In this document: in pieces, positions 1 to 64,000 of the stretch
Layout of the letters: the number at the start of each line of letters is the position of its first letter
Position numbering within the stretch: the stretch's first letter is position 1
Source of the DNA: Candidatus Aminicenantes bacterium UBA1061
GTDB lineage: Bacteria; Acidobacteriota; Aminicenantia; Aminicenantales; Saccharicenantaceae
Direction of reading: 5' to 3'
Length of the DNA stretch: 64,000 nucleotides
Assembly (NCBI GenBank): GCA_002316315.1
Contig: DCDG01000018.1
Location: 56,074 to 120,073, forward strand
Made by a program: the position numbers and the translations under genes
Notes under the pieces: model-generated
What the model was told of the DNA's origin: nothing
The model's database searches: none
What the model saw: the letters and a program-made list of their open reading frames with translations, nothing else

Positions 1-58
1 TGATATTGAAAGCTCCTGAACTTTTCACTTCAAGGCCAGGGAAACCGGTCCCCTGCTT

Positions 59-2134
59 TTAAGAGTTTTCTGACGAAAAAACAATTTGAGAATAATCAGC
101 CAGCTTGTCAATTAATGACTGAACCTGAGCCAGCAGAGCCAGGCGGTTATTTCTGATTTTTTTATCCTCGGCCATAACCAGAACCCGGTCAAAAAAGTTA
201 TTCAGTGGCGACTGAAGGCGGAATATTATTTTCTGGGCACCCGCAAAATCGCCCCTGGCCATCATTTCTTCAGCGTTCTTCTTGACAATATTTAAAGCTG
301 AATATAATTCCTTTTCTTCTTTTTCAGTCAGCCTGGTCGGGTCCAGCTTGGCTTTAGGCACATCCTTTAAAATATTTTTGACCCTCTTGACCATTAAAAT
401 AAACTGTTCAAAATTCCTGCTGGCTTTAAGGCTGCTCAGGGCTTTTATCCTGGCTTCAGTAAAATCAAGATAATCAAGGCCAGGAGCCAGAGCGGCATTG
501 ATCAGATCATAGCTATAACCTTTTTTTTCAAAAATAAACCGCACCCTGCCTTCAATTAGCCCAAGGCAGGCAGCTTTCACCTGTTCTTCAGTCAGAGTCA
601 ATTTTTTTTTGAAAAGAGAAACAGACTTGTCAATAAGCCGGCGGAGTGACAGATGAAATTTTTTATCCAGAATTATCCTGACTACACCCAGGGCGCTCCT
701 TCTTAATCCATATGGGTCTGATGAGCCACTGATATTATAACCGGTGCCACTTATACCAACCATGGTATCTATCCTGTCAGCCATGGATAAAATAGCTCCA
801 CCGGTTGAATCCGGTACGGGATCTTCCCAGCTTTCTGGCTGATAGTGTTCATAAATTGCCCGGCTAACTGTCTCTGGCCAGCCCTGCCGCTCGGCATATA
901 TTCCACCAATCTTACCCTGAAGTTCCGGGAATTCGCGGACCATCTCGGTCAGGAGGTCAGCTTTAGATAATCTTGCCGCCTCTATCAGGTCTTTTTTAAG
1001 ATTTCTCCAGCCGAGCCGCTCAGAAATATAGCTGACCAGTTCTTGTAATCTTGTCACTTTGTCGCCATAGCTGCCAAGTTTTTCCTGAAAAACGACCTCC
1101 GATAGCTGGTTTACCCGCTCTGACAGACTTATTTTCAGATCATTCTCCCAGAAAAATCTGGCGTCTTCCAGCCTGGCTTTCAGGACCCTCTCATTCCCCG
1201 AAACGATGTAATTTTTAGGATCAGAAGGAGCATCAGCAATACCGAGAAAATAAGGCAGTTGTTTTTTGCCTTTGACGACAGAAAAAAGCTGTTGCCCTTC
1301 CCTCATGGCTGTCGACAGGACTTCCAGCGGTAAACTTAAATAAGAGTCAGGAAAACTGCCCATGACAACCAGCGGATATTCAACATTCCATAGTAATCTT
1401 TCAAGGAGGCGATCATCGGGATAAACATGTGCTTTCAAACCGGTTAATTTTTCATAAAACTGGTCTAATATTCTCTGTTTTCTCTCCGCCGGGTCAACCA
1501 GCACAAAATTATCTTTTAATGCTTGGTAATACTCCTGGTAATTGCTAACAGCCAGTTTCAGGGGCGAATGTATAAAATGACCGGAAGTTTTATTTGAGGA
1601 CATCAACCCCTCTAAAGAAATCCTGACCACCTGCTGGTCAAAAAGGCAAAGCAGTCCCTTAATCGGCCGGGAAAACCGGAACGATTTATCTGCCCAGCGC
1701 ATCGTTTTCGGAAAGCTGAGCGAAGCTACCAGAGCAGGCAATTTATTCATTAAAATCTCCGGCGTAGACTTCCCTTTTTTTAATCTTTTAAGCCCGAGAT
1801 ATTCCCCCCGGGCAGTTTTAACAACCTGCAGTTCTTCTACAGAAACACCATGGGATCTGGCAAAACCGAAGGCTGCCTGGGTGAAGCTTCCATCAGAAGC
1901 TATGCCGGCTGACCGGGGCGGGCCAGTTACTATTTCTTCTTGATCTGGCTGGCCGGCACCAAGGTCAGCTACCAGAACCAGACGCCGACAGGTGCCAAGT
2001 ACTCTCAGTCCGGAGGCCTCAAGCCCTGAAGTCTTCATCTCCTGAGAGAACCTCTCTCCAAGTTGAGCCAGAGCCGCCATCACATGGGCAGAAGGTAATT
2101 CTTCCGTCATTATTTCCAGCAGGAATTCCATCAA
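59..2134 (-). CDS. glyS: Glycyl-tRNA synthetase beta subunit
   Basis: 691 aa ORF whose N-terminus ([14 protein letters not shown]...) and length match GlyS beta subunits. It overlaps the glyQ stop by 4 bp (ATGA), which indicates translational coupling. Confidence 0.85.
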
Positions 2135-2979
2135 TTTTCTCCTTCCTGATCAGCATAGAGACGGGCTATCTGGTTGACCAGAGTCCTGATCTGCCCAATC
2201 ATTTTAACTCTTTCGGTCACACTGATGGCTTTCCTGGCATCGAGCAGATTGAACAGGTGCGAACATTTCAGGCAATAATCATAGGCAGGTAGTAACAGCT
2301 GCTGGCCGATCAGTCGTCGGGCTTCTTTTTCAGCTGCATAAAAAGAAGCTTGTAGCATGTTGACGTCGGCTTGCTCAAAATTATAGATGGAAAATTCTCT
2401 TTCTTCTCGGAAGCGGAGCGCATGATAATTAACATCATCCGACCATTTCAGGTCATAAATGTTGTCCTTTTGTTCCAAAAACATTTCCAGCCTTTCCAGC
2501 CCATAGGTAATCTCCACCGAAACCGGGAAAAGCTCCAGTCCGCCAGCCTGCTGAAAATAAGTAAACTGGGTAATTTCCAGCCCATCCAGCATAACCTGCC
2601 AGCCAACTCCCCAGGCTCCAATAGTCGGGGATTCCCAGTCATCCTCATCAAATCTCAGGTCATGCTCAGATAAATTAATCCCCAGCGAGACCAGGCTATC
2701 CAGATAAATTCTCTGAATATTAAGGGGCGACGGTTTCATAATCACCTGGAATTGAAAATGCTTCTGAACGCGGTGGGGATTTTCACCGTAACGTCCATCA
2801 GTCGGACGCCGCGAGGGCTGAACATAAGCTACACGCCAGGGCTTCTGGCCAAGGACACGGAAAAAAGTATCAGGAGTCATCGTCCCGGCACCAACTTCCA
2901 GATCATAGCTGGATGCCAGATAACAACCCTGCCCTGCCCAAAAATCATACAATCTTAGGAATAGTCTTTGCATACTCAC
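2131..2979 (-). CDS. glyQ: Glycyl-tRNA synthetase alpha subunit
   Basis: 282 aa ORF. Its N-terminal region ([15 protein letters not shown]..., [11 protein letters not shown]) is typical of GlyQ. Confidence 0.85.
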
Positions 2980-3057
2980 CGTTTTATTTCCTTCAACTGT
3001 CAGTAATATGTCTAGTCTGTATTTTTAATCAGTCATCAAAGCAAATAAACTTGTATT

Positions 3058-4512
3058 TTATTTCTCCCATCTTAAAATCGGATTACGGGCAGCCTGAACT
3101 TCATCCAGCCGGCGGACATAGGTGACATGAGGCGCCGTCTTCAGCAGTTCGGGATTTTCCTTAGCCTCCCGAGCAATGGCTTTCATAGCTTCGATAAAGA
3201 GGTCAAGGTCTCGCCTGCTTTCTGTTTCCGTCGGCTCAATCATCAGGGCTCCATGGACAATCAGTGGAAAGGACATGGTCGGCGGATGCAGACCATAATC
3301 AAGAAGGCGCTTGGAGATATCGAGGTTGGTCACCCCATACTCTCTTTGATGCTTATCAGAAAAAACACATTCGTGGAGAGTGGGCGCATCATATTTTAAA
3401 TCATACAGCCCTTCCAGATTTTTTCTGATGTAATTGGAGTTAAGCACGGCTATCTCGGCCATCTCCTTTATTCCCTCCGGGCCGAGGGTCAAAATATAAG
3501 CCAGAGCTTTGAGAGCTACCAGGAACTGACCATAAAAGCTTCTAACCCGGCCAATGCTCCGGGGCCGCTGGTAATTTAAATGATAGAAACTATCCTTTTC
3601 TTCTATGACCGGAACCGGTAAAAATGGCTCCAGAATTTTTGTTACAGCAACCGGTCCCGAGCCCGGGCCACCTCCACCATGAGGAGTGGAGAAGGTCTTG
3701 TGAAGATTAAGATGCATTACATCAACTTTCATATCGCCAGGCCTGGTGATACCCGCCAGGGCATTCATATTAGCCCCATCCATATAAAGGAAACCACCCT
3801 TAGAATGAACAATATCCGCAATCTGGCAGATATCTGACTCAAAAACTCCCAGAGTATTCGGATTGGTCAGCATCAGAGCAGCCACTTCTTCATCCATTAA
3901 CCTGGCCAGATCCTCCAACGAAATCGTGCCATGGTCGTTGGATTTAATTTCTTTGACTGTATAGCCACAGATATGAGCTGAGGAAGGATTTGTTCCGTGT
4001 GCCGAGTCTGGAATGAGGACATATTTTCTCGGGTGGCCCTGAGCTTCGTGACAGGCTCTAATCATCATCATACCGGTCAGCTCTCCATGGGCCCCGGCAG
4101 CTGGCTGAAGAGTGATGGCCTCCATACCGGTGATTTCCAGCAGAAGGTTTTCAAGCAATTTCATCAGTTCGAGATTTCCCTGGACAAGTCCCTCTGGAGC
4201 TAAAGGATGGGTTTGAGTAAAGCCCGGAAGTGAAGCTATTTTTTCATTGATCTTAGGATTGTATTTCATCGTGCAAGACCCTAAAGGATAAATGCCAAAA
4301 TCCACGCAGTAATTCGTCTGGGAAAGCCGGGTAAAATGGCGGCTGATTTCAGTTTCTGAAACCTCAGGGAAACCATCAATATCTTCTCTGAGCGCAACTC
4401 CGGCCAGAACATCCTTTTGACCGGGGACATCCGGCTCTGGAACCTTAAAGGCGGTCTTGCCGGGTGAACTTATTTCAAAAATGAGCGGTTCGCGAATGAC
4501 ATTAATCATCAT
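3058..4512 (-). CDS. gcvPB: Glycine dehydrogenase (decarboxylating) subunit 2
   Basis: 484 aa. Carries the PLP-site region NLHKTFSTPHGGGGPGSGP characteristic of GcvPB. Overlaps gcvPA by 4 bp. Confidence 0.85.
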   Translation of the reverse strand: MMINVIREPLIFEISSPGKTAFKVPEPDVPGQKDVLAGVALREDIDGFPEVSETEISRHFTRLSQTNYCVDFGIYPLGSCTMKYNPKINEKIASLPGFTQTHPLAPEGLVQGNLELMKLLENLLLEITGMEAITLQPAAGAHGELTGMMMIRACHEAQGHPRKYVLIPDSAHGTNPSSAHICGYTVKEIKSNDHGTISLEDLARLMDEEVAALMLTNPNTLGVFESDICQIADIVHSKGGFLYMDGANMNALAGITRPGDMKVDVMHLNLHKTFSTPHGGGGPGSGPVAVTKILEPFLPVPVIEEKDSFYHLNYQRPRSIGRVRSFYGQFLVALKALAYILTLGPEGIKEMAEIAVLNSNYIRKNLEGLYDLKYDAPTLHECVFSDKHQREYGVTNLDISKRLLDYGLHPPTMSFPLIVHGALMIEPTETESRRDLDLFIEAMKAIAREAKENPELLKTAPHVTYVRRLDEVQAARNPILRWEK

Positions 4513-5849
4513 AATACCTCCTTGAGGGCCTGGACGTAGAGATCAATTTTTTCCCGGCTGTGTTTTTCGGTGACAGTAATCAAGGCGCAATTCTCAAGGC
4601 CAGGAAACTCCTTCAGGCTCAGCCCGCCCAGAATCCCTCTGGCTTCAAGCTTCTGACCGACGATCTCAAAGCTATCAGGGAATTCCAGAACAAATTCATT
4701 AAAAACTTCCCCGCTAAATTTTGATTTAATGCCGGGGATCAAGGTTAGCTGCTCGCGGGCATAGGCAGCTTTCTGCACATTGAGCCAGGCCAGGTCCCTG
4801 AGGCCTGTCCGGCCAAGGGTTTCGAGATAGATGGTTGCCCGGAGAGCACAGTGTCCTTCATTAGTACATATATTAGAGGTAGCCTTTTCCCTTCTGATAT
4901 GCTGTTCACGAGTGGAGAGAGTGAGAACAAATCCGCGGCGGCCTTCGGCGTCAACTGTCTGGCCGACAATCCTGCCCGGCAGCTGCCGGACAAATTCCTT
5001 TTTACAGGCCATAAAACCTAAATAGGGGCCTCCATAACTTAGAGGCAGGCCAAAAGACTGGCCCTCCCCGGTAACAATATCTGCTCCTAATTTTCCCGGT
5101 GCTTCCAGCAAACCCAATGATAAGGGCTCAGAAATAGCCACCGCCAGCATGGCCCCCTGATGGTGGACAGCCTTAGATAGAGATTCAATATCCTCTATCA
5201 CCCCAAAATAATTCGGCGACTGGCAGAGCAGGACAGCTGTCCCATCATTTAGAGCTGCCTCCAGCCCCCTGGCTTCAATCCGGCCCCGCTGGTCATAAGG
5301 CAGCTCAACGATTTCCAGCCCCAGGTTCTTACCATAAGTATAAATTACCTGCCGGTACTGAGGATTAACCGTTGAGGCCACTAGTAATCTTTTTCTGTCT
5401 TTTACCCGGTGAGCCATCAAAACGGCCTCGGCCGCACCAGTCGCCCCGTCATAGAGCGAGGCATTGGCAATTTCCAGGCCGGTCAACTGGCAAATAAGCG
5501 TCTGATATTCAAATATAACCTGAAGAGTTCCCTGACTGACTTCAGGCTGGTAAGGCGTATAAGGTGAAATAAATTCGCTCCTCGAACTTAAATAATCAAC
5601 AACGGCCGGTATAAAATGATCGTAGGCACCTCCTCCCAGGAAAGAGATATATTGATCATATAAATTTTTTCGACTTCTCTCTTCGAAATAGTCAAGAAGT
5701 TCTGGCTCTGATTTAGCTGCCGGTAAATTCAGGAGGTTCTTTAGCCGGTTTTCTTCCGGGATCGAGTTAAAGAGTTTTTCAGCCGAATCGAGGCCCAGGC
5801 GGGCCAGCATTTCCTGCCGGTCGTCGTTACTAATAGGAATATAACTCAT
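4509..5849 (-). CDS. gcvPA: Glycine dehydrogenase (decarboxylating) subunit 1
   Basis: 446 aa. The N-terminal P-protein half resembles GcvPA, and the gene sits directly upstream of gcvPB. Confidence 0.8.
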   Translation of the reverse strand: MSYIPISNDDRQEMLARLGLDSAEKLFNSIPEENRLKNLLNLPAAKSEPELLDYFEERSRKNLYDQYISFLGGGAYDHFIPAVVDYLSSRSEFISPYTPYQPEVSQGTLQVIFEYQTLICQLTGLEIANASLYDGATGAAEAVLMAHRVKDRKRLLVASTVNPQYRQVIYTYGKNLGLEIVELPYDQRGRIEARGLEAALNDGTAVLLCQSPNYFGVIEDIESLSKAVHHQGAMLAVAISEPLSLGLLEAPGKLGADIVTGEGQSFGLPLSYGGPYLGFMACKKEFVRQLPGRIVGQTVDAEGRRGFVLTLSTREQHIRREKATSNICTNEGHCALRATIYLETLGRTGLRDLAWLNVQKAAYAREQLTLIPGIKSKFSGEVFNEFVLEFPDSFEIVGQKLEARGILGGLSLKEFPGLENCALITVTEKHSREKIDLYVQALKEVL

Positions 5850-5893
5850 TGTTACCCCCGTAAAAAAATAATCCAGCCCGCAGACTGGTAATT

Positions 5894-6304
5894 TTATTTC
5901 TCCAGACCCTCCAGATACTTTTCGTAATCGGCGGCCTTCATCAGATTATTAAGTTCTGATTTATCCTTTAGTTTTAATCTTAAAATCCAGCCCTGGCCAT
6001 GCGGGTCGCTATTAATCAGCTCAGGCGTTTGAGCCAGATCCTGGTTAACCTGAACAACTTCTCCTGTTACCGGTGAATAAATATCAGAAACAGATTTAAC
6101 CGACTCAACCGTAGCCAACGTCTGATGAGCCTCAACGGCTTTACCACTATCAGGCAGATCAACATAAATTATATCGCCCAGCTGCTTTTGAGCAAAATCG
6201 GTGATACCAAGGATGGCTTCCTCGCCCTCAACTTTTAACCATTCATGGTCTTGACTGTAATAAAGATTCTCAGGGTACATCATATCCTCCTTTTTTATTT
6301 TCAC
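5894..6304 (-). CDS. gcvH: Glycine cleavage system H protein
   Basis: 136 aa. Lipoyl-lysine motif VESVKSVSD. Located between gcvT and gcvPA. Confidence 0.85.
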   Translation of the reverse strand: MKIKKEDMMYPENLYYSQDHEWLKVEGEEAILGITDFAQKQLGDIIYVDLPDSGKAVEAHQTLATVESVKSVSDIYSPVTGEVVQVNQDLAQTPELINSDPHGQGWILRLKLKDKSELNNLMKAADYEKYLEGLEK

Positions 6305-6318
6305 TGTTTTTATTAAAT

Positions 6319-7428
6319 TTATTTCTTTTCCCTTTTATAAAACGGGGTGGGCACAATTCTGGCTTTAGCCATTTTATCCCGGATGCCAATTTCAAATTCT
6401 GTTCCAATTGCCGTAAACTCTATAGGCAGATAAACCAGCCCGATAGCTTTCTTAACAAAGGGGCCATAACTGCCAGAGCAGACTTCAGATACTTTTTGCC
6501 CGCCAATATAGACCGGATAATGGGGACGAGCAATGCCCTTATCGACCACTTCAAAGCCAACCAGCTTTCTCTTTAAACCCTCTGCCTGCTGTTTTTCAAG
6601 AGCTGCTTTGCCCAGAAAATCACCTTTTTGAAATTTAACAATCCATTTCAGATCAGCTTCCAGGACAGTCGTTTTATCACTGATATCATTCCCATAAAGC
6701 ATCAGTTTAGCCTCAAGTCTTAATGTGTCTCTGGCTCCCAACCCCACCGGCTGCAAGCCCAGAGATTCACCTCTGGCCACAATCGCTTTCCAGATAACAT
6801 CCGGGGTTTCTGATAAGGTATAGATTTCAAAGCCATCTTCGCCCGTATAACCCGTCCGTGACACCAGGGAATCATTTCCAGCCACCTGGCCATAGGCATA
6901 GTGGAAGGTTTTTATCTGACTCAAGTCGAGCTCAGTCAAAGGCTGCAGAATGTCCTGAGCCAGCGGTCCCTGGAGAGCCAGCTGAGAATAGCGATTGCTC
7001 TCATTGATTACCTGGGCCTTAAAGCCGGCGCCCTTTTCTTTGACCCAAGCAAAATCCTTATCGGTGTTAGCGGCATTGACTACCAGTAGATATTTATCAG
7101 GGACTGACAGGCAATAAACCAGCAAATCATCAACAAAGGTTCCCTCCGGCGTGGTCAGAGCAGAATACTGAATCTGACCGGGAAGAAGCTTGCTGGCATC
7201 ATTCGGGGTAAGATATTGAACCAGAGCTAAAGCCTCCGGGCCATCAACAATTATTTCACCCATATGGCTAACATCAAATAAGCCAGCTTTCGTTCTGACC
7301 GCTAAATGCTCATCAATTAAGCCGCGATATTCCACCGGCATTTCCCAGCCAGCGAATTCAATTAGCCGGGCCCCAGCTTCTCTATGAACCTGATTTAACC
7401 TGGTTTTTTTCATGCTGATTCCTTTCAA
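6319..7428 (-). CDS. gcvT: Aminomethyltransferase (glycine cleavage T protein)
   Basis: 369 aa. GcvT-like sequence. It is the first gene of the gcv-glyQS operon and is preceded by a leader of roughly 370 nt. Confidence 0.8.
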   Translation of the reverse strand: MKGISMKKTRLNQVHREAGARLIEFAGWEMPVEYRGLIDEHLAVRTKAGLFDVSHMGEIIVDGPEALALVQYLTPNDASKLLPGQIQYSALTTPEGTFVDDLLVYCLSVPDKYLLVVNAANTDKDFAWVKEKGAGFKAQVINESNRYSQLALQGPLAQDILQPLTELDLSQIKTFHYAYGQVAGNDSLVSRTGYTGEDGFEIYTLSETPDVIWKAIVARGESLGLQPVGLGARDTLRLEAKLMLYGNDISDKTTVLEADLKWIVKFQKGDFLGKAALEKQQAEGLKRKLVGFEVVDKGIARPHYPVYIGGQKVSEVCSGSYGPFVKKAIGLVYLPIEFTAIGTEFEIGIRDKMAKARIVPTPFYKREKK

Positions 7429-7796
7429 AATTAAAACATTTGATGAGCTTATTTAGTATCATAAATTGATACTCTGTTTCAAGTATTACTCTTGTCTACC
7501 GTTTCATTAGATCGCTGCTTGCCCTAAGCACCCTATTCTATCGGCTCTGCTAGTACCTCGAGCCTGCCTTGACTCTAATCGAGGATTGGACCTACCTAAG
7601 CTAATGCATTCATACTCACCTGCTCATTGCCCTCAGCATCCAAGGAGGAATAAGAGCGAACAGTCCCGGGTTTTTTTAAACATTACAGATGAATAACCAG
7701 GCTTTTATAAATCAGAAAGTATAACTTTTTCCTCTTTTTCCCCTTTATATCAAGCTAATGGAGTTATCAAAAATGCCTAAGATCATCGCTGATTAA

Positions 7797-8640
7797 AGAA
7801 ACTTAACCTTCCAGATGGTCTTATACCTCTCGACAATTTGAAACCCCTCTTTGTTCTCTTCTATCATATACGTTCTGCCGCTCTTACATACCTGCAGAGA
7901 CCAGCTGAGCGGGATTTTCGCCATGTACCTGCCTTCGGGATCGAAGACATCATAGTAAAAAGCGTTGGCAGCTTTTGCTCTGTTCCATGTTTTAACATAT
8001 ATCAGGCCTTGATCATCAACTACAAATCCAGAAAAGGCAGGATGGAACCTGGAAAGCTCAACGTTCTTAGAGTAAGGAAACTTTTTCAGAGCTTCCTTTT
8101 TCTCCCCGCCACTTATTTCTATGGGAACATAATCTTTGAGTATCCTTTTTGTCAGTTGCCACTCTGAATTAAATATTGCTATTTCGTAATTCTTGTTATA
8201 ACCAAGATACAGATTGCCATTTTCAGCCAGCCGCCAGTCAGCGTAAGGAAGAAAAGTATTAAAAATATTAGCTGGCTCTGAAGTATCAAGTACCTAGAGA
8301 AAATTCTGATTATGGCCAAAAATTTTGATTTCAGTAATTGCTTCCAGGTTTTCAAGGCGGTAAGTGCTGGCGATAATATTTCCCTTGGCGTCAAGTAGTA
8401 ACCCGGTGGCAGGAATTTTGTCAGTTAATAAGACTCGTAAGAACTTTCCTTCCGAACCTGGCCAGAAAAATGCAGGAATAACCTTGCCAAAAAACTCAGT
8501 ATATAATTGGCAATCTTATTTAGGAGGTTCCTCTTGGGCAAAGTCCATTTTGCTCTTAAGATCCGCTATTTCCCAAGCCAAAAGACAAACAATAATCAAG
8601 AACACGCCCTGGATGATTGAATCAAAACGCTTCATAGATC
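7797..8640 (-). pseudogene. Disrupted paralog of the NHL-repeat/6-bladed propeller secreted protein family
   Basis: Minus-strand translation gives a signal-peptide start (MKRFDSIIQGVFLIIVCLLAWE...) followed by a stop. Downstream frames encode a C-terminal segment (...FYYDVFDPEGRYMAKIPLSW...GRTYMIEENKEGFQ) resembling the C-termini of the intact paralogs at 37-61 kb. No long intact ORF exists in the track here, only fragments. Confidence 0.55.
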
Positions 8641-8867
8641 TAACTTGCCGGATATATGACACCAGCAATCTCAGTAGTTTGATTTGATCTGAAATTGGCC
8701 TTTAGACTAAGGCCGGTTATTTTTGCCGATCCATATTCCGATTCCGGTGCATTGTCAATCTAGTAGAATTTATCTGAAAGACAGGTTATTTCTCCTGGGA
8801 TTTTTATGCCATAAAATAAAAGACTGCCTTTTAGATCAAAAATATCCAAGCAAAACCCTGGCGACTT

Positions 8868-10862
8868 TTGCGGGTCAAAGTGCAACTTGTTAGCCAAATA
8901 AATTTTGTTATAATTAGAATCACTATGTACCAGACCAAAAAGATACTGCGTGAAAAAATTGAAGACAGACTTAAGCTCGAATGGCCAGTTACAGCTGAGG
9001 ATATAGAGCTAACCAGCACGCCTGATGAAAAGCTGGGAGACCTGGCGCTATCTTTAGCTTTTCCCTTAGCCAGGAAACTCAGAACCAATCCCCGGACGAT
9101 AGCCGCCCGGGCAGTAGAATTATTGTCCGGGCTGGAAGGAGTTGAACGGATCGAAGTGGCCGGAGGCGGCTATATTAATCTTTTTCTTGACCGTCAATCA
9201 TTTTTCGATCAAAAATTCAAAAATTTAGATAGAAGCGGGCTGGAACCAGAAGAGAAAAAAATCATTGTTGAGCATACTAATATTAATCCTAACAAGGCAG
9301 CTCATGTCGGTCATTTGCGCAATGCCTGCCTGGGCGATACCTTAGCCAGATGCCTCCGTTATAAAGGTGAACAGGTTGAGGTTCAGAATTATATTGATGA
9401 CACCGGTGTGCAGGTGGTCGATGTCGTTTTCGGCTTGATTGAACTCGAGAAAAAAACCTTAGCTGAACTGGAAAAAATGACGGATAAATTTGATTATTAC
9501 TGCTGGGATCTTTATACCCGGGTTTCCCGCTATTTAGCCGACCATGAGTCAGCCAGAAACCGAAAGGCAGAAATACTTAAAAAAATTGAGCACGGCCAGT
9601 CACCAGAAGCTGATTATGCCTACTTTGTTTCGAGGCGAATTTTACGGGCACATCTAGCCACGATGAGCCGGTTAGATATTACCTATGATGTCCTCCCCTG
9701 TGAAAGCAGTATCCTAAGGCTGAAATTCTGGGAAAAAGCTTTTGCCAGGCTGAAAGAAGCTGGAGCCATCTATTATTCGACCGAAGGCGAAACAGCTGGC
9801 TGTTGGGTGATGAAACTTGAAGATAATGAAGAGCGGGAAAAGATTATCGTTCGGTCGGACGGCACACTGACCTATGTCGGCAAGGATATAGCCTATCAGC
9901 TCTGGAAATTTGGCCTGCTGGGCCAGGATTTTTATTATGAACCGTTCGCAACCACTGGAGACCGGACTATCTGGATTTCATCAGGTGAGCCGACTGACTA
10001 CGATGTTCATTTTGGCGGCGGAAGTCAGGTTTACAACGTGATTGACGTCCGTCAGTCTTATCTTCAGAAAGTCGTTGTCCAGGGACTAAGAGCGCTCGGT
10101 TATAAGCAGGAAGCTGCCAAGAGCATCCATTTTTCCTATGAGATGGTCGCCCTCTCCCCCCGCAGCCTGTCAGAAATAAAAGTAGAGCTGTCTGACGAAG
10201 ACAAAGAACGCACTTTTGTCGAGGTTTCGGGAAGAAAAGGTCTCGGGGTGAAAGCTGACGATTTAATAGACAGGCTGGAGGAAAAGGCACTGGCTGAGGT
10301 AGATAAAAGGAACCCTGACCTCAAGGAAGCCGCCAAAAAATTAATAGCCAGTCAAATTGCCGGGTCAGCAGTCAGGTATTTTATGCTGAAATATGCCAGA
10401 AATTCGCTGATCGTCTTTGATTTCGATGAAGCTCTGAATTTTGAGGGAGAAACCGGGCCTTATTTGCAGTATACCGCGGTCAGGCTAAAAAGCATTTTCC
10501 GAAAATTCGAAGAAAAAAAAGGAATGACGGGCCAGGAATTATTCACCAAAGTAGCTGACAGCCAATTCGATCTGAGTCAATTGAAGCCTGAAGAAGCCCG
10601 CGACTTCTGGGAACTGGTTGTCTACGGGTCTTTACTTGATGAAGAAGTTTTGAGAGCCATCGCTACACTGGAATTTGCCGGCCTGGCCAAGTTCACTTTT
10701 AACCTCTGCCAGAAAATAAATGGCTATTATCACCGTTACTCGGTCCTGGCTGAGCAAAATGAAAAGCTAAAAACCTTTAGATTGAAAACCATCTATTTCG
10801 CTCATCAAAGGCTCAACCAGGCTCTTGACCTACTTGGAATTCAGGTGCCGGATAAAATGTAA
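8868..10862 (+). CDS. argS: Arginyl-tRNA synthetase (class I; true start probably the internal Met at about 8925)
   Basis: HVGHLRNACLGDT matches the HIGH motif and YIDDTGVQ is typical of ArgS. The ORF is 664 aa. Confidence 0.7.
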   Translation: MRVKVQLVSQINFVIIRITMYQTKKILREKIEDRLKLEWPVTAEDIELTSTPDEKLGDLALSLAFPLARKLRTNPRTIAARAVELLSGLEGVERIEVAGGGYINLFLDRQSFFDQKFKNLDRSGLEPEEKKIIVEHTNINPNKAAHVGHLRNACLGDTLARCLRYKGEQVEVQNYIDDTGVQVVDVVFGLIELEKKTLAELEKMTDKFDYYCWDLYTRVSRYLADHESARNRKAEILKKIEHGQSPEADYAYFVSRRILRAHLATMSRLDITYDVLPCESSILRLKFWEKAFARLKEAGAIYYSTEGETAGCWVMKLEDNEEREKIIVRSDGTLTYVGKDIAYQLWKFGLLGQDFYYEPFATTGDRTIWISSGEPTDYDVHFGGGSQVYNVIDVRQSYLQKVVVQGLRALGYKQEAAKSIHFSYEMVALSPRSLSEIKVELSDEDKERTFVEVSGRKGLGVKADDLIDRLEEKALAEVDKRNPDLKEAAKKLIASQIAGSAVRYFMLKYARNSLIVFDFDEALNFEGETGPYLQYTAVRLKSIFRKFEEKKGMTGQELFTKVADSQFDLSQLKPEEARDFWELVVYGSLLDEEVLRAIATLEFAGLAKFTFNLCQKINGYYHRYSVLAEQNEKLKTFRLKTIYFAHQRLNQALDLLGIQVPDKM

Positions 10863-10921
10863 CTTTTTACCTCTATTAAAATTTTTTGATATGATTATCG
10901 AGATTATGGAGGAGGTGGCAG

Positions 10922-11848
10922 ATGATAGAAACTGAACACCTGCAAAAGAAATATGGAGATCTGGTAGCTGTTGAGGATCTCAGCTTTAAGGTTGATTCCG
11001 GCCAGATCTGGGGCTTGCTCGGACCCAATGCGGCTGGCAAAACCACCACCATGAGAATTCTGACTGGCTTCCTGCCAGCCACCAGCGGGCGGGCAATCGT
11101 GGCTGGCTATGACGTTTTTGAACAGGCTGAGAAGGTGAAAAAAGAAATTGGCTATCTACCAGAAACAGTTCCTCTTTATCCGGAAATGACAGTAGAAGCT
11201 TATCTTGGCTTTGTAGCCGAAATTAAGCAGGTACCAAAAACCAGTAAAAAGGCAGCTATCGACCGAGCCGTAGAAATTACTGGCCTACCAGCTGTCAGGA
11301 AAAGGCTTGTCAAGAATATTTCCCGAGGTTACCGGCAGAGACTGGGCCTGGCTCAGGCCTTAATTCACAATCCCAAAGTCATCATCATGGATGAACCAAC
11401 CATCGGCCTTGACCCGGCTCAAATTGTCGAAATCCGGCAGTTAATCAAATCTCTCAGAGGCGAACACACCATCATGCTCTCGACTCATATTCTGGCCGAG
11501 GTTACTCAGATTTGTGATGGCGTGGTCATAATCAATGAAGGTAAATTGATGGCTTCTGGCCGCCTGGATGAATTAACCTCAGCTTATCGGGAGAAAGACG
11601 GCGTTTATCTCAGGCTTAAAAAAGCTGATGACGAAGTTTTAAATTTTTTAGGCGGGCTGCCAGGGATAGAAAATGTCACCAGAGAAGGAGAAGAAATCCG
11701 ACTGGAATGGGACAGGAATAACGATCGGCGGGAAGAAGTGGTTAAATTTTGTCTTGATAAACAGCTTGGCCTTCTCGAGATGCGTTCCTTGGCCCTAACT
11801 ATTGAAGAGCTGTATTTGAGAATTGTGTCAGGAGGGATAGAACAATGA
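10922..11848 (+). CDS. ABC transporter ATP-binding protein (GldA-like)
   Basis: Walker A GPNAAGKTT, the ABC signature and Walker B are present. It is the first gene of an ATPase-permease-GldG-like-DUF4340 cluster. Confidence 0.8.
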   Translation: MIETEHLQKKYGDLVAVEDLSFKVDSGQIWGLLGPNAAGKTTTMRILTGFLPATSGRAIVAGYDVFEQAEKVKKEIGYLPETVPLYPEMTVEAYLGFVAEIKQVPKTSKKAAIDRAVEITGLPAVRKRLVKNISRGYRQRLGLAQALIHNPKVIIMDEPTIGLDPAQIVEIRQLIKSLRGEHTIMLSTHILAEVTQICDGVVIINEGKLMASGRLDELTSAYREKDGVYLRLKKADDEVLNFLGGLPGIENVTREGEEIRLEWDRNNDRREEVVKFCLDKQLGLLEMRSLALTIEELYLRIVSGGIEQ

Positions 11849-12612
11849 AAGCTATCTGGTCAATTATTAAGAAAGAGCTTCTCTCCTATTTCACTTCGCC
11901 TATTGCTTATATAATTATCTTTACCTTTCTCCTTCTTTCTGGTTTCTTCTTCTACAGCCTGGTTTCCTGGTTTAATTCAGTAGCCATGCAGCTTGCCCAG
12001 AATCCATACTATTACCAGCAGATAAATATCAACCAGATGGTGTTTTCGCCTTTTTTCCACAATCTAAGTATTGTCCTGTTGCTGATGTTGCCTCTTCTTT
12101 CCATGAGGCTTTTTTCTGAAGAGAAAAAGATGGGCACCGAGGAATTGCTGTTTACCTCCCCTATTTCTGTTACTCAGATTATTACCGGCAAATACCTGGC
12201 TTCGCTTCTGATTCTCCTCATTATGCTAGTCTTAAGCGCCATTCCAGCTGTTTTTACTTTTATTTACGGCAACCCTGAGGTCATGCCTTTTCTTCTCGGC
12301 TACCTGGGTTTATTTCTGATGGGTGCGGCTTTCTTAGGATTGGGTATTTTCTGGTCAGCAATTACCGAGAATCAGATTGTCTCAGCTGTTTTGACGTTTG
12401 GTACTCTGCTTCTTTTCTGGGTTCTCAGCTGGGTTGGTTATTCAGCCCACGGGCTGTGGCAGAGTGTTCTTAATTATCTATCGTTCTTCGAACATTTTGA
12501 CAGTATGACTAAAGGCATTTTTGATACAACTGACCTTGTTTATTACCTTAGCTTTGCCTTTTTTGGCCTTTTCCTAACCCATTCCGTCATTCAATCAAGA
12601 AGATGGAGGTGA
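11845..12612 (+). CDS. ABC-2 type transporter permease (GldF-like)
   Basis: 255 aa polytopic membrane protein. Overlaps the upstream ATPase gene by 4 bp. Confidence 0.7.
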   Translation: MKAIWSIIKKELLSYFTSPIAYIIIFTFLLLSGFFFYSLVSWFNSVAMQLAQNPYYYQQININQMVFSPFFHNLSIVLLLMLPLLSMRLFSEEKKMGTEELLFTSPISVTQIITGKYLASLLILLIMLVLSAIPAVFTFIYGNPEVMPFLLGYLGLFLMGAAFLGLGIFWSAITENQIVSAVLTFGTLLLFWVLSWVGYSAHGLWQSVLNYLSFFEHFDSMTKGIFDTTDLVYYLSFAFFGLFLTHSVIQSRRWR

Positions 12613-12616
12613 GCCC

Positions 12617-14188
12617 ATGTCCTGGTTAAAAAAATATATAAATTATGCTGGCCTGACCCTCATAGTTCTGTCCTTTATTCTACTCATTATCTGGCCCCAA
12701 TATCAGAAGATTGCCCTGATTCTCGTTCTGGCTGGCCTGGCACTTCTTATTCTTTACCTTTTCCTTAATTTGTCGAGCTTTAAAGAAAGTCTCCAGCGCC
12801 GTTCTTTCCTTTATTCCAGCAATATGTTGTTAATAATTATCCTGGTGCTCGGCCTGCTGGTCGTGGTTAACTTTTTTTTCGCCCGGCATCATTACCGGGT
12901 TGATTTTACGGCGGCCAAAATTCATAGCCTGTCTGATCAGTCAATCAAGGTGGTCAAAAACCTCAACCAGGATATTTCCATCAAGGCTTTCTTTCGAGAA
13001 GGTAATGTCGGGCGGACCACCATGGAAAACCTGCTGAAAATCTACGCCTATCATTCACCCAAAATTAAATATGAATTTATCGACCCGGATAAAAACCCGG
13101 GCCTTGTCAAAAAATATGGCATCACCGAGGATGGCACCACCGTCTTTGAATTAGGAGATAAGGACATCCGGATTGCCACCACTTCGGAAGAAGATATCAC
13201 CAATGCCATTATTAAACTCACCAGAGAAAAAAAGAAGACTATTTATTTTCTGGAAGGACATGGTGAGAGTTCCATAGAAGATACCGGTGACAGCGGTTTC
13301 AGCACAGCCAGGAGTGAACTAGAAAAGATCGGCTACGAAGTAAAGAAACTCCCCCTGGCCTTATCTTCGAATTTTCCAGCTGATTGCAGCCTGCTGATCA
13401 TTCCCGGGCCGAAAGCAGCCTTGCTGCCCAACGAGCTTGACACAATGAAGCAATATCTTGATCAGGGCGGCCGCCTATTATTTATGATTGATCCTGAAAC
13501 AACTACCGGACTGGAAGCCTGGTTGGCTAACTATGGAATAAGAATCGAAAATGACATTGTCGTCGACCGCGTTTCTCGCCTCCTCGGCGGCGATTATTTT
13601 ATGCCAGCCGTGACTGAATATGAAATGCATGAGATTACTAAAAATTTCCGTTATGCCACTTTTTATCCTTTGTCCAGATCAATTGAGCTGACCGACAGCA
13701 AGCCGGAGGGCTTGACCCTGACTCCCATAGCCAAAACGAGTGCCAATTCCTGGTCAGAAAGGCAGCTCGACCAGTCAGAAGTTTCTTTTGATCCGGATAA
13801 AGATAAAGCCGGGCCTGTTTCCTTAGTGGTGGTTGGCAGTAAAAAGGTTACGATTAATAATCCGAACGAACCTGATAAAACGGCTGAAGACCAGGAAATA
13901 AATTCCTTCTCCGACCGGGAATTAAGGCTGGCTGTTTTTGGCGATTCCGATTTTATTACCAACAAGTACTACAATTTCTCTGGCAACGGCAATTTCTTTC
14001 TTAATACAATCAACTGGCTGACTGAAGAGGAAGACTTAATTTCTATTCAGCCCAGGACTCAAGTTCCACGGATGATTCAACTGAGCCCCAGCCAGGGCCG
14101 ACTCCTGATGTTTGTCTCAATTATTCTGCTGCCAGCTCTGATCCTGTTTATCGGGCTTGGTGTCTGGCTCAGAAGGAGATCGCTATGA
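12617..14188 (+). CDS. GldG-like ABC transporter auxiliary component
   Basis: 523 aa with N- and C-terminal transmembrane segments around a large periplasmic domain. Its position after the ABC ATPase and permease matches the gldA-gldF-gldG order. Confidence 0.65.
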   Translation: MSWLKKYINYAGLTLIVLSFILLIIWPQYQKIALILVLAGLALLILYLFLNLSSFKESLQRRSFLYSSNMLLIIILVLGLLVVVNFFFARHHYRVDFTAAKIHSLSDQSIKVVKNLNQDISIKAFFREGNVGRTTMENLLKIYAYHSPKIKYEFIDPDKNPGLVKKYGITEDGTTVFELGDKDIRIATTSEEDITNAIIKLTREKKKTIYFLEGHGESSIEDTGDSGFSTARSELEKIGYEVKKLPLALSSNFPADCSLLIIPGPKAALLPNELDTMKQYLDQGGRLLFMIDPETTTGLEAWLANYGIRIENDIVVDRVSRLLGGDYFMPAVTEYEMHEITKNFRYATFYPLSRSIELTDSKPEGLTLTPIAKTSANSWSERQLDQSEVSFDPDKDKAGPVSLVVVGSKKVTINNPNEPDKTAEDQEINSFSDRELRLAVFGDSDFITNKYYNFSGNGNFFLNTINWLTEEEDLISIQPRTQVPRMIQLSPSQGRLLMFVSIILLPALILFIGLGVWLRRRSL

Positions 14189-15576
14189 AATTCAAAACCA
14201 CCATTATTCTGTTGATCGTGTTTATTCTGGTTTTGGGTGGGGTCCTTCTGGTTGAACATAAATCCAAACAAGCAAAGGGAAAAAAAGAAAAGGAAGAGAT
14301 GCTGACCGATTTTCAGGTCAGCGACGTGGAGAAACTTCAGCTGACTGGACCCGGTCAGACGTCCATTACTATTAAGAAAGATGAACAGGACAACTGGCAG
14401 ATTATTGAGCCACTGGTAGCTCAAGCTGACAGTTATGAAGTTAACAGCCTGCTAGAAACTCTGGCCAGCTTGAGAATTGAACATGTGGTTGATAGTCAGC
14501 CGGCCGATCTGAAAGAGTATGGTTTCACTCAAAAGGAAATTAAAATCTGGTTAAAAGAGCAAAACGAACCGGTAGTGATTTTAACCGGCATGGACAGTCC
14601 TCTGGATGGCACACTTTATGCCAGAAGAGGGGATGAAAGCAAGGTAGTGCTTCTTCCCGGCTACGTGAAAAGCAGCCTTGATAAAAATCTTTTTGATTTG
14701 AGAAACAAACAGATTATCGAATTTGATCCGAACGAAGTACAATCAATTGAATTCAGATCAAAAGAGATTGCCTGGAAATTGGCCAAAAAGGAAGACGGCT
14801 GGTATTTAGTCAGTCCGGTAGAAGCCCTGGCCTCGAGTTCAAGGGTTGATTCTATGCTGTATAGCATATCAACCATCAAAGCTAAAGACTATCTGGCAGA
14901 AGAGAAAAGTCCGGAAGACTTAAAGAGCTATGGACTGGATCAACCAGAATATAGCCTTAGACTGGTACTGGCTGACGGCCGGGAAATAATCCTGAGTCTC
15001 AATAAAAAAGATGAAAAAGTCATGGCTACGAGTACTCATCTGGCCAAAATTGTAGAAGTTGACAGTCAGATAATAAGCGATATCTCCCTGAAGGCCAACG
15101 AGTTGAGAGAAAAAAAGATAGCTCTGTTTAACAGCTGGGAGGCATTCGAGCTAACCGTCAAAAAGAGTGACCGATCCTTTTCAGTCATAAAAGAAAAATC
15201 CGCGGAAAAAGGTCCGGAAGAAGAAAACTGGTATTTAATCGGGGAGAATGGACAAAAAGAGCTGGCCGATAGCTCAAAGGTGGAATCATTTTTGAGGAAA
15301 TTAGAATACCTGGAAGCGATAGATTTCGTTGACCAGCCAGAAGCTTCAAAAAATTACGGGCTGGATAAGCCCGAATACGAAATTACAATTAAAGTTCAGA
15401 ACGAGGATAATAAGGGAAAATCAATCCACCTGCTCTTTGGCCAGAAACTTGAAGGTAAAAACCAGATAGTAATCAGAAACAGCAATTTTAACTACCTCTT
15501 TTTGATTGAGGCCAATTCTATTGCCGATTGGCCAGCCGGAACTGAGGGTTTCAAACCATTTGAAATCACGAACTAA
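14185..15576 (+). CDS. DUF4340-like protein (accessory to the GldG-like component)
   Basis: 463 aa with an N-terminal transmembrane anchor. Overlaps the gldG-like gene by 4 bp, and DUF4340 genes typically follow gldG homologs. Confidence 0.55.
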   Translation: MKFKTTIILLIVFILVLGGVLLVEHKSKQAKGKKEKEEMLTDFQVSDVEKLQLTGPGQTSITIKKDEQDNWQIIEPLVAQADSYEVNSLLETLASLRIEHVVDSQPADLKEYGFTQKEIKIWLKEQNEPVVILTGMDSPLDGTLYARRGDESKVVLLPGYVKSSLDKNLFDLRNKQIIEFDPNEVQSIEFRSKEIAWKLAKKEDGWYLVSPVEALASSSRVDSMLYSISTIKAKDYLAEEKSPEDLKSYGLDQPEYSLRLVLADGREIILSLNKKDEKVMATSTHLAKIVEVDSQIISDISLKANELREKKIALFNSWEAFELTVKKSDRSFSVIKEKSAEKGPEEENWYLIGENGQKELADSSKVESFLRKLEYLEAIDFVDQPEASKNYGLDKPEYEITIKVQNEDNKGKSIHLLFGQKLEGKNQIVIRNSNFNYLFLIEANSIADWPAGTEGFKPFEITN

Positions 15577-15592
15577 TTCTGATAATAATTAA

Positions 15593-16696
15593 TTGATGGA
15601 CGAGACAAAAGGCGGGCCGCTGGGTAATCAGCAGGAAAGCCTTAATATGACGAAAGTCTGCGAGTCTATCAGAGAGCTTGTCCTGGTCAGAAATACAGAT
15701 GAGTTACTCCTCCGGCTGCTGCAGAAAGCATCTTCTCTTGGCCAGGCTGAGCTGGCTAGCTTTTTGATTAAAGATCAGGCCACAGGGGATCTCAGATATG
15801 CTCTAAGCCTGGGGGAAAAAGCGGATACTCTAAAGGACAGGCTGGTTAGAAAGGGTGAAGGTGTTTGCGGTCTGGCAGCTGAAACCAGCCAAAACATTAT
15901 TATCACTGATACCAGGGAGGATCCAAGATTTAACTCTGAAATTGATAAGTTACCCGAGACCGAAATAAAGAGCCTGATGGTTGTCCCCTTCCGGGTGGAA
16001 AGGTCAGTTTTTGGAGTTATCTACCTGATTAACGGACCCGGCAAAAAAGCTTTCTCTCTCGAAGAATTCAAACTTGTCCAGACGCTGGTGAACTTTGCTG
16101 AACTGTCCCTCGAACGGCTTATTCTGGTTAAAGAGCTGAATCAGCTGGAAGATTATGATAGCCTGACCCAGACTTATAATCCTAAAACTTTTTTTACCTA
16201 CTTCCAGAGAGAAATTGACCGCTGCCAGAGGTACGGCTACGATCTGTCGCTATTACAAATTGATGTTGATTATTTCGAGAAAATAATTCAGACTTTTGGC
16301 CAGGAAGCTGGTGACCGGGTCTTAACCAATCTCAGTTTTATTTTGAAAAAAACCACTCGGCGTGTAGATCTGGTAGCAAGAATTGAACTTAATAAATTTC
16401 TAGTACTTCTCCCCGACACCGGCCGGGCCGGAGCGCTCAAATTAAGAGAAAGGCTTCTCAAGATTCTGGACACCCAGAACCTGAGATCAACAGGTATTCC
16501 TTATACTGTAACCATCGATGTTTATTCGGAATCAGGAACAGAAGCAGCTAAATTTTACCGGCTGCCTCAGATCAATGCCTGGATTAATCAGATTAAAAAC
16601 AGGAATCATAAAAGGAAATATCCTACTCCAGGTGAGGAACTGGCTGAACTCGTTCTGAGCACGCTGCTTGCCACCAAAAAACAAATTGTTTCCTGA
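15593..16696 (+). CDS. GAF domain protein with a degenerate GGDEF-like domain
   Basis: A GAF-like N-terminal half is followed by a diguanylate-cyclase-like fold. The GG(D/E)EF position reads RIELNKF, so the protein is probably catalytically inactive. Confidence 0.55.
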   Translation: MMDETKGGPLGNQQESLNMTKVCESIRELVLVRNTDELLLRLLQKASSLGQAELASFLIKDQATGDLRYALSLGEKADTLKDRLVRKGEGVCGLAAETSQNIIITDTREDPRFNSEIDKLPETEIKSLMVVPFRVERSVFGVIYLINGPGKKAFSLEEFKLVQTLVNFAELSLERLILVKELNQLEDYDSLTQTYNPKTFFTYFQREIDRCQRYGYDLSLLQIDVDYFEKIIQTFGQEAGDRVLTNLSFILKKTTRRVDLVARIELNKFLVLLPDTGRAGALKLRERLLKILDTQNLRSTGIPYTVTIDVYSESGTEAAKFYRLPQINAWINQIKNRNHKRKYPTPGEELAELVLSTLLATKKQIVS

Positions 16697-16722
16697 AATC
16701 AACTGCATCCGGACAGTCTGAT

Positions 16723-17901
16723 TCAAAAAAGACCAGCAGTCTGATGCTTTTGATATATCTCATCAACCAGTTTAGAAAGAAGTGTCAGGTCTTCCGGCCG
16801 CGGATCACCCTTAATTTGAACCGGGTTTAAAAGCTCGAACCTGACACTATCAAGCATTGACTTAAGCTGGTCAAGCGCTCTTGATTTCCAGCCATAAGAG
16901 CCGATAAAACCGGCAAACAGAGCTTTCGGTCTTAAAGCATTAACCAGAAAAACAGCTTCTGCCACCAGCGGATGGAGGCCGGTCAAAATGGTAGGCGAAG
17001 CTACAATAATAGTGGCTGCCTCGACCAGTGACATAGCCAGATGACCGAGATCAGTCACCGCCAGGTTAAAGGGCATAACCTTAATACCTCTGCCTGCCAG
17101 TTCACAGATAAGGTGGTCAACCATCCTGGCCGTCGAGCCATGCATACTGGCCCAGGCAATAAGAACTGAGTTTTCAGGCTGGTCGTCCACCCATTTTTTA
17201 TAGGCATCGATAATAAAGGCTGACCTGGCATAAATTGGACCATGACTGGGGGCAACAACCTTCACTTCCAGCCCTTCTACCACCGGTAGATTCTTCTGGA
17301 TGATCTTTCTAAAAGGCATCATGATCTCGGCAAAATAACGTTTGGCTGGTTCATAAATCCGTTCTTCGTCTTTAACCATCAGATCAGAAGAAGCCAGATG
17401 AGAGCCGAACAGATCGCAGCTAAAAAGGATTTTATCTTCCTCAAGATAGCTGAGCATCGTCTCCGGCCAGTGAACCCAGGGAAAATGAACAAAGCGAATG
17501 GTGCGGCCGCCAAGATCAAGCCGCTCTCCATCAGTCACAGTTTTTATTCTGTCTTCAGCTATATGAAGATGAGTAATAATTAAATCTCTGGCGGCGGGTG
17601 TAGCCAGCAACCTGGCCTGTGGATAACGGTTGAGCACATAGGGAATCAAGCCAGAGTGATCCTGCTCAAGATGATTGGCAATGACCAGATCTATTTTAGG
17701 GAATTCGTTTAAATGGCTCTCCAGAACATCTTTTTTGGTCGGATCAACGGCATCAATCAGGACGGTCAGATTCTTCCCCTGAACAATATAAGCATTGTAA
17801 CTGGTCCCCTCAGGAAGAGGAATAAGCGAGTCAAACAACCGCCGGTCCCAGTCTTCCGCTCCTACCCAGAATATTCCGTCGAAAAGTTTTTTAGCCACCA
17901 T
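16723..17901 (-). CDS. Flavodiiron protein (FprA family; metallo-beta-lactamase plus flavodoxin domains)
   Basis: The di-iron ligand motif HLEQDHSG (H-x-E-x-D-H) is present. The length of about 390 aa fits a class A flavodiiron protein. Confidence 0.75.
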   Translation of the reverse strand: MVAKKLFDGIFWVGAEDWDRRLFDSLIPLPEGTSYNAYIVQGKNLTVLIDAVDPTKKDVLESHLNEFPKIDLVIANHLEQDHSGLIPYVLNRYPQARLLATPAARDLIITHLHIAEDRIKTVTDGERLDLGGRTIRFVHFPWVHWPETMLSYLEEDKILFSCDLFGSHLASSDLMVKDEERIYEPAKRYFAEIMMPFRKIIQKNLPVVEGLEVKVVAPSHGPIYARSAFIIDAYKKWVDDQPENSVLIAWASMHGSTARMVDHLICELAGRGIKVMPFNLAVTDLGHLAMSLVEAATIIVASPTILTGLHPLVAEAVFLVNALRPKALFAGFIGSYGWKSRALDQLKSMLDSVRFELLNPVQIKGDPRPEDLTLLSKLVDEIYQKHQTAGLF

Positions 17902-18034
17902 TCATTCCTCCACCATTAGTTTTTATCTGAATTATTTTTTTATCTTAATTATTTCTTTTATTCTATACTAATTTACTAAGATTTCAAAAAGATTTATAAT
18001 AATCGTCAGGGGTAATCGGCTGCTGAAAATTATT

Positions 18035-18469
18035 TCAAGCCTCTGGAAAATTTTTTTTGGTAAAATATTTAATTTCAGGATGTGGTTCGTAACCTAGCTG
18101 GATAAAAAGATTAATAGAAGCTGAATTATGTTCCTCAATCAAGGCAGCAACTAGCAGCAGACCTTTTTTCCGCAGTTCTTCTTCTGCTCTTTTTATCAAT
18201 AGAGTACCCAGACCCTGCCGCCGTAAATCAGGATGTACAGCTAAACGGTTAATCCAGCCTTTACGTCCATCATGAGTTGCCAGAACCGTACCAATTATTC
18301 TGTTGCCTTTTTCAGCTACTAAAAAAATGACCTGGTCAAGCTTTATCTGCTGCTCAAGCTGTGCCCGGTTATCCCGTCCCTTAAGCTTGAGCGGCAAATT
18401 GTCCAGTTGCCAGAGGTTTATGACTTCTTCATAATCGCTTATTTCAAAATTTCTGATCAAAACCTCCAC
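18035..18469 (-). CDS. GNAT family N-acetyltransferase
   Basis: 144 aa. Contains the acetyl-CoA binding motif RRQGLGTLL. Confidence 0.7.
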   Translation of the reverse strand: MEVLIRNFEISDYEEVINLWQLDNLPLKLKGRDNRAQLEQQIKLDQVIFLVAEKGNRIIGTVLATHDGRKGWINRLAVHPDLRRQGLGTLLIKRAEEELRKKGLLLVAALIEEHNSASINLFIQLGYEPHPEIKYFTKKNFPEA

Positions 18470-18484
18470 CCAAGCCTCCTCGTC

Positions 18485-19120
18485 TCAGCGAAGCAGAATA
18501 AAAATAATCAAAACCCAGGCCAGATAGCTCAAACTGCCGGTTATCAAACTGTATCCTCTTTTTGTCCAGCGACGGGCAGTTACGGTCAGACAGCTAGCCA
18601 GCCAGCCAGAAAGAAGGGCTATAACTATCAAACTGATATAAACCGATTGAAACCAGCCGGGATTAGAAAGCAAGTCAACCCATTCTTTTTGAGACATACC
18701 CAGAAGATATAAAACAGAGGTAAAAAAATGCGGCAGCCATAGCCAGAATAAAAAAGGGTAAAAACTCAGGGCCAGGCCAGCCGACAGCTGTCTCCAGCTT
18801 AACTTTTTCGCTCCGGCTATCTTGAAATTCATTCTGGCCAGCCAGCTCACCAGGAGCCAGCTCACCATTAACCAGGGTATAAATAAAACCGCCTGCCAGA
18901 CAAAATAGTTTTCAAGCCCCAAAGGCAAAATCAAGGGTACGGCCGGAACGTTGCCACTAAAGGCCTGAATAATTGAAGTCAAGGAAAACATCAAGCCAAA
19001 AAGAATCAGGCCTGAACAGGTTCTCGTCCACAGCCCTGAGGACAACTGACGCTCTAATAACTCGCCATTTTTATCTGGCCTTAATATTGCTCTTAAAACA
19101 GTCTTGATTACCCTCTCCAT
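18485..19120 (-). CDS. Polytopic membrane protein (Yip1-like?)
   Basis: 211 aa with about 5 predicted transmembrane helices. No diagnostic motif was found. Confidence 0.35.
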   Translation of the reverse strand: MERVIKTVLRAILRPDKNGELLERQLSSGLWTRTCSGLILFGLMFSLTSIIQAFSGNVPAVPLILPLGLENYFVWQAVLFIPWLMVSWLLVSWLARMNFKIAGAKKLSWRQLSAGLALSFYPFLFWLWLPHFFTSVLYLLGMSQKEWVDLLSNPGWFQSVYISLIVIALLSGWLASCLTVTARRWTKRGYSLITGSLSYLAWVLIIFILLR

Positions 19121-19143
19121 GACTGGAAACCCTTAAAACAATC

Positions 19144-20661
19144 TCAATATATAAATAGATTCTTGGAGGCAAAAAACGGGTCGCTGGTCAAATTAAGATT
19201 AAGCCGCCTTAATCCTGTTTCATCACCAGGAGTCGGCACATGGGTCAGGTGCATTTCGCAGCCCTTTAACTCTTTAAGCTGGTCGAGGGCTAACTGGGTG
19301 GCCGGACTGGCCGAGGAAGTAATCGCCAGGCAGGTCAGCACCTCGGTTAAATCAAGACTCAAGGCTTTGCCTCCAAAAATATCCTGTTTGAGATAAGAGG
19401 CCCTCTCCAGTGCTGCCGGGGGTAAAAGATGGATATGATCAGGAATGCCGGCCAGGATTTTCAAGGCATTCAAAGTGGCACTGGAAGCGGCATGCATTAA
19501 AGGGGAATTACTCCCCTTAACGATCCGCCCGTCCTTTAGCTCAATAGCTGCTCCGACATAAATTCCATTATGACCTTTGTTCTTAAGCCTGGCTTCGGCA
19601 GCCGCCTCCCGGGCTGGAACAACGACTTGCCGGTCCTCAGGCTTAAGATTCATTTCCTTCATCAGGAGTTCCGCTCTTTCCACTGCCGACTGCTCACAAA
19701 AGCCCAGAAGAAATTCACATTGATAGCGAAAATAACGCCTGATAATTTCCTGACGGGCGGCTTCCTGCACCACTTCATCATCAATTATTCCACGGCTAAC
19801 TACGTTGAGACCCATATCGGTTGGCGACTTGTAAATAAACCCGTCTCCAGAGATTCTACTTAGTATCCGCCTTAAAAGGGGGAAAGCCTCGACATCCCGG
19901 TTATAATTGATGGCTCGCTGGTTGTAGGCTTCAAGATGAAAAGGATCAACCAGGTTAAAATCCCCCAGATCGGCTGTAGCGGCTTCATATGCAACATTAA
20001 CCGGATGCTTCAGCGGTAGGTCCCAGATGGGGAAAGTTTCAAACTTAGCATAGCCAGCCCGTCGGCCCCGGCGGTATTCATGATAGAGTTGAGAAAGGCA
20101 GGTGGCCAGTTTTCCGCTGCCCGGCCCTGGACCGGTAACGACGACCAGTGGTCTGGTGACTTCGATGAACTGATTGGCTCCATAGCCCTGATCGCTTACC
20201 ACGGTATCAATATCAGTCGGATAACCACGGGTGAAACGGTGGGTATAAACCTTTATTCCCTGCCGTTGCAGCCGGTTAGCAAAGACTCTGACTGAAGCCT
20301 GTTCCTCATAACGGGTGATGACCACAGCCAAAATTTCAAGCCCCCACTCAGCCAGATCATCAATTAGCTTTAAAGCATCGGCATCATAAGTAATGCCAAA
20401 ATCTGCCCTGAGCTTTCTTCTTTCAATGTCACCGGCATAAATGCAGAGAATGATATCAAGCTGGTCTTTCAGAGCTTCGAACAATTTTACCTTGACGTTG
20501 GGATCATAACCCGGTAAAACCCTGGCTGCATGAAAATCATTTAAAATCTTTCCGCCAAATTCAAGATAAAGGCGATCAGGGAAAAGGGCCAGCCGGCGTG
20601 AAATGGCCGCAGCCTGTTCCTTTAAATAGACTTCACTGTCAAAACCTTTTTTACGGATCAT
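19144..20661 (-). CDS. UPF0371/DUF1846 family protein
   Basis: 505 aa. The N-terminus (...YLEFGGKILNDFHAARVLPGYDPNVKVKL) matches the conserved start of DUF1846 proteins. Confidence 0.65.
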   Translation of the reverse strand: MIRKKGFDSEVYLKEQAAAISRRLALFPDRLYLEFGGKILNDFHAARVLPGYDPNVKVKLFEALKDQLDIILCIYAGDIERRKLRADFGITYDADALKLIDDLAEWGLEILAVVITRYEEQASVRVFANRLQRQGIKVYTHRFTRGYPTDIDTVVSDQGYGANQFIEVTRPLVVVTGPGPGSGKLATCLSQLYHEYRRGRRAGYAKFETFPIWDLPLKHPVNVAYEAATADLGDFNLVDPFHLEAYNQRAINYNRDVEAFPLLRRILSRISGDGFIYKSPTDMGLNVVSRGIIDDEVVQEAARQEIIRRYFRYQCEFLLGFCEQSAVERAELLMKEMNLKPEDRQVVVPAREAAAEARLKNKGHNGIYVGAAIELKDGRIVKGSNSPLMHAASSATLNALKILAGIPDHIHLLPPAALERASYLKQDIFGGKALSLDLTEVLTCLAITSSASPATQLALDQLKELKGCEMHLTHVPTPGDETGLRRLNLNLTSDPFFASKNLFIY

Positions 20662-20692
20662 TTATATCTACTACCCATTTAGTTATAACTCT

Positions 20693-23600
20693 TTATTTTT
20701 TATTTTTTCTTGAGCTGAGAATAATCTCGCCAGAAAGTCCATAATCCCGAACATTATACTCTGATCCGGTTGGTTGTCCACCCTCAGGTGCCCGTTGAAA
20801 AGATCCAGGCCAGGCCTGGCCGGCAGGCGGATTCAGGTGATGTGGACCCAGAGTATTCTTTAGTGTTCCATAGATGATAACTGAAATCTGATTAAGACCA
20901 GTTTTAAGTTTAGAGCCTAGTAGTAAACAATCATATTGACCAATAATAAAGCCTGCACTCTCACCATTGATCAGAACTTCAGCCAGAGCTCCCTGCCAGT
21001 CTGGCAAACTGAGCGAAAAACCAGAAGCTGCCAGCTCTGTATCTGATAGTTTAAAATTGGTCTGGTATTCGACCCGGTGGCCGTAAAGTGGCAATCCCTG
21101 CTTTTTCCAGGAACCCGGCTCAAGTTTTTTAGCCGGAGAAAGAATAAAGCCTCGGGTGGCTTCCTCTAATGAAAAATCGCCCAGAATATAGATCGGCTCA
21201 AGTTCAGCCAGCAAATCAAATGGTTTGACTATCAGCGTCACTGTATTCAAACCAATTCTGGCCAGCTGGCTTAAGGGGAAAACGGCCATTGATTTATCAA
21301 GCCACCAGCTTCCTTCCTCTGATTTTAGAAGCTGGCCATTAACCTGAACTTTAAAGATCAAAGGACGCTCTACCACCAGTTTTAAAGAGCTTAAATCAAC
21401 TCCAGGCAAAACAGAAAAATGGAATTCAGCCCTGAAGCCAGAGTCGGGCGGAAAATGATTTCGGACAATCAGGCTATCCTGAAACTGAACAGCTGAATCC
21501 CAGGGATTACGGTCAAATCCATGGAAATTAAAGACCCTCTTCTGAGCTTCATAAAAATAAAGACTTTTCTCCATTCGGCCAGGCAGAATTAAATCACAAT
21601 AATCAATGGTTAAAACATTGGGATCAAGCCTCCTGATTAATTCGGGCTTGAGCTTTATATTATTTTGAGTTTTTTCTTCGTCCTTATTGTTAGCCTGAAT
21701 TGCCGCTACACCCGGTACTTTTCTATTATAAACAGCTAAAAGCAGACTTTCCCCGGGCTTAAGGTTAAACTTAAATCTCATCTGACTCCCCTTTCTTTCT
21801 CCCGGGAAATAACCGGTTTGTCCGCTCATTAAGTCCCACTTTTCGAGGCTCCGGCCTTTAAGCTTGATTTCACCCGAAGCAGATTTTTCAGGGCTTATAT
21901 TGGCCAGAAACAAAATCTGTCCGTCTTTATATTGACGTCGCTGGTGAAAAAGCATATCTTCGTCTCTCAATTGACTGAATTCAATCCCGGGATTAACCCT
22001 GCTTGAAAAGATGGCCGCCAGATTGTCGCTGGAAAGTGAGTGCGACTCAAGTTGTTCAAAATCACCCAGATCTCTAAATTCATCTCCAAGAGAAGAGGGT
22101 TTTCCTCCCTCCAACAGCTCATTTTTTCCCCAGGAGATAACTCTCCCGCCGCCTTTGAGGAAGTCTTGAAGCAATTTAGCGGTGGCAGGTTCGAGATTCT
22201 CTATCCCGGGTGGAAGCACCACCAGGTCATAAGCTCTTTGACCAACCCTGAGTTTCTTTCCTTCAAACTGTCCGTAGCCTTTTAAAACAAATTCGCTCCC
22301 GAGGTCATACTCAATCTGTTTTCTTTCCAGGCAGTGGACGAAGTTCTGAAAATCAGCGGCAATTTTTTCAAATGTTTCATTTTTTTCAGCCGGCGAATAA
22401 TACATCCAGGCCGAGGTGGTTGGCTCTATGACCAGAATCCGGTTCACCTGTTGACCACGGCTCAGGACCAGTGATAGACGGCCGAAATAATCATTCATCA
22501 GCCGATAGGCTGGCCACCACGGCTCGTGATACGAAAAAGATAGCGGATGATCTCTTTTCCTGGCCCCGGCGATAGTCACGTAAGATAGATGCTGGTTAAG
22601 AAAATTAACGCCAAGAGCATATTCCCAGTCGCCTATTCTTTTCTGGTCAAAAAAAGTCAGGTCCCAGCCGCTGGCGCCATAAGTCTCGGACAGTGTCCGC
22701 TGCCGCCCGAGCTGATTGGCTAAGCTTCCAAGTTCTTTAACTGCTCGCGAGTTGCCGAATTGAGCCTGCGGAGAGGTTGACCAATTATTCATCAGGATAT
22801 CTATACCTGGCTGATGAGCATAAGCATTGAGAGCCAGGCTATCAGGATTATTTCTTGGCACGGGCCAGTCATGTTCCCAGTAATGGCCGGTCAGTTGAAG
22901 ATTATGCTGGGAACAATACTCATAATATGGCCTGGCCCAGTTTTCTATAAAAAGCTCAAGACAGGTGAGATAAAAATCACGCCTTACCCGGCGAAAATCG
23001 CCTTTTTCTACCAGGAGCAGGGGCAATTCTGTTTTTAGATCATAGCCACGACGCTCAAGAAATGCGGTCATGATGGCTGGAGTATAATTAACTGCCCAGG
23101 AGCCACCAGCCGGACCAATTTCGGCTTCATCCTCAAATGAGCCGGGAATTGTCTGGCCAAACTCCTCCCCGCACACTCTCTTATAGGCGTCATGAGTTAA
23201 ATGAAGAAAAGCCTCAGTTACCCCGGGTTGCATTAAATCAACATAAGTAAAACCCCCATACCAGGGTGAGGGCTTATCTTTGACCACCTCAAATAGCCAG
23301 TAATGCCCTTCTGGCCAGCCCGTCTCGCCTGCCCTGACTCTATCTGTTATATCAAGAAAACCCTGACCATCTTCCTGGAGCAGGCAGATCGGTTCAGCCG
23401 CCTGTTTTAAATCAGGCAGGCTCTGTCTGGTGGCTCTAAGTCCAGAACGAACAACCTCTGGCAATGCCGCCGGGACCAGGCCTCCGGCAAAGCCAGAAGG
23501 ATAAGAATTTTCATCATAAATCCAGATCTTAAGTCCAAGTTCGCGACCAGTTTTGACCGCCTCTTTAAAAAGCAATAACCATTCTTCCGAAAGATAAGGA

Positions 23601-23911
23601 GTAATCAAACCCGGACGGGGGTGAACAAAGGCCCCGCCAAAACCCCTGTCTTTAAAATCAATCAGCTGTTCCTTGATAACTTCCACTGTCATCATGTCGT
23701 TCCAGACCCAGAGAGGAGCTGGCCTGTAATCGACCGGGGGACTGATCAGTTCATCTCTGGTTGAAAATATAGTATCATTGATGGATTTTTGCCATTCACA
23801 GGAAGCAAAGATAAGTGGGAAGGCCAGCACGAATAAAAAGGCAAACCATTTTATTGAACTATGCTTAGGATGACTCCTCAGGTAATTTTTTGTCATTGGT
23901 CTTCTCCTCAA
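20693..23911 (-). CDS. Large secreted lipoprotein, glycoside-hydrolase-like (possibly the GH106-type rhamnosidase family)
   Basis: 1072 aa. Has a lipobox (FASC). The N-terminal region (PLWVWNDMM...GFGGAFVHPRPGL) resembles a TIM-barrel glycoside hydrolase. The family assignment is tentative. Confidence 0.4.
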   Translation of the reverse strand: MRRRPMTKNYLRSHPKHSSIKWFAFLFVLAFPLIFASCEWQKSINDTIFSTRDELISPPVDYRPAPLWVWNDMMTVEVIKEQLIDFKDRGFGGAFVHPRPGLITPYLSEEWLLLFKEAVKTGRELGLKIWIYDENSYPSGFAGGLVPAALPEVVRSGLRATRQSLPDLKQAAEPICLLQEDGQGFLDITDRVRAGETGWPEGHYWLFEVVKDKPSPWYGGFTYVDLMQPGVTEAFLHLTHDAYKRVCGEEFGQTIPGSFEDEAEIGPAGGSWAVNYTPAIMTAFLERRGYDLKTELPLLLVEKGDFRRVRRDFYLTCLELFIENWARPYYEYCSQHNLQLTGHYWEHDWPVPRNNPDSLALNAYAHQPGIDILMNNWSTSPQAQFGNSRAVKELGSLANQLGRQRTLSETYGASGWDLTFFDQKRIGDWEYALGVNFLNQHLSYVTIAGARKRDHPLSFSYHEPWWPAYRLMNDYFGRLSLVLSRGQQVNRILVIEPTTSAWMYYSPAEKNETFEKIAADFQNFVHCLERKQIEYDLGSEFVLKGYGQFEGKKLRVGQRAYDLVVLPPGIENLEPATAKLLQDFLKGGGRVISWGKNELLEGGKPSSLGDEFRDLGDFEQLESHSLSSDNLAAIFSSRVNPGIEFSQLRDEDMLFHQRRQYKDGQILFLANISPEKSASGEIKLKGRSLEKWDLMSGQTGYFPGERKGSQMRFKFNLKPGESLLLAVYNRKVPGVAAIQANNKDEEKTQNNIKLKPELIRRLDPNVLTIDYCDLILPGRMEKSLYFYEAQKRVFNFHGFDRNPWDSAVQFQDSLIVRNHFPPDSGFRAEFHFSVLPGVDLSSLKLVVERPLIFKVQVNGQLLKSEEGSWWLDKSMAVFPLSQLARIGLNTVTLIVKPFDLLAELEPIYILGDFSLEEATRGFILSPAKKLEPGSWKKQGLPLYGHRVEYQTNFKLSDTELAASGFSLSLPDWQGALAEVLINGESAGFIIGQYDCLLLGSKLKTGLNQISVIIYGTLKNTLGPHHLNPPAGQAWPGSFQRAPEGGQPTGSEYNVRDYGLSGEIILSSRKNKK

Positions 23912-24105
23912 AGACTCATTAAGCTCAATTTATAAAACCGCCTTCGACCTTGTCAATCGGGTTTTATCTGGTGAGTATCAGGTTAGCTCTGCCTGGCCAT
24001 CACAGTAAACAGGCTTTAATCATTAGAAAAAGGCAGTTCGTCCTTGACTTTTTTGTTCGGTTAGAATTTATAATTTTTATAATGATATAAAAAAGGAGAT
24101 AAACC

Positions 24106-26241
24106 ATGCCGGTAAAAAAAACTATTACAAAAACAAGCGCCTGGTCAGTCAGTCTGGCCTGGTTGTGGCTTGCTCTTATTTTAATCCTGCCTGGCTTCTT
24201 AGCTGCACAGGAAGAATCCAATCCGCTTCTTTCTGAATTCAAGACACCATTTGGCACACCTCCTTTTGACCTGATTAAGAACGAGCATTTCCTTCCAGCG
24301 ATAAAGAAAGGCATAGAAGCCCAGCAGACTGAAATCGAAGCTATTGTTAATAATCCTCAGCCACCAACCTTTGAAAATACTATTCTGGCCTTCGACCGGA
24401 CAGGCAAACTGCTCAGCCAGGTGATGTCCATCTTTGGGACTCTTCAGGGAGCCAATACTTCACCTGAGCTTCAGAAAATAGCCCTCGAGGCTACTCCATT
24501 GACCACCCAGCATCGTTCAAGTATTTATCTCAACGATCGCCTTTTTGCACGCATTAAAAGCGTTTATGACCGCCGAAACCAATTAAAACTCGGACAAGAA
24601 GAGAAATTTCTATTGGAAAAAATCTATCAGGATTTTGTCCGGGCTGGAGCACTTCTCCAGCCAGAAGCCAAGAATAGGCTGCGTGATATTGATCGCGAGC
24701 TTTCTCTCCTGTCCTTAAGATTTGGCAATAACCTTCTTCAGGAAACCAATAGCTTTAAGCTGGTTATTGAGAATCCAAAGCATTTAGCCGGGCTGCCGCC
24801 GGAGGTTATAGCCAGTGCAGCCGAAACAGCTAAAAAAGCTGGTTTAGATGGCAAATGGGTATTTACCACACATGTTCCCAGTATGACGCCATTTCTTCAG
24901 TATGCCCAGAACCGAGAGTTGCGGAAGAGATTGTATGAAGCTTATCTCAGCCGTGGAGACAGATACAATGAATATGACAATAAAGAAATTATCAAGAAAA
25001 TAATTGACTTCAGGACGGAAAGAGCCAATTTACTCAGCTTCCCAACCTACTCTCACTATGGAATTGATGTCAACATGGCTAAAACGCCGGAAAGAGTGGA
25101 ATCCTATCTTATGGATCTCTGGAAGTATGCCATCGAGCGAGCTAAAGCCGAGCAGGCCGAAATGCAGCAGATAGCCGATGAAGAAGGTGCCGGCATAAAA
25201 ATTGCGGGCTGGGACTGGTGGTATTATGCCGAGAAACTGCGCAAGAAAAAATATAATCTGGAAGACAATGAAATCCGGCCTTATTTCTCAATCGATAACG
25301 TCGTGAATGGAATTTTCACCCTGGCCGGCAAACTCTATGGTCTGAAATTTGAGAGAAGAAGCGATATCTCTGCCTATCATCCAGAAGCGATGGTCTTTGA
25401 AGTCAAAGAAAAAAATGGCCAGCATCTGGGAATTCTTTATTTTGATTTCTTCCCGCGGACATCTAAGAGAAGCGGTGCCTGGACAGGCGGGCTGCGCCGT
25501 CAAAGCTATGAAAATGGCAAGCGGGTGGCGCCTCTGGTCACCATTACCTGCAATTTCACCAGGCCGACAGGAGATGTGCCTGCACTTCTCTCACTGGATG
25601 AGGTCGAGACCTGCTTTCATGAATTTGGACACGCCCTGGCTTCGCTTCTTTCCATGGGTAAATACAATAATCGCTTTGTCCCCAGAGATGGAGTTGAGCT
25701 TCCCTCTCAGATAATGGAAAATTGGGCTTTTGAATCCGAGTTGCTTAAGCTTTATGCTAAACATTATGCTACCGGCGAAATTATCCCTGATGAGTTAATC
25801 AGGAAAATCAACAACAGCTCACTCTTTAACCAGGGTTTTGCTTCAACTGAGCTATTAGCCGCTTCTCTCCTCGATCTCTACTGGCATAAAACAATTTTTA
25901 AAGAAGATTATGAAGTCAATGATTTTGAACGCCAGGTGCTGAATAAAATCGGGCTAATTGAGGCCATTGCTCCCCGTTATCGGAGCACCTATTTTCAGCA
26001 TATTTTTTCTGGTGGCTATGCTGCCGGCTATTATGTCTATATCTGGGCAGAAATGCTGGACAGCGATGCTTTTGAAGCCTTCAAAGAACGCGGCCTGGTC
26101 GACCAGAAAACAGCTCTTAAATTCAGGCAGGAAATTCTGGAAAAGTACGGGACGGCTGATTTTCTGCAGCAGTATATCAAATTCCGCGGTCGGGAAGCCA
26201 GAATTGAGCCATTACTGAGAAAACGCGGTTTTATTCAATAA
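24106..26241 (+). CDS. M3 family metallopeptidase (peptidyl-dipeptidase Dcp / oligopeptidase A-like), secreted
   Basis: 711 aa with a signal peptide. Contains the HEFGHALASLLS HExxH zinc motif. Confidence 0.8.
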   Translation: MPVKKTITKTSAWSVSLAWLWLALILILPGFLAAQEESNPLLSEFKTPFGTPPFDLIKNEHFLPAIKKGIEAQQTEIEAIVNNPQPPTFENTILAFDRTGKLLSQVMSIFGTLQGANTSPELQKIALEATPLTTQHRSSIYLNDRLFARIKSVYDRRNQLKLGQEEKFLLEKIYQDFVRAGALLQPEAKNRLRDIDRELSLLSLRFGNNLLQETNSFKLVIENPKHLAGLPPEVIASAAETAKKAGLDGKWVFTTHVPSMTPFLQYAQNRELRKRLYEAYLSRGDRYNEYDNKEIIKKIIDFRTERANLLSFPTYSHYGIDVNMAKTPERVESYLMDLWKYAIERAKAEQAEMQQIADEEGAGIKIAGWDWWYYAEKLRKKKYNLEDNEIRPYFSIDNVVNGIFTLAGKLYGLKFERRSDISAYHPEAMVFEVKEKNGQHLGILYFDFFPRTSKRSGAWTGGLRRQSYENGKRVAPLVTITCNFTRPTGDVPALLSLDEVETCFHEFGHALASLLSMGKYNNRFVPRDGVELPSQIMENWAFESELLKLYAKHYATGEIIPDELIRKINNSSLFNQGFASTELLAASLLDLYWHKTIFKEDYEVNDFERQVLNKIGLIEAIAPRYRSTYFQHIFSGGYAAGYYVYIWAEMLDSDAFEAFKERGLVDQKTALKFRQEILEKYGTADFLQQYIKFRGREARIEPLLRKRGFIQ

Positions 26242-26266
26242 GCGTAGCATAAGGACTTAATAATGA

Positions 26267-26362
<96 letters not shown>

Positions 26363-26684
26363 AAAATGAGGCAGCGATATTTTAGCATTTTTTCGCTTTA
26401 AAAAAAACTGAATAAATATGGTTTCAGCTAAAGATGCTGGTTAATTCAGGCGGTCCTGTCTATTTCATAATAACCTAATTTACCATTATTCGTTGCTGCT
26501 GCCGATGGTCACGACAAAATGGTTATAATCACGGCGATTATCTCCCCTGTGGAGTTGGATATGTTAAGATTCCAATCACTTAAACAAGTTGACCATTGAA
26601 CTGACTGTTAAGTAAAATATTAATCTTGCTATCTAAGGTTTTGCTCTTAATAGATTTCCATATTTTAATTTGTGGGAGAAATAA

Positions 26685-27146
26685 ATGTCAGAAAAAAAAG
26701 ACCGAGCCAGAGAGCTTTTTGATGAAGGATTCAGTTGCTCACAAGCCGTCTTTACACCCTATGCTGTTGAGCAGGGAATCCTGGAAGAAAAAGCACTCAA
26801 GATGTCTCAAGTTCTGGGCGGAGGAATGTCGCATCAGGGCCTGACCTGCGGTGCGGTGACGGGCGCCTTGCTGGTCATTAGCCTACATTTTGGCCGTAGC
26901 CAGGCTGAAGATACCGCCGCCAAGAATCTGACCTATTCCCTCGCTCAGGAATTCTGCCAGCGGTTCTTCGAACTTTATGAGTCAATTAATTGTTCTGATC
27001 TTATTGGCTGTAGCCTGAAAACACCTCAAGGCCGGGAGCTGGCTTCTGAACATGACCTGTTTGATAAATACTGCACCGGTTTTATAGAAGATGCTTGCCG
27101 CCTGCTCGAAGAAATAATAGAAGAAGGATATAAAAAGAGATCATAG
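26685..27146 (+). CDS. C_GCAxxG_C_C family protein
   Basis: 153 aa. Contains the diagnostic motif LTCGAVTGA plus conserved flanking Cys residues. Confidence 0.75.
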   Translation: MSEKKDRARELFDEGFSCSQAVFTPYAVEQGILEEKALKMSQVLGGGMSHQGLTCGAVTGALLVISLHFGRSQAEDTAAKNLTYSLAQEFCQRFFELYESINCSDLIGCSLKTPQGRELASEHDLFDKYCTGFIEDACRLLEEIIEEGYKKRS

Positions 27147-27272
27147 GCCAATCTTTCCGGTTGAAATCAGATAACGTTTGACTTCTGCTGAGGTATGATC
27201 TTCTTTTAAAATATTTTTATAATATTCCATGATTGAATCTTTTGAAAAATATGAATCAAAGAGGAGGAAAGA

Positions 27273-28211
27273 ATGATTAAAAAGCTGAGACTAATTACGA
27301 GGATTGGTTTTTTAAGCTTTCTCTTAGTTCTATGTCTGGTAACTTCAGTTCAGGCTCAAGGGAAAACTACCTCTTCAGCCAAAAAACCGCTAAAAGTCTT
27401 TATCTCAGTCGACATGGAAGGTATCTGGGGTGTGGTCCATGGTAATCAGTGTTCGGCTGACTCTCCCGAATACCAGCTGGCCAGAAAATGGATGGTAGAA
27501 GATACCAATGCCATCATTTCTGGACTATTTGAAGGCGGAGCTACTGAGGTTGTGGTCAATGATTCCCATGGGAGCATGAGGAATATTATCGCCAGCGAGC
27601 TTGATCGCAGGGCCGAGCTTATTTCCGGCTCGCCCAAGCCCCTCTCTATGATGGAAGGAATTGATTCCAGTTTCCAGGCCTGTATCTTTGCCGGCTATCA
27701 TGCCCGGGCAGGCTCGGCTCCGGCTATTCTGGATCACACTATCTCCGGAGCAGTTATTTATTCGATTAAAATCAATGGAATAGAAATGCCCGAGCTTGGG
27801 ATCAATGGGGCCATCGCTGGTCACTATGGTGTGCCGGTGGTCATGCTGACTGGAGATATCGAAACTTGCCGCCAGGCGAGGGAAATTCTTGGTAATGATC
27901 TGGTGACCGTGTCAGTCAAAGAAGCCACCGGACGTTTCGCCGCCAGAAACTTTCCCAGGGAAAAAGTACTATCCGACCTCAAAGAAGGCGCCAGAAAAAC
28001 CATCTCTTCTACCGACAAATTCAAGCTTTATGAGCTCAAGCCTCCTTACCAGTTTGAAGTCAATTTTCACAACAGCAACCAGGCCGAGGCTGGCCTATTA
28101 GTTCCCGGAGTAAAAAGAATAGCACCCAGAACGTTATCTTTCACAACACAGGATTACCTGGAAGGCTTCAAGCTCCTGCGGGCTTTGATTTCTTTAGCTT
28201 CAGGCAGTTAA
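27273..28211 (+). CDS. M55 family D-aminopeptidase (DppA-like), secreted
   Basis: 312 aa with a signal peptide. The motif KVFISVDMEGIWGV is typical of DppA/M55 peptidases. Confidence 0.7.
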   Translation: MIKKLRLITRIGFLSFLLVLCLVTSVQAQGKTTSSAKKPLKVFISVDMEGIWGVVHGNQCSADSPEYQLARKWMVEDTNAIISGLFEGGATEVVVNDSHGSMRNIIASELDRRAELISGSPKPLSMMEGIDSSFQACIFAGYHARAGSAPAILDHTISGAVIYSIKINGIEMPELGINGAIAGHYGVPVVMLTGDIETCRQAREILGNDLVTVSVKEATGRFAARNFPREKVLSDLKEGARKTISSTDKFKLYELKPPYQFEVNFHNSNQAEAGLLVPGVKRIAPRTLSFTTQDYLEGFKLLRALISLASGS

Positions 28212-28296
28212 GACTGCTTTGAAATTAAAAGAGTTTTTCTAAAGGAAAACAGCCGGCTCTTTTATTTAATCTGGATTATGGCCGGAATCATAATCT

Positions 28297-28384
28297 GGCG
28301 GAGGGAGAGGGATTCGAACCCCCGTTCCGGAAACCGGAAAGCGGTTTTCAAGACCGCCGCCTTAAACCACTCGGCCATCCCTCC
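28297..28384 (-). tRNA. tRNA-Ser (anticodon UGA)
   Basis: The reverse complement gives GGAGGGATGGCCGAGTGG..., an anticodon loop CT-TGA-AA, a long variable arm and the T-loop GGTTCGAATCC. Confidence 0.85.
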
Positions 28385-28682
28385 GGGAAGAAACATTTTA
28401 ACCCGAGTTATCAGCCATGACAAGTGCCAGGGCGGGTTCTTCTCCTTCGCTGCATCCAGTTACAGTGATAAAAAAGTCTTGGCTGATCAAGACATTGAGG
28501 CTCACTTCAGGCTATATTAATTTACCAGAGCTGGCTTTAATCTCAAAAAAATCACAACCCTCGGGAGAAAATCAGAGTAACCCTTATCAGGGGTGAACAG
28601 AGAACTTGGCCAGATTCATTTACTTTAGAGACATCAGGACTGCCCTGATCTTCAATAAGAATTCAGGTTTGCCCCCAGCCTT

Positions 28683-29966
28683 TCAGCCAGTAATAGCCTC
28701 AAGTCCATCAAGATAGGGACGCAGAGCTTCCGGTATCACCACCGAGCCATCTTTTTGCTGATAATTTTCAAGGATGGCGCTGACTGTCCGGCCGACCGCC
28801 AGCCCGGAGCCATTTAGAGTATGAACAAATTCAGGCCGGACTTTTTGGTCTCTTTTAAACTTAATCTGCGCCCGGCGCGCCTGGAAATCAAAGCAATCGG
28901 AACAGGAGGAAATTTCCATATAACCGTTTCTGGTTGGCATCCAGACTTCCAGGTCATAGGTTTTTCCACTGGCAAAACCCATATCCCCGGTGCAAAGAGC
29001 TACTACCCGATAGGCCAGACCAAGACGTTCTAAAACTTCTCCGGCACAGGAGGTCATGTACTCCAGCTCTTCAAGTGATTTTTCTGGCAAGGAGAAAATC
29101 ATCATTTCCACTTTATTGAACTGATGCTGTCTGACCAGGCCTCTGATATCTTTCCCATAGGACCCGGCTTCACTCCGGAAACATGGCGTATAAGCCACCA
29201 GGCGTTCTGGAAGCTTTCCACCTTCAAGAATTTCTCCCCGGTAAATGTTGGTCAGCGGCACCTCGGCCGTCGGAATGAGGTACCAGTCAAAGCCCTCGAG
29301 CTTGAAAAGGTCTTCAGCAAATTTTGGCAGATTACCTGTGCCCATTAAACTGGCCTCGTTGGCGATAAAAGGAGGTAAAACCTCTTTAAAGCCCTTCTCT
29401 TTGGTATGAAGGTCAAGCATAAAATTGATCAGGGCTCTTTCCAGCCTAGCTCCCGGTCCAAAATAAAGAGCAAAGCGGGAACCGGTGATTTTAGCCGCCC
29501 GCTCAAAGTCGAGTATCCCGAGATTCGTACCGATATCCCAATGAGGCAGAGGCTCAAAGTCAAAAACCGGTGGCTGGCCAACCACTCTAACCACCACGTT
29601 ATCTTCGGTGGTTTTCCCCACTGGAACAGAGTCATGAGGAATATTAGGCAGGCGGAGCAGTATATATTTGAGTCTTTCCTCAAGTTCTTTTGACTTTTTT
29701 TCGATGGCTGCAATTGTTTCGCCGACCTGCCGCGATTCTTCAATCAGAGCCGACACATCTCCTCCGGCCATCTTCAGTTTTTTGACCTCTTCTGAGATTC
29801 TGTTTCTTTTTTCACGGCCGGCCTGAGCCTCTCTGATCAGGCCTTTAATCTCAGCTGATAGATAATAGGCTTCCTCAACATCAGCTACCGCCTGAGGTTG
29901 CCCCCGGCTGGCCAGTTTCTTTTTAACTTCCTCAAAATTTTCCTGAATCAATTTTAAATCGAGCAT
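28683..29966 (-). CDS. serS: Seryl-tRNA synthetase
   Basis: 427 aa. Has the N-terminal coiled coil ([18 protein letters not shown]) and a class II catalytic core. Confidence 0.85.
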
Positions 29967-30070
29967 GTTTCGATTATAACATAATCACCATGGAGATATT
30001 TAATGGGTAAAATGGACTTCTCAATTCGTCCAGTTGAAGCGGTTAAGAAAACGGATTAAAATTTAACAAC

Positions 30071-31030
30071 ATGAAAAAGTATTTTGTTGGCACAGCTGGC
30101 TGGAGTTATCAAGACTGGGAAGGAATTGTCTATCCAGCAGTTAAGGGACGTGGTTTCCACCCGCTGAGCTATCTGGCCAGCTTGATTGATCTGGTTGAAA
30201 TAAACTCAACTTTTTACCGTCCAGCCTCGGTCTCCTTGGTCTATTCCTGGCTGAGACGAGTTCAGACTTATCCTGATTTTTTATTTACAGTGAAACTCCT
30301 TCAGGTTTTTACCCATCAAAGAGAAAACATCTCAACGAAAGAGGCTGATGACTTTAAGAGAGGCCTTGCTCCGCTGGCCGCCAGTCAGAGACTGGCTGCT
30401 ATTTTGATTCAGTTTCCCTGGTCTTTTATTAATTCTCCGGAAAATCGGGAATATCTGGAGAAGCTGTTTAGGCTTTTTTCAGAATTTCCCTTAGCCCTGG
30501 AAGTGAGGCATTCTTCCTGGGATCGGCCTGAGTTTTATAATTTTCTTAAAGAAAAAAGAGTTGCTTTTTGCAATATTGATCAACCTATCTTCCATCATTC
30601 TATCAAGCCTTCAGCTATCGTGACTGACCCGGATTTCTCGTATGTACGACTTCATGGCCGAAACTATAAAGATTGGTTCAGGGAAGATGCCGGGCGCGAT
30701 GACCGCTATAATTATCTCTATTCAAAAGATGAACTGGAAGACTGGGTCGGTCGGATAAAAAAACTGGCCGAAGGCAGTAATCGCGTCTTTATCATTACCA
30801 ATAATCACTACCGGGGCCAGGCCCTGGCCAACGCTCTCCAGCTAAAAAATATGCTGACCGGCGAAAAATTCAATATACCAGCCGCTATGCTGGAGAAATA
30901 TCCTGTGCTAAGAGAGCTAGCCGAAAACCTGGGAAAAGGCCAGAAGAGTATCTTTGATGACTGGCCGGAAAACCAGACTGAAGGAGGTGATAGACACCAA
31001 GGCAAAATTGGTCCCGGAAATAAAAATTAA
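30071..31030 (+). CDS. DUF72 (UPF0759) family protein
   Basis: The N-terminus YFVGTAGWSYQDWEGIVYP is characteristic of DUF72 proteins. Confidence 0.7.
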   Translation: MKKYFVGTAGWSYQDWEGIVYPAVKGRGFHPLSYLASLIDLVEINSTFYRPASVSLVYSWLRRVQTYPDFLFTVKLLQVFTHQRENISTKEADDFKRGLAPLAASQRLAAILIQFPWSFINSPENREYLEKLFRLFSEFPLALEVRHSSWDRPEFYNFLKEKRVAFCNIDQPIFHHSIKPSAIVTDPDFSYVRLHGRNYKDWFREDAGRDDRYNYLYSKDELEDWVGRIKKLAEGSNRVFIITNNHYRGQALANALQLKNMLTGEKFNIPAAMLEKYPVLRELAENLGKGQKSIFDDWPENQTEGGDRHQGKIGPGNKN

Positions 31031-31119
31031 TATCAAAAATGATAAAAACCGGGATAAAATAAGAGCTTAATTTTAATTCTAATTTTTTAAATTTAATTTT
31101 TTAAAAAAGGAATAATAAA

Positions 31120-32376
31120 ATGAGCTGGTGGGAAGATGAATTCTTACAGGTCAAACAAAACAAACTTTATCTAGGAAATCTTCTGGCTGAACAACTGGCA
31201 AAAAGATACGGCACTCCTCTTTATGTTTACAGCCTGAAAAAGGTTTCCGCCAATTTTAAAAAACTGAGACAGGTTTTTGAGCCGCCTCCACCGGGAATCG
31301 AAGTCAAAATCGCTTACGCCCTGAAAGCTAATTCACATCCAGCCTTTCTAAAGACTCTTTTTAAAGAAGGCGCTTCGATTGATGCCGTTTCTCCAGCGGA
31401 AGTAGAAAAGGCTATCAAGGCCGGTTTCCCTCAAGACAGGATCATATTTACCGGCACTTCTCTCAGTCAGGAAGATTTCGAGCTTATCCTGGCCTATCCA
31501 GCAGTGACGGTAAATATTGATGCTTTTGAGCAGATAGATCTCCTGGAGGCGGCCAGAAAACGTCGGCGGATTAAAAGCCCGGTTAGAGTCTCGGTACGTT
31601 GGAATCCAGGGCTCGGTCGGGGCTTCTCCAGCAAGACCATCACTGCTGGAGAAAGGAGTTCCGATGGAACTCCGATTAAATTCGGGGTTGAAGATTCAAG
31701 GATCCTTGAAACCTTTGAAAAACTCCGTGCTCTAAACCTTCTGCCAGTCGGTCTTCACCAGCACCTTGGCTCTGGCTGGGCTGAAGAAGACTTTCCAATA
31801 GCGGTTAAAGCCGTTGACCGGATGATAAAAAAAGCCAGGGAACTAAAGAGGGCCGATTTTAATTTAGAATTTCTGGATTTTGGTGGTGGCTTCGGGCCTA
31901 AATACCATCCAGACCAAAGGCTTTTTCCGCTGGCAGAATATGCCGCTTATATTATTGATAAGGTGGAAAATTCCAGGCTGGGCTTAAAAGCCATCATCGT
32001 TGAGCCGGGGAAATATCTGGTGGCAGAAGCCGGGGTCTTACTGGTCAGGGTTGAATACCTGAAAAAAAACTATGGCCATCTTTTTGCCTGCGTCAATGCC
32101 GGCACCTATAACACCGTGCCGCGGGCAGTGATCTATGAAGAAGCCTATCATGAAATCGTTAATGCCAGTCAGGTTGATAGCCCCAGGAAAAACAAAATAA
32201 CTGTGGCCGGTCATCTGTGCGAAACAGGCGACGTTTTTGGCGTGGAACGGCTCCTGCCCTGTCCGGAAAGGGGACAAATTCTGGCCGTCTTAATGGCCGG
32301 TGCCTATTGCCGTAGTATGGCTTCCAATTTTAACCTGCGTGATATTCCACAAGAAATTCTGCTGGGCAGCTTGTAA
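31120..32376 (+). CDS. PLP-dependent decarboxylase, fold-type III (diaminopimelate decarboxylase LysA-like)
   Basis: AYALKANS contains the PLP lysine. GGGFG, EPGKYLVAEAG and CETGD motifs are present. 418 aa. Confidence 0.65.
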   Translation: MSWWEDEFLQVKQNKLYLGNLLAEQLAKRYGTPLYVYSLKKVSANFKKLRQVFEPPPPGIEVKIAYALKANSHPAFLKTLFKEGASIDAVSPAEVEKAIKAGFPQDRIIFTGTSLSQEDFELILAYPAVTVNIDAFEQIDLLEAARKRRRIKSPVRVSVRWNPGLGRGFSSKTITAGERSSDGTPIKFGVEDSRILETFEKLRALNLLPVGLHQHLGSGWAEEDFPIAVKAVDRMIKKARELKRADFNLEFLDFGGGFGPKYHPDQRLFPLAEYAAYIIDKVENSRLGLKAIIVEPGKYLVAEAGVLLVRVEYLKKNYGHLFACVNAGTYNTVPRAVIYEEAYHEIVNASQVDSPRKNKITVAGHLCETGDVFGVERLLPCPERGQILAVLMAGAYCRSMASNFNLRDIPQEILLGSL

Positions 32377-33111
32377 ATAAAAAGTTTCCAGAAAAACACT
32401 ATTTATAAGGCTGGAAGGGCTTCTATTCTGAGATCGGGCTCCCGGGGAAAGTAAACCAGAGTTAGGTCAGAAGCCGGATTTTTTCTCTGGCTATTGCTTC
32501 AATTTACCGGTTTTCATCCTCAGAAAAAGAAGGCAACCCTCAAACAGTTCTGATTTCACCAGTATCTATTACCTGAACTCCCAGGTCGGCCATCCTGGCA
32601 GATAAACCGGGCAGTTTTGACCCGGTGGTCTTTGCTATCTCAACTTATTATCCTTTACCTCTCTACTCTTACCAATTTTCAATTCTCCAAAAGGGCCAGA
32701 ACAAAACTCAGGCAGGGTGGCAGGACTGAAATCCAGAAGTTGAAAGGGCTACTCCATGTAGCAGATACTAAAACAAGGTGTCTAACAAAGATAAAATAAG
32801 ATAGAGTTCACCTTTGATAGCCAATCGTTATGAACTTAATCTGACTCAAGAATGACAGGTTGATTATAAATATACTATTTTGTCCAGATCCTGTGTTTAG
32901 CCTGGGAAATCAATCAAAGCCCGAAAATATCCGATAATTCAGCATCACCTTATCTGTGCTATAAAAGACACAAACCGTCCTGAAAAGTAGACAAATTTTC
33001 GGTCATTTAAGAGCTTTTATCCTTAAAATTCCTGGCACGTTTTTCGCATTATATAATGGATGTAGGGTTGTGAGATTAGATTGATGGTTTTTTTTCTTCT
33101 GTTAAGAAAGC

Positions 33112-33672
33112 TTGGGGAGGAGAGAAATGAGACCAATCATCGCCGTGCTGACGATCATTTCTTTAATCCTGTTCTTTCAAACAGGCTGCCTGCTGAGCAT
33201 TAACTCGAAGATAGATCTACAGCCAGCTGCCTCTTCCCAGACATCTCACTCTAACCTTTCAGCGAGCTTCAGTAATTCTGGAGACGGATCCTCTTTTAAT
33301 ACCGCACCCCTAATAATAGGATTCTCTGTTATTCTGGCTGCTGCATTGACCTATCTTTATTACTCAAACAAGCACTATAAAGCCCAATATGCTTTGACTT
33401 CAGCCGGTGAGAAGGTGAGCCTTATCTTTCATGCTGAAGCCCCTCCAGATGCGATTTTGATTGGCGAAATACATACACGTTCTCACACTGATTTAAATTT
33501 CTTGAAAAATGACCTGCGCAATCAAGCGGCCCGGATGGGAGGAGATATGGTAATAGTTGATGATATTCAACCACAAATCCCAAATATTTATAACAAACAA
33601 GTTTCAAGTCATTATGTTGGGATGGGCCGGGTATATAAGACCAGAGTTTCTCAACAAAATGAAAAAAATTAA
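33112..33672 (+). CDS. Hypothetical small lipoprotein
   Basis: 186 aa. Signal sequence plus lipobox (FFQTGC). Function unknown. Confidence 0.4.
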   Translation: MGRREMRPIIAVLTIISLILFFQTGCLLSINSKIDLQPAASSQTSHSNLSASFSNSGDGSSFNTAPLIIGFSVILAAALTYLYYSNKHYKAQYALTSAGEKVSLIFHAEAPPDAILIGEIHTRSHTDLNFLKNDLRNQAARMGGDMVIVDDIQPQIPNIYNKQVSSHYVGMGRVYKTRVSQQNEKN

Positions 33673-34127
33673 AAAAGCCGAATTTTAGATACTACCGGAT
33701 GACACTTCTGGCTACAGTACGCATCATGAAAAGAACTGGCCGCCAGCAGTAATCGCTGGATGCAACCGGCAGCAGAGGAAGGTGTAGCTGTATCAAAGGT
33801 TCGGACAGCACTGAATGTGACACAGGCTAAACCTGCAGGTCAGATTCGATAAGGTATTTAACCGGATATATACCGCGGTCGCCTCATCTCATGATCTTCC
33901 GGCAACAGTCATTGACGCTCGCTGGCTGCAGGAGGCAAACCAGAATGAGGCCAGGCTATTCAATGCCATCCACCAGGCAAACAAGTGAGGGAGATAGCAA
34001 TACTTTGAAGGCCCGGTAGTCGCAGTTATTAACAAATTCACCTCAGACACTGCAGCTGAGACCGGGATGATTTGCGGCGTCAGGCTCTAAGTCTGAGCGG
34101 CAAAAGCTACTATAACAGATTTGAAAA

Positions 34128-36641
34128 CTATAGCCCGGTAGCCTGACCTTTCCTGGCTCCATTTACGCTATTAGGCGCCCCAAAGTCGGTCACACCCGGA
34201 ATATTGTCGAGGCACACCAGGTCACCCGTAATTACATTACCAACCAGAGCAACGCCATATTGATGCAACTTGCCGCTCAAAAATTTCACCACCTGACATC
34301 TGTTGCCAGAGACAGTCAGTGTCCGCTTGAATTTTGAGCCGGCGATGATTACGTCGTCATTAGTTCCGGAGATCGTAGCCTTCCCATCGACAGTAGCGCC
34401 AAAGAGGTGAATAACTGCGGCTCTGTCAGCCTGCAAATCACCCTTGATGGTTGAACCATCAGACACAACCAGAGAGGCGCCCGGTTTAACCACCACGTCC
34501 CCATTGATAGTTGCCCCATCAATGAGAGTTACACCTTTTTCAACTACCAGCTTTCCTTTATGCTGGCCAGTCACAATGTTTGTGGGTTCAGGCGATTTTC
34601 CAGGCAAAACTGTGGCTTTGAACATGTCAGGTAGACCGATATTGCCTGCCGGGTCAATAGCCCGATGTTCGACGGTATGAGTACCAAAGCCGGGCCAGAA
34701 GGTACCAAAAATCTCATGGTCAAGATAGAGCTGCTCCCAGGGAACCTTGGCGTGTCCGCCAGTACCAAGATTGCCATAGGTCAATCCCCTGACGTCCAGG
34801 CCGGAGTGGGTAAACTTAAACGGTGTGCCCATGGGTTTATCAGGAAAGCCAAAATAATTATACCAGCCACCTCTATTCAGCTGGAATTCTGCGGCGACAT
34901 AAAGAGGCTGGTCATAACCGCTCTGATCATCTTGAGGCTCAAGAAGCATTTCAAATTCATTGAAGTAAACATTATGTTCCACCTGGTCGGCAATGGTGGT
35001 CAGGGGTTTGGAAAGCTTTCGTGGAGCTGTCGGAAGAACGTTGTCAACTGACCAGGTAAGGCTGTCTGTCTGGCCGTTGGGCTCAGCAGGATCAGCCAGA
35101 GTGGCAGTCAGTTGGAAAGTGCCTTCGGGCAGATGGAGCTGGCTGAGGTTAAGGCAGCGACTGTTATTGGTATTTGGGATGACCTGGCCATCAAGACTCC
35201 AGGTTACCGTCAGCACCCGGTCTGAGGGATGAGTCGTCTCCACGAAGACGACCTCCTGGCCGCTTACCGGTCTGATGATCGGTGTTGATCTGGTAAACTT
35301 GGCTGATACTTCCTTCGCAGGCAGAGATTTACCCACTGTAAACCGGCGGGTCTGAGTCAACCTGGGTCCATTGATCCATTTCGGATCACGGACAAAATCA
35401 GTCGGATCTGAAACGGTAACTTCAATGATGTCGCCATTTTTAAGACTGAGTTTAGAAAGCTCCAGATTAGAGCTGTTGTGATTTTCTATTACCTGTCCAT
35501 TTACCCGCCAGGTAATATTCAGTTCATGATACCTGGGGTGCATGGTCTCGACCCAGATAATGTCTTTCGGGCCAACCTCACCTTCTGGAGTATGGTCGAG
35601 CGGCATACGGTTAGCATCGCGCCTACCAGTTATCCTGATGGTCATCTGCTCACGTTGAACAACATCAAAGTGGTAGCCCGTCCAGCGCATCATGCTGTAT
35701 TCACTGGCTCGCCGTATACCGCAGGGCCAGGTGTTACCACCCTCATAAAGGCCAATGGAACTGCCGGACGAAGCGCTATCCTCACCAATCCAGCGCCACC
35801 ATTTATGCTGGTCAGCAATCATCTTTTCTGTGCTGGTGTATATAGTGTGGGTGAAGGAGTCAGGTTCACCGCCAGTCCAGCATCCCCTCCAGACGTTTCT
35901 TTCGATATAAGGATAGTCATCAGCGATAAGACCAAGCGAGTGGCCCAGCTCATGGATAGAAACTAGCGGGCCTTGCGGTGAGCCGCCGGTAGTAGTCGCA
36001 TGAAAACCGCCAATACCACCATAGGTGAAGGTGTTGGCAATAGCCAGAGTCTGAATATTCTGGGATTCAACCGGTATGCCCAGTTCTGGCTCAACATAAT
36101 TTTTGAGGTACCAGGTACGCTGTTGGGCACCAGTCCGAGTTCCGGGAGGAGAGTTAAGGGGAGCAGGGCCATAGGTTACACCTCGGGCCAGAGGATTGGT
36201 AAGTCCATCCTGGTACCAGAGTCGAAGGGCGGTATTTTTGGCATCCCTGACTTCTGGTGGGGCATCTTCTCCCGGATCACGACGAATGCCTGAATCCTTA
36301 GAGACGATCTCCAGAAGATAGACGTTGATGTAATAACGATAAGTGCGGAAAGGCTCCATAGTCCACATGACTGCCAGATTCCTGTCCACATCCCGCAGAA
36401 ATTTATCTACTTCGTTAGCCTGATATCCATCGGCCATGAGGATAAAGTTGAGCCGTTCGCTGGCCGGCCCGGTGACCTGGTAGGCTATGAGCCGGGCACT
36501 TTCTACTTCTGGCCATTTAGGAAGTTCCTGAGCTGGAGCAGATAATGGCCATAAAATTAAAAGGCCCAAAAACACCGTACAAATTAGAGCTACCTTTTTA
36601 AATTCAGACAAAAGTCTTACACCTGCTGAATAAGTTCTCAA
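34128..36641 (-). CDS. Secreted M64-like (IgA-peptidase family) zinc metalloprotease with Ig-like/PKD repeats and a C-terminal beta-helix
   Basis: 837 aa with a signal peptide. HELGHSLGLIADDY matches the M64 pattern HExxH...L.DEY. Ig-like segments are repeated, and the C-terminus is a Gly/Asp/Val-rich beta-helical repeat. Confidence 0.55.
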   Translation of the reverse strand: MRTYSAGVRLLSEFKKVALICTVFLGLLILWPLSAPAQELPKWPEVESARLIAYQVTGPASERLNFILMADGYQANEVDKFLRDVDRNLAVMWTMEPFRTYRYYINVYLLEIVSKDSGIRRDPGEDAPPEVRDAKNTALRLWYQDGLTNPLARGVTYGPAPLNSPPGTRTGAQQRTWYLKNYVEPELGIPVESQNIQTLAIANTFTYGGIGGFHATTTGGSPQGPLVSIHELGHSLGLIADDYPYIERNVWRGCWTGGEPDSFTHTIYTSTEKMIADQHKWWRWIGEDSASSGSSIGLYEGGNTWPCGIRRASEYSMMRWTGYHFDVVQREQMTIRITGRRDANRMPLDHTPEGEVGPKDIIWVETMHPRYHELNITWRVNGQVIENHNSSNLELSKLSLKNGDIIEVTVSDPTDFVRDPKWINGPRLTQTRRFTVGKSLPAKEVSAKFTRSTPIIRPVSGQEVVFVETTHPSDRVLTVTWSLDGQVIPNTNNSRCLNLSQLHLPEGTFQLTATLADPAEPNGQTDSLTWSVDNVLPTAPRKLSKPLTTIADQVEHNVYFNEFEMLLEPQDDQSGYDQPLYVAAEFQLNRGGWYNYFGFPDKPMGTPFKFTHSGLDVRGLTYGNLGTGGHAKVPWEQLYLDHEIFGTFWPGFGTHTVEHRAIDPAGNIGLPDMFKATVLPGKSPEPTNIVTGQHKGKLVVEKGVTLIDGATINGDVVVKPGASLVVSDGSTIKGDLQADRAAVIHLFGATVDGKATISGTNDDVIIAGSKFKRTLTVSGNRCQVVKFLSGKLHQYGVALVGNVITGDLVCLDNIPGVTDFGAPNSVNGARKGQATGL

Positions 36642-36791
36642 TAACTTTCTCCTTTCTGATGGTTATTTTCTTGACGAGGTCTGAATATGGTTCGTCTTTT
36701 ATTATTACTATAATAATAATGAAACGACTTATTTTCATCGCTGTCAAATATTTTGTGCCACAAGATTAATACACTATATTTTCTCTTTCGG

Positions 36792-37045
36792 TTTAAAAAA
36801 TCCAGAAAAGGCGCAGTTTATAAGACGGGGACAGCCATCAGACTGAAGCCGCACTTCAGCCCGAAGAAAGCACACCGGCGGCGAACCAAAAGCAAGAGCC
36901 TTCCTCTGGCCAACACCTTTGAGCTACCTGATCTCGCCTTCAAAAAGATAAAAATAAGTCAGCCCTTTGGCTGTCCTGATTTCCCGGGCATCTACTACCC
37001 GCACAGCCAGCTCGACCACTTGTCCGGCAATTCCCTGAGGTGAGC
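36792..37045 (-). repeat. Copy B of the dnaE2 3' terminus (about 250 bp; reading frame kept except for one stop)
   Basis: About 88-90% nucleotide identity to 52653-52920. Minus-strand translation gives ...GQVVELAVRVVDAREIRTAKGLTYFY..., matching the DnaE2 C-terminus. Confidence 0.8.
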
Positions 37046-37124
37046 GATTGGGAGAAGCGGCCTTCAGCTTAGAGCTAATGGTAAGCTATCTCCTGGGCCG
37101 TTCAGCATCTTTTTAGCCTCTAAC

Positions 37125-38339
37125 TTATTGATTATGAATGATATCCGCTGGCCCGACCCCATTTATCGAATAAACATTCAACTTGTCAGCTGTATTGGAA
37201 AGACAGATCCGGCTAAGCTGCTTCATGACCTCAAGATCATAATTTTCAATATAAGCTATATATAGCCTGCCATCCATTATCTGAGCCAGATTGTATCTGA
37301 TAAAATTGAAATAACAGGCCTGGCCGAGCTGGCTAAAATTCAGATCGTAGACATCTACAATGTATCTCTTTTTATCATCACGCTGGCCAGTCCAGACATA
37401 TATTTTCCCATCATCAATGTTCAGGCCAAAAATTGCCGGAAAATAGCGTGAGGGCCCTTTTAGTTCCTGTAAGATACGTTCAGAATTTGGGAAACGGATG
37501 ATCTTCATGTCATTGTCAAAGACATTAAAATCCTGCTCCGTAATGAGTTCCTTCTTTATTTTCTTCCCTTTAAAGGTTTTAACCAGCTTTCCATCTTTAG
37601 AATACTTATAAACCAGATAGTCAAAACTATCAGTTATATAAATATTCCCGGCTTCATCCAGAGCAAAATCTGGGATAAAGGTGGCAATGGAGCTCCCATG
37701 GCCTTCTTTTTGTTCGTAAATTAATTGGCTATGATTTCTCTGGCTATCGTATTTATAGATTAATATCTTCTTCTCCTCATTCCCGCCTAAAAGATAAAGA
37801 TTCCCTTCGCGGTCAAAACTAATTTTGTCAATGAATAAACCAGATAGGTTTGCTGGAAGACGTAGTTCATTTTTAAAATGGCCATCCGCTGTAAATATTT
37901 CCAGAGGCCGCCCAAAACTTGAGCTTACCCAGATATCGCCCTGGGGATCAACTGCCAGACAGCCGATGGCTTGAAATTCACCCGGGCCCTGACCCTTTCT
38001 ACCAAAGGAGAATAAGAAATTCCCATTTTTATCATAGGCATCTATTTGCTCACCTCTCACTTTATCCCAGGCGAAAATAAGACCGTTTTCAACGGCGAAA
38101 TAACCAATCCAGGTATAATAATGACCGGATCCCTCATCGCCGATGGTAAAAAGGGGCTGGCTCGAGGCAGCTAATGACCTTATCTCTGCTTTCTGACTGG
38201 AACAACCAGCAGCCAAAAGTAAAGCCATAAAGAAAATGATTATCTCAGGTATAATGGCTAAACTTTTTTCCCGACACCAGGCGCACAAATCAAGCAGTCT
38301 ATGACCAGGTCTGAAAGTATCGGAAATTAGTTCAATCAT
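37125..38339 (-). CDS. NHL-repeat / 6-bladed beta-propeller lipoprotein, paralog 1 (start probably the internal Met at about 38228, giving MALLLAAGCSS)
   Basis: Carries the GRKGQGPGEF signature followed by ...D..G.IWV..., which is NHL-like. Has a lipobox. It is one of 7 paralogs in this window. Confidence 0.7.
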   Translation of the reverse strand: MIELISDTFRPGHRLLDLCAWCREKSLAIIPEIIIFFMALLLAAGCSSQKAEIRSLAASSQPLFTIGDEGSGHYYTWIGYFAVENGLIFAWDKVRGEQIDAYDKNGNFLFSFGRKGQGPGEFQAIGCLAVDPQGDIWVSSSFGRPLEIFTADGHFKNELRLPANLSGLFIDKISFDREGNLYLLGGNEEKKILIYKYDSQRNHSQLIYEQKEGHGSSIATFIPDFALDEAGNIYITDSFDYLVYKYSKDGKLVKTFKGKKIKKELITEQDFNVFDNDMKIIRFPNSERILQELKGPSRYFPAIFGLNIDDGKIYVWTGQRDDKKRYIVDVYDLNFSQLGQACYFNFIRYNLAQIMDGRLYIAYIENYDLEVMKQLSRICLSNTADKLNVYSINGVGPADIIHNQ

Positions 38340-38517
38340 CAGCTGCTCTCCTATTTAGCTTCAGTTTAAAGAAATGAAACCTTTCCTTTTTAGCCTTGAA
38401 AAGATTATAACAATTTCTCTAGCAATAATTAAAGAGTTTCTGACGGTTTCATTGAAAATTGAAAAGTGAATTGATTATAAACGACATGTGCTGGTCTGAC
38501 CCCATTTAGAGGGACTT

Positions 38518-39645
38518 TTAATCAGGGATCTTCCAGCGGGCAGCCAGGCATTTAGCGCTCTGCGGGGCATTTTTCGGGTCATCAACCTGGTAATAAAGGG
38601 TGACAATCTGCCCCCTATCCACTTCAACCGAGCTTGGATACCCGCAGTCAGTATTTGGTGCTGAGGCGGAAATTATAATCTTTTTATCCCACTCCCAGGT
38701 TTTCCCGCCGTCCCGGCTGAAGATAGCCCGAACTCCCATCGGCGCATTACGCTCCCCATAGCTCAAGAGAGTCTGTCCATTTTTGAGCTGTATAAGATCT
38801 GCCGGATGCTCCATGTCCTGGGTTATCTGGAAGGGCGGCGACCAGTGCTTACCCCCATCTTCAGAACGGCTCACAGCTAAATGCCCGCCTTTCTCCGAGC
38901 GCATAGCCGCCAGTAAACTGCCATCGGGGAGGGCCAGCACAGCTGTTTCATTAAAATGCTCACCAACAAGAGAAGGCTCTCCCCAGGTTTTCCCGCCGTC
39001 TTTTGAACGAAAGACGTAGCTTTGATTTCCGCGGTCGTCAAAAAAATCAAAATAGACTGCCATGATAACTGTGCCATCCTCGAGCTGGATAATCTTTCCA
39101 TAAGGCGAGACGGCCCCGCGGCCAGCATAAAATGAATGAATCTCCAGGCTCAGTTCAGGTTTCGTCCAGGTTTTTCCCTTGTCTTTTGAACGGATGACAT
39201 AAACGCCATCGAAAACCCATTTCGAGACGTCTTCAGGAAGTCTTTGCCCGTCAGCCTCATATCCGCTGAGGACAGCATAGGCCAGAAGAATTGTGCCATC
39301 AGCCAGTTGACCAAGTGCCGGGTTACGGTCGTCTTCTGGACCGTCAACAACCGTCCAGGGTTTGGACCAGGTTCGGCCGCCATCATCAGATATGACCAGA
39401 TCAAGGCGCCCGGCCCGGCTAAGGTGAGCGCCGCCACCCCTGATAACAGCCAGAATTTCGCCAGTTGATAGCTTGACCGCCACTGGAAAATAGCCTCCTC
39501 CTTCGACTGCCGTCACCTGATCCATTGAAGTGAAGGCCGCCATGCTGATACAACACATCAGTCCGGTGAGACTCAGAACCGCCAGCCACCGCCGGCCCCA
39601 CCTGTTATTCTTCTTGCTCTTCATTTCCTTTATTTCTTTTATCAT
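38518..39645 (-). CDS. BNR/Asp-box repeat protein (sialidase-superfamily beta-propeller), secreted
   Basis: Five S-x-D-x-G-x-T-W Asp-box motifs (SDDGGRTW, SKDKGKTW, SKDGGKTW, SEDGGKHW, SRDGGKTW). The N-terminus has RR followed by a hydrophobic stretch, which may be a Tat signal. Confidence 0.7.
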   Translation of the reverse strand: MIKEIKEMKSKKNNRWGRRWLAVLSLTGLMCCISMAAFTSMDQVTAVEGGGYFPVAVKLSTGEILAVIRGGGAHLSRAGRLDLVISDDGGRTWSKPWTVVDGPEDDRNPALGQLADGTILLAYAVLSGYEADGQRLPEDVSKWVFDGVYVIRSKDKGKTWTKPELSLEIHSFYAGRGAVSPYGKIIQLEDGTVIMAVYFDFFDDRGNQSYVFRSKDGGKTWGEPSLVGEHFNETAVLALPDGSLLAAMRSEKGGHLAVSRSEDGGKHWSPPFQITQDMEHPADLIQLKNGQTLLSYGERNAPMGVRAIFSRDGGKTWEWDKKIIISASAPNTDCGYPSSVEVDRGQIVTLYYQVDDPKNAPQSAKCLAARWKIPD

Positions 39646-39901
39646 ATGTCTTTTATCATATGGCCACCTTGTCTAAGGATTTCCCTTTATGCTTCGGGAC
39701 CTTGCAGCTCGCTTTTCTTTTTCATGCTCAAAAAAATCTGGCTATTTTTTACTGGCTAGACAGCATTGGCCCGATTCGGATCTACCAGCCTCATGGTTAG
39801 AAAAATGATACAAGTCAAGCTTGTCATCAGTTAACCATTTAATCCCAAATATATTGGGATTTTCAAGATTTTCATGTTTATGCTTCATCATGGTTTTAAA
39901 C

Positions 39902-40200
39902 TTCAAAAATGAACTTATTAGGGTGATAAAAAAGTGTGAAGGAAGGCGCAGTTTATAAGGCGGGGGCAGCTGTCAGACTGAAGCCGCACTTCAGCCCGAA
40001 GAAAGCACACCGGAGGTGAGCTAAAAGCCAGGGCCTTCTTCTGACCTACGCCCTCAACCTGCCCGCTCTCATCTTCGAAAAGACAAAAATAAGTCAAGCC
40101 GCGCGATGTTCTGATTTCCCGGGTATCCATTACCGGGATAGCTAGCTCGGTCATCTGACGGCACAATTCCTTGAGATGTTCGATCCGCAGCGGCGGACAC
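39902..40200 (-). repeat. Copy C of the dnaE2 3' terminus (about 300 bp; ORF 39918-40217 intact)
   Basis: Encodes ...REIRTSRGLTYFCLFEDESGQVEGVGQKKALAFSSPPVCFLRAEVRLQSDSCPRLINCAFL, which is 85-90% identical to the DnaE2 C-terminus. Confidence 0.8.
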
Positions 40201-40353
40201 CAGCGAGCCCTAAGCAAACTGCTAGCTATCCTACGCCGACTTATTTTTCTTTAAGCCATTATCTTATTGATTATTAACAAATTGTGTTAGCCCAACCCGC
40301 ATTTAAATATATAAGCTCCTCCCCTACAGCACAGGGGCCGGCACCAGCAATTG

Positions 40354-41526
40354 TTATTTCTTCCAGGTAGCCTGATAACAGCAAATATACTGATAACCTT
40401 CTTCGTCCTTCTCAATAGTGTATATTTTGCCGTTTTTTGCAAGAAAGGCTTGGCCTGTCATCTCACAGCGCGCGATAAGCTTCCCTTCAGCACTGAAGAT
40501 ATCCACCAAATAAGAATCCTTAGCCTTACCTTTCTCATAAGTCCTGACATAGAGCCGGTTCTCCTCATCAACAAAGAAACCAGAGAAAGCAGGATAGTTA
40601 GCCGGAAAAACTACCATCTCTTTCAAATTCATTCCCGGTGTCTCCGGTATCTGCTTGAGCATTTCTTCTTTATCTTTCTGACTTATAGACTGCGGTCGAT
40701 ATTCTTTTCGCACTATTTTGACCAGCTGGCCTTCCGGATTGAAATATTTAATTTCATAAGAGGAACTACGGCCATAAATAATATTTCCACTTCCATCCAG
40801 GCAATAATCATAAGTGATCGTAAAGGGATTAATCTTGCCGCCACCCAGGGGCGAAGCCATTAGCAGCGTATCAATTTTAAAAAGCTGGTTAAAATCAGCA
40901 TCATATTTAGCAATAGTATAGGCTATCGAATTCCCTTCCATCCCCATTTCGCAACCTACATATTGACCGCCGCTGTCAATTACTTCCAACATAGCCAGTT
41001 TCTTAGCGTAAGAAACTTCTCTCGTCATCTTACCTTCAAGGTCGGAATAAATCAGTTTTCGGTTACCACTATCATTTATCATCAGTTCGCGGTCAGATAA
41101 GAGCTGGAGTCCAGACGGAGCGTTCCACTCGCCCGGGCCCTGGCCTTCTTGGCCAAATTCTTTTAGCTTTTTGCCATTTGGATCGAAGACATTGACCTTT
41201 TTTGCCTTAAAATCCAGAACAAAAATCCGGCCGTCAGCCGCAACATCGGCTCCAGCTACAACCCCGAAGGCGCTTCCTCCTTGTTCCAGCTTTCCGATGG
41301 TAATTTCTTTGGTTAAAATCAATCTCTGAGAGCCAGAAGGTTTAGCTTTATTCTCGATTATCTGGACATCAGCTTTATCAGCCAGCCTGATAACGGCCTT
41401 ATCTGCTACGGAAAAAGCCGATACAGAAAAAACTGAAATCATGGCTACAAGGAAAACTGGCACATACATAAACGATCTGTGTGTAAATTCTTTTTTTCTC
41501 ATCTTCCTCCCCTTGCTTATCAACAT
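40354..41526 (-). CDS. NHL-repeat / 6-bladed beta-propeller secreted protein, paralog 2
   Basis: Signature GQEGQGPGEW, signal peptide, 390 aa. Confidence 0.7.
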   Translation of the reverse strand: MLISKGRKMRKKEFTHRSFMYVPVFLVAMISVFSVSAFSVADKAVIRLADKADVQIIENKAKPSGSQRLILTKEITIGKLEQGGSAFGVVAGADVAADGRIFVLDFKAKKVNVFDPNGKKLKEFGQEGQGPGEWNAPSGLQLLSDRELMINDSGNRKLIYSDLEGKMTREVSYAKKLAMLEVIDSGGQYVGCEMGMEGNSIAYTIAKYDADFNQLFKIDTLLMASPLGGGKINPFTITYDYCLDGSGNIIYGRSSSYEIKYFNPEGQLVKIVRKEYRPQSISQKDKEEMLKQIPETPGMNLKEMVVFPANYPAFSGFFVDEENRLYVRTYEKGKAKDSYLVDIFSAEGKLIARCEMTGQAFLAKNGKIYTIEKDEEGYQYICCYQATWKK

Positions 41527-41541
41527 TTTAAAATGGCTGCC

Positions 41542-42531
41542 TTATTTAGAGCGACCTGCGATAAAAGGCATCATAAATAAGCCCGGGTCCATTCCTTCTT
41601 CTTCCTTTTTCTTCTTTATAGCTCTTATGTCACTTTTAGTGAGTGCTCCTCCGCTGGATTCAGTATCTTCAACTGGATTAAGTTCTGTAACCTTTTTGTT
41701 TTCTATCTTGCCCATAACATAAAGACAATAGGGGTTGTTTGGTGCTTTTTCCAAAGCTAACTTAGCATAGTTCTCAGCCTCATCAATTTTCCCGGCTTTA
41801 AGAAGGGTAAAAGCTAAGGAATAAAGATATCTGGTGTTTTCTGATTTTGAAAGAGCTTCTTTCCAATAATACTCTGACTCCTGATATTTTCCCCTCCTGA
41901 AGAAGGCAGTCGCCAGGTCGCGGAAATACACTTCATTATCCTTATACTTGCTTTCCAGACCAGAGTCATCTTTTAAGGCAATCATTGACCAATTCTCTTC
42001 CTCCCCTGAGGTCCATAACTCTAAAAAATCTTTCTCTTTGACAAAAATATTTTTCCCTAAAAGAGGATCAGCTAAGACAATCGAGTCCTTTTGGTATCCA
42101 ACCACCAGTCGGTAATGTCCTTTATCGATTTCTTTTGAAGCTTTCTGAAAAACCACCACCGGAACTCCCTTTGAGATTAGCTCCTTTAAATCATTCAAAT
42201 TACCCTTAAAAGAATATGACTTCAGCCCTTTTGATTGAGGATAAAAAACCATCTCAGAGAGCTTCATCACTTTTTCCTTTTCGTCAAAAACTCTGGCAGC
42301 AACCATTTCCTGTTTTTCATCTAAGCCATAAAAATGAAGCATCATCTGCAAAACCGCTGGCCCGCACCACCCGTTTTTCTCCTGCTTATAAAATTTCATG
42401 TTTTTTATAACATTGGCTTTTTTAGGAATGGATTCAGCCTGATAGAAATAGGTATGAGAGGCACATGAAGAAAAAACGCTTATCACAAAGATTAGTAGCA
42501 AATTTTTTAGCCTTTTGTTTTTACCTTTCAT
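41542..42531 (-). CDS. Lipoprotein with a C39-like papain-fold peptidase domain (Peptidase_C39_2 type) and C-terminal TPR repeats
   Basis: Lipobox VFSSC. Candidate catalytic Cys in NGWCGPA and candidate His in KGHYRLVVGY. TPR-like repeats follow (YWKEALSKSEN..., AENYAKLALEKAPNNPY). It lies directly upstream of NHL paralog 2 on the same strand, separated by 15 bp. Confidence 0.55.
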   Translation of the reverse strand: MKGKNKRLKNLLLIFVISVFSSCASHTYFYQAESIPKKANVIKNMKFYKQEKNGWCGPAVLQMMLHFYGLDEKQEMVAARVFDEKEKVMKLSEMVFYPQSKGLKSYSFKGNLNDLKELISKGVPVVVFQKASKEIDKGHYRLVVGYQKDSIVLADPLLGKNIFVKEKDFLELWTSGEEENWSMIALKDDSGLESKYKDNEVYFRDLATAFFRRGKYQESEYYWKEALSKSENTRYLYSLAFTLLKAGKIDEAENYAKLALEKAPNNPYCLYVMGKIENKKVTELNPVEDTESSGGALTKSDIRAIKKKKEEEGMDPGLFMMPFIAGRSK

Positions 42532-42905
42532 TTATGTCCCTCAAAAATTTATTTTCCTCTCTATTTATCCAGAGGCAATTCTCCATCCCGATTGATAAGG
42601 CTTTTTTTAATTGCTCTTCGGGAGCACTCAGAGATACCCTGGTTCCAGTTTCAGAAGGGCTATACCAGATTCTCGCCCTTAGTTGCTGGAATGCTCGTTC
42701 GAATGCCAATTTTTCCCCTCGCCGTCTTTAAATATCAGTCAAAAAAAGATGCATGTCAAATACAGACCTTATTCAGGCTAGCACATAATATCCAGGGCAG
42801 ACCGAGAAGTAGAGAGGGTTGTCCACAAGGTGTTTGGCGGCTTGCAACCCTGGACGGCGGAGCAGAGGCGCAGAGATCAAAAGTTCTATAGTTTAAAAGC
42901 AAGAC

Positions 42906-42968
42906 TTCCCCTCTTAAAAGTGTTATTGAAGCTTTTAAAGGAAGGGAAGTGAGCCCCTGGGTGTCATA
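42906..42968 (+). mobile_element. Solo fragment matching the 5' end/RBS region of the IS481-like element at 50406-50468 (inverted orientation)
   Basis: About 60 bp (CCCTCTTAAAAGTGTTATTGAAGCTTTTAAAGGAAGGGAAGTGAGCCCC) are about 85% identical to the reverse complement of 50406-50468. Confidence 0.45.
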
Positions 42969-43064
42969 GTATAAGTTTACAAATAACTCAGTATATACAT
43001 ATATACCATAATTACGATGAGCTTTTAAATGAGTCGGCAGGGTTAGCTAGAAGAGCAGTAAGGT

Positions 43065-43318
43065 TTAAAAGCTATGGAGAAAGGCACAGTTTATAAGGCG
43101 GGGGTAGCCGTCAGACTGAAGCCGCACTTCCCCTCTAAGAAAGCACACCGGAGGCGAGCCAAAAGCCAGAGCCTTCCTCTGCCCCACGCCCTCAACCTGC
43201 CCGCTTTCATCTTCAAAAAGATAAAAATAAGTCAGGCCGCGCGACGTTCTGATTTCCCGGGCATCTACTACCCGGACAGCCAGCTCAACCACCTGTCCGG
43301 CAATTCCCTGAGGTGAGC
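43065..43318 (-). repeat. Copy D of the dnaE2 3' terminus (ORF 43065-43292 intact)
   Basis: Encodes MVELAVRVVDAREIRTSRGLTYFYLFEDESGQVEGVGQRKALAFGSPPVCFLRGEVRLQSDGYPRLINCAFL. About 90% nucleotide identity to the dnaE2 3' end. Confidence 0.8.
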
Positions 43319-43438
43319 GATTGGGAGAAGCGGCCTTCAGCTTAGAGCTAATGGTAAGCTATCTCCTGGGCCGTTCAGCATCTTTTTAGCCTCTAACTTA
43401 TTGATTATGAATGATATCCGCTGGCCCGACCCCATTTA

Positions 43439-43716
43439 GATGGCAGGTTGAAAGATAACCCGGCAGCCAGATCTTTTGACCTTCACCTTGATTTCATGAT
43501 ACTTGCCGTCCCAGCTTTCCGGAACAGGATAACCAAGAACGTAATAGGCACCGGTCAGAGTCTCAATTTTCTCAATATGGTCGGGAGCAGCATAGATTGT
43601 CCCGGTGTACTGACCTCCAGTCTTCCAGGCTATCTCTCGAAGAGAAACGGTTCCCCTTGGATGAATAGATTCCTGAATTATTAGATATGTATTATCTTCC
43701 GTATCAACCGGAAAGC
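43439..43716 (-). pseudogene. Fragment (about 280 bp) of a VWA-like gene paralog, homologous to 47237-47516
   Basis: About 88% nucleotide identity to the C-terminal coding part of the 46807-48468 gene. No start codon, and it is fused directly to other repeat fragments. Confidence 0.65.
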
Positions 43717-44039
43717 CCTTTCAGGTTAAGAGATGGCATCCGAAACTAAGGAGAAGTGACGAGCTTCTGTATCAATGATCTATCAAGAATTAGTATCGAT
43801 GGCTTGACGAGAGTTAAGGCTAATAGAAATAATGAATGGCGAGTTGCAACAAAATTTTTGTGGTGAGCAACACTAAAATAACAGCCGGCGTCTAAACATT
43901 TAAACCTTGAAGCCTAAATCAAAAAAAGACCTCCTCTCCAATCACTATTTTCCCCCTCCTTATCTACCACACCCTTGGCTGAAGAGCCTACAAAGACTTG
44001 ACTTTCTTTTTTTTTGCGTTAACATATTAAAAAGAAAGC

Positions 44040-45023
44040 ATGATGAAAGCTACTAGCCTTACCCACAAGGACAAATTGTGTTTTCTTCAGGGTTCTGTTA
44101 AGAAGCGCAAAACATGTGCGATTGGACTGATAGCCGTGCTGTATATTCTTACTCTTATGTCATGTGTATCACCAAAACCGTCCGACAAGACAAATATTCT
44201 GCCTGAATTTGTGGCAGCCGCTTATGGAGATAAAAATCTAGTTTCTAAGGAGTTGCGCGGCTGCACGTTCGTAATTTTTATCAATTCTACAGAGACCTAT
44301 CACATCGATCTCCTCGAGAAAGTATACAGAGATTATTCAGACGACGTCAATATTATCGCTTTTGTTGGCCAAATTTCCCTTCTCCCACTCTTGCACGACA
44401 GATTCCCGAGAGCCTGGATCATAGATGATAGCCAACAACTTTTCGTTGAAAAGTTTGATGCTAGATCTTGTTGCGGCCGATTTTTCATCTATGATTCGAG
44501 CAAACAATTAATCGCAGCTGGGAACAATACAGTATTCTATGAAGAAGGAACTAGATCAATTTTACAAAGAACCGTGGACCATATCAGTTTCGATATTTCA
44601 GTTCTGATACCCGAACAGAGCGTATCAGATAGTCCCGTGTTTCGAGAATTATGGGATCGATTACGTGTCCAAGAAAAGAGTACATATGTAATATTTATGC
44701 TGTCTGATATTTGTGGCTCCTGCCCCGTTGCCAAGACAATTTCGGAATTGTCAGCAGCATTAATCAGGCAACTAGATACCATTGGAGTAGCATTTCTCTT
44801 CTCGTCAGATTTTTCAGATATCGATATCCGGAACTTCAAAGTAAAATGGTCAGTTCCCTGGCCGTGTATACGTGCCGATGGCGATCTGGCTCTTAAATGG
44901 AATGATTTAATTCATGATTTTAGTCGAGAAGAACTGAATCAGATCCTTCTGCTTGTGGATTCGAGAGGAAAGTTGCTGGCCATAAACCAGGCCGCTTTTA
45001 AGAAACTGGTAGAGGTGAAATAA
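44040..45023 (+). CDS. Tandem thioredoxin-fold (TlpA/redoxin-like) lipoprotein
   Basis: Lipobox LTLMSC. The second domain carries CxxC (DICGSCP). The first domain is redoxin-like with a single Cys (RGCTF). It is separated by 1 bp from the downstream NHL paralog 3. Confidence 0.55.
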   Translation: MMKATSLTHKDKLCFLQGSVKKRKTCAIGLIAVLYILTLMSCVSPKPSDKTNILPEFVAAAYGDKNLVSKELRGCTFVIFINSTETYHIDLLEKVYRDYSDDVNIIAFVGQISLLPLLHDRFPRAWIIDDSQQLFVEKFDARSCCGRFFIYDSSKQLIAAGNNTVFYEEGTRSILQRTVDHISFDISVLIPEQSVSDSPVFRELWDRLRVQEKSTYVIFMLSDICGSCPVAKTISELSAALIRQLDTIGVAFLFSSDFSDIDIRNFKVKWSVPWPCIRADGDLALKWNDLIHDFSREELNQILLLVDSRGKLLAINQAAFKKLVEVK

Positions 45024-45024
45024 G

Positions 45025-46110
45025 ATGCCAGACCTAAAAACCAGAGTAGCATGGGCAATACTTGTGTTGATGATGCTTGCTTCTGGGCAGGCTCCGGCCT
45101 TGTTGTCCCAGAGCAAATACAGAACCGATTCAGATATTAAGAAGACGCTTCTTGAGAAATATCGAATCCAACCAGAGTGGCAAGAGATGGAAATTGTTCG
45201 CATCTTTCCCGGCGAGGAGGACCTAAAATCATCTCACTATTTAAACTATCCATCAGATCTAGTTCGAATCGGGGATAACTTGTTCGTTGGGGACTATGGC
45301 CTGGGGCAAGTCTTAATCTTCGACAAGGATGGGACATATCGTGGTACCTTCGGACGTCGCGGACAAGGTCCTGGTGAGTTTTCCCGTCTGGGAGAGATAG
45401 CCGGCAACGAAGCCAGCGGAATCTATGTCACCGACTCCGGAAGAATCCAGCATTTTTCCTTGGATGGTAGTTTTTTGGAGTCATTTAAATTTTTTGATAT
45501 TGTTAATGATATGGTCATTAATGGCCCTCATTTGTTGATTAATGCGATCTATGGACAGTCCAAAAATAAACAGAATCCTCTGATCATCCGCTGTGATCTC
45601 GCCGGAAATATCATATCGACCTTCGGCAACCGAATTGATCAAGACAACCATTATTCTACTGATAGCCGTGCTTATTTGGCTGCACGGGGCAGCGAAACTG
45701 TAGCCGTCTTCAGGCATTACCCCCAAATTCAAATCTATGATCATCTGGGAGTTCTGAAGAAACAATCGCAAATCAGTATTCCAATTCTTACCCATCTTGA
45801 AAAATTCAACTATGATAGCTCATTCACCAACCCGATGCCTGGCGTTATTAATTTGACCAGGCTGGTTGCCGGCGTTCAGATAGCAAGGGATAAAATCTTT
45901 ATTCTTTTGCATCTGCCCAGGATTGAGATTCATGAAATTGATGAATCCGGAAAGGTTCAAAAAGTGTATTATAGTCAGCGTTTAAACAATATCGTTGATT
46001 ATAGGGGATTTGCCTTAAGGCCTGACGGACCGGATTATTTCGCCTATATCGTCACCGTTTCTGAGGAAGAGATTTCATTATATACTTTTAAAATCAAACA
46101 AACCAGATGA
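45025..46110 (+). CDS. NHL-repeat / 6-bladed beta-propeller secreted protein, paralog 3
   Basis: Signature GRRGQGPGEF, signal peptide, 361 aa. Confidence 0.7.
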   Translation: MPDLKTRVAWAILVLMMLASGQAPALLSQSKYRTDSDIKKTLLEKYRIQPEWQEMEIVRIFPGEEDLKSSHYLNYPSDLVRIGDNLFVGDYGLGQVLIFDKDGTYRGTFGRRGQGPGEFSRLGEIAGNEASGIYVTDSGRIQHFSLDGSFLESFKFFDIVNDMVINGPHLLINAIYGQSKNKQNPLIIRCDLAGNIISTFGNRIDQDNHYSTDSRAYLAARGSETVAVFRHYPQIQIYDHLGVLKKQSQISIPILTHLEKFNYDSSFTNPMPGVINLTRLVAGVQIARDKIFILLHLPRIEIHEIDESGKVQKVYYSQRLNNIVDYRGFALRPDGPDYFAYIVTVSEEEISLYTFKIKQTR

Positions 46111-46237
46111 TAATAAAGCCTATATAGCTAAGATAAAAGTTAGGATAAAGGAATATGGCAACACTTGGAGGAAAAGAAGAGAAACTATTTGGCGCTATGT
46201 TAGAATGCGACCCCAAAATTATTGATAGGAAGATAAA

Positions 46238-46450
46238 ATGAAAAGAGTCATCTGGGTGATCGGAGTAATAGGCTTTTTATCTGTGAGTCTGATCATCCCA
46301 ACGCATGCCGTGGTGAATACTCCGCTGAAATGCTCATCTTTGGTAGAATGCGGCGATTGGTTAGAGTGCCCGGAGCGAGGACGCGAAATTCAGCGCTGCG
46401 TACTCGATTGCGAAAATGGCCCAATCGTTTTTTGCCCTGGTCCAATGTGA
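46238..46450 (+). CDS. Small secreted cysteine-rich peptide (70 aa, 8 Cys in the mature part)
   Basis: Signal peptide, then a Cys-rich region of about 45 aa (KCSSLVECGDWLECPERGREIQRCVLDCENGPIVFCPGPM). Lies immediately downstream of NHL paralog 3. Confidence 0.4.
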   Translation: MKRVIWVIGVIGFLSVSLIIPTHAVVNTPLKCSSLVECGDWLECPERGREIQRCVLDCENGPIVFCPGPM

Positions 46451-46806
46451 TAATGAAGAACCTCAACGAGGCCCTGGTAATTCCTTCAGGATGTACTTAT
46501 AACTGTAAGCGCGCGGGCTGAAAAGATAATCGCTGATCTTTTCGGCCAAGCATTGAGGCCACAGCTTGATTGAGTGAAAACATAGGCATAGCCAAAGAAG
46601 GTCTTCTTATAAAAACAGGGTGTTAATATTTTCATTTGACCCGAGCATGGATGTGTATACATAAACCAGTCAAATACCCACAGGTTTTTGAGCTCCTCTA
46701 AATACAGGATTAAGATCGGTGCAGCGATCAACAATCCGATGATCTTTTTAATACTTCTTGTGAAGGCTAGACAAGAGCCATCGCCTTTGTGGCAATTACA
46801 TCTTTT

Positions 46807-48468
46807 TCAATTTTTATCAGGCCCGGGGATGATGACAGAAGCTGCCGCCACAGCTGACTTGCCTGTCTCCATATTCCTTATGACCAGCCGGCACTTGTAA
46901 GTTCCTGGTTTAGCTGAAAGTTCACTCTGAATGGAGAGAGGTTTCTGGCGATACTCAGGTTTCGTTAGATCAAGCTCAATACGCCGGCTGTCAACTATCT
47001 GATCAAGCTGGTCAAAGAGAAGACTGACTGCTTCCACTCTCGGACCGACAACTTCCCCCAGCTCCTCCAACCGAAGCCTCGCTATGATCTGAATATTATT
47101 GGGTGGCGCAGGCGATTTAACCTGAGCCTCCATATCAAACCGTAACGGTTCGCCAGAGAGTGGCCTGGGTGAAAGAGCCACATCGACCAGGTGAATTTTT
47201 TTCTCCAGCTCTGAAAAGGAAGAAAATGGCTTCTGATTGAAATAGCCAGGTTGAAAGATAACCCGACAGCCAGGTCTTTTAACCTTCACCTTGATTTCAT
47301 GATACTTGCCGTCCCAGCTTTCCGGAACAGGATAACCAAGAACGTAATAGGCAGCGGTTAGAGTCTCAATTTTCTCAATGTGGTCGGGAGCAGCATAGAT
47401 TGTCCCGGTGTACTGACCTCCAGTCTTCGAAGCCATCTCTCTCAAGGAAGGTATTCCCTTTGCGGTCTCAGGGTACTCCAAATAGAAATTATCTTCAGTA
47501 TCAACGGGAAAGACTGAGGCATTAGCATCAGCTAACTGACGGCAGAGCTGTTCATATTCCCGGCCGAGATGAGCATTGCCATTATCAACATAGGCACCGC
47601 GACCTATATAGGCCGGGTGGATGCCGTTAGAATAAAGAAGAATGATTTTCTTCCCCTGAATATAACGCAGGGCCTGGGCGAGAGACTGCATTGACCAGAT
47701 AAAGTTAGAAGATACGATCTTGCCCGCCATTACATCATTGGACATCCGCCCAGGGCCCGAGCGTGAATATGAATCATAAGCAGCTCCGGAAGTTGCGATC
47801 TGGAATTGCGAATCAAAGAAGCGGCTCGGAGCCAGTGGCATAATATCTTTAGCCTGAATAGACTCAATCGCCCGTCGTGCTCCTTCCCGGTCACGGTCAG
47901 GCTGATGCAGAACATTGAGAACGCGGCCACCAGAAAAAGTTAAAACCCCAACCAGCATGTCCGGCTCAAGCTCTTTCTCAAGAGAGCGAAGCGCTGCCTC
48001 CCGGGCTAATTTAAATCCTCCCTGATCAGTAAACACTAAATCAAATAAATAGAGGAAGATGCGGTTTAGAAGAGGTTGCGGGGCCGGTACCTTCTCTTCT
48101 GGCTTATTTTCGACGACAGGCTCGGGTCCTTTCTTTTCAGCCGGGAGAGACATGGTGTGATTCTCAAACTCGGTCAGCAGCTTCTCCTTACCATTATCAT
48201 AAAGAATAAAGTCTTCTTTGCTCAGGTCAGTCACCGGCTGGCCTTTATCATCAGTCACCATGACATAGATGAGCTTTCTGATGACACTGACCTGGTATTG
48301 CTGGTTATCCCTGACCTTTTCCTGCCCTTGCCCCATGTTTGGCAGCAAGGAAACGAAAACGCCAACAACCAGGAAGGCCACAAGAATAATTACGATCAGC
48401 GAGCTTGAACGCCTATTCCCGGCCGAAGCTTTCCCTCTTGATAAAGCCCTGAAGACCTCAAGCTTCAT
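46807..48468 (-). CDS. Membrane-anchored VWA-like protein (resembles the VWFA-related Acidobacterial-type domain family)
   Basis: N-terminal transmembrane segment. A beta-sandwich N-domain (VMVTDDKGQPVTDLSKEDFILYDNGKEK) is followed by a VWA-like region (LVGVLTFSGG...). 553 aa. Confidence 0.45.
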   Translation of the reverse strand: MKLEVFRALSRGKASAGNRRSSSLIVIILVAFLVVGVFVSLLPNMGQGQEKVRDNQQYQVSVIRKLIYVMVTDDKGQPVTDLSKEDFILYDNGKEKLLTEFENHTMSLPAEKKGPEPVVENKPEEKVPAPQPLLNRIFLYLFDLVFTDQGGFKLAREAALRSLEKELEPDMLVGVLTFSGGRVLNVLHQPDRDREGARRAIESIQAKDIMPLAPSRFFDSQFQIATSGAAYDSYSRSGPGRMSNDVMAGKIVSSNFIWSMQSLAQALRYIQGKKIILLYSNGIHPAYIGRGAYVDNGNAHLGREYEQLCRQLADANASVFPVDTEDNFYLEYPETAKGIPSLREMASKTGGQYTGTIYAAPDHIEKIETLTAAYYVLGYPVPESWDGKYHEIKVKVKRPGCRVIFQPGYFNQKPFSSFSELEKKIHLVDVALSPRPLSGEPLRFDMEAQVKSPAPPNNIQIIARLRLEELGEVVGPRVEAVSLLFDQLDQIVDSRRIELDLTKPEYRQKPLSIQSELSAKPGTYKCRLVIRNMETGKSAVAAASVIIPGPDKN

Positions 48469-48666
48469 TTTTACCCCTCCAGGAATCTATAAATTTATCT
48501 TAAGCTTTCCGCCCTGAAATTAGCAACTTTTGTGCCAGAGCCATTTCCCCAACCTTTCCTGATATATACCGCTTTATACTGTCTGTCCTGTTCGACTTCA
48601 TGAACACCTGTCCACTAAAAATGACATCATGCTTCAGGGCGCAGGCCGTGCCCTACCTAAATTTCG

Positions 48667-49797
48667 TCACTTCAGCCCTGGCTTAATCAAATCCCAGTTT
48701 TTAATAGCATAGCGCTTGATCATGACCAGCCCCTTTTCTTCATCTACATGTCTGGCCCAGAGATGTCCTTTCCGGATGACAAGGCAGCGGCTGTAAGGCA
48801 GGGTTGTGCGGTAAAGGTAATAGCCGTCACGGCTGTAAATATCATATTCATGCCCGGCTGAAGCTTCAGCTTTTGGGTTAGTCCGAAGAACCCAGATCCT
48901 GCCGACATCATCCGTATAAAACCTATAAAAGAAGGGCTGCTCTTTAATCGGTAGATATTTAGCTACATCTTCAGCCTCTTCGGGAGGAATCGGCCTGGCC
49001 GGCTGCTGATTTTTGATAATGCAAAGCTTCCGTCCTTCTGTATTCATCAGGGTCAATTCATACTGCCTGGAAAAACCATAGACAAAAATCTCAGGGTTAA
49101 CAGCTGCTGCCTGTAAATCATATTCATATCCGGTGACGACAGAGAGAGTCCTTCCTCCCTCAACTTTCGTATAATTTTCGTACGGTACCTTAATTACCTG
49201 AAGGAGACTCCTTCCATCTGGCCCAATTTTTTCGAGAGATTTAGCTCTGCCTTTCTCATCAGCCAGTGACATAATACCCCAGATGTATCCTTGCCCATCG
49301 ACAAAGAAATCAGTGCAATAACTGCCCAGAGTAATGGATTTGAGATAGGTTCCATCCAGCTGGTAAAGAATCAGGCTGAATATGCTATCTCTTACATACA
49401 AAGTCTTTTTATCAGGTCCGATGAAGAGATTACGTGGCGATTGATACTCACCTGGCCCCTGACCGAAACCACCAATGGTCTTAAGATAATTTCCATTAGA
49501 GTCAAAAACCTTTAGAGCTGGCGGCTTCATTTCTGTAAAATAAATCCTTCCTTCCTCATCAACCACCAGGTCAAAAATATTGCCCAGCATGGTTTCTGGT
49601 TTATCCTCGCTGCCAATGCTCAGCTCCTCTTCCAGTTGAAGAGAAAGAGTGCCAAAAGCAGGCTCAGCTGGATTATTAACCACCGTCAGGCCGCCTTCCT
49701 TTTCTATTTTCCCCTTCCAGGCCTGATTTTCCTGCTTCCCTCCACAGCAGATAAGAAGCAAGGGCAAGAACCAGAGAATCAATTTAAGTCTTTTCAT
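48667..49797 (-). CDS. NHL-repeat / 6-bladed beta-propeller lipoprotein, paralog 4
   Basis: Lipobox LLLICC. Signature GGFGQGPGEY. Confidence 0.7.
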   Translation of the reverse strand: MKRLKLILWFLPLLLICCGGKQENQAWKGKIEKEGGLTVVNNPAEPAFGTLSLQLEEELSIGSEDKPETMLGNIFDLVVDEEGRIYFTEMKPPALKVFDSNGNYLKTIGGFGQGPGEYQSPRNLFIGPDKKTLYVRDSIFSLILYQLDGTYLKSITLGSYCTDFFVDGQGYIWGIMSLADEKGRAKSLEKIGPDGRSLLQVIKVPYENYTKVEGGRTLSVVTGYEYDLQAAAVNPEIFVYGFSRQYELTLMNTEGRKLCIIKNQQPARPIPPEEAEDVAKYLPIKEQPFFYRFYTDDVGRIWVLRTNPKAEASAGHEYDIYSRDGYYLYRTTLPYSRCLVIRKGHLWARHVDEEKGLVMIKRYAIKNWDLIKPGLK

Positions 49798-49911
49798 CTT
49801 TCCTTCCTACTCACTGTTTTTGTTGTTTTCATAAGTGATATATCAGTCTGATTAATAAGCACTACTCTCAGACCAGTTCGATTTGTTTAAAACAGCGAGT
49901 TTGATTATCTT

Positions 49912-50030
49912 ACCATCTTCTCTTCTGAACTCCATTGTCTAAGCTTCATCCTGACACCTCCTTACTCAGTATAATCTCTATCTCTTTGAGGTGTCCACCT
50001 CCTCAGGGGGTCAGTATAACCTCTTATACT
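49912..50030 (-). mobile_element. Solo left-end remnant of the IS3-family element (inverted repeat, 5' UTR and first ~12 codons of orfA)
   Basis: About 90% identical to 59950-60070. The reverse complement begins ATGAAGCTTAGACAATGGAGTTCAGAAG, encoding MKLRQWSSE as in orfA at 59993. Confidence 0.7.
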
Positions 50031-50409
50031 TAGCACTGAGCTTGTAACGTTTAAGCACATAGCGGACAGTAGAAGGCTTAACCTCAACTCCCCGTTCGCG
50101 AAGTATCCTGGCCACCCGGTCTCGGCCAAAGCCAGTCTTCTTCCTCTCGGCTATGATCAGAGCTTCCACCGCCGCTGACGTTCTCCGAGGCGAGCGTTTT
50201 GGCCTTCGAGACAGCGGCTTCAGCCCAGCCTCTCCTCTCTCCTCCCACCGCCTTACTACCTTCCTCACTGTCTTGCGAGTCGTTCTAAACACCCTGGCTA
50301 CTTCTGAGATATTCCCACTCTCCTCATAGGCCTTAATCACTGCCTTCCTGGCGAATTCCACTGACCCCTTGAAAAGCTCACAGTAACTGAGGTATAAAGA
50401 TTCTGTCAC
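50011..50409 (-). CDS. IS481-family transposase N-terminal (HTH) fragment; the DDE integrase domain is missing
   Basis: The pattern ...GLKPLSRRPKRSPRRTS...STVRYVLKRYKL is typical of IS481-type transposase N-termini. The ORF stops after 132 aa, and its last codons run into the IS3 end remnant. Confidence 0.5.
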   Translation of the reverse strand: MTESLYLSYCELFKGSVEFARKAVIKAYEESGNISEVARVFRTTRKTVRKVVRRWEERGEAGLKPLSRRPKRSPRRTSAAVEALIIAERKKTGFGRDRVARILRERGVEVKPSTVRYVLKRYKLSAKYKRLY

Positions 50410-50575
50410 TCGGGGCTCACCTCCTTTCTTTTAAGAGTTTCAATAACACTTTTAATGGAGGGAGCCCTGCTTTTTCAAGTACCAAGCTCATAAATCTCCG
50501 GCCTTCTTCTATCCCTGTCCCTACTGCCGGCTCTCCAGCACGTCGCGACCAAAGCTCCTTACTCCTCCATCCTCC

Positions 50576-50617
50576 CTGGATACTATGTCTTAACCTGAAT
50601 GAGAAAAAGACTTGACA
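50576..50617 (+). promoter_or_regulatory. Second copy of the conserved promoter-like motif, upstream of the small peptide/NHL paralog 5
   Basis: TGGATACTATGTCTTAACCTGAATGAGAAAAAGACTTGACAG versus TGGATATGATTTACTGATCTGAATGAGAAAAACCATTGACAA. Confidence 0.4.
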
Positions 50618-50690
50618 GACCGTTTTTTTTATTCATTTTTAAAGCAGAAGGAGATGATGGAAATAAAAATCTGAAAAAGGGGAATATACC

Positions 50691-50918
50691 ATGAAAAAAG
50701 TTGTGTCTGTTCTTCTCTTGATTCTCATTTTTATGCGGATCACCATGAGTATTTTAAATTTCACAACAAAAGTCTACGCTTCAGCACCGTCTATTTTCGG
50801 CACGACAACCAGGGGCGGGAGCTATTATGATCAGCTTAGATGGTACCTTCAGGGCCGGTGGATGTACGGAGATTACTATTGCATTGGTGAAGCATCTAAT
50901 TGTTCCATAGTCAACTAA
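50691..50918 (+). CDS. Small secreted peptide (75 aa; Tyr/Gly/Cys-rich C-terminal part)
   Basis: Signal peptide, then ...GGSYYDQLRWYLQGRWMYGDYYCIGEASNCSIVN. Lies 40 bp upstream of NHL paralog 5. A TTGACA-containing conserved motif sits upstream. Confidence 0.35.
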   Translation: MKKVVSVLLLILIFMRITMSILNFTTKVYASAPSIFGTTTRGGSYYDQLRWYLQGRWMYGDYYCIGEASNCSIVN

Positions 50919-50960
50919 ATTCCTATATCATCTCCTCCTATCCATGAAAAAGGACATAAG

Positions 50961-52055
50961 ATGAGGAAAATAGGATTAAAAGGTTTACTAACATTTGTCA
51001 TTTATCTTCAGATGGTGAGTATCTGCTTCTCGCAACTAGTAAAATTAGATAAAAAAATACCGATAGAAGAAAACGCACTTATTGTCTCTGGCTCTTTTGC
51101 CCTGTTACCGAATGGAACTTTCATTTTTACCGATATTAGAGATGAGAATAACCAGATTAAAATTATCAATGACAAGGGGAAGATAATAAAAGCCTGGGGT
51201 AAAATGGGACCAGGACCAGATGAGTTCAGTGGTCTGGCAGAAATCGATTATCAGAATCCTTACTTAGCCATTATGGATGCAGGCAAAAGATGCATTCATA
51301 TTTTTGAGACAGACCTCGATAAATTCAGAAAAATAGGAGACATCCTCGCCTGGGAGGCAACAGATTTTATTAAATTATATGATAAAAGCGTTTTAATGGG
51401 CGGGTATATCACTTCGCCGAAAGGAAAGGGCTACATAGTATTCGCGAGAGATTTTAATGGAGGTAATACGCAATATATTCTTCCCTTTGAATATAAATAT
51501 GGAGAGCGTTCCTTAAGTGAACATCAAAAGACCAGAGAAGAAGTTTCAGGTATATCATCTAGAGATTATGCTGACATTTATGAAGATGACCTCTTTTATA
51601 TAAGCGATGTGAGAGTCAGGGTGATTAAGACCAATCTCAAGACCAAAAAGATAGAAATCCTCGGGAAAGATCCAAAGAATTTCAGAGCGCTGGTGATGGA
51701 TAAGAAAACCAGGAACGAATTACTGCAACCGCAAACTGGCAAGGGGAAAATGCAAGAGATTTTAAATAAATTTTCTTTTGTAACTCGTATTTTTGTTGAC
51801 AAAGACTATTTTGGCCTGATCTTTTTGAACCGGGAAAAAAAGGTCGGCAATGAACTCTATTTTGTGGCCTATGTTCAAATTTATGATCACTCTGGAAAGG
51901 TGTTGTATGAAGGTCAGCTGGAAGACTTTTATACTGAAGAGAAGATTTCTCCACTTGTTTATCAAAAAGGGACAGGCTGCTTGTATTTGCTTGGTATGAC
52001 CAGCAGTGAACTCGGCGTAAAATATGTGATTTATAAATATCAGATTAAATTATGA
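50961..52055 (+). CDS. NHL-repeat / 6-bladed beta-propeller secreted protein, paralog 5
   Basis: Signature GKMGPGPDEF, signal peptide, 364 aa. Confidence 0.65.
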   Translation: MRKIGLKGLLTFVIYLQMVSICFSQLVKLDKKIPIEENALIVSGSFALLPNGTFIFTDIRDENNQIKIINDKGKIIKAWGKMGPGPDEFSGLAEIDYQNPYLAIMDAGKRCIHIFETDLDKFRKIGDILAWEATDFIKLYDKSVLMGGYITSPKGKGYIVFARDFNGGNTQYILPFEYKYGERSLSEHQKTREEVSGISSRDYADIYEDDLFYISDVRVRVIKTNLKTKKIEILGKDPKNFRALVMDKKTRNELLQPQTGKGKMQEILNKFSFVTRIFVDKDYFGLIFLNREKKVGNELYFVAYVQIYDHSGKVLYEGQLEDFYTEEKISPLVYQKGTGCLYLLGMTSSELGVKYVIYKYQIKL

Positions 52056-52550
52056 AGAGGCTTATTTATTTTTTAGCGGCAGTAATCGTCCTTTATCTGA
52101 TCAGCGTAATTTATAAATATCAGGTAACACCAATATTGATTAATTTCCCGGTCGATGAACTGGGAATAATCCCTAAAAAGAAGTCAGGTTGAATCTTGTG
52201 CTGTTCTTTTCAAAAAAAATTGCACACCGTGTGTTCAACATATAGTAAATTATTTAAACGAGGCACCAGAAAGTATTCAGGTTGTGGGAATAGTCAAGGA
52301 GGAAGAACTAAAGTTTTTAGATGAGATTAGAGAAACAACTGGGGCGAAATTTCCAATTAAAAGCATAAAAAAATGGAAGAAATACAGACCAAATTATGCT
52401 CCCACTTTATATGGGGTTGGCTCTGATGGTAAAATATATTTTGTCATCGCTTGTACTGCCCTCGAAGAGAATTATTGGCGGGCATATGTTGATGAATTTA
52501 TGAGAAAAGCTGAATATTTGCTACTAAAACCAAGTTTAAAATCAAATTGA
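52052..52550 (+). pseudogene. Frameshifted membrane-anchored thioredoxin-like (CxxC) gene
   Basis: An ATG overlapping the NHL5 stop opens a 46-aa transmembrane-anchor ORF ending at about 52190. A different frame then continues as ...SCAVLFKKNCTPCVQH... through ORF 52284-52550, resembling the second domain of the 44040 redoxin. The frame change lies in or near A5-A8 homopolymers. Confidence 0.45.
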
Positions 52551-52652
52551 GATGTTAGATAATAAAGATGGTCTTATGATAAGAATCATGATTGTGTGGT
52601 ACTGATTCAATTTCCATTGGATATATAAGATACTTATATTTATTTGACTGAT

Positions 52653-55508
52653 TCAAAAAGTTGATAAGAAGGCACAGTTTATAAGGCGGGGGTAGCTGTC
52701 AGACTGAAGCCGCACTTCAGCCCGAAGAAAGCACACCGGAGGTGAGCCAAAAGCCAGAGCCTTCCTCTGGCCCACACCCTCAACCTGCCCGCTCTCGTCT
52801 TCAAAGAGATAAAAATAAGTCAAGCCCTTGGCTGTTCTGATTTCCCGGGCATCTACTACCCGCACAGCCAGTTCGACCACCTGACCGGATAATTCCCTGA
52901 GGTGAGCAACTCGCAGCGGCGGCCGCCGGCCATTCAGTAGCTCCAGCGGGTCGCCAGCCGGCAGGAAGCCCAGTTTTTCCAGCTGAAGTTTTTTCTTCTC
53001 CTCATCATTGATGTCTGCTACCTCGACTTCGGAGACACCATGAAAATAGTGCAGAACCTGCTGGCTGCGGTTTGGTTCAAGCGAATCAAGAGCTCCAGCC
53101 TGGATTAGAGCCAGCAGGTCGCTCTGGCCTGGTTTTACCCGTCCGAGGAAGTCTTCCACCGACAAATAGACGCCATCTCTCTCCCGCTCGTTGATGATTT
53201 TTTCTAGGCTCCTGGCGGTTAGATTTTTAATGGAACCAAGGCCAACTCTAATCGCCTTCCCTTCGACCTCAAAGCGATAACCGCTGCGGTTGACATCCGG
53301 GCCAAGGATCGTTAAGCCCAGCCTCTTAGCTTCCTCAATGTATTCCGGAAGCTGGTAGTAACCACCGGCCGCATTAAGCACAGCCACCATATAGACCAGA
53401 GGATAATGAGCTTTAAGATAAACGGCTTCATAAGCCATGAGGGCATAAGAGGCGCTATGAGCCCGGTTAAAAGAATAGGCCGAAAATTTTTCCATCTTCT
53501 GCCACAGCTCCTGAATCTCAGCCTGAGCATAGCCGCGGCTTTCGGCCCGGTCAAAGAATTTCCGGCGCAAAGCCTCATCCACCCGGCGCTTTTTTAGCTG
53601 ACGGCGCAAAAGTTCTCCTTCTTCCGGCGGGAAACCAGCCACCCTTTCTGCCACCTGCATCACCTGCTCTTCATAAAACATCAGGCCGCCGGTTTCGGGG
53701 AGAATCTTAGCCAGCAGCGGGTCTGAAGGAGAAGCCCTCCCCTCGCGTCGCCTCAGAAAGGCTTCTTTCATCCCGCTTTCAGTCGGACCAGGTCTGATTA
53801 AAGCCAGAGCATGGATTAAATCGTCCAGGTTTTCCGGCTTCATCCGGCGGAGGAGATTCATCATGGCCGGGCTTTCCACCTGAAAGCAGCCAATTGTTTT
53901 CGCTTCGCGGAGAAGAGTAAAAGTCTGGCGGTCAGCAGGCGGAAGATACTCAAGATGAAGAGTTTTTCTGGTCTCGGCTATAGCTGTCAGCCCGCGGGTA
54001 GAAAGGAGGTCAAGCTTAATAAGCTGGAGTTCTTCCACCGTGTCCCGGTCATAATGGCACATGAGGAGTCCTTTGGCTGATTTTTCAAGCGGCAGGTAGC
54101 GGTCAACTGGCGCCGGGGTCAAAATTACACCCCCAACATGGAGGGAAATCTCGGCGAAAACACCGTCCAGCTCAGAAGCCAGTTTCCAGATGTCCAGGCA
54201 GCCGGCCTGAGGCGGCATCTGCCGCAAATAATCAGGCTCGGCGAACATCGGCACCCGCTTGCTCATCGTCCTGGCTTCTTCCGGCGAGATGCCAAAAGCC
54301 CGGGCAGTTTCATAAAGGGCCGAGCGCGCCCGGTAATTCTTCAGGCTGCAGACATAAGCTGCACCGGTTTCTCCTGTCCCGTAACGTTTGAGTACATACT
54401 CCAGGACTTCATCCCGGCGGCTCGAGTCAAAGTCAAGGTCAAAGTCAGGTGGATCAGGCCGGCCGCGGTTTAAAAAGCGTTCAAAATAAAGGCCATACTC
54501 CACCGGATTAAGACGGGAAATGCCCAGAAGATAGGCCAGATAGGAAGAAGCTCCCGAGCCACGGAGATTGTGGTAGATGCCCTGGCGGCGGGCAAATTCC
54601 ACCACGTCACAAACAACAAGAAAATAAGGGGCAAAACCGCTCTCTTCAACCACCTGAAGCTCACGCACCGCCCGGGCCCTTTCTTCCCAGCTGAGATTTT
54701 TCAGCCTGGATAACCGGTCATTAATCACCTGACGCAGGGAAACAGGGAAAAGATCAGGCGGAAGAGGCGGAACAATATTTTTAAAAGAGAAATCTATTTT
54801 TTCGATAAGCTCCTGGTGGCGGCGAAAAATTGGTTTGACCCGGTCGCCATATTTTTTTAAAGCAATTTTTTCCTGCTCCGGGCCAAAATTTCTGAGGACC
54901 GGCGAAAGCCTTTTAAGTTCGGGCGGATAAGGAATTTTTTTCTCTATCGTCCGAAGGAGGACCAGGCGCGGCGCACTGGTCAGAAATTTCAGCGGCTCAG
55001 TCCAGAGAAGAGGAAACCCTGTTTTCGCTGAGAGCCACTCGCCGCCAGGCAGGTTGTTAAGACCGCAGCCAAGATAAAGATCATCCGGTGCCCGCTCCCC
55101 AATCTGGCGAATAAAACTCACCCACTCTTCGAGTTCCACTTCGGACACAGGCAGCTTTTCCGGCAGGATAAAAATGGTAGCGAGTCCATCCGGTTCCAGA
55201 AACTCCCGGCGATTAAAAATCTCAAGCAACCGGTGATAGCCCTTTTTCTCTTTGATGAGAAAAACATAGCGGCTGCCCCTTATGGGAAAATCCAGTTCAA
55301 GCTCGCAGCCAAAGACTGGCTTAAAGCCGCGCCCCTCGCTCAGGGCCTGCCACTTACCCCAGCCATAAAAAGCAGCCACATCGGTCAGGGCAGCTGCCGG
55401 GAGGCGATTTCTCTCTGCAAATTGCACGAGTTCTTCCAGGGTCAGGCTGCCTTCTCCCCGGCTAAAGGTTGAATGAACTCTTAAAGGGATAAACATTTTT
55501 GGACTCAC
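52653..55508 (-). CDS. dnaE2: Error-prone DNA polymerase III alpha-like (DnaE2/ImuC-type)
   Basis: 951 aa with a PHP N-terminal domain, a Pol III alpha core and a C-terminal OB region. It is the last gene of a lexA-dinB-dnaE operon and overlaps dinB by 4 bp. Confidence 0.65.
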   Translation of the reverse strand: MSPKMFIPLRVHSTFSRGEGSLTLEELVQFAERNRLPAAALTDVAAFYGWGKWQALSEGRGFKPVFGCELELDFPIRGSRYVFLIKEKKGYHRLLEIFNRREFLEPDGLATIFILPEKLPVSEVELEEWVSFIRQIGERAPDDLYLGCGLNNLPGGEWLSAKTGFPLLWTEPLKFLTSAPRLVLLRTIEKKIPYPPELKRLSPVLRNFGPEQEKIALKKYGDRVKPIFRRHQELIEKIDFSFKNIVPPLPPDLFPVSLRQVINDRLSRLKNLSWEERARAVRELQVVEESGFAPYFLVVCDVVEFARRQGIYHNLRGSGASSYLAYLLGISRLNPVEYGLYFERFLNRGRPDPPDFDLDFDSSRRDEVLEYVLKRYGTGETGAAYVCSLKNYRARSALYETARAFGISPEEARTMSKRVPMFAEPDYLRQMPPQAGCLDIWKLASELDGVFAEISLHVGGVILTPAPVDRYLPLEKSAKGLLMCHYDRDTVEELQLIKLDLLSTRGLTAIAETRKTLHLEYLPPADRQTFTLLREAKTIGCFQVESPAMMNLLRRMKPENLDDLIHALALIRPGPTESGMKEAFLRRREGRASPSDPLLAKILPETGGLMFYEEQVMQVAERVAGFPPEEGELLRRQLKKRRVDEALRRKFFDRAESRGYAQAEIQELWQKMEKFSAYSFNRAHSASYALMAYEAVYLKAHYPLVYMVAVLNAAGGYYQLPEYIEEAKRLGLTILGPDVNRSGYRFEVEGKAIRVGLGSIKNLTARSLEKIINERERDGVYLSVEDFLGRVKPGQSDLLALIQAGALDSLEPNRSQQVLHYFHGVSEVEVADINDEEKKKLQLEKLGFLPAGDPLELLNGRRPPLRVAHLRELSGQVVELAVRVVDAREIRTAKGLTYFYLFEDESGQVEGVGQRKALAFGSPPVCFLRAEVRLQSDSYPRLINCAFLSTF

Positions 55509-56764
55509 CTGGTAAGAGAAGCAGTTTTCAGGATAAAGCCGCGGCCTTTATCTTCCTGATAAACCTCACCCAGCATTTTTTCCCGGCCGGTTAGAACCGC
55601 AGTAAAGCCGTATCTCTCACGCACCCGGTCAAGAGCCTGAGAGAGGCGTTCATCTTTTTCCTGGTAAAACTCAAAAAGAGAAAGATGGCGCTCCTCGACC
55701 AGCCGGCTGCCTTTAACCCCGACTAGACGAAGAGCCAGGCGCGATTTATCCCACAGGTCCAAAAACAATTCCTCCGCCGCGCGGTAAATCCGGTTCATCT
55801 CCTGGACCGGCATGGACAGAAACCGGCGTTTGCTGACTGTCTTAAAATCCGAGTAGCGGGCTTTAACCTCAATCACCTGGGCATAAAATTTTTCCTGCCG
55901 TAAGGCGAGGGCCAGCCGGTCAGAAAGATAAGCTAAATGAGCCAGCAGGAGATCCCGGTCCCAGACATCCTGAAGAAAGGTAGTCTCCCGGGAGAAAGAT
56001 TCGGACTTCCCCCGGGTTTGAAGCGGACGGTAATCTATGCCCCGGGAGAGAAGATAAAGTTCATCGCCCATCACGCCGAACAAAGAACGCAGGGTGGCCA
56101 GCGGCAGCCGCCAGAGATCAGCTATTTTATGGACATTGAGCAGCCGGAGCATCACCTGGGCTTTAGGGCCAATACCTGGAATGGCGGAAATATCCAGCTC
56201 GCGCAAAAATTCTTCTTCCTCACCCGGCTGAAGCTCAAAGAAACCGCCCGGCTTGGCTCGCCTGGTGGCCAATTTGGCTAAGATTTTGTTGGAAGCCGCC
56301 CCAACCGAAACGCTCAGACCAACTTCCCTCTCTACCCGGCGTTTTATGTCCTTGGCCACCTCTGTAAAAGAAGAATATAGCTGACCGCAGCGGGTAAACT
56401 CTAAGTAGGCCTCATCCAGCGAAGCTTCTTCCACATCAGGTGTATAGTCATGGAGAATCTGGAAGAATTTCTCAGAAAAAGACTGATAGAGATGATAATT
56501 ACCCCGGACAAAAATCGCCTGAGGGCATAGTTTATAACACTCGCGAAGAGGCATACCGGAATGAACGCCATATTTGCGGGCCTCATAGGAGCAAGTAGCG
56601 GCTACCCCTCTTTCGTGCGGCAGGCCACCGACCACCAGCGGTTTACCCTTGAGGGAAGGATTGAGCAGCGCCTCCACCGAGGCAAAAAAAGCGTCGAGGT
56701 CAATATGGACGATATAACGCCTTTTTTGACAGTTGGAAAACTGAGCACCTGGTAACCGCATCAT
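55505..56764 (-). CDS. dinB: Y-family DNA polymerase (DinB/Pol IV-like; sits in the ImuB position of the cassette)
   Basis: HIDLDAFFASVE and SLDEAYLE retain the catalytic Asp/Glu residues of Pol IV. SVGAASNKILAKLA is also present. Confidence 0.7.
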   Translation of the reverse strand: MMRLPGAQFSNCQKRRYIVHIDLDAFFASVEALLNPSLKGKPLVVGGLPHERGVAATCSYEARKYGVHSGMPLRECYKLCPQAIFVRGNYHLYQSFSEKFFQILHDYTPDVEEASLDEAYLEFTRCGQLYSSFTEVAKDIKRRVEREVGLSVSVGAASNKILAKLATRRAKPGGFFELQPGEEEEFLRELDISAIPGIGPKAQVMLRLLNVHKIADLWRLPLATLRSLFGVMGDELYLLSRGIDYRPLQTRGKSESFSRETTFLQDVWDRDLLLAHLAYLSDRLALALRQEKFYAQVIEVKARYSDFKTVSKRRFLSMPVQEMNRIYRAAEELFLDLWDKSRLALRLVGVKGSRLVEERHLSLFEFYQEKDERLSQALDRVRERYGFTAVLTGREKMLGEVYQEDKGRGFILKTASLTR

Positions 56765-56784
56765 TTTCCCCTGATTTTAAAGAC

Positions 56785-57411
56785 TTAATATTTTCGAATC
56801 ACACCGGCTACCCGGCCGATGATCCGGACTTCCTTAACTTCGATCGGCTTAAAGGCCGGATTTTCTGGAACCAGCAGCACCCGGTCTTTTTCCCGGCGAA
56901 GGCGTTTTAGAGTTACTGTGCCATCTTCAAGAAGAGCTACGACCATCTCGCCCGAATTAGCTGTTTCTGCCCTTTCTATGACCACTAAATCACCGTCATC
57001 AATGTAGGCATCAATCATGCTTTTACCGGTCACTTTCAGGCAGAAAAGATTGCCACTTTTCCGCCCGGCGAACCAGGCCGGAACCTCAACGCTCTCGCCC
57101 AGGGTATCAAACATCTCACGCGGGCTACCGGCTGGAACAAGGCCAACTAAGGGAAGGCGCAACTGCTGGACAGCATCCGGCAGATAAGTGAGCCGCAACT
57201 CGCCGCCTTCTCTCCTTAAGTAACCTTTCTTTTCCAGGCTGAGGAGGTGTTTAAAAACAGCCGAGGGGTTGGCGAGGCCGGTCATCTGCCCTATTTCCCT
57301 CACCGTTGGGGCATAGCCATGGTCAAGGATAAAATCCTGGATTTTATCCAGAATTTCCTTCTGCCTTCGAGTCAGTGTCCTTTTAATTCTGTTAACCAAT
57401 TTGTTCACCAT
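56785..57411 (-). CDS. lexA: LexA repressor (S24 peptidase)
   Basis: Winged-helix N-terminus. The C-terminal S24 domain has the Ser-Lys dyad (GKSM ... K). 208 aa, placed directly upstream of dinB and dnaE2. Confidence 0.8.
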   Translation of the reverse strand: MVNKLVNRIKRTLTRRQKEILDKIQDFILDHGYAPTVREIGQMTGLANPSAVFKHLLSLEKKGYLRREGGELRLTYLPDAVQQLRLPLVGLVPAGSPREMFDTLGESVEVPAWFAGRKSGNLFCLKVTGKSMIDAYIDDGDLVVIERAETANSGEMVVALLEDGTVTLKRLRREKDRVLLVPENPAFKPIEVKEVRIIGRVAGVIRKY

Positions 57412-57507
57412 TTATAAAATAATCCCAGCCAGTGCCTTTGTCAAGAGAAAATTTTGCCGTGAGAAAATCTGGAACATCTATCTATTAAGGAGCCAGCGCC
57501 CGAGTTA

Positions 57508-57551
57508 CATGGATATGATTTACTGATCTGAATGAGAAAAACCATTGACAA
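57508..57551 (+). promoter_or_regulatory. Conserved promoter-like motif (TGGATA..CTGAATGAGAAAAA..TTGACA) in the divergent lexA/NHL6 intergenic region
   Basis: About 45 bp that are also present at 50576-50617, upstream of the peptide/NHL5 locus. The motif contains a -35-like TTGACA. Confidence 0.4.
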
Positions 57552-57607
57552 AGTGCAGGTCGGGATTTATATCAATCTGAGGTACAATAAATAAAAGGGG
57601 TTCAGGA

Positions 57608-58681
57608 ATGAAGAAGAAGAGAGTCTTTAAATTTCTGGTCATATTATTTCTCGTGGTATTTATTTACAGTGCCATATCAATACAGAAAGGAGAAGGCCAA
57701 CCTGTAGAAGTACAACAGGTAAGTGTAATCAAAAACATAGGTGAAGGAATTTATGGTCAGAAAATCAAAGACAAGATTAAATTTATAAAAGTTCTTAGCT
57801 TAGGCGCTGAAGCTGATAACGCTCCTGATTATCTTATGTTCGGGAGAAACATCAACGTTGAAATTGATCAGGGGCAAAACCTGTTTGTTCTTGATGAGCA
57901 AAATAGCAGGCTGATGAAATTTGATCAGAATGGTCGATTCCTCTGGAAAGCAAGTAGAAAAGGACAGGGACCTGGAGAAATAGAAGCTCCATTTGGGATG
58001 AAGTTAACAGAGGATGGTGGGATAGCCATAATAGATCAAGGAGGCAAGATCAACTATTTTGATGGAAATGGGAATTTTTTAAAACTGGTTAGAATGGCCA
58101 AAGAAATAAAATCTATAATCTCATTTTCGAAAGGAAAAATATTTGCCAACTTGTTTATACACGGTCAACCAGGTATAACGGCAGCCTGGTTTTCTGAAAA
58201 TGGAGAGCTTATTGATTATTTTCCTGTTGAATATTATTACGGTCCGAAACTATCCGGACGGCTAGCATATGACCTGGGTGCTAAATTCATACTCGGAGGA
58301 GATCAACTTTATTTGAGCCTTCCAGATAAGTATGAAATACAAATCTATTCCTTGAAAGGGCAGTTATTGAGGAGAGTTATCAGAGATGTAAAAATAAGGC
58401 CTCCATTTCTGGAAGAGGGCTACCGATTCGTAGTGAAAGATATATCGGGTCCGGCCCAATTAATTTCCAATGGATTCCTGATTAACGAACTGTCTCTGGA
58501 TGCGTGGACAGAGGCTGGAAAAAAATATATTGATTTTTTTAATAAGGATTTCCAGTTTCTCGGTTCTTATCCTGTTCCCAAAAATGCTTATTTAGCCAGA
58601 GTTGATAAAGACGATAATTTTTATTTTGTCGAGATTGATTCCTGGGTTAAAATAATCAAGTACAAATTAAAAATCGACTGA
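57608..58681 (+). CDS. NHL-repeat / 6-bladed beta-propeller secreted protein, paralog 6
   Basis: Signature SRKGQGPGEI, N-terminal signal or anchor, 357 aa. Confidence 0.7.
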   Translation: MKKKRVFKFLVILFLVVFIYSAISIQKGEGQPVEVQQVSVIKNIGEGIYGQKIKDKIKFIKVLSLGAEADNAPDYLMFGRNINVEIDQGQNLFVLDEQNSRLMKFDQNGRFLWKASRKGQGPGEIEAPFGMKLTEDGGIAIIDQGGKINYFDGNGNFLKLVRMAKEIKSIISFSKGKIFANLFIHGQPGITAAWFSENGELIDYFPVEYYYGPKLSGRLAYDLGAKFILGGDQLYLSLPDKYEIQIYSLKGQLLRRVIRDVKIRPPFLEEGYRFVVKDISGPAQLISNGFLINELSLDAWTEAGKKYIDFFNKDFQFLGSYPVPKNAYLARVDKDDNFYFVEIDSWVKIIKYKLKID

Positions 58682-58843
58682 TTCAAATCCCTCCTAAACT
58701 TTTCAGCTGGGTTATCCACTGTCGAGAGGAATTATGTAGTGAACCCCGAAAGGCAAGACACTTTTTCTCGCATTGAGAGATAGAGTTCTTTTCACAAAAA
58801 TAATCAATATCATTTGGATTACAGGCTGTGGCTTTAACCCGGT

Positions 58844-59692
58844 TCATATTTGAGCTCCTGCCGATGTAGCTTCCTGTGTTTGAGCCCATTGCTGAGTAAA
58901 CTCTTCCGGGCTTAAATACCCCAGAACTGAGTGGACATAGAGCCGATTATAGTCTTCCTCTATCCAGGCACCGATTCTGGCCTCAGCTTCCTCAAAGGAG
59001 CCAAACTCATTTAACCACAGCAGTTCTTCTTTGATGGTCCGTATAACCCTTTCGGTCTCAGCATTACCCCGTGGATTGTCATATGAACAGAAAATCTGAT
59101 TAATATCCAGCCCGGCTGTCTCGGTCATAAAGGCCACCGAGGTTGGCTGCGACCCATTGTCTGAGATAAGATTTAGCCCCTGACCTCTTACTCCACAGGG
59201 AAACTTCCGACACAGTGCCCGGTCCAGTGCTTCTTTCCATTCAGAGGTCTTAGCTCGCAGTGATAGCTCCCAGCCTACTATCTCCTTGGTATACCAGTCC
59301 AGCACCACAACGAGATAACACCAGCCTGAAGAGCCTAAGATAAACTTCGTCATGTCTATTCCCCAGTACTGGTTAGGCCTGGTTGCCTTCGGTTTCCCCC
59401 TCTGGAAACTACGCACTGCTTTATGCCTCACTTGTTCTACCACCAGGCCATTTTCCCTCATCAACCTGTAAACACGCTTCTGATTAACTACAAGACCCTC
59501 CCGATGATTCAGCCAGGCTGTCATCCGTCTGTATCCCCAGAAGGGATGCAATAGCCGAAGCTCCTTGAGCTTCTTCACCACACCCCCATCCTTATCCAAG
59601 CTCCGTCTTTGCCTCTCCTTCCGATACTGCCCGCTCCGGCTTATCCCGAGAGCCTCACAGGCCGATTTCAAGCTCATCCCTCGCTCCCTCAT
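58844..59692 (-). CDS. IS3-family transposase OrfB (DDE integrase core)
   Basis: 282 aa rve-like catalytic domain (..WGIDMTKF..., ..ISDNGSQ..). It lies in the -1 frame relative to orfA. Confidence 0.75.
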   Translation of the reverse strand: MRERGMSLKSACEALGISRSGQYRKERQRRSLDKDGGVVKKLKELRLLHPFWGYRRMTAWLNHREGLVVNQKRVYRLMRENGLVVEQVRHKAVRSFQRGKPKATRPNQYWGIDMTKFILGSSGWCYLVVVLDWYTKEIVGWELSLRAKTSEWKEALDRALCRKFPCGVRGQGLNLISDNGSQPTSVAFMTETAGLDINQIFCSYDNPRGNAETERVIRTIKEELLWLNEFGSFEEAEARIGAWIEEDYNRLYVHSVLGYLSPEEFTQQWAQTQEATSAGAQI

Positions 59693-59714
59693 CAGCTCGA
59701 CTACTTCCCCGAGA

Positions 59715-59993
59715 TTAACTCTTGAGTTTTTTTAAAGCCTCAATCGCCATCGTCTGCCGCCCTATGATCTTCTCCAGTTTCTCTATCTGAGCTTGAAGCA
59801 CCTTCGTTTCATCCTCACTGCCCCCGTTGCTTAATCCCTTCTGACCAGCCTCCAAAAACCTGTCCCGCCACCGATAATACAATGCCTGGCTTATCTGATG
59901 TTCCCGACATATCTCAGCTACCGATTTTTCCCCCTTTAACCCCTCCAGCACTATGGCCATCTTCTCCTCCGAACTCCATTGCCTTAGCTTCAT
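59715..59993 (-). CDS. IS3-family transposase OrfA (HTH)
   Basis: 92 aa. The IS3 OrfA-like sequence ends ...ALKKLKS at the A7 slippery site. Confidence 0.75.
   Translation of the reverse strand: MKLRQWSSEEKMAIVLEGLKGEKSVAEICREHQISQALYYRWRDRFLEAGQKGLSNGGSEDETKVLQAQIEKLEKIIGRQTMAIEALKKLKS
59727..59733 (-). promoter_or_regulatory. A7 slippery heptamer for programmed -1 ribosomal frameshifting (OrfAB fusion)
   Basis: Seven consecutive A on the coding strand at the end of orfA, overlapping the upstream extension of the orfB frame. Confidence 0.6.
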
Positions 59994-60413
59994 CCTGACA
60001 CCTCCTTATTCAGTATAAACTCTATCTCTCAGAGGTGTCCACCTCCTCAGGGGGTCAGTATAAACTCTTGACGGCCCCCCTAAGTTGTCGGCCGAATATT
60101 TTTCATGATTTTCTTCTTGCCCGGAAGGAGATGTCCGGCTGAATTCTGGCGCTTTTGACCTTATCCGGGTATTCTGTGCCCATCTCCGGCCTTTTTTTGC
60201 TCAATTTGACGCCCACGCTTAGTATTTTCTATCATTCCTGCACTGGGGATGGGGCAAAATTGGCGCAGGAGCAACTGTCCGGCCAGCACAGCAGAAAACC
60301 AAATTCTTATCTGTTAATCCATGGCCTTTGGCACTCCTGGAAGTTTCAGCCCGCCAACCTGTCTTAATGATGTTATTCTATCTGTTAGCCCAAGATGCCA
60401 AAAAATTGCCAGC

Positions 60414-61520
60414 TCAAAGATTTAATTTATAGGAGATAATGACAGGATTGGGAAAAGGCTCACCGGACTGAGGCTCTTCCCATTTTTCGACATAAAAAGA
60501 ATTTCCATCAGAGTAGATAATGTTCAAAGATAAGGGAATTCCGCCAGCAAGAAAATTGCCCTCAGTATCAAATATATCAAGATGGTTCTGGAGCTGGACA
60601 AGCAACAGGCTCTTTTCTAAGTAATAGGGGCCATTCAGAACACCTTGCCTCCCTTCCCTTGGTTCGAGCTGCTGAAAATGGGGATTGACGAATGATTTAA
60701 CCAGCTGCCCACCTGAGGTATATTTCCGAATCCGGTAAAATAATGGATTCATTTCATAAATGAAATCGTCCTTATCTATAGCTATTCCATCAGTACCGCA
60801 GGAAAAGAAAAACTTAAAAACTTCTTCAGGAATCGGCGCAAAACTTAAGATTGTCTCCCCATTATTATTGAGCTTTTTAATGGTGTCAAAAATCCAGGGT
60901 TTCTGGAGTCCCATGACAACCGAAGCAGGGACCATTCCTTCATACATAAATATTTCATTTTTATGGTTGACATGTACAAAGTGATACCACTTGCCTTTAG
61001 ATATTATTTGCTTTTTATACTGGTAATTGTGGTCATAAAAGATAAGCCGACTTCCTAGATAGTCGTCTACAAGAATATCCCCTTCCGGGCTTACTTCCAA
61101 ACTCACTGGCGTGGAATATTCCCCTGGTCCCTGACCTTGCCGGCCTAAGTTTTGTATAAAATGCCCGTCTGAACTGAATATCCAGACATTGTTCATACGA
61201 AGCCCGTCGGCTACGATGAAATTTCCCTTTGAGTCCCGGACGAAATCACTGATGGTGCTAATGGCGCTGTTTTCAGTCAGTTCCAGCTGGGTTTCAGCAG
61301 TCTTCGAAAATATGTCTTCGATTTTCCTGGCTGAGGACAAAGCCTTGAGTTCTGATGAGGATAGAGGCGAGTTAGGAGCTTTAGGCTGGCGAGAGCAGCC
61401 CCAGGAGAATAATAAGACTAATGCTATCGATACCAGACAACCTCGATGCCTCATGACCTCCCTCCCTGATGCTCTATTACGATATTCTAATACCATAGTC
61501 AAGCCCCTGTATTGCTTCAC
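60414..61520 (-). CDS. NHL-repeat / 6-bladed beta-propeller lipoprotein, paralog 7 (start probably an internal Met before the lipobox FSWGC)
   Basis: Signature GRQGQGPGEY, lipobox, 368 aa. Confidence 0.7.
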   Translation of the reverse strand: MKQYRGLTMVLEYRNRASGREVMRHRGCLVSIALVLLFSWGCSRQPKAPNSPLSSSELKALSSARKIEDIFSKTAETQLELTENSAISTISDFVRDSKGNFIVADGLRMNNVWIFSSDGHFIQNLGRQGQGPGEYSTPVSLEVSPEGDILVDDYLGSRLIFYDHNYQYKKQIISKGKWYHFVHVNHKNEIFMYEGMVPASVVMGLQKPWIFDTIKKLNNNGETILSFAPIPEEVFKFFFSCGTDGIAIDKDDFIYEMNPLFYRIRKYTSGGQLVKSFVNPHFQQLEPREGRQGVLNGPYYLEKSLLLVQLQNHLDIFDTEGNFLAGGIPLSLNIIYSDGNSFYVEKWEEPQSGEPFPNPVIISYKLNL

Positions 61521-61924
61521 TTGAAATCTACAAGAAACTGATCCGTTGCGTCACGAGAAAATCTACACGAAAACGTTTTGCCTTCTGGCTAAGGATGAAG
61601 CTAAATTCGGTGGTGAGATTAGCCAGGAGGCGAAGCGATGGGTTTAGAGATGAAAGTTAAAAGAGCGGTCTTAAAGGAGATAGCCTGTAAGTATCAGCGG
61701 AGCTCTAAGAAGGGTAAGGGGCAGGTGCTGGAGGGGCTTCTAGGGCTTATAGCTATAACCGCTGTCATGGTAGCTGGTTATTGCGCAACTGTAGTCGGAA
61801 AGTGGTGATGAGGAGGCTCGACGGGGAGCAGGTAATAGTAATTGGGGAGATAAGGAAGATAAAGCGGAGGCGGAAGAAGGTATTGAGGTGGCTTGTAAAC
61901 ATCAAGTACTTTTTCTACTATTTG

Positions 61925-61996
61925 GGTAAGGACATTTCCCATGGTCACGGTAAGGATATTTCCCACCCTGATGGTAAGCAGATTTCCAATAGTCAG
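61925..61996. repeat. Tandem 24-bp repeat, 3 copies
   Basis: The three units are GGTAAGGACATTTCCCATGGTCAC, GGTAAGGATATTTCCCACCCTGAT and GGTAAGCAGATTTCCAATAGTCAG. Confidence 0.7.
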
Positions 61997-62263
61997 CTGG
62001 AATGATTTAGACCTCCTTTCTTGAGATTAACTTCTTTAAAAGGAGATTTGACGAGACTCACTCCTCTACTGCAATTTGAAAATTATCTTATACACCCGCA
62101 CTGGCGCTATCACCGGCTATAAGTTCAGAAACGCAAAATAAATAGTTGCTGGCATTCCGACCTGCCCTGAGTAATTCTGGACTGACGCAGGCGTCATAAG
62201 CCTGGCTTATTCCGACTCCAGCCGACCGCGACAAGACTCCTATTTGCAGACTGAAGAAGATTA

Positions 62264-63556
62264 TTATTTACTGGCTGAGGGGTCAACTACCCTGCCCATG
62301 AAAAGAATATTGCCGGTAGCTCTGTCCTGAATAATAAAGATAAACGGATGGTCAGCTCTGAAAACCAATTTTTTCACAACCATAGTTACCCCGACGACCA
62401 GGCCCGTAGCGGCTGCCGCTTCTGTTCCCTCCTCATTGACCTCAACAAAGGCCTGGTGGACGACCTCGCTCAGATAAAAATCCCGCCGCCCATTGATTCC
62501 GGAAAAATCTGCTTCGGCCGGGGAAAAGGCGGTGGGCATGCCCATTCTGCCCAGTATGCCCTTTTTACCGCCCATCATGTATTTGGTTTCAAATTTGAAT
62601 TTCGGCAGATAAATATCAATCTTTTCAGATCTCAACTGTTTTTTGTACTCGTTTAGCTTCTCGGCCGTTAGGCCCGGCTCAAGGCTTTTCAAATCTTTTT
62701 TAGGCAGGAGAACCAGCATGGATATTTCCTGGCCAGCGTAAGGAAGTTCTACCAGTTGCAGCTCATCATTTTCCAGATAGTTAAATCGCTTCTCCCTGAT
62801 AGACATCATCGGCACTTTAACTTTCTTCTCCGGGGTGACCATGAATTCTTCCTCTCTGGTGTTGCCCGGAGGGAACTGATTTTCCCAATTGCCCTTAAAA
62901 TAAATGGCGTTGGTCAGAACCAGGCGGGTTAGCTGGTTAAGAACGCCAGGCGGAATTAAATCCTTAATTCTGTTATTGGTCTGTTCTTCAACCCAGTGGT
63001 TTATTATTAGCCGCGAGTTCTCAGTTTCCCTGGCAAAATCCAGATCCGACACTTTCCCGCCGTAATATTTTTCGACCGGGCTGACATATTCAGTTAGAAG
63101 CGGATAGGCTTTCTGAGCCCAGAGGGCATTGGCCGTGCGGAGCTCATATTTTTTGTCCTTCTTATTGATCAGATTAATAATCTCCGCAAATTCCTCTCTC
63201 ATCACCTCGAGACTCTCAGGATAATGAAAAACCTGCTTGATTTCCTGGGCGGTTTGGCCTCTGGCTCCTTCATAGGTCATGGCCATGGCTGTCGACAGAC
63301 TAAAAGGTGAAAAGAAAATATTGCCTGCGTTGTCTTTAAGGTTCAAATAAAGCTCAAAGGCGAATTGATTGGTAGCCGAAGCTATAATGTTCTCTTCATT
63401 CCGGAAAAGCTCCTCTTCACCCTTCTGACTCTCCTCATTGACTAATTCGCTTTTAATTTTATGATTCACCGAACCTCCAGCTGAACAAAATATTGTCCCG
63501 GCAATCAGCAAAGGGGTAAGAGCCAGCACCCAGATCAGTTTAGACCAATTTTTCAC
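62264..63556 (-). CDS. Serpin (serine protease inhibitor), secreted
   Basis: 430 aa with a signal peptide. The serpin core (FSPFSLSTAMAMTYEGARG) and a reactive-centre-loop hinge (GTEAAAATG) are present. Confidence 0.75.
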   Translation of the reverse strand: MKNWSKLIWVLALTPLLIAGTIFCSAGGSVNHKIKSELVNEESQKGEEELFRNEENIIASATNQFAFELYLNLKDNAGNIFFSPFSLSTAMAMTYEGARGQTAQEIKQVFHYPESLEVMREEFAEIINLINKKDKKYELRTANALWAQKAYPLLTEYVSPVEKYYGGKVSDLDFARETENSRLIINHWVEEQTNNRIKDLIPPGVLNQLTRLVLTNAIYFKGNWENQFPPGNTREEEFMVTPEKKVKVPMMSIREKRFNYLENDELQLVELPYAGQEISMLVLLPKKDLKSLEPGLTAEKLNEYKKQLRSEKIDIYLPKFKFETKYMMGGKKGILGRMGMPTAFSPAEADFSGINGRRDFYLSEVVHQAFVEVNEEGTEAAAATGLVVGVTMVVKKLVFRADHPFIFIIQDRATGNILFMGRVVDPSASK

Positions 63557-63748
63557 CTCTTGCCTCCTCTTATCTCGCTTGTTAGTATATCAGGTTTCGT
63601 CGTTTTCCTGAAAATTTAGTTTTCTCCATCGTCTGTCCTGTCCTTTAATTGTTTCCTTTAGTTGTTATATAATTTTTGCAGTTGATAAATTTTTATTTTT
63701 TAAATCAAAAAATTTTTATTTAACTTTAAGACGGAGGTAAAAAGAGAA

Positions 63749-64000
63749 TTGCGATTAAGAAGTAGAAGCTGTGTTTTTTTGTTTGGTCTGCTTTTAGTCG
63801 GATATGCTTATTCTCAGTCCATAAGCCTTTCCTCCCATGTTTCCCAGGAAAAGACAAAAGCAGAAGAGCCAATTGTCACCGTCAGAGTCCTCCCGCCTGA
63901 GCGGCCGGTTCGCCCTGGCCAGGTTTTTGAACTCTCACTTGAGCTTCATATTCTACCTGGTTTTCATATAAATTCAGAAAAGCCAGGCGACGAGCTGCTC
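63749..64000 (+). CDS. Partial CDS (5' part) encoding a secreted protein whose N-terminus resembles the DsbD N-terminal domain
   Basis: A GGAGGT ribosome-binding site is followed by a TTG start and a signal peptide. The sequence ...VTVRVLPPERPVRPGQVFELSLELHILPGFHINSEKPGD resembles DsbD-alpha. The ORF runs off the end of the window. Confidence 0.35.
   Translation, partial: MRLRSRSCVFLFGLLLVGYAYSQSISLSSHVSQEKTKAEEPIVTVRVLPPERPVRPGQVFELSLELHILPGFHINSEKPGDELL

What the first reader, a model, noticed from the sequence alone, without database searches (positions are those of the whole stretch)
36750..61550. Array of seven secreted NHL-repeat/6-bladed propeller lipoprotein paralogs with redox, protease and small-peptide partners
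Seven intact paralogs of 357-404 aa are packed into 25 kb (37125, 40354, 45025, 48667, 50961, 57608, 60414). All carry a signal peptide or lipobox and a G-(Q/R)-G-P-G-E-(F/Y/W) NHL-like signature. An eighth copy is decayed at 7.8 kb. Their partner genes are all extracytoplasmic. These are a tandem thioredoxin-fold lipoprotein, a frameshifted second redoxin, a C39-like peptidase/TPR lipoprotein, a BNR sialidase-like propeller, a VWA-like protein, two small Cys-rich secreted peptides and a serpin. The combination of a propeller, a thioredoxin, a papain-like peptidase and small secreted peptides recalls the poorly understood Bacteroides clusters of 6-bladed beta-propeller, TlpA-family redoxin and small-peptide genes, and the eukaryotic NHLRC2 fusion of thioredoxin and NHL domains. 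No biochemical function is known for this combination. It may be an uncharacterised extracytoplasmic peptide or protein maturation or redox system, or a variable surface-protein family.
Basis: partly seen in the sequence, partly recalled or inferred. Interest (0 to 1): 0.85.

Follow-up and report, generated by a model that had tools for sequence, protein, structure and literature searches.

The report
Secreted propeller paralogs with thioredoxin–peptide partners
Seven distantly related copies of an uncharacterised secreted six-bladed propeller protein are packed beside an SOS-polymerase operon, and two of them belong to conserved three-gene units (propeller, thioredoxin-like protein, small secreted cysteine peptide) that suggest a testable function for a very large family of unknown role.

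Summary
Seven intact 357-404 aa paralogs sit at the stated coordinates. Six pass Pfam PF17170 (DUF5128, '6-bladed beta-propeller') and the seventh falls just short. A model of one is a confident NHL-like propeller. The eighth copy at 7.8 kb is a pseudogene, and every partner assignment checked out. The paralogs share 17-36% identity. Orthologues of H and J lie in unrelated neighbourhoods in other Aminicenantes. A Pfam census of 150 neighbours in other phyla found no thioredoxin or C39 enrichment. Two sub-modules are conserved and co-diverge. One is tandem-thioredoxin lipoprotein E, propeller F and a 6-Cys peptide. The other is a 2-Cys peptide, propeller J and a membrane-anchored CxPC protein, which is frameshifted here. 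Similar pairings occur in Ca. Saccharicenans, a Bacteroides and an unclassified bacterium. Most likely these are split Trx+NHL units (compare NHLRC2 and SOQ1) that handle small disulfide peptides. The array lies in a 20 kb island between a decarboxylase gene and dnaE2. Four displaced copies and a 44-nt stub of the dnaE2 3' end cut the island into cassettes, and related strains differ at exactly these repeats.

The parts
37125..38339 (-). Propeller paralog A (404 aa). Its last ~30 codons read into a displaced dnaE2 3' repeat.
   Evidence: PF17170 39.6 bits. C-terminal extension seen in alignment A2. GQGPGEF at residue 116 and AAGC lipobox-like site.
38518..39645 (-). B, a BNR/sialidase-like propeller with a signal anchor.
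   Evidence: PF13088 BNR_2, E 2.8e-32. Kept next to A in the related strain contig L115.
40354..41526 (-). Propeller paralog C (390 aa).
   Evidence: PF17170 40.0 bits. Lies 15 nt downstream of D on the same strand.
41542..42531 (-). D, a C39-like cysteine peptidase plus TPR lipoprotein.
   Evidence: Peptidase_C39_2 at 51.4 bits and C39 at 46.3 bits, both above cutoff, plus TPR_2. NF033920 PA2778 family scores 71 bits, below its cutoff of 150. FSSC lipobox.
44040..45023 (+). E, a lipoprotein with two thioredoxin-like halves. Invariant CxxCP in the C-terminal half and invariant vicinal CC in the N-terminal half.
   Evidence: No Pfam or NCBIfam hit. Only 4 homologues in 5.8 billion proteins. Invariant Cys in A6. 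Model pLDDT 70.8, with CGSC at the start of helix 229-242. Foldseek hits to ResA, TlpA, CcmG and StoA at E ~5e-6 and TMt 0.6-0.7.
45025..46110 (+). Propeller paralog F (361 aa), 1 nt after E.
   Evidence: PF17170 48.4 bits. A DUF5128 gene follows the E-like gene in every E-homologue context.
46238..46450 (+). pepF, a 70-aa secreted peptide whose mature part (~46 aa) has six invariant Cys.
   Evidence: ORF and signal peptide. Conserved downstream of the propeller in L137 and L139, with all six Cys invariant. Identity to those orthologues is 79% and 56%.
46807..48468 (-). G, a VWA-domain protein of the acidobacterial TIGR03436 type, membrane-anchored.
   Evidence: TIGR03436 136.9 bits against a cutoff of 81.25. 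An internal 216-nt piece is duplicated at 43444-43659.
48667..49797 (-). Propeller paralog H (376 aa), a probable lipoprotein.
   Evidence: PF17170 55.4 bits. AF2 model pLDDT 91.6, all-beta. Foldseek hits to NHL domains at E 6e-13 and to 4RAA at E 2e-10. Orthologues elsewhere are singletons.
50691..50918 (+). pepJ, a 75-aa secreted peptide with an aromatic-rich mature part ending in YYCxxxxSxCxI.
   Evidence: ORF. Homologous 62-78 aa ORFs lie upstream of J orthologues in L141, L143 and L145.
50961..52055 (+). Propeller paralog J (364 aa), the most divergent copy.
   Evidence: PF17170 20.4 bits, just under the cutoff of 22.9. 53 orthologue clusters at 48-86% identity, many carrying PF17170.
52052..52550 (+). 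Membrane-anchored thioredoxin-like gene (CTPC) with a single frameshift near 52190. Its start overlaps the J stop by 4 nt.
   Evidence: Three-frame translation. Intact 148-172 aa orthologues with CxPC follow J orthologues. Thioredoxin_8 match is weak only, E 0.016.
57608..58681 (+). Propeller paralog N (357 aa), divergent from lexA, with no partner gene.
   Evidence: PF17170 33.9 bits. GQGPGEI.
60414..61520 (-). Propeller paralog Q (368 aa).
   Evidence: PF17170 54.6 bits. GQGPGEY.
62264..63556 (-). Serpin with a signal peptide, 744 nt upstream of Q.
   Evidence: PF00079, E 7.7e-124.
52653..57411 (-). lexA, Y-family polymerase (IMS) gene and dnaE2 operon. It anchors the island and is not part of the propeller system.
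   Evidence: Pfam IMS and DNA_pol3_alpha/PHP. The 208-aa lexA product is read from the sequence. Syntenic with L126 at 76% nt identity.
43057..43443 (-). Displaced copy r43 of the dnaE2 3' end. A truncated piece of G (43444-43659) abuts it.
   Evidence: nhmmer E 4e-135. Alignments A1 and A8.
39916..40313 (-). Displaced copy r39 of the dnaE2 3' end.
   Evidence: nhmmer E 3e-125. A1.
36786..37173 (-). Displaced copy r36 of the dnaE2 3' end.
   Evidence: nhmmer E 1e-130. In L127 the junction lies inside this repeat.
32378..32601 (-). The oldest and shortest displaced dnaE2 3' end. It starts 2 nt after the stop of the decarboxylase gene (31120-32376) and marks the far edge of the island.
   Evidence: nhmmer E 5.5e-23. 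Pfam Orn_Arg_deC for the flanking gene.
38470..38511 (-). 44-nt stub matching the 5' edge of the repeat, between B and A.
   Evidence: Repeat family D4. nhmmer E 8e-4.
7793..8668 (-). Decayed eighth propeller copy (C-like).
   Evidence: tblastn 31% over 226 aa. Two in-frame stops.
58844..59993 (-). Intact IS3-family element (orfA and orfB) between N and Q.
   Evidence: NF033516, 210 bits. rve and HTH_Tnp_1.
50011..50409 (-). IS481/IS630-like transposase N-terminal fragment. Related IS-end debris lies at 42895-42957 and 49913-50025.
   Evidence: HTH_28/29/32. Repeats I1 and D3.

Best explanation
The seven genes are anciently diverged members of the uncharacterised PF17170 family. These are secreted or lipid-anchored six-bladed propellers whose first two blades are canonical NHL repeats. 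They are not one pathway. At least two belong to self-contained, co-inherited three-gene units: E (tandem Trx-like lipoprotein), F (propeller) and pepF (6-Cys peptide); and pepJ (2-Cys peptide), J (propeller) and a membrane-anchored CxPC Trx-like protein. In these units the propeller most likely acts as the peptide-binding platform. The thioredoxin-fold partner would form, reduce or reshuffle the disulfides of the co-encoded Sec-exported peptide outside the cytoplasm. This would be a split-gene counterpart of the fused Trx-like+NHL proteins NHLRC2 and SOQ1. The other five propellers (A, C, H, N, Q) are probably binding modules that work with other partners or alone. The physical clustering has a separate cause. 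About 20 kb was inserted between a decarboxylase gene and dnaE2, and it is cut into cassettes by displaced copies of the dnaE2 3' end. Recombination at these repeats adds, deletes and shuffles cassettes between strains. Shown: fold, family, gene order, conservation and co-divergence of the trios, the repeats, and strain differences at the repeats. Inferred: peptide binding by the propeller, the peptide as the redox substrate, and how the cassettes were acquired.
For: Family and fold: PF17170 passes for 6 of 7. NHL domains of Thin, TRIM71 and Brat match residues 76-154 at E 3e-16 to 1e-4. The H model has pLDDT 91.6 and matches NHL propellers and 4RAA/BF0058. The paralogs are old, at 17-36% identity. 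Trio 1: E has only 4 homologues, and all of them (100-42% identity) are followed by a DUF5128 gene and then a 70-72 aa peptide with six invariant Cys. The three genes co-diverge: E 66/43%, F 74/50%, pepF 79/56%. The E model is two Trx-like halves with CGSC at a helix N-terminus and matches ResA/TlpA/CcmG. Trio 2: in three independent contexts (P0034, P0069, P0056) a pepJ homologue precedes the J orthologue. In two of them a 148-172 aa TM-anchored CxPC protein follows, with overlapping stop and start. Identities are pepJ 62/49/50% and J 59/54/51%. F and J are among the most dissimilar paralogs, so the pairing recurs in two deep lineages. Further instances: L126 has dnaE2, then a 150-aa TM CxxC protein homologous to the E C-terminal half, then a propeller. 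L025 (Bacteroides) has a propeller, then a CxxC lipoprotein, then an S26 signal peptidase. L021 has a MauE+rhodanese protein, a 187-aa protein, a 6-Cys peptide and a propeller. A heuristic census found TM/CxxC proteins same-strand adjacent in 5/108 cases against 4/455 in the background (Fisher p 0.016). The propellers carry no conserved Cys, so the peptide is the likelier redox substrate. Trx-like+NHL cooperation is documented for NHLRC2 (PMC6107167) and SOQ1 (bioRxiv 10.1101/2024.11.01.621559). Island: five same-strand copies of the dnaE2 3' end (true gene end plus four displaced) and a 44-nt stub. The repeat has a sharp 5' edge with a different upstream sequence at each copy. L115 has the order G-B-A. 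L127 lacks 37166-43438, with its junction inside the repeat. L129 switches from 87% to 99% identity at r36. Six or more independent assemblies reproduce the window's order.
Against: Only 2 of 7 paralogs have a Trx or peptide partner here, and the J-linked redoxin is frameshifted in this window. The frameshift could be a pseudogene or a homopolymer sequencing error. The Trx assignment for the J partner rests on size, the CxPC motif and weak hits (Thioredoxin_8 E 0.016; PDB thioredoxins E 0.4-0.5). The E model is only moderately confident (pLDDT 70.8; the other four models score 40-53). The Pfam census of 150 neighbours in other phyla shows no thioredoxin family, and arrays of up to six propellers occur with no partner genes (L084, L044). 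Family-wide invariant residues are nearly all glycines, so there is no evidence for or against catalysis. No binding, expression or redox data exist. For the island there is no integrase gene and no empty-site relative, and the L127 variant comes from a 3x-coverage assembly and could be a mis-join across the 100-nt identical part of the repeat.
Confidence: 0.45

Rival explanations
1. Bacteriocin and immunity reading. pepF and pepJ are Sec-exported, disulfide-stabilised antimicrobial peptides. The Trx-like proteins are their dedicated disulfide-forming accessory factors, as in some Gram-positive bacteriocin loci (own knowledge: BdbA/BdbB in the sublancin operon). The propeller lipoproteins are immunity or decoy proteins that bind the peptide at the cell surface. 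The partner-less propellers (A, C, H, N, Q, and arrays elsewhere) are orphan immunity genes collected in a variable island.
For: The gene order peptide then propeller matches the usual structural-gene then immunity-gene order. The trios are compact, co-inherited and found in different genomic contexts. The E family is extremely rare (4 homologues). An ABC ATPase and a large membrane protein follow the J trio in L141. Partner-less tandem arrays of up to six copies exist. The window's copies sit in a strain-variable island with IS elements.
Against: The peptides match no bacteriocin family in Pfam or NCBIfam. The J trio is widespread in Aminicenantes at 48-86% identity, which resembles vertical inheritance more than the patchy spread typical of bacteriocins. 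H orthologues sit in a stable, conserved chromosomal neighbourhood. No PADLOC or conflict-system signal was found. No propeller-fold immunity protein for a peptide bacteriocin is known to me.
Confidence: 0.2
2. Incidental clustering of unrelated surface proteins. The propellers are diversified surface or periplasmic ligand-binding lipoproteins (nutrient capture, adhesion) that function alone. Neighbouring redox, protease and peptide genes are just other secreted-protein genes gathered into the same island.
For: H orthologues are singletons. The neighbour census is heterogeneous, with 136 Pfam families among 150 neighbours. No C39, BNR or VWA neighbour turned up in the surveyed loci, and a serpin appeared near a propeller only once, non-adjacent. 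The island also carries an M64 peptidase, a BNR protein, a VWA protein and a serpin, all secreted. The surface propeller lipoprotein BT2095, which binds cobalamin, appears among the fold matches.
Against: This reading cannot explain the strict conservation, tight spacing (1-nt gap, 4-nt overlap) and parallel divergence of the two trios across 42-66% identity and across changing genomic contexts. It also cannot explain recurrence of the propeller plus CxxC pairing in L126, L025 and L021.
Confidence: 0.25
3. The whole 25 kb (seven propellers plus Trx, C39 peptidase, BNR, VWA, peptides and serpin) is a single extracytoplasmic peptide or protein maturation system.
For: All the listed partners are predicted to be exported. 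D lies 15 nt upstream of C on the same strand.
Against: The interval is interrupted by an SOS polymerase operon, an intact IS3 and IS debris, and genes lie on both strands. Closely related strains lack or reorder A-D. Orthologues of individual members are dispersed in other genomes.
Confidence: 0.05

Closest known systems
Pfam PF17170 (DUF5128, '6-bladed beta-propeller'); structural-genomics structure 4RAA (BF0058, Bacteroides fragilis)
   Same: Six paralogs score above the family threshold. They have the same size (~360-400 aa), are exported, and the model matches 4RAA.
   Different: The family has no assigned function, and the searchable library holds no paper naming the Pfam entry. The window's copies are acidobacterial and only 10-17% identical to solved relatives.
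Eukaryotic and bacterial NHLRC2, and plant SOQ1 (fused thioredoxin-like + NHL propeller)
   Same: A thioredoxin-fold CxxC module is coupled to an NHL-type six-bladed propeller and acts outside the cytoplasm or in a lumen. The SOQ1 Trx domain passes electrons onward to act on a protein substrate (bioRxiv 10.1101/2024.11.01.621559). NHLRC2 structure: PMC6107167.
   Different: Here the two modules are separate genes. The CxxC motifs are CGSC and CxPC, not the CC(I/V)NC motif. There is no SOQ1-type C-terminal domain. A small Cys peptide is co-encoded. Only the first two blades of the propeller keep NHL sequence motifs. SOQ1 is only a marginal sequence hit (E 0.2). The NHLRC2 paper reports no conserved neighbours for bacterial NHLRC2 homologues.
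TlpA/ResA/CcmG/StoA-type extracytoplasmic thiol-disulfide oxidoreductases
   Same: E's halves have the TlpA-like fold, with CxxC at the N-terminus of helix 1, and the protein is lipid- or membrane-anchored.
   Different: E is a tandem of two such folds, and the first half lacks CxxC and has an invariant vicinal CC. No sequence-profile match reaches significance. There is no link to cytochrome maturation genes.
Prophage-like elements that integrate into the 3' end of a protein-coding gene and carry a replacement 3' end (own knowledge: e14 and phage 21 in E. coli icd, leaving a displaced icd 3' pseudogene)
   Same: Same-strand partial copies of the target gene's 3' end, each ending at the stop codon, lie downstream of an intact gene. 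The copy furthest from the gene abuts the original flank.
   Different: There are four displaced copies in series and a 44-nt stub. No integrase or phage genes are present. The cargo consists of secreted-protein genes. Three copies share an extra ~100-nt 5' part that matches the current dnaE2 only weakly. No empty site was observed.
Bacteroides clusters of a 6-bladed propeller with a TlpA-like protein
   Same: One sampled Bacteroides locus (L025) has a propeller lipoprotein followed, with overlapping stop and start, by a CxxC lipoprotein.
   Different: That locus continues with an S26 signal peptidase and a Wzy_C/TPR membrane protein, and has no small peptide. No NVEALA-motif ORF occurs in any locus examined.

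Membership tests
Pfam PF17170 (DUF5128, 6-bladed beta-propeller) | Whole-protein score at or above the Pfam gathering threshold (22.9 bits) | tested here: met
   A 39.6, C 40.0, F 48.4, H 55.4, N 33.9 and Q 54.6 bits. J scores 20.4, just below, but many J orthologues are annotated PF17170.
Pfam PF17170 (DUF5128, 6-bladed beta-propeller) | Six-bladed propeller fold like 4RAA (BF0058) | tested here: met
   The H model has pLDDT 91.6 and is all-beta. Foldseek gives 4RAA E 2e-10 with TMq 0.53, and NHL domains E 6e-13 with TMt up to 0.70. Only H was modelled.
NHL repeat family (TRIM-NHL type) | NHL sequence repeats recognisable in the blades | tested here: inconclusive
   phmmer against PDB NHL domains gives E 3e-16 to 1e-4, but only over residues ~61-154, about two blades. 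The profile search hits multi-NHL giants through profile positions 60-155 only. Pfam NHL is not among the hits for the window proteins. Only one blade keeps the GxGPGE(F/Y/W) motif.
TlpA/ResA-type thiol-disulfide oxidoreductase (gene E) | Thioredoxin fold with CxxC at the N-terminus of the first helix | tested here: met
   In the C-terminal half, invariant C225-x-x-C228-P sits at the start of helix 229-242. Foldseek gives ResA, TlpA-like, CcmG and StoA at E 5e-6 to 7e-5. The N-terminal half has the fold pattern but no CxxC.
TlpA/ResA-type thiol-disulfide oxidoreductase (gene E) | Sequence-profile membership (Pfam Redoxin/AhpC-TSA/Thioredoxin_8 or NCBIfam) | tested here: not met
   No family at E <= 0.01 in Pfam or NCBIfam. 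A profile against PDB sequences gave nothing significant.
Thioredoxin-like (J-linked 52052-52550 gene) | Thioredoxin fold or profile match plus CxxC | tested here: inconclusive
   CxPC is invariant in three orthologues. Thioredoxin_8 scores E 0.016, below cutoff. PDB thioredoxin-family chains score E 0.4-0.5. The gene is frameshifted in the window.
Peptidase C39 (gene D) | Pfam C39/C39_2 above threshold and catalytic Cys and His motifs | tested here: met
   C39_2 51.4 bits (cutoff 24) and C39 46.3 bits (cutoff 22). The GWCGPA and GHYRLVV motifs are read from the sequence.
NCBIfam NF033920 (PA2778 family cysteine peptidase; gene D) | Score at or above the curated cutoff (150 bits) | tested here: not met
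   71.2 bits.
NHLRC2/SOQ1 | Trx-like and NHL propeller fused in one polypeptide | tested here: not met
   They are separate adjacent genes (E/F with a 1-nt gap; J/redoxin with a 4-nt overlap).
NHLRC2/SOQ1 | CC(I/V)NC active-site motif (PMC6107167) | tested here: not met
   The motifs here are CGSC in E and CTPC/CSPC/CPPC in the J partner.
Integrative element targeting a gene 3' end (e14/icd type) | Displaced same-strand copies of the target gene's 3' end bounding the inserted DNA | tested here: met
   Four displaced copies and a stub, each ending at the position of the dnaE2 stop codon.
Integrative element targeting a gene 3' end (e14/icd type) | Integrase or recombinase gene inside the element next to the junction | tested here: not met
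   None among the annotated ORFs in 32.4-52.65 kb; only an IS481-like HTH fragment and IS debris.
Integrative element targeting a gene 3' end (e14/icd type) | Relatives with an empty site (dnaE2 directly next to the flank gene) | not testable with these tools
   The single metagenome scan was lost to a tool error. A look-up by the flank gene returned only the same species, with contigs breaking at the repeats.
TIGR03436 (acidobacterial VWA domain; gene G) | Score at or above the curated cutoff | tested here: met
   136.9 bits against 81.25.

The most novel reading that the evidence does not exclude
The propeller, Trx-like protein and small Cys peptide trios are a previously unrecognised, widespread class of extracytoplasmic peptide-handling modules. 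A PF17170 propeller would be the substrate-holding subunit of a dedicated thiol-disulfide oxidoreductase that matures a Sec-exported disulfide peptide (a signal, toxin or inhibitor). That would give the first functional handle on DUF5128 and a bacterial split-gene model for the unknown substrate logic of NHLRC2. In addition, the dnaE2 3' end would serve as a reusable recombination site that collects such cassettes.
Probability: 0.2. Interest if true: 0.75.

Novelty: new variant of a known kind. Interest (0 to 1): 0.5.

Why it matters
The H-lineage and window-paralog profile matches about 15,600 cluster representatives at E <= 1e-30 and about 152,000 at E <= 1e-3. The top-scoring matches are giant multi-NHL proteins hit only through the two NHL blades, so these counts cover the wider NHL superfamily and not only PF17170. 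PF17170 itself has no known function and no literature in the searchable library. Two conserved, compact three-gene units tie a propeller to a thiol-disulfide oxidoreductase and a small Cys peptide. They give a concrete hypothesis that can be tested in a heterologous host with three small genes. They also echo the fused Trx+NHL architecture of NHLRC2, a human disease gene whose substrate is unknown, and of SOQ1. Separately, serial displaced dnaE2 3' ends that delimit strain-variable cassettes are an unusual record of how an island of secreted-protein genes was built next to an SOS mutagenesis operon. If the clustering is only island accretion, and the trios are just one of many partnerships of a generic binding fold, the finding is a useful annotation but not a new system.

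Tried and rejected
A DNA pattern for FGxxGQGPGE was used instead.
2. phmmer of the window's partner proteins against ORFs of loci L007-L126 found matches only in the near-identical strain L115, a serpin in L117, a marginal VWA hit in L008, and dnaE2 in L126.
3. The Pfam census of 150 immediate neighbours showed no Trx or C39 enrichment. It is blind to Trx-like proteins as divergent as E, so it was supplemented by a TM+CxxC heuristic and jackhmmer.
5. An exact look-up of the dnaE2 product found nothing.
6. Literature searches for DUF5128, NVEALA, PF17170, Aminicenantes with beta-propeller, and dnaE2 integration sites found nothing relevant.
7. PADLOC gave no hits.
8. Rfam and tRNA scans found only two tRNA-Ser genes outside the region, so this is not a tRNA-targeted island.
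9. Promoter and terminator scans did not exceed shuffled expectation. The 14-nt core of the motif shared upstream of pepJ and N is not significant on its own.
10. Profile searches of E and of the J-linked redoxin against PDB sequences were not significant.
11. Recent tandem duplication as the origin of the array was rejected, because pairwise identity is 17-36%.
12. An enzyme active site could not be inferred, because the family-wide invariant residues are nearly all glycines.

Full report
OBSERVATION. ORF listing and translation confirm seven intact genes of 357-404 aa at the stated coordinates: A 37125, C 40354, F 45025, H 48667, J 50961, N 57608 and Q 60414. Pfam assigns PF17170 (DUF5128, '6-bladed beta-propeller') above its gathering score to six. 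J scores 20.4 against 22.9 bits, but many of its orthologues are annotated PF17170. NCBIfam gives only sub-threshold similarity to the NHL protein ScyF. The GQGPGE(F/Y/W) signature is exact in five copies; N has GQGPGEI and J has GPGPDEF. All seven have N-terminal hydrophobic segments, and several have lipobox-like sites. The paralogs are old, at 17-36% identity over partial alignments. The eighth copy is real. Region 7808-8452(-) matches the C-terminal 226 residues of C at 31% identity, and its frame carries a signal peptide, two in-frame stops and no signature blade.

PARTNERS. B is a BNR_2 propeller, D is a C39/C39_2 peptidase plus TPR lipoprotein, R is a serpin, and G passes TIGR03436. E has no profile hit. 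Its alignment shows an invariant CxxCP and an invariant vicinal CC. Its AF2 model (pLDDT 70.8) has two beta-alpha-beta halves, with CGSC at a helix N-terminus. Foldseek places it with ResA, TlpA-like, CcmG and StoA oxidoreductases at E ~5e-6. The second redoxin (52052-52550) has a TM anchor, a CTPC motif and one frameshift. The two small peptides are real ORFs with signal peptides: 46238-46450 with 6 Cys and 50691-50918 with 2 Cys.

FOLD AND FAMILY. H matches the NHL domains of Thin, TRIM71, TRIM2/3 and Brat by sequence over residues ~61-154 (E 3e-16 to 1e-4). Its model (pLDDT 91.6) is an all-beta propeller. That model matches NHL domains (E 6e-13, TMt up to 0.70) and 4RAA, the B. fragilis BF0058 structural-genomics protein (E 2e-10). 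A profile of H-lineage and window paralogs hits about 152,000 cluster representatives at E <= 1e-3 and about 15,600 at E <= 1e-30. The top hits are giant multi-NHL proteins matched only through profile positions ~60-155, while ~380-400 aa proteins match end to end. So the first two blades are canonical NHL repeats and the rest is family-specific. No paper in the searchable library names the Pfam entry.

IS THE ARRAY ONE SYSTEM? No. Orthologues of H (59-61% identity) in long contigs of other Aminicenantes are single genes in a different, conserved neighbourhood (DUF5916 protein, H, a 138-aa ORF, an S46 peptidase). That neighbourhood shares no other gene with the window. A DNA-pattern scan of one genome per species returned 120 loci from Aminicenantes and other Acidobacteriota, Gemmatimonadota, Rhodothermales, Longimicrobiales, Planctomycetota, Eubacteriales, KSB1 and a few Bacteroidales. 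Of these, 114 contain a propeller hit and 30 contain two to six copies within 8 kb, some with no other genes in between (L084, L044, L068). Tandem arrays are therefore a family habit. A Pfam scan of 150 immediate neighbours gave 136 different families. The commonest were multihaem cytochromes (6/150), and no thioredoxin or C39 family was among the 25 commonest. Among the window's listed partners, only the serpin turned up near a propeller in the surveyed loci, once and non-adjacent.

TWO CONSERVED TRIOS. E is extremely rare, with four homologues in 5.8 billion proteins. In every context, down to 42% identity, it is followed by a DUF5128 gene and then a 70-72 aa ORF. That peptide keeps all six Cys (LKCSSL..CGDW..CP.RG.E.Q.CVLDC..G.IVFCPG). 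The three genes diverge in parallel: E 66/43%, F 74/50%, pepF 79/56%. J has 53 orthologue clusters at 48-86% identity. In three independent contexts a pepJ homologue (62-78 aa, C-terminal YYCxxxxSxCxI) precedes the J orthologue. In two of them a 148-172 aa TM-anchored protein with invariant CxPC follows, with overlapping stop and start. The surrounding genes differ each time, so the trio moves as a unit. F and J are among the least similar paralogs, so a propeller, Trx-like protein and Cys-peptide unit exists in two deep lineages. More instances turned up. In Ca. Saccharicenans SKW99 (L126), dnaE2 is followed by a 150-aa TM protein with FCRPC that is homologous to E's C-terminal half (jackhmmer 7e-20), and this abuts a propeller gene. 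A Bacteroides MAG (L025) has a propeller lipoprotein, then a CxxC lipoprotein, then an S26 signal peptidase and a Wzy_C/TPR protein. An unclassified bacterium (L021) has a MauE+rhodanese membrane protein, a 187-aa protein, a 69-aa 6-Cys peptide and a propeller. A crude heuristic (TM segment plus CxxC, 100-350 aa, same strand, gap under 200 nt) is met by 5/108 adjacent genes against 4/455 others (Fisher p 0.016). For small Cys peptides the figures are 5/108 against 8/455 (p 0.08).

MECHANISM (INFERRED). The propellers have no conserved cysteines, whereas the peptides do. The likeliest substrate of the Trx-fold partner is therefore the co-encoded peptide. The propeller would act as the binding platform, a role NHL propellers play for RNA or protein ligands in the matched structures. 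Fused Trx-like+NHL proteins set a precedent for the two folds cooperating. NHLRC2 has this architecture in animals and bacteria (PMC6107167). In SOQ1 the lumenal Trx-like domain supplies electrons for action on the protein LCNP (bioRxiv 10.1101/2024.11.01.621559). The window's units differ in four ways: they are split genes, the motifs are CGSC and CxPC, there is no SOQ1-type C-terminal domain, and there is a dedicated small peptide. A bacteriocin-plus-immunity reading, in which the peptide is the toxin, the Trx protein is the folding factor and the propeller gives immunity, fits the gene order, the mobility, the ABC genes in L141 and the partner-less arrays. It fits less well with the broad, roughly vertical spread of the J trio and with the absence of any bacteriocin-family match. 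I cannot separate these two readings with the tools available.

WHY THE GENES ARE PACKED HERE. The last ~395 nt of dnaE2 occur five times on the same strand. One is the true gene end (52650-53043). The displaced copies are at 43057-43443, 39916-40313, 36786-37173 and 32378-32601 (230 nt). A 44-nt stub lies at 38470-38511. Every copy ends at the position of the dnaE2 stop codon. The furthest copy starts 2 nt after the stop of the decarboxylase gene at 31120-32376. This implies that the ~20 kb in between, which holds Z (an M64 peptidase), A, B, C, D, E, F, pepF, G, H, pepJ, J and the redoxin, was inserted into an originally convergent decarboxylase/dnaE2 junction. The 5' edge of the repeat is sharp (TAAATGGGG) and is preceded by a different sequence in each copy: the end of A, whose ORF reads ~30 codons into the repeat; a truncated internal piece of G; or the sequence downstream of C. 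Related strains differ exactly at these repeats. L115 (91-95% identity) has the order repeat-G-stub-B-A-repeat, without C, D, E or F. L127 is 100% identical but lacks 37166-43438 (A-D), with its junction inside the repeat. L129 switches from 87% to 99% identity at r36. At least six independent assemblies reproduce the window's order, so the window itself is not chimeric. Large contigs of the same species tend to end at these repeats. The pattern resembles elements that integrate into a gene's 3' end and bring a replacement end (own knowledge: e14 in icd). However, the island contains no integrase and I could not find an empty site. Serial site-specific integration and Campbell-type homologous recombination therefore both remain possible. 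L127 has 3x coverage and could be a mis-join across the ~100 nt that r36 and r43 share exactly.

VERDICT. The seven genes are new members of a known but uncharacterised family. The conserved trios are a new variant of the Trx+NHL theme and the most useful lead. The array as a whole is a product of island accretion, not a single system. Interest is moderate at 0.5. The trios give a cheap experimental route into a very large DUF and a possible model for NHLRC2-type proteins. The function remains inferred, and only two of the seven paralogs are covered.

Noticed in passing
window 52650-53043, 43057-43443, 39916-40313, 36786-37173, 32378-32601, 38470-38511 (all - strand): The 3' end of dnaE2 is present five times, plus a 44-nt stub. 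The copies cut a ~20 kb insertion between a decarboxylase gene and dnaE2 into cassettes. Strain variants L115, L127 and L129 break exactly at these repeats, and no integrase is present.
   Followed up: partly
window 43444-43659 vs 47247-47462: A 216-nt internal piece of the VWA gene G (92% identical) is duplicated and fused directly to the 5' edge of repeat r43. This is a relic of a rearrangement that truncated a second G copy.
   Followed up: partly
window 37125-37215 (3' end of A): The A ORF extends ~30 codons beyond the end of its paralogs, reading into the displaced dnaE2 fragment. Its C-terminus is therefore repeat-derived sequence.
   Followed up: partly
window 50577-50617 and 57510-57550: A shared 41-nt motif (…CTGAATGAGAAAAA…TTGACA) lies upstream of pepJ-J and of N, in the lexA-N divergent intergenic region. 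It may be a common promoter or operator. The 14-nt core alone is not statistically unusual.
   Followed up: partly
L025:224-4508 (Bacteroides sp. MAG CALULP010000033.1): A propeller lipoprotein, a CxxC lipoprotein, an S26 signal peptidase and a Wzy_C/TPR membrane protein lie in one tightly overlapping operon.
   Followed up: partly
L021:1-2653 (MAG JANQEH010000260.1): A MauE+rhodanese membrane protein, a 187-aa TM protein, a 69-aa six-Cys secreted peptide and a propeller lipoprotein lie on one strand. This is another redox, peptide and propeller arrangement in an unrelated lineage.
   Followed up: partly
L007-L119 (neighbour set A4): Multihaem cytochromes (Paired_CXXCH_1, Cytochrome_C7) are the commonest Pfam families next to motif-bearing propeller genes in other phyla (6 of 150 neighbours).
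   Followed up: no
L141:7622-10142: In one Aminicenantes lineage the pepJ-J-redoxin trio is followed by an ABC ATPase and a 578-aa membrane protein with no Pfam hit. These could be an export or immunity pair.
   Followed up: no
window 42895-42957 / 50412-50474, and 49913-50025 / 59957-60069: IS-end debris. A 63-nt inverted pair flanks the IS481-like fragment, and a 113-nt direct repeat (92%) links the region downstream of that fragment to the left end of the intact IS3.
   Followed up: no
window 42521-42709 (-): A 62-aa ORF overlaps the start of the C39 peptidase gene D by 11 nt. It is called as a gene in public assemblies and has no signal peptide. Whether it is a real leader-type peptide substrate for D was not resolved.
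   Followed up: no
window 36786-39916 and 39916-43057: The two cassettes A+B and C+D have almost identical lengths (repeat start-to-start spacing 3135 and 3138 nt) although B and D are unrelated folds. This may be coincidence or a constraint on cassette size.
   Followed up: no
L117:1555-6641 (Longimicrobiales OZ246950.1): A serpin homologous to R (E 8e-66) lies within 3 kb of a propeller gene in a distant phylum. It is the only recurrence of the serpin-propeller proximity in 114 loci.
   Followed up: no

Follow-up and report, generated by a model that had tools for sequence, protein, structure and literature searches.

The window analysed here, a 64,000-nt stretch of DNA from an uncultured Candidatus Saccharicenans-like member of the Aminicenantes, carries an operon that begins with lexA and continues with the genes of a Y-family polymerase and a dnaE2-like C-family polymerase, and an array of further genes lies between this operon and a convergent decarboxylase gene (Table 1). 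The order lexA-dinB-dnaE2 followed by the convergent decarboxylase gene, 0.3–2.2 kb away, is found in relatives, and the synteny of the dnaE2-like gene is kept in L002–L006 and L043. The distance from the dnaE2 stop to the decarboxylase gene is 20.3 kb in the window, compared with 0.33–2.2 kb in L001–L005.

Concerning the identity of the polymerases, the Y-family protein scored 317.8 bits against the NCBIfam model NF002677 (DNA polymerase IV; cut-off 256). The dnaE2-like protein, partnered by this above-cut-off DinB/Pol IV, passed no model except that of the Pol III alpha superfamily and stayed below the DnaE and DnaE2 cut-offs (476.8 bits with NF004225, error-prone polymerase; cut-off 939); its reading frame is intact in the window. 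In some lineages, arrays occur without a dnaE2-like gene within 7–10 kb upstream, which fits an accessory polymerase.

Table 1. Features of the dnaE2 3'-end array and its surroundings (positions in the window).
Feature	Position	Strand	Basis or remarks
Orn/DAP/Arg decarboxylase gene	31120..32376	+	Pfam; conserved right flank of the hotspot, convergent on dnaE2
M64-like peptidase gene	34128..36641	-	Pfam; terminal module
Composite repeat A	36790..37165	-	CEE 37109-37165, then decayed codons 843-872, then codons 873-951
Unit B-to-A	37125..39645	-	Pfam; BNR protein 38518-39645, DUF5128 propeller prop1 37125-38339
Solo truncated CEE	38450..38509	-	After the BNR gene, no dnaE2 fragment attached
Composite repeat B	39918..40306	-	Diverged CEE 40249-40306, then junction, intact 99-aa ORF 39918-40217 (codons ~863-951)
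Unit C-to-B	40354..42531	-	Pfam; C39-peptidase/TPR protein 41542-42531, DUF5128 propeller prop2 40354-41526
Composite repeat C	43061..43439	-	CEE 43382-43439; decayed codons 843-872 ~43319-43381; ORF-preserving codons 873-951 43061-43318
Block E-to-C	43444..52550	mixed	Composite, 9.3 kb
u553 remnant	43444-43659		Block E-to-C
u327 and prop3	44040-46110	+	Block E-to-C
u553, VWFA protein (acidobacterial)	46807-48468	-	Block E-to-C
prop4	48667-49797	-	Block E-to-C
Truncated IS481/IS630-like HTH	50011-50409	-	Block E-to-C
prop5	50961-52055	+	Block E-to-C
u88	52284-52550	+	Block E-to-C
Repeat E, working dnaE2 3' end	52653..52922	-	Codons ~863-951 and stop
dnaE2-like C-family polymerase, 951 aa	52653..55508	-	Pfam PHP, DNA_pol3_alpha, finger, HHH_6
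Y-family polymerase, DinB/Pol IV by score, not ImuB	55505..56764	-	Pfam IMS and IMS_C
lexA, first gene of the SOS operon	56785..57411	-	Pfam LexA_DNA_bind and Peptidase_S24; NCBIfam TIGR00498 above cut-off
IS3-family DDE transposase	58844-59692		

The 3' end of dnaE2 is present four times in the window as ungapped, in-register direct repeats, every one in the orientation of dnaE2 itself (minus strand), which confirms the preliminary description of this DNA. The anchor GGCRCAGTTTATAAGRCGGGG was found at plus-strand positions 36810, 39945, 43083 and 52671 (four matches, against none in 100 shuffles), and the spacing, given earlier as 3.1, 3.1 and 9.6 kb, was measured as 3135, 3138 and 9588 nt. 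An identity of about 88–90% had been given for all copies; over 216 coding nt, the values measured against the working copy E were 87.5% (A), 86.6% (B) and 89.8% (C). The stored copies are less similar to one another (79–86%), and the perfect tracts shared by the window repeats do not exceed about 55 nt. The copies had also been described as nearly intact reading frames, which is true of B (99 aa) and C; the only in-frame stop (GEIR*LKG, within codons 873–951) lies in copy A and not, as reported, in B. The stored copies all specify the OB-fold-like C-terminus of DnaE2, with 80–90% amino acid identity.

The stored copies are composite, with a 56-nt element (CEE) joined to dnaE2 from about codon 843, and the whole direct repeat measures about 0.32–0.45 kb. 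Its limits differ from those given earlier: in the window, the homology fades about 5–15 nt beyond the stop instead of about 20 bp, and the 5' side is longer than stated, with a decayed stretch matching dnaE2 codons ~843–865 and the CEE, which does not match dnaE2, immediately upstream. In the relatives L043 and L054, the homology reaches about 75 nt beyond the stop. The sequence proposed earlier as a boundary core, AAGGCRCAGTTTATAAG, is coding (...RLINCAF) and lies 18 nt upstream of the stop rather than downstream, and no conserved core was found at the repeat boundary.

The CEE is a discrete element with a sharp left edge (T directly before AAATGGGG) and consists of two conserved blocks flanking a variable spacer of about 10 nt. 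It lies at the 3' end of every module, always co-oriented with dnaE2, and about 45 copies were counted, none of them outside the arrays in the roughly 800 kb of sequence examined. The left edge adjoins at least eight unrelated upstream contexts, truncated genes among them, and is usually 0–10 nt from a stop codon (48 nt after prop2). At the ends of the M64-like gene and prop1, the CEE is coding in frame (...NGVGPA..YNQ*), which fits the remnant of a gene end; the CEE of repeat A overlaps the end of the propeller ORF, and the M64-like ORF stops inside a CEE copy in most relatives. The CEE is probably the 3' end of this neighbouring M64-like gene. The CEE of L053 and L066 resembles a hybrid of two CEE types, a recombinant between copies only about 75% alike, which places the crossover within about 55 nt.

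The preliminary description stated that the repeats bracket NHL cassettes. DUF5128/NHL propellers are indeed enclosed, together with BNR, C39-peptidase/TPR and VWFA proteins and IS debris, and the contents of the different units are unrelated to one another. The cargo proteins (propellers, BNR, peptidase-like, VWFA) bear signal peptides. Most modules have the orientation of the LexA-linked operon, whereas the 9.3-kb block, in which the repeat family D2 was detected, also has genes on the opposite strand. The BNR and prop1 genes recur in other orders or contexts in L047, L050, L053, L054 and L066, and the M64-like gene always follows the last repeat in the window clade (L043, L047, L050–L052, L054, L055 and L065–L067).

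The comparison among assemblies demonstrated that the number, content and order of the gene blocks differ, with zero to three or more extra repeats. No stored copy is present in L001–L005 and L048, where dnaE2 is followed by the decarboxylase gene; L043 and L006 have one each, L054 and L050 at least two, and L045 and the window three, and this series bears out the earlier suggestion that the 3' end of dnaE2 is a hotspot of cassette accretion. The order u553-BNR-prop1 was found in L054 and L007 and u553-prop1-BNR in L066 and L067, and BNR occurs by itself in L050; the u553 block has the prop2 unit on its upstream side in L071 and L054 and on its downstream side in the window. Modules of a single gene are permuted at the CEE. 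The sequence 5' of prop1 after dnaE2 in L047 differs from that after the CEE elsewhere, and therefore the 5' edges of the modules are not fixed. In L055 and L062, about 10.6 kb of the array is 99% identical to the window, while the M64 gene is 87% and the decarboxylase/DUF72 region about 80% identical; the array has thus been transferred between species, as an inter-lineage replacement with breakpoints in shared sequence.

As the window is metagenome-derived, a chimeric or collapsed contig had to be considered, and two contigs do show repeat-associated assembly ambiguity. The circular-looking contig L007 (4925 bp, repeat-u553-BNR-prop1) has the hybrid junction expected from recombination of the two repeats that border the u553-BNR-prop1 unit in L054; it ends exactly at the last site that tells its two flanking repeats apart, and it may reflect a loop that a tandem array produced in the assembly graph, and not a free circle. 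The permuted junction of L063 may be a chimeric assembly. As an explanation of the array itself, an artefact has a practically negligible probability. Repeats that are only 79–90% identical, with short perfect tracts, would not collapse, and the junction types are independently confirmed by L054, L071 and L055. Moreover, 14.3 kb of the array (33885–48231) is 100% identical to the independent JGI contig L056, and the ORF of repeat B (P0007) is present on 21 contigs, which shows that the array is not an assembly artefact. Neither of the objections anticipated in the preliminary description, an artefact or an arrangement fixed in all related genomes, holds in view of the L056 identity and the variable arrays of the relatives.

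All stored copies of the window clade (clade 1) have in common frame-breaking indels (..AGCTCTAAGCTGAAGGCCGC..) in codons 843–865 as well as their CEE junction, and this points to one ancient junction. Past these indels, the copies diverge mainly at synonymous sites: dS and dN/dS were 0.47 and 0.10 for E–A, 0.38 and 0.09 for E–C, and 0.67 and 0.10 for A–C. The dN/dS of orthologous working dnaE2 genes was 0.05–0.09, and that of copy B versus E was 0.38, indicating relaxed constraint. The signature of purifying selection past the shared indels is explained if the stored copies are overwritten by, or alternate as, the working end. A local segmental duplication of the dnaE2 end with a propeller gene, static and decaying neutrally in place, would be in line with the regular 3.1-kb spacing of the direct repeats, the propeller paralogues recurring between the copies, the stop in copy A and the relaxed constraint in copy B. 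This explanation, to which we give very little credence, is already contradicted by the dN/dS of about 0.1 at dS 0.4–0.67 for A and C, by the unrelated contents of the units, by the differences in number and order that near-identical strains and related species show, and by the mosaic repeats described below.

The repeats, 79–97% identical, are pronounced mosaics. In 15 copies, 42 biallelic informative sites in 225 nt gave a Hudson-Kaplan Rm of at least 18; incompatible site pairs cover the entire repeat, the breakpoints are scattered along its whole length including the dnaE2 part, and alleles are common to working ends and fragments. The dnaE2 genes of the window and L043 are about 94% identical along the gene, with 89% and 85% over the final 100 codons, and in the comparison with L044 the 94% falls to 83% and 79% from codon 890. 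Repeat E thus diverges between strains more than the rest of dnaE2, indicating that the working end has been swapped. In L071, the fragment that comes after prop2, the CEE and the junction matches the working end of the window and its downstream 4.8 kb with 99.9% identity; a sequence that ends the working gene in the window is thus present in L071 as a displaced fragment. The L054 copy equivalent to this post-prop2 copy changes from B-type to E-type at CCGCCGCTGCG. These swapped ends and the L071 fragment substantiate the earlier proposal that the gene end is regenerated or exchanged.

Based on this evidence, the dnaE2 3' end is a genuine cassette-accretion hotspot at which the gene end is regenerated or exchanged; the arrays are variable, their repeats are mosaic, the working end is swapped, and arrays have moved between species backgrounds. 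We consider it rather probable, although by no means certain, that homologous recombination between the repeats drives the excision, insertion and permutation of units and the swapping of gene ends. The features of tandem amplification and unequal recombination are all present, namely repeat-bounded units, differences in copy number and order, and hybrid junction repeats, and of the two models offered in the preliminary description, this one fits best. The stored copies of the window clade all go back to one old junction, and as its anatomy suggests, the simplest origin would be a tandem duplication that began at dnaE2 codon ~843 and ended where the first gene downstream ends. The repeat, in which the CEE is joined to dnaE2 from codon ~843 up to and including the stop (about 75 nt of 3' UTR follow in some lineages), may have acted since then as portable homology. 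Homologous recombination and gene conversion among the repeats of one chromosome, and also with DNA imported from related strains or species, would excise units as loops and return them to other places in the array, alter their number and order, and bring about exchanges between the stored copies and the working 3' end of dnaE2. A RecA-type mechanism and circular intermediates may be involved.

Some observations fit homologous recombination less easily. Random replacement of gene content does not obviously give a CEE edge beside stop codons, the crossover window of ~55 nt in the CEE of L053/L066 is short for RecA, and an identity of 79–90%, with no perfect tract longer than ~55 nt, should depress homologous recombination.

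An unlikely alternative is a site-specific cassette system, in which a recombinase encoded elsewhere in the genome would have the CEE, or else a site at codon ~843 of dnaE2, as its target; it would move circles of a gene with its CEE (and possibly the dnaE2 end) in and out, like integron cassettes or integrase-less cis-mobilisable att-accreted elements. Such a system would accommodate the discrete, co-oriented, array-restricted CEE that ends every module, its two conserved blocks around a spacer, the permutation of single-gene modules at the CEE, the hybrid-looking CEE of L053/L066 and the co-orientation of most modules with the LexA-linked operon. It would also accommodate the start of dnaE2 homology at codon ~843 both in the window clade and in the L006/L045/L049 group, whose upstream sequences are largely different. 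However, no tyrosine or serine recombinase was detected in the window (Pfam and NCBIfam, nearly all large ORFs), as reported earlier, and the only mobile-element genes in these scans were the IS3 DDE transposase and the truncated IS HTH. Phage_integrase or recombinase families were likewise not found in about 20 related array loci with about 10 kb of flank each, and a recombinase may be encoded elsewhere in the genome, beyond these flanks. The CEE has no hairpin or inverted-repeat architecture (CEE and junction folded as ssDNA, z = +0.94 and -0.05 versus shuffles) and no Rfam match, and it is coding in frame at the M64 and prop1 ends. No short identical att core was found at a fixed position, no excess of synonymous conservation was detected in the dnaE2 3' end, and the viral contigs searched gave no matches. 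The integron-like or tRNA-island-like model of the preliminary description is thus disfavoured by the lack of a recombinase in the scanned window and flanks, by the lack of a conserved core, by 5' and 3' repeat limits that vary by lineage, by the variable 5' edges of modules such as prop1 in L047, and by crossovers spread through the dnaE2 part of the repeat.

The variety of 5' limits (codons 749 and 843 in L045; about 843–851, decayed, in the window clade) raises the further alternative of repeated independent origins by one-sided homology-facilitated illegitimate recombination, to which we attach a low probability. According to this explanation, imported DNA would anchor by homology in dnaE2 while its far end would be joined illegitimately, slightly upstream in the recipient dnaE2 3' region, and each acquisition would push the old gene end downstream. 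The resemblance of the stored copies to former working ends of diverged lineages and the crossing of array segments between species are in agreement with it. The single junction and identical indels in all stored copies of the window clade, however, indicate propagation from one event, and this route could explain origins and not the present dynamics.

The array may be compared with several known systems. In the ICE/IME/CIME and tRNA-gene islands of the ICESt1/ICESt3-type model, direct repeats of the target 3' end separate accreted elements, those that have no integrase may be retained between att sites, and the number of elements varies by strain; such accretion needs a tyrosine or serine recombinase on at least one element and short identical att cores. 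As in integrase-mediated 3'-end islands, dnaE2 has its reading frame restored and its former end comes to lie further downstream, but neither recombinase nor att core was found in the window, and the repeats are 250–450 nt long and 79–97% identical. Similarities with integrons include the fixed insertion locus, the mostly co-oriented small modules, the strain-variable array, the ~56-nt element at or near the stop codon of each module and the LexA-linked gene upstream. In contrast to integrons, no IntI-type tyrosine recombinase lies beside the insertion site (window ORF scans and related-locus gene tables), the CEE lacks the imperfect-palindrome attC structure and R'/R'' cores (GTTRRRY/RYYYAAC was absent, by reading, from the listed CEE copies), and part of the upstream gene has been duplicated, which is not known to happen in integrons. 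A variable region lying between dnaE2 and the decarboxylase gene, both conserved, the inter-lineage replacement and the change of unit number through direct repeats are shared with core-gene-flanked HGT hotspots that homologous recombination maintains and with tandem amplification by unequal crossing-over, although ordinary hotspots have no internal copies of the end of a flanking gene.

The closest analogues are arrays with displaced 3' ends. Element e14 or phage 21 in the 3' end of E. coli icd leaves icd and the icdC pseudogene, and recombination of the two ends removes the intervening DNA and results in a chimeric functional gene (PMC13626634). The window is similar in that the 3' end of a protein-coding gene is duplicated, the working gene has an intact alternative end with a displaced C-terminal fragment downstream, and the differences between the ends are largely conservative. 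However, the 15-kb prophage e14 encodes a site-specific integrase of its own and has a defined att site, whereas in the window no integrase was found and there are several tandem 2–9 kb units of secreted-protein genes, variable limits and scattered crossovers. In the rhs-CT/cdiA-CT orphan systems, homologous recombination of an orphan with the main gene yields a new full-length chimera with the interval deleted or amplified, and the arrays are thought to grow via horizontally acquired modules (PMC3967940). There, too, a main gene is followed by displaced 3' fragments with a few hundred bp of homology and small genes between them, but the payoff is a new toxic C-terminus with an immunity gene; no toxic C-termini paired with immunity genes were encountered among the stored ends or cargo of the window, where the main gene encodes a polymerase, the stored ends encode almost the same DnaE2 C-terminus, and the cargo varies rather than the gene end. 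The array is therefore best read as an integrase-free variant of these displaced-3'-end arrays (icd/e14, rhs orphans). The earlier term "undescribed" is fair for dnaE2 and the Aminicenantes, for which a full-text literature search found no report, and not for the architecture, which has known analogues.

If the CEE were the site of a novel integrase-less or trans-encoded cassette system that captures single genes and shuffles them behind the SOS (LexA) operon, which we judge to be rather unlikely, the copy of the dnaE2 3' end would travel with the cassettes, so that insertion would never inactivate the polymerase, and the system would match integrons in function but consist of other components, among them a non-hairpin site of 56 nt. 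With homologous recombination as the favoured reading, the internal copies of the dnaE2 end multiply the available crossover points and exchange repeatedly with the working gene.

Our data confirmed that the dnaE2 3' end is present in four direct copies, as claimed in the preliminary description. A repeat search of the window recovered one four-member direct-repeat family with start-to-start distances of 3135, 3138 and 9588 nt, the four copies aligned in register without gaps, and a 21-nt anchor matched exactly four times (+ strand; 36810, 39945, 43083 and 52671), against none expected from 100 shuffles. Over 216 coding nucleotides, the stored copies A, B and C were 87.5%, 86.6% and 89.8% identical to the working copy (E) and 79–86% identical to one another. 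Copies B (a 99-aa ORF) and C are both intact, and the single stop formerly placed in B lies in frame in A (…FEGEIR*LKG…). Similarity beyond the dnaE2 stop, put earlier at about 20 bp, fades within roughly 5–15 nt in the window copies and extends to 75 nt past the stop in the related loci L043 and L054, while the proposed boundary core AAGGCRCAGTTTATAAG turned out to be coding sequence (…RLINCAF) located 18 nt before the stop. The repeat array is not the assembly artefact that the preliminary description had allowed for, since the JGI contig L056 is 100% identical to the window over 33885-48231 and the ORF of copy B (protein P0007) is present on 21 contigs.

In JGI contigs the ORFs antisense to A and C are annotated as genes, but they are probably spurious, arising from the GC-rich coding repeat. 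A DGR-like TR/VR reading was ruled out because the substitutions between copies are not adenine-specific. An exact look-up of the 951-aa DnaE2 gave no match in the collection, where its start codon is probably called differently.

Coordinates of the repeat-associated elements, cargo remnants and flanking genes in the window
Feature	Position	Strand	Remarks
Decarboxylase gene	31120-32376	+	far flank
Extra ORF	33112-33672		186 aa; between M64 and the decarboxylase gene
M64-like peptidase gene (M64)	34128-36641	-	protein end (…KGQATGL*) at 34128-34170
ORF antisense to repeat A	36753-37043	+	96 aa
CEE at repeat A	37165-37109	-	
Solo CEE after BNR	38509-38450	-	dnaE2 piece absent
CEE at repeat B	40306-40249	-	diverged
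ORF antisense to repeat C	43074-43316	+	80 aa
CEE at repeat C	43439-43382	-	
Second u553, internal remnant	43444-43659		216 nt; corresponds to 47247-47462
Truncated IS481/IS630-like HTH gene	50011-50409		
Sequence of ~100 nt	50510-50618		beside the HTH gene
dnaE2-like gene	52653-55508	-	951 aa; preceded by the Y-family polymerase gene and lexA
Y-family polymerase gene	55505-56764	-	DinB/Pol IV above NCBIfam cut-off, not ImuB
Propeller paralogue	57608-58681	+	upstream of lexA
IS3-family DDE transposase gene	58844-59692		interrupts the upstream propellers
Propeller paralogue	60414-61520	-	upstream of lexA
Serpin gene	62264-63556		after the upstream propellers

The gene annotated as dnaE2 scored below the NCBIfam cut-offs for both DnaE and DnaE2 and passed the Pol III alpha superfamily model only, so it is termed dnaE2-like here; the operon is lexA-dinB-(divergent Pol III alpha). 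Comparison with relatives placed the organism among Aminicenantes of the Ca. Saccharicenans type. In five related loci (L001–L005), lexA, the Y-family polymerase gene and dnaE2 are followed, in this order, by an Orn/DAP/Arg decarboxylase gene, convergent with dnaE2, and a DUF72 gene; stored copies are absent there, and the dnaE2 and decarboxylase stops are 0.33–2.2 kb apart, compared with 20.3 kb in the window (32376-52653). Of 42 species-level Aminicenantes loci, only L006 and L007 had extra copies; L018 retains a relic of 17 aa, and a fragment stands alone in L042. Some lineages (L065, DJWO01000006.1; L050, L072 and L073) carry the CEE-repeat-M64-decarboxylase arrangement without lexA-dinB-dnaE2 within 7–10 kb upstream. 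In these lineages the polymerase operon seems to have disappeared or relocated, so that its gene end was orphaned; this is consistent with an accessory enzyme. L065 also carries an IS91-like Y2_Tnp fragment at 946-1404.

The cargo of the array comprises DUF5128 six-bladed propellers (prop genes), a BNR protein (BNR), a C39-peptidase/TPR protein (C39TPR), an acidobacterial VWFA protein (u553), the M64-like peptidase and IS debris, and M64 is the last module in every case in this clade. A 56-nt element, CEE (TAAATGGGGTCGGGCCAGCGGATATCATTCATAATCAATAAGATAGAGGCTTAAAG), lies directly 5' of every stored copy in the clade, and each module is marked at its 3' end by this element. CEE copies with no dnaE2 piece attached follow u553 and BNR in L054 and M64, by the decarboxylase gene, in L052, L055 and L065–L067. 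A search with an nhmmer profile found about 45 copies, all co-oriented with dnaE2 and within arrays of this clade, and none outside arrays in the ~800 kb of sequence searched. CEE contains stops in each of its three frames and, in frame, forms the coding end of prop1 (…NGVGPADIIHNQ*) and, in most relatives, of M64 (…KGQAT-NGVGPAHFVYNQ*), so that the last 12 codons of prop1 and of the relatives' M64-like protein come from it (NGVGPA..YNQ*).

Between CEE and the ORF-preserving part, each composite repeat (R) contains a decayed stretch homologous to dnaE2 codons ~843–865, and identical frame-breaking indels in all copies (…AGCTCTAAGCTGAAGGCCGC…) show that one junction is ancestral to all stored copies of the clade. 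The native sequence past the dnaE2 stop runs into the upstream region of M64. Based on this continuity and on the constant last position of M64, the simplest origin would be a single tandem duplication that began at dnaE2 codon ~843 and ended shortly beyond the M64 stop, an event that would produce exactly the CEE|codon-843 junction. In a second group (L006, L045, L046 and L049), the copies likewise start at codon 843, behind a different conserved sequence of ~105 nt, and an additional copy in L045 begins at codon 749. The 11-mer TAATCAATAAG is shared by CEE and the junction of the L006/L045 group, but because the window contains it at other places too, this link is weak.

Several local features of the cargo were also observed. 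The M64-like protein of the window ends in KGQATGL*, whereas those of relatives read on into a CEE copy, and the CEE after M64 seems to be mostly deleted in the window. The second u553 beside repeat C has lost ~438 nt between CATC microhomologies relative to L043 and is a trace of an older u553-CEE-repeat unit. The ~100-nt sequence beside the truncated HTH gene recurs as an inverted solo copy between the last repeat and M64 (L043, 10420-10521; L054, 8323-8431) and may be an IS end or a MITE.

Arrangements of the array in other genomes were obtained from metagenome and exact-protein look-ups and are all written in the dnaE2 direction from left to right. L043, whose dnaE2 is 95% identical at the amino acid level, has dnaE2-[u553]-R-M64; L054 has C39TPR-prop2-R-[u553-BNR-prop1]-R-M64; L047 has dnaE2-[prop1-like]-partial R-…-partial R-[C39TPR-prop2-BNR]-R-M64; L050 has R-[BNR]-R-M64; and L066 and L067 have u553-CEE-prop1-CEE-BNR-CEE-R-M64-CEE, with prop1 before BNR, the reverse of the window. 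In L071, a prop2-CEE-junction is followed by a fragment 99.9% identical to the working dnaE2 end of the window and its following 4.8 kb, and the units follow one another in a cyclic permutation of the window order; hence, a repeat sequence that serves one genome as its working end is found in another as a displaced fragment. In L055 and L062, ~10.6 kb of the array is 99% identical to the window, compared with 87% for the flanking M64 and ~80% for the decarboxylase and DUF72 genes, and the identity breakpoint falls in the 3' part of prop1. This pattern indicates that the array was recently passed from one species to another through recombination within shared sequence.

Two contigs that are otherwise 100% identical to the window carry small replacements, one exactly at the junction of CEE and repeat A (L058 10583-10649 vs window 37044-37143) and the other inside prop1 (L057 10342-10395 vs window 37413-37547). 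This is within-population heterogeneity at the repeat edge.

Nei–Gojobori estimates over 72 codons gave dS values of 0.47, 0.38 and 0.67 and dN/dS values of 0.10, 0.09 and 0.10 for E–A, E–C and A–C, respectively, while dN/dS was 0.05–0.09 between orthologous working genes and relaxed in B (0.38). As neutral decay in place predicts a dN/dS near 1, these values argue that the copies diverged mostly while they were working ends or were repeatedly overwritten by working ends. Among 15 copies, at least 18 recombination events were required within 225 nt, incompatible site pairs extended across the whole repeat, and multi-site haplotype blocks were common to working ends and fragments. The working genes of the window and L043 are ~94% identical, against 89% and 85% in the last 100 codons, and from codon 890 onwards identity to L044 drops to 83% and 79%, compared with 94% before it. 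Repeats at orthologous positions are 83–89% identical, compared with 94–96% for the flanking cargo.

The 5066-nt MEGAHIT contig L007 (JAKPCG010000051.1) has identical ends (1-141 and 4926-5066) and thus represents a 4925-bp loop, repeat-u553-BNR-prop1, whose repeat matches the downstream L054 copy in its 5' part and continues into the 3' flank of the upstream copy. Such a structure is suggestive of the product expected from recombination between two repeats flanking a unit. The cut in the contig falls exactly behind the last site distinguishing the L054 flanking repeats, however, and therefore the contig may be a graph loop from a tandem array and not a free circle. The permuted junction of L063 is suggestive only, because its halves are 97.4% and 100% identical to the window and the contig may be chimeric.

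In our judgement, the array probably, though by no means certainly, arose by one old duplication, after which the composite repeats acted as portable homology for recombination and gene conversion. The duplication would have made the CEE–dnaE2 junction once, and the repeats would then offer homology both within one chromosome and with imported DNA, through which homologous recombination and gene conversion would excise, insert, duplicate and permute units, the same exchanges swapping the working dnaE2 end. Selection on dnaE2 would filter these exchanges, which would explain why ORF-like sequence persists only 3' of the shared indels and why working genes never show crossovers that bring the indels in.

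A site-specific role for CEE is rather improbable, even though its sharp left edge, common to at least eight unrelated upstream contexts (including a truncated cysK-like fragment in L052 and an internal u553 piece at window copy C), is otherwise unaccounted for, CATC microhomology explaining one such deletion, at copy C, and L053 and L066 show an apparent hybrid of two CEE types. Scans of nearly all large ORFs in the window detected neither a tyrosine nor a serine recombinase, which bears out the earlier statement that an integrase is absent, and none was detected within about 10 kb of the arrays in L045, L047, L050, L055–L067 and L071–L075; the only related genes were the IS3 DDE transposase and truncated HTH genes of the window and the IS91-like fragment of L065. 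CEE with its junction folded no better than shuffles, nor did a conserved CTGAAG-N5-CTTCAG hairpin in the coding repeat, and Rfam gave zero matches over 32–58 kb of the window (E up to 1). Moreover, the dnaE2 3' end showed no excess synonymous conservation and was not among the conserved windows of seven orthologues, the 3' limit of the repeat shifts between the window and L043/L054, and the 5' edges of modules vary. These observations argue against an integron-like or att-core mechanism and do not support the site-specific model, likened to integrons and tRNA-end islands, that was offered in the preliminary description. Viral contigs gave no matches to the fragment peptide or CEE. Compared by eye with the E. 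coli Xer/dif site, CEE matched the XerD arm poorly and lacked dyad symmetry, and this reading was discarded. Promoter and terminator counts equalled those of shuffles and were thus uninformative on read-through.

Several known systems are comparable with the recombination-driven array proposed here. In E. coli, e14 and phage 21 displace an ORF-preserving end of icd, and recombination between icd and the icdC fragment deletes the insert and gives a functional chimera (PMC13626634); the displaced end is ORF-preserving as in our case, but that process is integrase-driven. In the rhs/cdiA orphans, too, displaced 3' fragments are arrayed and recombine with the main gene (PMC3967940), although the payoff there is a new toxin tip. 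Tandem accretion of ICEs and CIMEs at att sites and integron arrays are alike in overall layout, but the defining features of both are absent here. A full-text literature search for dnaE2 as an integration site gave unrelated mentions only. The feature is thus real and dynamic, an integrase-free variant of known displaced-gene-end arrays, and such an array is new for a dnaE2-like gene and for the Aminicenantes phylum.

If CEE were truly a recombination site, the locus would be a new cassette system of greater interest. As it stands, a multi-gene accessory array can be built and reshuffled without visible mobile-element machinery, the duplicated end of a neighbouring gene being sufficient to multiply crossover points. 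It also offers a natural case in which stored gene ends are kept functional-looking by exchange with the live copy, which bears on how pseudogene-like fragments avoid decay. For the Aminicenantes, an uncultured phylum, it is a locus of turnover of secreted propeller, peptidase and VWFA genes that is useful for strain tracking.

Follow-up and report, generated by a model that had tools for sequence, protein, structure and literature searches.

C39 peptidases are understood almost exclusively as cytoplasmic domains of bacteriocin and quorum-peptide exporters. In the 64,000-nucleotide stretch of Candidatus Aminicenantes bacterium UBA1061 analyzed here (the window), a C39-like domain is encoded in a gene that starts with a signal peptide and precedes a gene for an NHL propeller. 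The locus raises the question whether this domain is a functional peptidase and which protein it would process. For free-standing exported C39 peptidases (FapD and the PA2778 family) we know of no substrates. All coordinates refer to the window, and the features of the locus described below are located on its minus strand.

The C39 peptidase domain, the TPR repeats and the export signal

The gene covers positions 41542..42531 (329 aa, stop codon included) and comprises a signal peptide with a lipobox-like end, a C39 peptidase domain, TPR repeats and a Gly-Gly tail. The start codon is ATG, with the sequence GAGGG 7 nt 5′ of it. An earlier sequence-only reading had placed a C39-like gene at these coordinates, and they were borne out exactly by the 329-aa open reading frame on the minus strand. 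In comparison with two homologues of 84 to 86% identity (three diverged copies), the dN/dS ratio of the whole gene including the tail was found to be 0.19 to 0.29. Because of this ratio, 41542..42531 is not a chance ORF; it is a real gene under purifying selection. Seven close homologues were found, and the fused form of the gene is kept in four clusters at 90% identity. In the Rfam search of the window, two tRNA-Ser genes were the only noncoding RNAs.

The C39 papain-fold domain (aa ~44–190; 41962..42402) was identified by Pfam, by alignment to ComA and by Foldseek. It matches both Peptidase_C39_2 (PF13529; aa 44–156, E 2.2e-13, 51.4 bits against a cut-off of 24) and Peptidase_C39 (PF03412; E 4.9e-12, 46.3 bits against a cut-off of 22). 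It is followed by about 2.5 TPR repeats (aa ~198–277; 41701..41940), which are supported by TPR_2 (aa 234–266, E 6e-9, above the curated cut-off), TPR_1 and TPR_14, by matches to consensus TPR structures in the PDB and by five helices across aa 200–277 of the AF2 model. The combination of a C39-like papain fold with TPR repeats had been proposed from the sequence alone; the HMM search supports it, with Peptidase_C39_2, Peptidase_C39 and TPR_2 all above their curated cut-offs.

The two motifs named in that proposal, NGWCGPA (aa 53–59) and GHYRLVVGY (aa 138–146), are present. In a profile alignment to ComA (3k8u), which shares the motif CGPAVL with the window protein, Gln50, Cys56 (42364-42366), His139 (42115-42117) and Asp155 (42067-42069) fall on Gln11, Cys17, His96 and Asp112. 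Across 12 homologues, the most distant of which have 29% identity, Cys56, His139 and Asp155 never vary; Gln50 does not vary among the 7 closest ones. In the AF2 model, the C39 domain has a pLDDT of 67 to 93; Cys56 starts a helix (56–67) and His139 a strand (139–147). The best Foldseek matches of this model were the peptidase domains of PCAT1, ComA and LahT, with a target-normalised TM score of 0.84 and an rmsd of 2.8 Å for ComA 3k8u.

The protein has a papain-like fold with Cys, His, Asp and Gln at the positions of the C39 family, and the expected papain-like Cys/His arrangement appears to be retained in the model, which matches ComA with the triad aligned. It is best read as a catalytically competent peptidase of the double-glycine type, for which we infer the cleavage itself. 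Papain-like toxins of T6SS or CDI systems also appeared among the fold matches; this identity was rejected in view of the Sec/lipoprotein signal and of a gene context without PAAR, CdiA or an immunity gene. In a PADLOC search for anti-phage defence systems, the peptidase and the propellers had no match, and the radical SAM protein (rSAM) of the related locus L002 gave only a generic viperin-like similarity.

The signal peptide (aa 1–23; 42463..42531) was read from the sequence MKGKNKRLKNLLLIFVISVFSSC. It ends in a lipobox-like VFSSC with Cys23 as the candidate lipidation site and a Phe at position −3 (consensus used: [LVI][ASTVI][GAS]C), and close homologues carry the canonical form FLSAC. The lipobox Cys is absent from the more distant homologues P0005–P0007. 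In the fused clade of the window the lipobox is on the peptidase itself, whereas in L002, L005 and L006 it is found on the small protein, the peptidase having a plain signal peptide. The gene product is probably a Sec-exported, lipid-anchored lipoprotein, which agrees with the earlier assignment.

The peptidase domains of ComA, PCAT1 and LahT (AMS, MEROPS C39) share with the window protein the fold and the four residues, which are spaced identically (6 residues from Gln to Cys, 16 from His to Asp). Gly-Gly specificity is likely in the latter as well. In contrast to PCAT/AMS proteins, the window protein (329 aa) has TPR repeats after the C39 domain and no ABC fusion. No ABC transporter gene adjoins the peptidase gene; the nearest ABC genes (10922-12612) are of an unrelated ABC-2 type. 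Since the window peptidase is exported by its signal peptide, it would act outside the cytoplasm, unlike the peptidases of ABC exporters. Further differences from the latter are the candidate recognition motif, which lacks hydrophobic residues at −4 and −7, and the Sec signal peptides of the candidate peptides.

FapD of the Pseudomonas Fap amyloid system is likewise a free-standing C39 peptidase that is exported by the Sec route. Its catalytic Cys is needed in the periplasm, and its substrate is thought to bear non-canonical GG/GA sites (PMC5557850). FapD thereby provides an example of periplasmic activity for a C39 peptidase exported in this way (PMC5557850). FapD differs from the window protein in having neither a TPR domain nor a fused partner, and no Fap genes were found at the window locus.

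The C-terminal tail and the small partner proteins

The C-terminal tail (aa ~275–329; 41545..41709) was characterized by BLASTP and HMM searches. It contains the motif ELNPVEDTESSGG followed by ALTK, in which Gly294-Gly295 (41647-41652) is the candidate site, then a charged stretch and a short hydrophobic end, LFMMPFIAG. The tail stretch across the candidate Gly-Gly site reads ELNPVEDTESSGGALTKS; NVITESDAGGGDLS and ELNPIEESEPGGGAITK are Gly-Gly motif stretches proposed as candidate substrates for the C39-TPR proteins of L005 or L010. By BLASTP, the tail matches an 81-aa protein of L005 (2e-7) and a small protein of L006 (2e-5). An HMM of this close type, built from two free-standing small proteins and the fused tail of P0006, had the tail as its sole match in the six-frame translation of the window (E 1.3e-6), and the motif search across the window returned no second site. 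With an HMM of the distant small proteins described below, the window tail gave no significant match.

By homology, the tail is the fused counterpart of a small protein for which relatives have a separate gene between those of the peptidase and the propeller. This Gly-Gly partner peptide in the C-terminal ~50 residues was overlooked in the sequence-only reading. The fusion cost the last TPR helices and the signal peptide of the partner. P0006, which has no lipobox, is also fused; because its junction differs, the sequences suggest a second, independent event. The dN/dS ratio of the window tail was 0.13 to 0.37 (small counts). In the AF2 model, the tail has a pLDDT below 50 and is not docked to the active site.

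Small genes were also identified at more distant C39-TPR loci (L007, L009, L010 and L011), where one to six of them are located directly downstream of the peptidase gene in all four cases. In L010, six tandem paralogous small genes follow one peptidase gene. The encoded proteins are about 78 aa long and consist of a signal peptide, the motif DVITASDAGGG and a membrane helix. They belong to an unnamed family of at least 500 clusters. Across the loci, every match of the motif search adjoined either a C39-TPR gene or, in L002, the rSAM gene. The putative relationship between the Aminicenantes-type tail (NP[IV]E.[ST]E.GG) and these distant proteins rests on motif resemblance and position.

A canonical double-glycine leader has hydrophobic residues at positions −4 and −7. 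The tail motif, with Ser and Asp at these positions, is off this pattern. In the 78-aa family, the segment after GGG is itself well conserved. A conserved membrane-bound subunit or anchor would explain this no less well than the release of a variable core peptide.

The best NCBIfam match of the window protein is the PA2778 family (NF033920; 8.9e-20, model positions 2–149 of 255), with 71.2 bits, which is below the curated membership cut-off of 150 bits. The proteins P0009 and P0028 score 98.6 and 177 bits, respectively. The window protein resembles this family in its signal peptide, C39 domain and C-terminal TPR repeats. The neighbour of the member P0028 is a small exported PA2779 protein that ends in KAGGD followed by a membrane helix, so that the same two-gene logic is found. 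In the context of the third catalytic residue, the window protein has DP, whereas true members have S/T-G. The partner peptides are located downstream here, not upstream as in PA2778/PA2779, the window partner is fused, and an NHL propeller is attached, with an additional rSAM gene in relatives.

Membership of the small partners in PA2779 (NF033919/DUF6627) was considered and rejected: neither the tail nor the small proteins of relatives matched this family at E values up to 1–10, and the architecture alone (signal peptide, GG motif, membrane helix) is common to both. Experimental work on the PA2778/PA2779 pair (NF033920/NF033919) was not found in the literature searched, nor were cleavage data for the C39-TPR family described here or for the PA2778 family.

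The propeller gene, the promoter-like element and the radical SAM remnant

Downstream of the peptidase gene, a six-bladed NHL/DUF5128 propeller with a signal peptide (382 aa; 40354..41502) is encoded, as determined by Pfam DUF5128, the orthogroup matrix and AF2. The longest ORF is 40354..41526. Translation probably starts at the ATG at 41502, which has GGGGAGG in front of it; this start is also the one called on contig L001. With this start, the intergenic gap measures 39 nt (15 nt if the first ATG is taken), and it contains no terminator-like site. The AF2 model of the propeller (pLDDT 87.6) matches NHL domains in Foldseek, namely generic ones (Brat, TRIM2/71) besides Bacteroides DUF4221 and BF0058. 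A role as peptidyl-alpha-hydroxyglycine amidating lyase (PAL) on Gly-extended peptides was rejected, as no PAL was among the top 50 Foldseek matches.

The propellers beside C39-TPR genes at five independent loci form one orthogroup (345–735 bits), against which the other six NHL paralogs of the window score below 100 bits. Since this orthogroup is found far more frequently than the peptidase, and often on its own, the peptidase is regarded as an accessory to this propeller family. The co-occurrence evidence comprises about 10 loci gathered one protein at a time.

The proposed operon-like pairing with an NHL gene is supported. The distinct orthogroup at the five loci argues that the pairing is no accident of a paralog-rich island. 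The description of the two genes as translationally adjacent is true only loosely: they are neighbours with the same orientation, but 39 nt separate them and there is no overlap. Likewise, the suggestion that the peptidase adds a proteolytic component to the NHL system has to be narrowed, since it is tied to one propeller orthogroup and does not extend to the NHL paralog set of the window in general.

A promoter-like element, TGGATA..CTGAATAAG-N8-TTGACA, was found at 42754..42794, about 220 nt upstream of the ATG of the peptidase gene. It has three matches in the window (0 expected) and is shared with two NHL paralog genes. The sequence TTGACA-17-GATATT represents a sigma-70-like site. About 350 nt of sequence upstream of the peptidase gene are homologous to the region upstream of the NHL gene at 50961, and the element also precedes the homologue in L008. 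Sigma-54 control was considered, as L002 has an upstream sigma-54 activator; it was rejected, since no sigma-54 promoter match was found upstream of the window gene. The sole perfect sigma-54 site in the window (48522-48537) belongs to a VWA gene.

What is left of an AlbA-like radical SAM/SPASM maturase gene, namely a piece of its 3′ end (23 aa; 42542..42610), directly adjoins the start of the peptidase gene and was identified by tblastn and BLASTP. This remnant is identical in 17 of 23 positions to aa 417–439 of the L002 rSAM (pairwise E 5e-10). The same position is filled by an intact rSAM gene in L002/L003 and L004: directly upstream of the peptidase gene, L002 encodes a full-length AlbA-like rSAM (6e-43) and L004 a SPASM protein. 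In L002, a 42-aa Cys-rich ORF with a GGG motif, starting with MINPIIMSAGGGCSACSACGIC, is located just before the rSAM gene. This peptide has no signal peptide, whereas the peptidase would be periplasmic; this difference in location is a point against the processing proposed below.

In the 64-kb window, no rSAM gene other than the 23-aa remnant and no Cys-rich precursor were found, and the region upstream of the gene is a mosaic of gene fragments. The maturase and the Cys-containing precursor that mark a sactipeptide-like RiPP cluster are present in L002 and absent from the window. The likeness of the relatives to sactipeptide/ranthipeptide systems lies in the AlbA-like rSAM/SPASM gene upstream and in the Cys-rich GGG ORF before the rSAM gene of L002. 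The window locus differs from such systems by the missing rSAM gene and Cys-rich precursor, by the extracytoplasmic peptidase and by the NHL propeller in the cassette. The ancestral cassette, at the head of which the sequence-only reading had overlooked the radical SAM maturase, is best read from gene order as AlbA-like rSAM/SPASM maturase, C39-TPR peptidase, Gly-Gly peptide and propeller, a RiPP-like layout.

Proposed processing of the Gly-Gly peptide and alternative explanations

Taken as a whole, the locus is read here, with slightly better than even confidence, as encoding an exported Gly-Gly C39-TPR peptidase with its cognate small peptide fused in cis and its maturase lost. Computed support comes from the fold, the catalytic residues, the export signal, the tail homology, the gene order, the rSAM remnant and purifying selection. 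Gly-Gly cleavage, its position and the roles of the released peptide and of the propeller are what we infer. The substrate or ligand would be a small envelope peptide with the conserved motif [ND]-[PV]-I-x-x-S-x-x-G-G-G and, after it, a hydrophobic C-terminal segment. The peptide gene of relatives is separate and follows the peptidase gene directly; in the lineage of the window, the peptidase carries the C-terminal half of the peptide as an in-frame extension (aa ~275–329). Because of this in-frame fusion, cleavage after Gly294-Gly295 is predicted in cis or between molecules, and would release a 34-residue peptide (A296–K329) consisting of a charged helix and a hydrophobic end. As binding partners in the periplasm, we propose the TPR repeats and the NHL/DUF5128 propeller, which is probably co-transcribed. 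Since the maturase is deleted here, the module would now work without radical SAM chemistry.

It is unlikely, though to be weighed seriously, that the Gly-Gly protein or tail is a membrane anchor or a regulatory pseudo-substrate and that the true substrate is another envelope protein, such as the DUF5128 propeller or the NHL paralogs. The post-GGG segment of the 78-aa family is conserved rather than hypervariable, as would suit an anchor, and the lipobox seems to shift between the small protein (L002, L005, L006) and the peptidase (fused window clade); however, P0006 is fused and yet has no lipobox. The conserved pairing of peptidase and propeller genes, together with the promoter-like element common to the C39 operon and two other NHL paralog genes, would point to the propellers, whereas the N-terminal region of the partner propeller has no conserved Gly-Gly (QGGS in the window protein, none in the L005 orthologue). 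Six tandem small genes after the single L010 peptidase are typical of precursor families and not of anchors, and a near-invariant G-G-G occurs beside a C39 active site of a family with Gly-Gly specificity.

A role as peptidoglycan endopeptidase, in which a papain-fold hydrolase is combined with a TPR lipoprotein adaptor as in NlpI-MepS or acts like the C39_2 domains of phage endolysins, is improbable. Peptidase_C39_2 is included in published lists of phage lysin catalytic domains, the protein is built like a periplasmic lipoprotein with TPR repeats, and Foldseek matches the pseudomurein endoisopeptidase PeiR (E 7e-6) close to ComA. The profile-to-PDB search, in contrast, prefers ComA (1.6e-4, full domain) over PeiR (9e-3); cell-wall-binding domains and nearby cell-wall genes are lacking, and the gene regularly occurs together with Gly-Gly peptides and, among relatives, with a peptide-maturase rSAM. 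Very improbable is a C39-like domain that serves only as a non-catalytic scaffold, or a functionless remnant decaying after loss of the rSAM gene. The rSAM gene is indeed cut to 23 aa within a mosaic of gene fragments, the fusion removed TPR helices and a signal peptide, and the PA2778 score (71 bits) falls short of the required 150 bits. On the other side, Gln, Cys, His and Asp are all kept here, whereas the Cys is missing from C39-like domains such as that of HlyB; the dN/dS ratio of 0.19–0.29 includes the tail (three diverged copies), and the fused form is conserved in the four 90%-identity clusters.

The locus and its relatives suggest a concrete candidate substrate family for exported C39 peptidases, the ~78-aa GGG-motif membrane peptides, and the window provides a natural candidate enzyme-substrate fusion within a single protein. 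The large DUF5128/NHL expansions of Aminicenantes are thereby connected to a putative peptide-processing cassette that formerly had a radical SAM maturase. Should cleavage not take place, the protein would be an ordinary divergent C39-TPR lipoprotein. A broader interpretation is offered as a tentative and rather doubtful one: exported C39-TPR peptidases and GGG membrane peptides may form a widespread unnamed envelope system that processes peptides outside the cytoplasm, to which one Aminicenantes lineage would have added an AlbA-like rSAM and an NHL propeller (a new RiPP-like cassette), the window being a self-processing, maturase-free derivative.

As a separate observation, the GGG peptide family (at least 500 clusters) was found mainly in Aminicenantes and Acidobacteriota.

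The C39 peptidase and its predicted fold

The ORF at 41542..42531 on the minus strand encodes a protein of 329 aa, with an ATG start and a GAGGG Shine-Dalgarno-like site 7 nt 5' of it. Pfam models matched both the C39 peptidase and the TPR domains that the sequence-only reading had assigned to the gene, namely Peptidase_C39_2 (2.2e-13, aa 44-156), Peptidase_C39 (4.9e-12) and several TPR models (TPR_2 with 6e-9, aa 234-266). The two motifs quoted there were also found, NGWCGPA at aa 53-59 and GHYRLVVGY at aa 138-146, and the observation of a C39/TPR gene at this position is confirmed. The N-terminus, MKGKNKRLKNLLLIFVISVFSSC, resembles a lipoprotein signal, and a canonical ..FLSAC is present in the closest homologues. 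The top NCBIfam match was the PA2778-family cysteine peptidase with 71 bits, compared to a cut-off of 150 bits. The protein thus failed the curated cut-off of this family (NF033920), and PCAT membership was negative.

Close homologues form only seven clusters at 90% identity among 5.8 billion proteins. The exhaustive profile search resulted in 20 representatives below 1e-30 and 517 below 1e-10. Cys56, His139 and Asp155 are unchanged in 12 homologues with identities down to 29%, and Gln50 in the seven closest. When the peptidase-domain profile was compared with the ComA peptidase domain (3k8u), Gln50, Cys56, His139 and Asp155 corresponded to ComA Gln11, Cys17, His96 and Asp112, which we take to be the catalytic set of ComA. 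The CGPAVL motif is common to both proteins, and the spacings are equal (6 residues from Gln to Cys, 16 from His to Asp).

The AF2 model has a mean pLDDT of 73, ranging between 67 and 94 in the peptidase and TPR parts and falling below 50 in the C-terminal tail. The papain-like Cys/His arrangement expected earlier is predicted by this model, in which Cys56 begins a helix at its N-terminus and His139 begins a strand. The best PDB matches were PCAT1, ComA, LahT, a Bacillus anthracis C39-like peptidase and PeiR, with a target-normalised TM of 0.84 and an rmsd of 2.8 A for ComA. For the whole gene, dN/dS was 0.19-0.29 against two homologues (L008 and L013). Model score, catalytic residues and fold all place the protein in the C39 peptidase family, and from sequence and model it appears to be real and is probably active.

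Partner peptides, the radical SAM gene and possible function

Relatives with 50-58% identity have additional TPR helices at the end of the peptidase, and a small gene of its own is located between their peptidase and propeller genes. The clearest such locus is that of Candidatus Aminicenans sakinawicola (L005), which encodes an 81-aa lipoprotein, ..VEELNPIEESEPGGGAITKKEEKTIMGADEFIWIFLIGALQNRNNK. The C-terminal half of this lipoprotein is homologous to residues ~275-329 of the window peptidase, KIENKKVTELNPVEDTESSGGALTKSDIRAIKKKKEEEGMDPGLFMMPFIAGRSK; BLASTP gave 2e-7 for the L005 protein and 2e-5 for the small protein of L006. The two separately encoded small proteins were combined in an HMM with the fused tail of P0006, a relative of the peptidase; its sole six-frame match in the window was the tail of the peptidase (1.3e-6). 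The C39/TPR description holds for the domains, but overlooked a partner peptide fused at the C-terminus. The fusion in P0006 is similar, and its different junction points to an independent second event.

More distant C39-TPR genes (27-36% identity; L007, L009, L010 and L011) are each followed directly 3' by one to six small genes, whose products have a signal peptide, a nearly invariant [ND]VIT[AE]SDAGGG and a C-terminal membrane helix. At L010:11131-13166, a single C39-TPR gene precedes six small genes in tandem (signal peptide, NVIT.SDxGGG, membrane helix), of which one is a fragment and another was missed by the gene caller, which called an opposite-strand ORF instead. Their motif is conserved and their hydrophobic C-terminal parts are variable. 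In all locus DNA examined, the motif search gave matches only beside C39-TPR genes and in one ORF beside a radical SAM gene.

With a profile of the small GGG proteins, at least 500 clusters at 90% identity were retrieved (P0276-P0395 among them). Most members are 78 aa long, ..QDVITASDAGGGYLSTRDIILVVIIIFAVIGLIAVL, with the pattern ..QDVITASDAGGGY[LM][ST]TRDI and a membrane helix. All members of this family are nameless and no Pfam or NCBIfam model matches them; those with a source name all come from Aminicenantes or Acidobacteria metagenome bins. P0028, a genuine PA2778-family member (177 bits), has a PA2779/DUF6627 neighbour with a signal peptide, ..IKAGGD and a membrane helix. The small partners of the two pairs share this signal peptide, GG and membrane-helix layout, whereas the window-type small proteins have no sequence match to PA2779 or DUF6627.

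The peptidase start codon in L002/L003 and L004 lies only a few bases from the end of a radical SAM/SPASM gene; the L006 contig breaks off at the corresponding position. The L002 maturase matched the subtilosin maturase AlbA over its full length (6e-43). An uncalled 42-aa ORF (L002:1270-1395, MINPIIMSAGGGCSACSACGICAFLGNILFLVAGVALVHIIK) lies 50 nt upstream of this AlbA-like gene and has the NPI..S.GGG motif of the partner peptides, followed by four Cys and a hydrophobic stretch. It is a candidate Cys-rich precursor.

The radical SAM gene is absent throughout the 64-kb window. A 62-codon ORF overlapping the peptidase start nevertheless retains LKKALSIGMENCLWINREENKFL, and 17 of 23 residues at 42542..42610 (minus strand) are identical to aa 417-439 of the L002 maturase (pairwise E 5e-10). 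Since relatives have the gene and the window this remnant, the ancestral order was radical SAM, C39-TPR, Gly-Gly peptide and propeller. We infer that in the window lineage, which also includes L001, L008 and L013, the radical SAM gene was lost by deletion and the peptide became joined to the peptidase. The two-gene layout proposed earlier is correct for the peptidase/propeller pair, but the ancestral upstream gene, of which the 23-residue remnant is left, was overlooked.

No experimental work on this peptidase family or on the PA2778 family was found in the literature search. We favour, with moderate confidence, an exported Gly-Gly peptidase whose cognate motif would be the conserved I-x-x-S-x-x-G-G-G of the partner peptides. 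The motif stands in cis in the window protein, where cleavage is predicted after Gly294-Gly295 and would release A296-K329. A precedent is FapD, an active Sec-exported C39 peptidase thought to act on non-canonical GG sites (PMC5557850). The partner and tail motif differs from the canonical double-glycine leader, and the AF2 model leaves the tail undocked (pLDDT <50).

The main alternative, considered rather unlikely, makes the small protein or tail an anchor or pseudo-substrate and places the true substrate elsewhere. It is supported by the conserved post-GGG segment of the 78-aa family and by a lipobox that switches between the peptidase and its small partner. A peptidoglycan endopeptidase, as might be proposed because phage lysins employ C39_2 domains and PeiR is among the fold matches, is improbable and would leave the gene context unexplained. 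The kept catalytic residues and the dN/dS values conflict with a non-catalytic or decaying protein, which is considered very improbable.

The propeller partner and a shared upstream element

The next gene 3' of the peptidase on the same strand encodes a DUF5128/NHL propeller. Its longest ORF begins 15 nt past the peptidase stop codon; on the near-identical contig L001 the start is called at the ATG corresponding to 41502, which has GGGGAGG in front and gives a 39-nt gap. No terminator-like site was found between the two genes. They are close and co-directional without overlap, and the earlier "translationally adjacent" is to be taken in this sense.

Seven DUF5128 paralogs, six-bladed propellers, are found in the window within 25 kb, from 37 to 62 kb (37125-38339, 40354-41526, 45025-46110, 48667-49797, 50961-52055, 57608-58681 and 60414-61520). 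They are highly diverged, with mostly 20-45% identity over local alignments, and are interspersed with repeats, gene fragments and an IS (rve transposase, 58844-59692). A single orthogroup (345-735 bits, 48-97% identity) comprises the propellers that adjoin C39-TPR genes in the window and in L002, L005, L006 and L008; the other six window paralogs score <100 bits against its members. The sole exception is L004, where the propeller belongs to a different group.

This orthogroup had 406 matches. The 68% identical propeller P0162 is solitary at six places (24 contigs read), with no peptidase, small-protein gene or radical SAM remnant nearby. The pairing is one-sided: the anticipated co-occurrence with NHL proteins applies to one orthogroup at five loci, but the propeller also occurs alone. 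The named propeller homologues are from Aminicenantes or Saccharicenans. Fold comparison of the propeller model (pLDDT 87.6) gave generic NHL domains and the Bacteroides DUF4221 and BF0058 proteins as similar structures, with no pointer to a specific enzymatic activity.

The upstream region of the C39 operon is homologous over ~350 nt to that of NHL gene 50961. The window has three copies of the element TGGATA..CTGAATRAG-N8-TTGACA (0 expected), which precede the C39 operon, NHL 50961 and NHL 57608; L008 also has it upstream of the peptidase homologue. The homology and the shared element suggest regulation in common. The copy at 57510-57550 falls in the divergent intergenic region between lexA and the NHL gene; because of this position, the NHL and C39 genes might conceivably be under SOS/LexA control.

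Genomic surroundings

LexA, a Y-family polymerase (IMS) and a DnaE2-like polymerase form a mutagenesis cassette (52653-57411, minus strand) amid the region rich in NHL paralogs. Three extra copies of the last ~260 nt of the dnaE2-like gene (52653..55508), 65-88% identical, are located at 36807-37170, 39942-40309 and 43080-43443 (minus-strand sense, compared with 52653-53031). Each is preceded by ~120 nt of common sequence not derived from dnaE2. Downstream of the intact gene they bracket units of ~3.1 kb (NHL with BNR; NHL with C39), and the same gene end is found at L008:107-352. The arrangement resembles tandem cassettes or islands that entered at the dnaE2 3' end, each supplying a substitute gene end; between 36 and 52 kb of the window no integrase was seen. 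The island is flanked by an M64-like peptidase (34128-36641), a BNR/sialidase-like propeller (38518-39645) and a bacterial serpin (62264-63556; 7.7e-124), all on the minus strand. Housekeeping genes (glyQS, gcvPT, argS, serS) are found in the rest of the window, so the region is chromosomal and probably belongs to an Aminicenantes-like genome; the nearest genome match is Ca. Aminicenans sakinawicola.

A 216-nt fragment at 43444-43659, 92% identical to 47247-47462 inside a VWA-domain gene (46807..48468), is adjacent to that copy of the dnaE2 fragment which precedes the C39 operon; the sequence from 42.5 to 43.7 kb is therefore a mosaic of gene fragments. This acidobacterial-type VWA gene has a perfect sigma-54 promoter consensus 54 nt upstream (TGGCACAAAAGTTGCT, 48522-48537, minus strand), the sole exact match in the window.

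On the plus strand, a 327-aa lipoprotein with a CGSC (thioredoxin-like CxxC) motif and no family match (44040-45023) is followed by an NHL paralog that starts right next to the stop codon of the lipoprotein gene (45025-46110) and by a 70-aa protein whose signal peptide precedes a mature part of ~45 residues with seven Cys (46238-46450). These genes look like a second small operon and may represent another set of secreted peptide and propeller. A 113-nt direct repeat (92% identical) is intergenic at both 49913-50025, upstream of NHL 48667-49797 (minus strand), and 59957-60069, downstream of NHL 60414-61520 (minus strand); it is further evidence for non-coding modules common to NHL paralogs.
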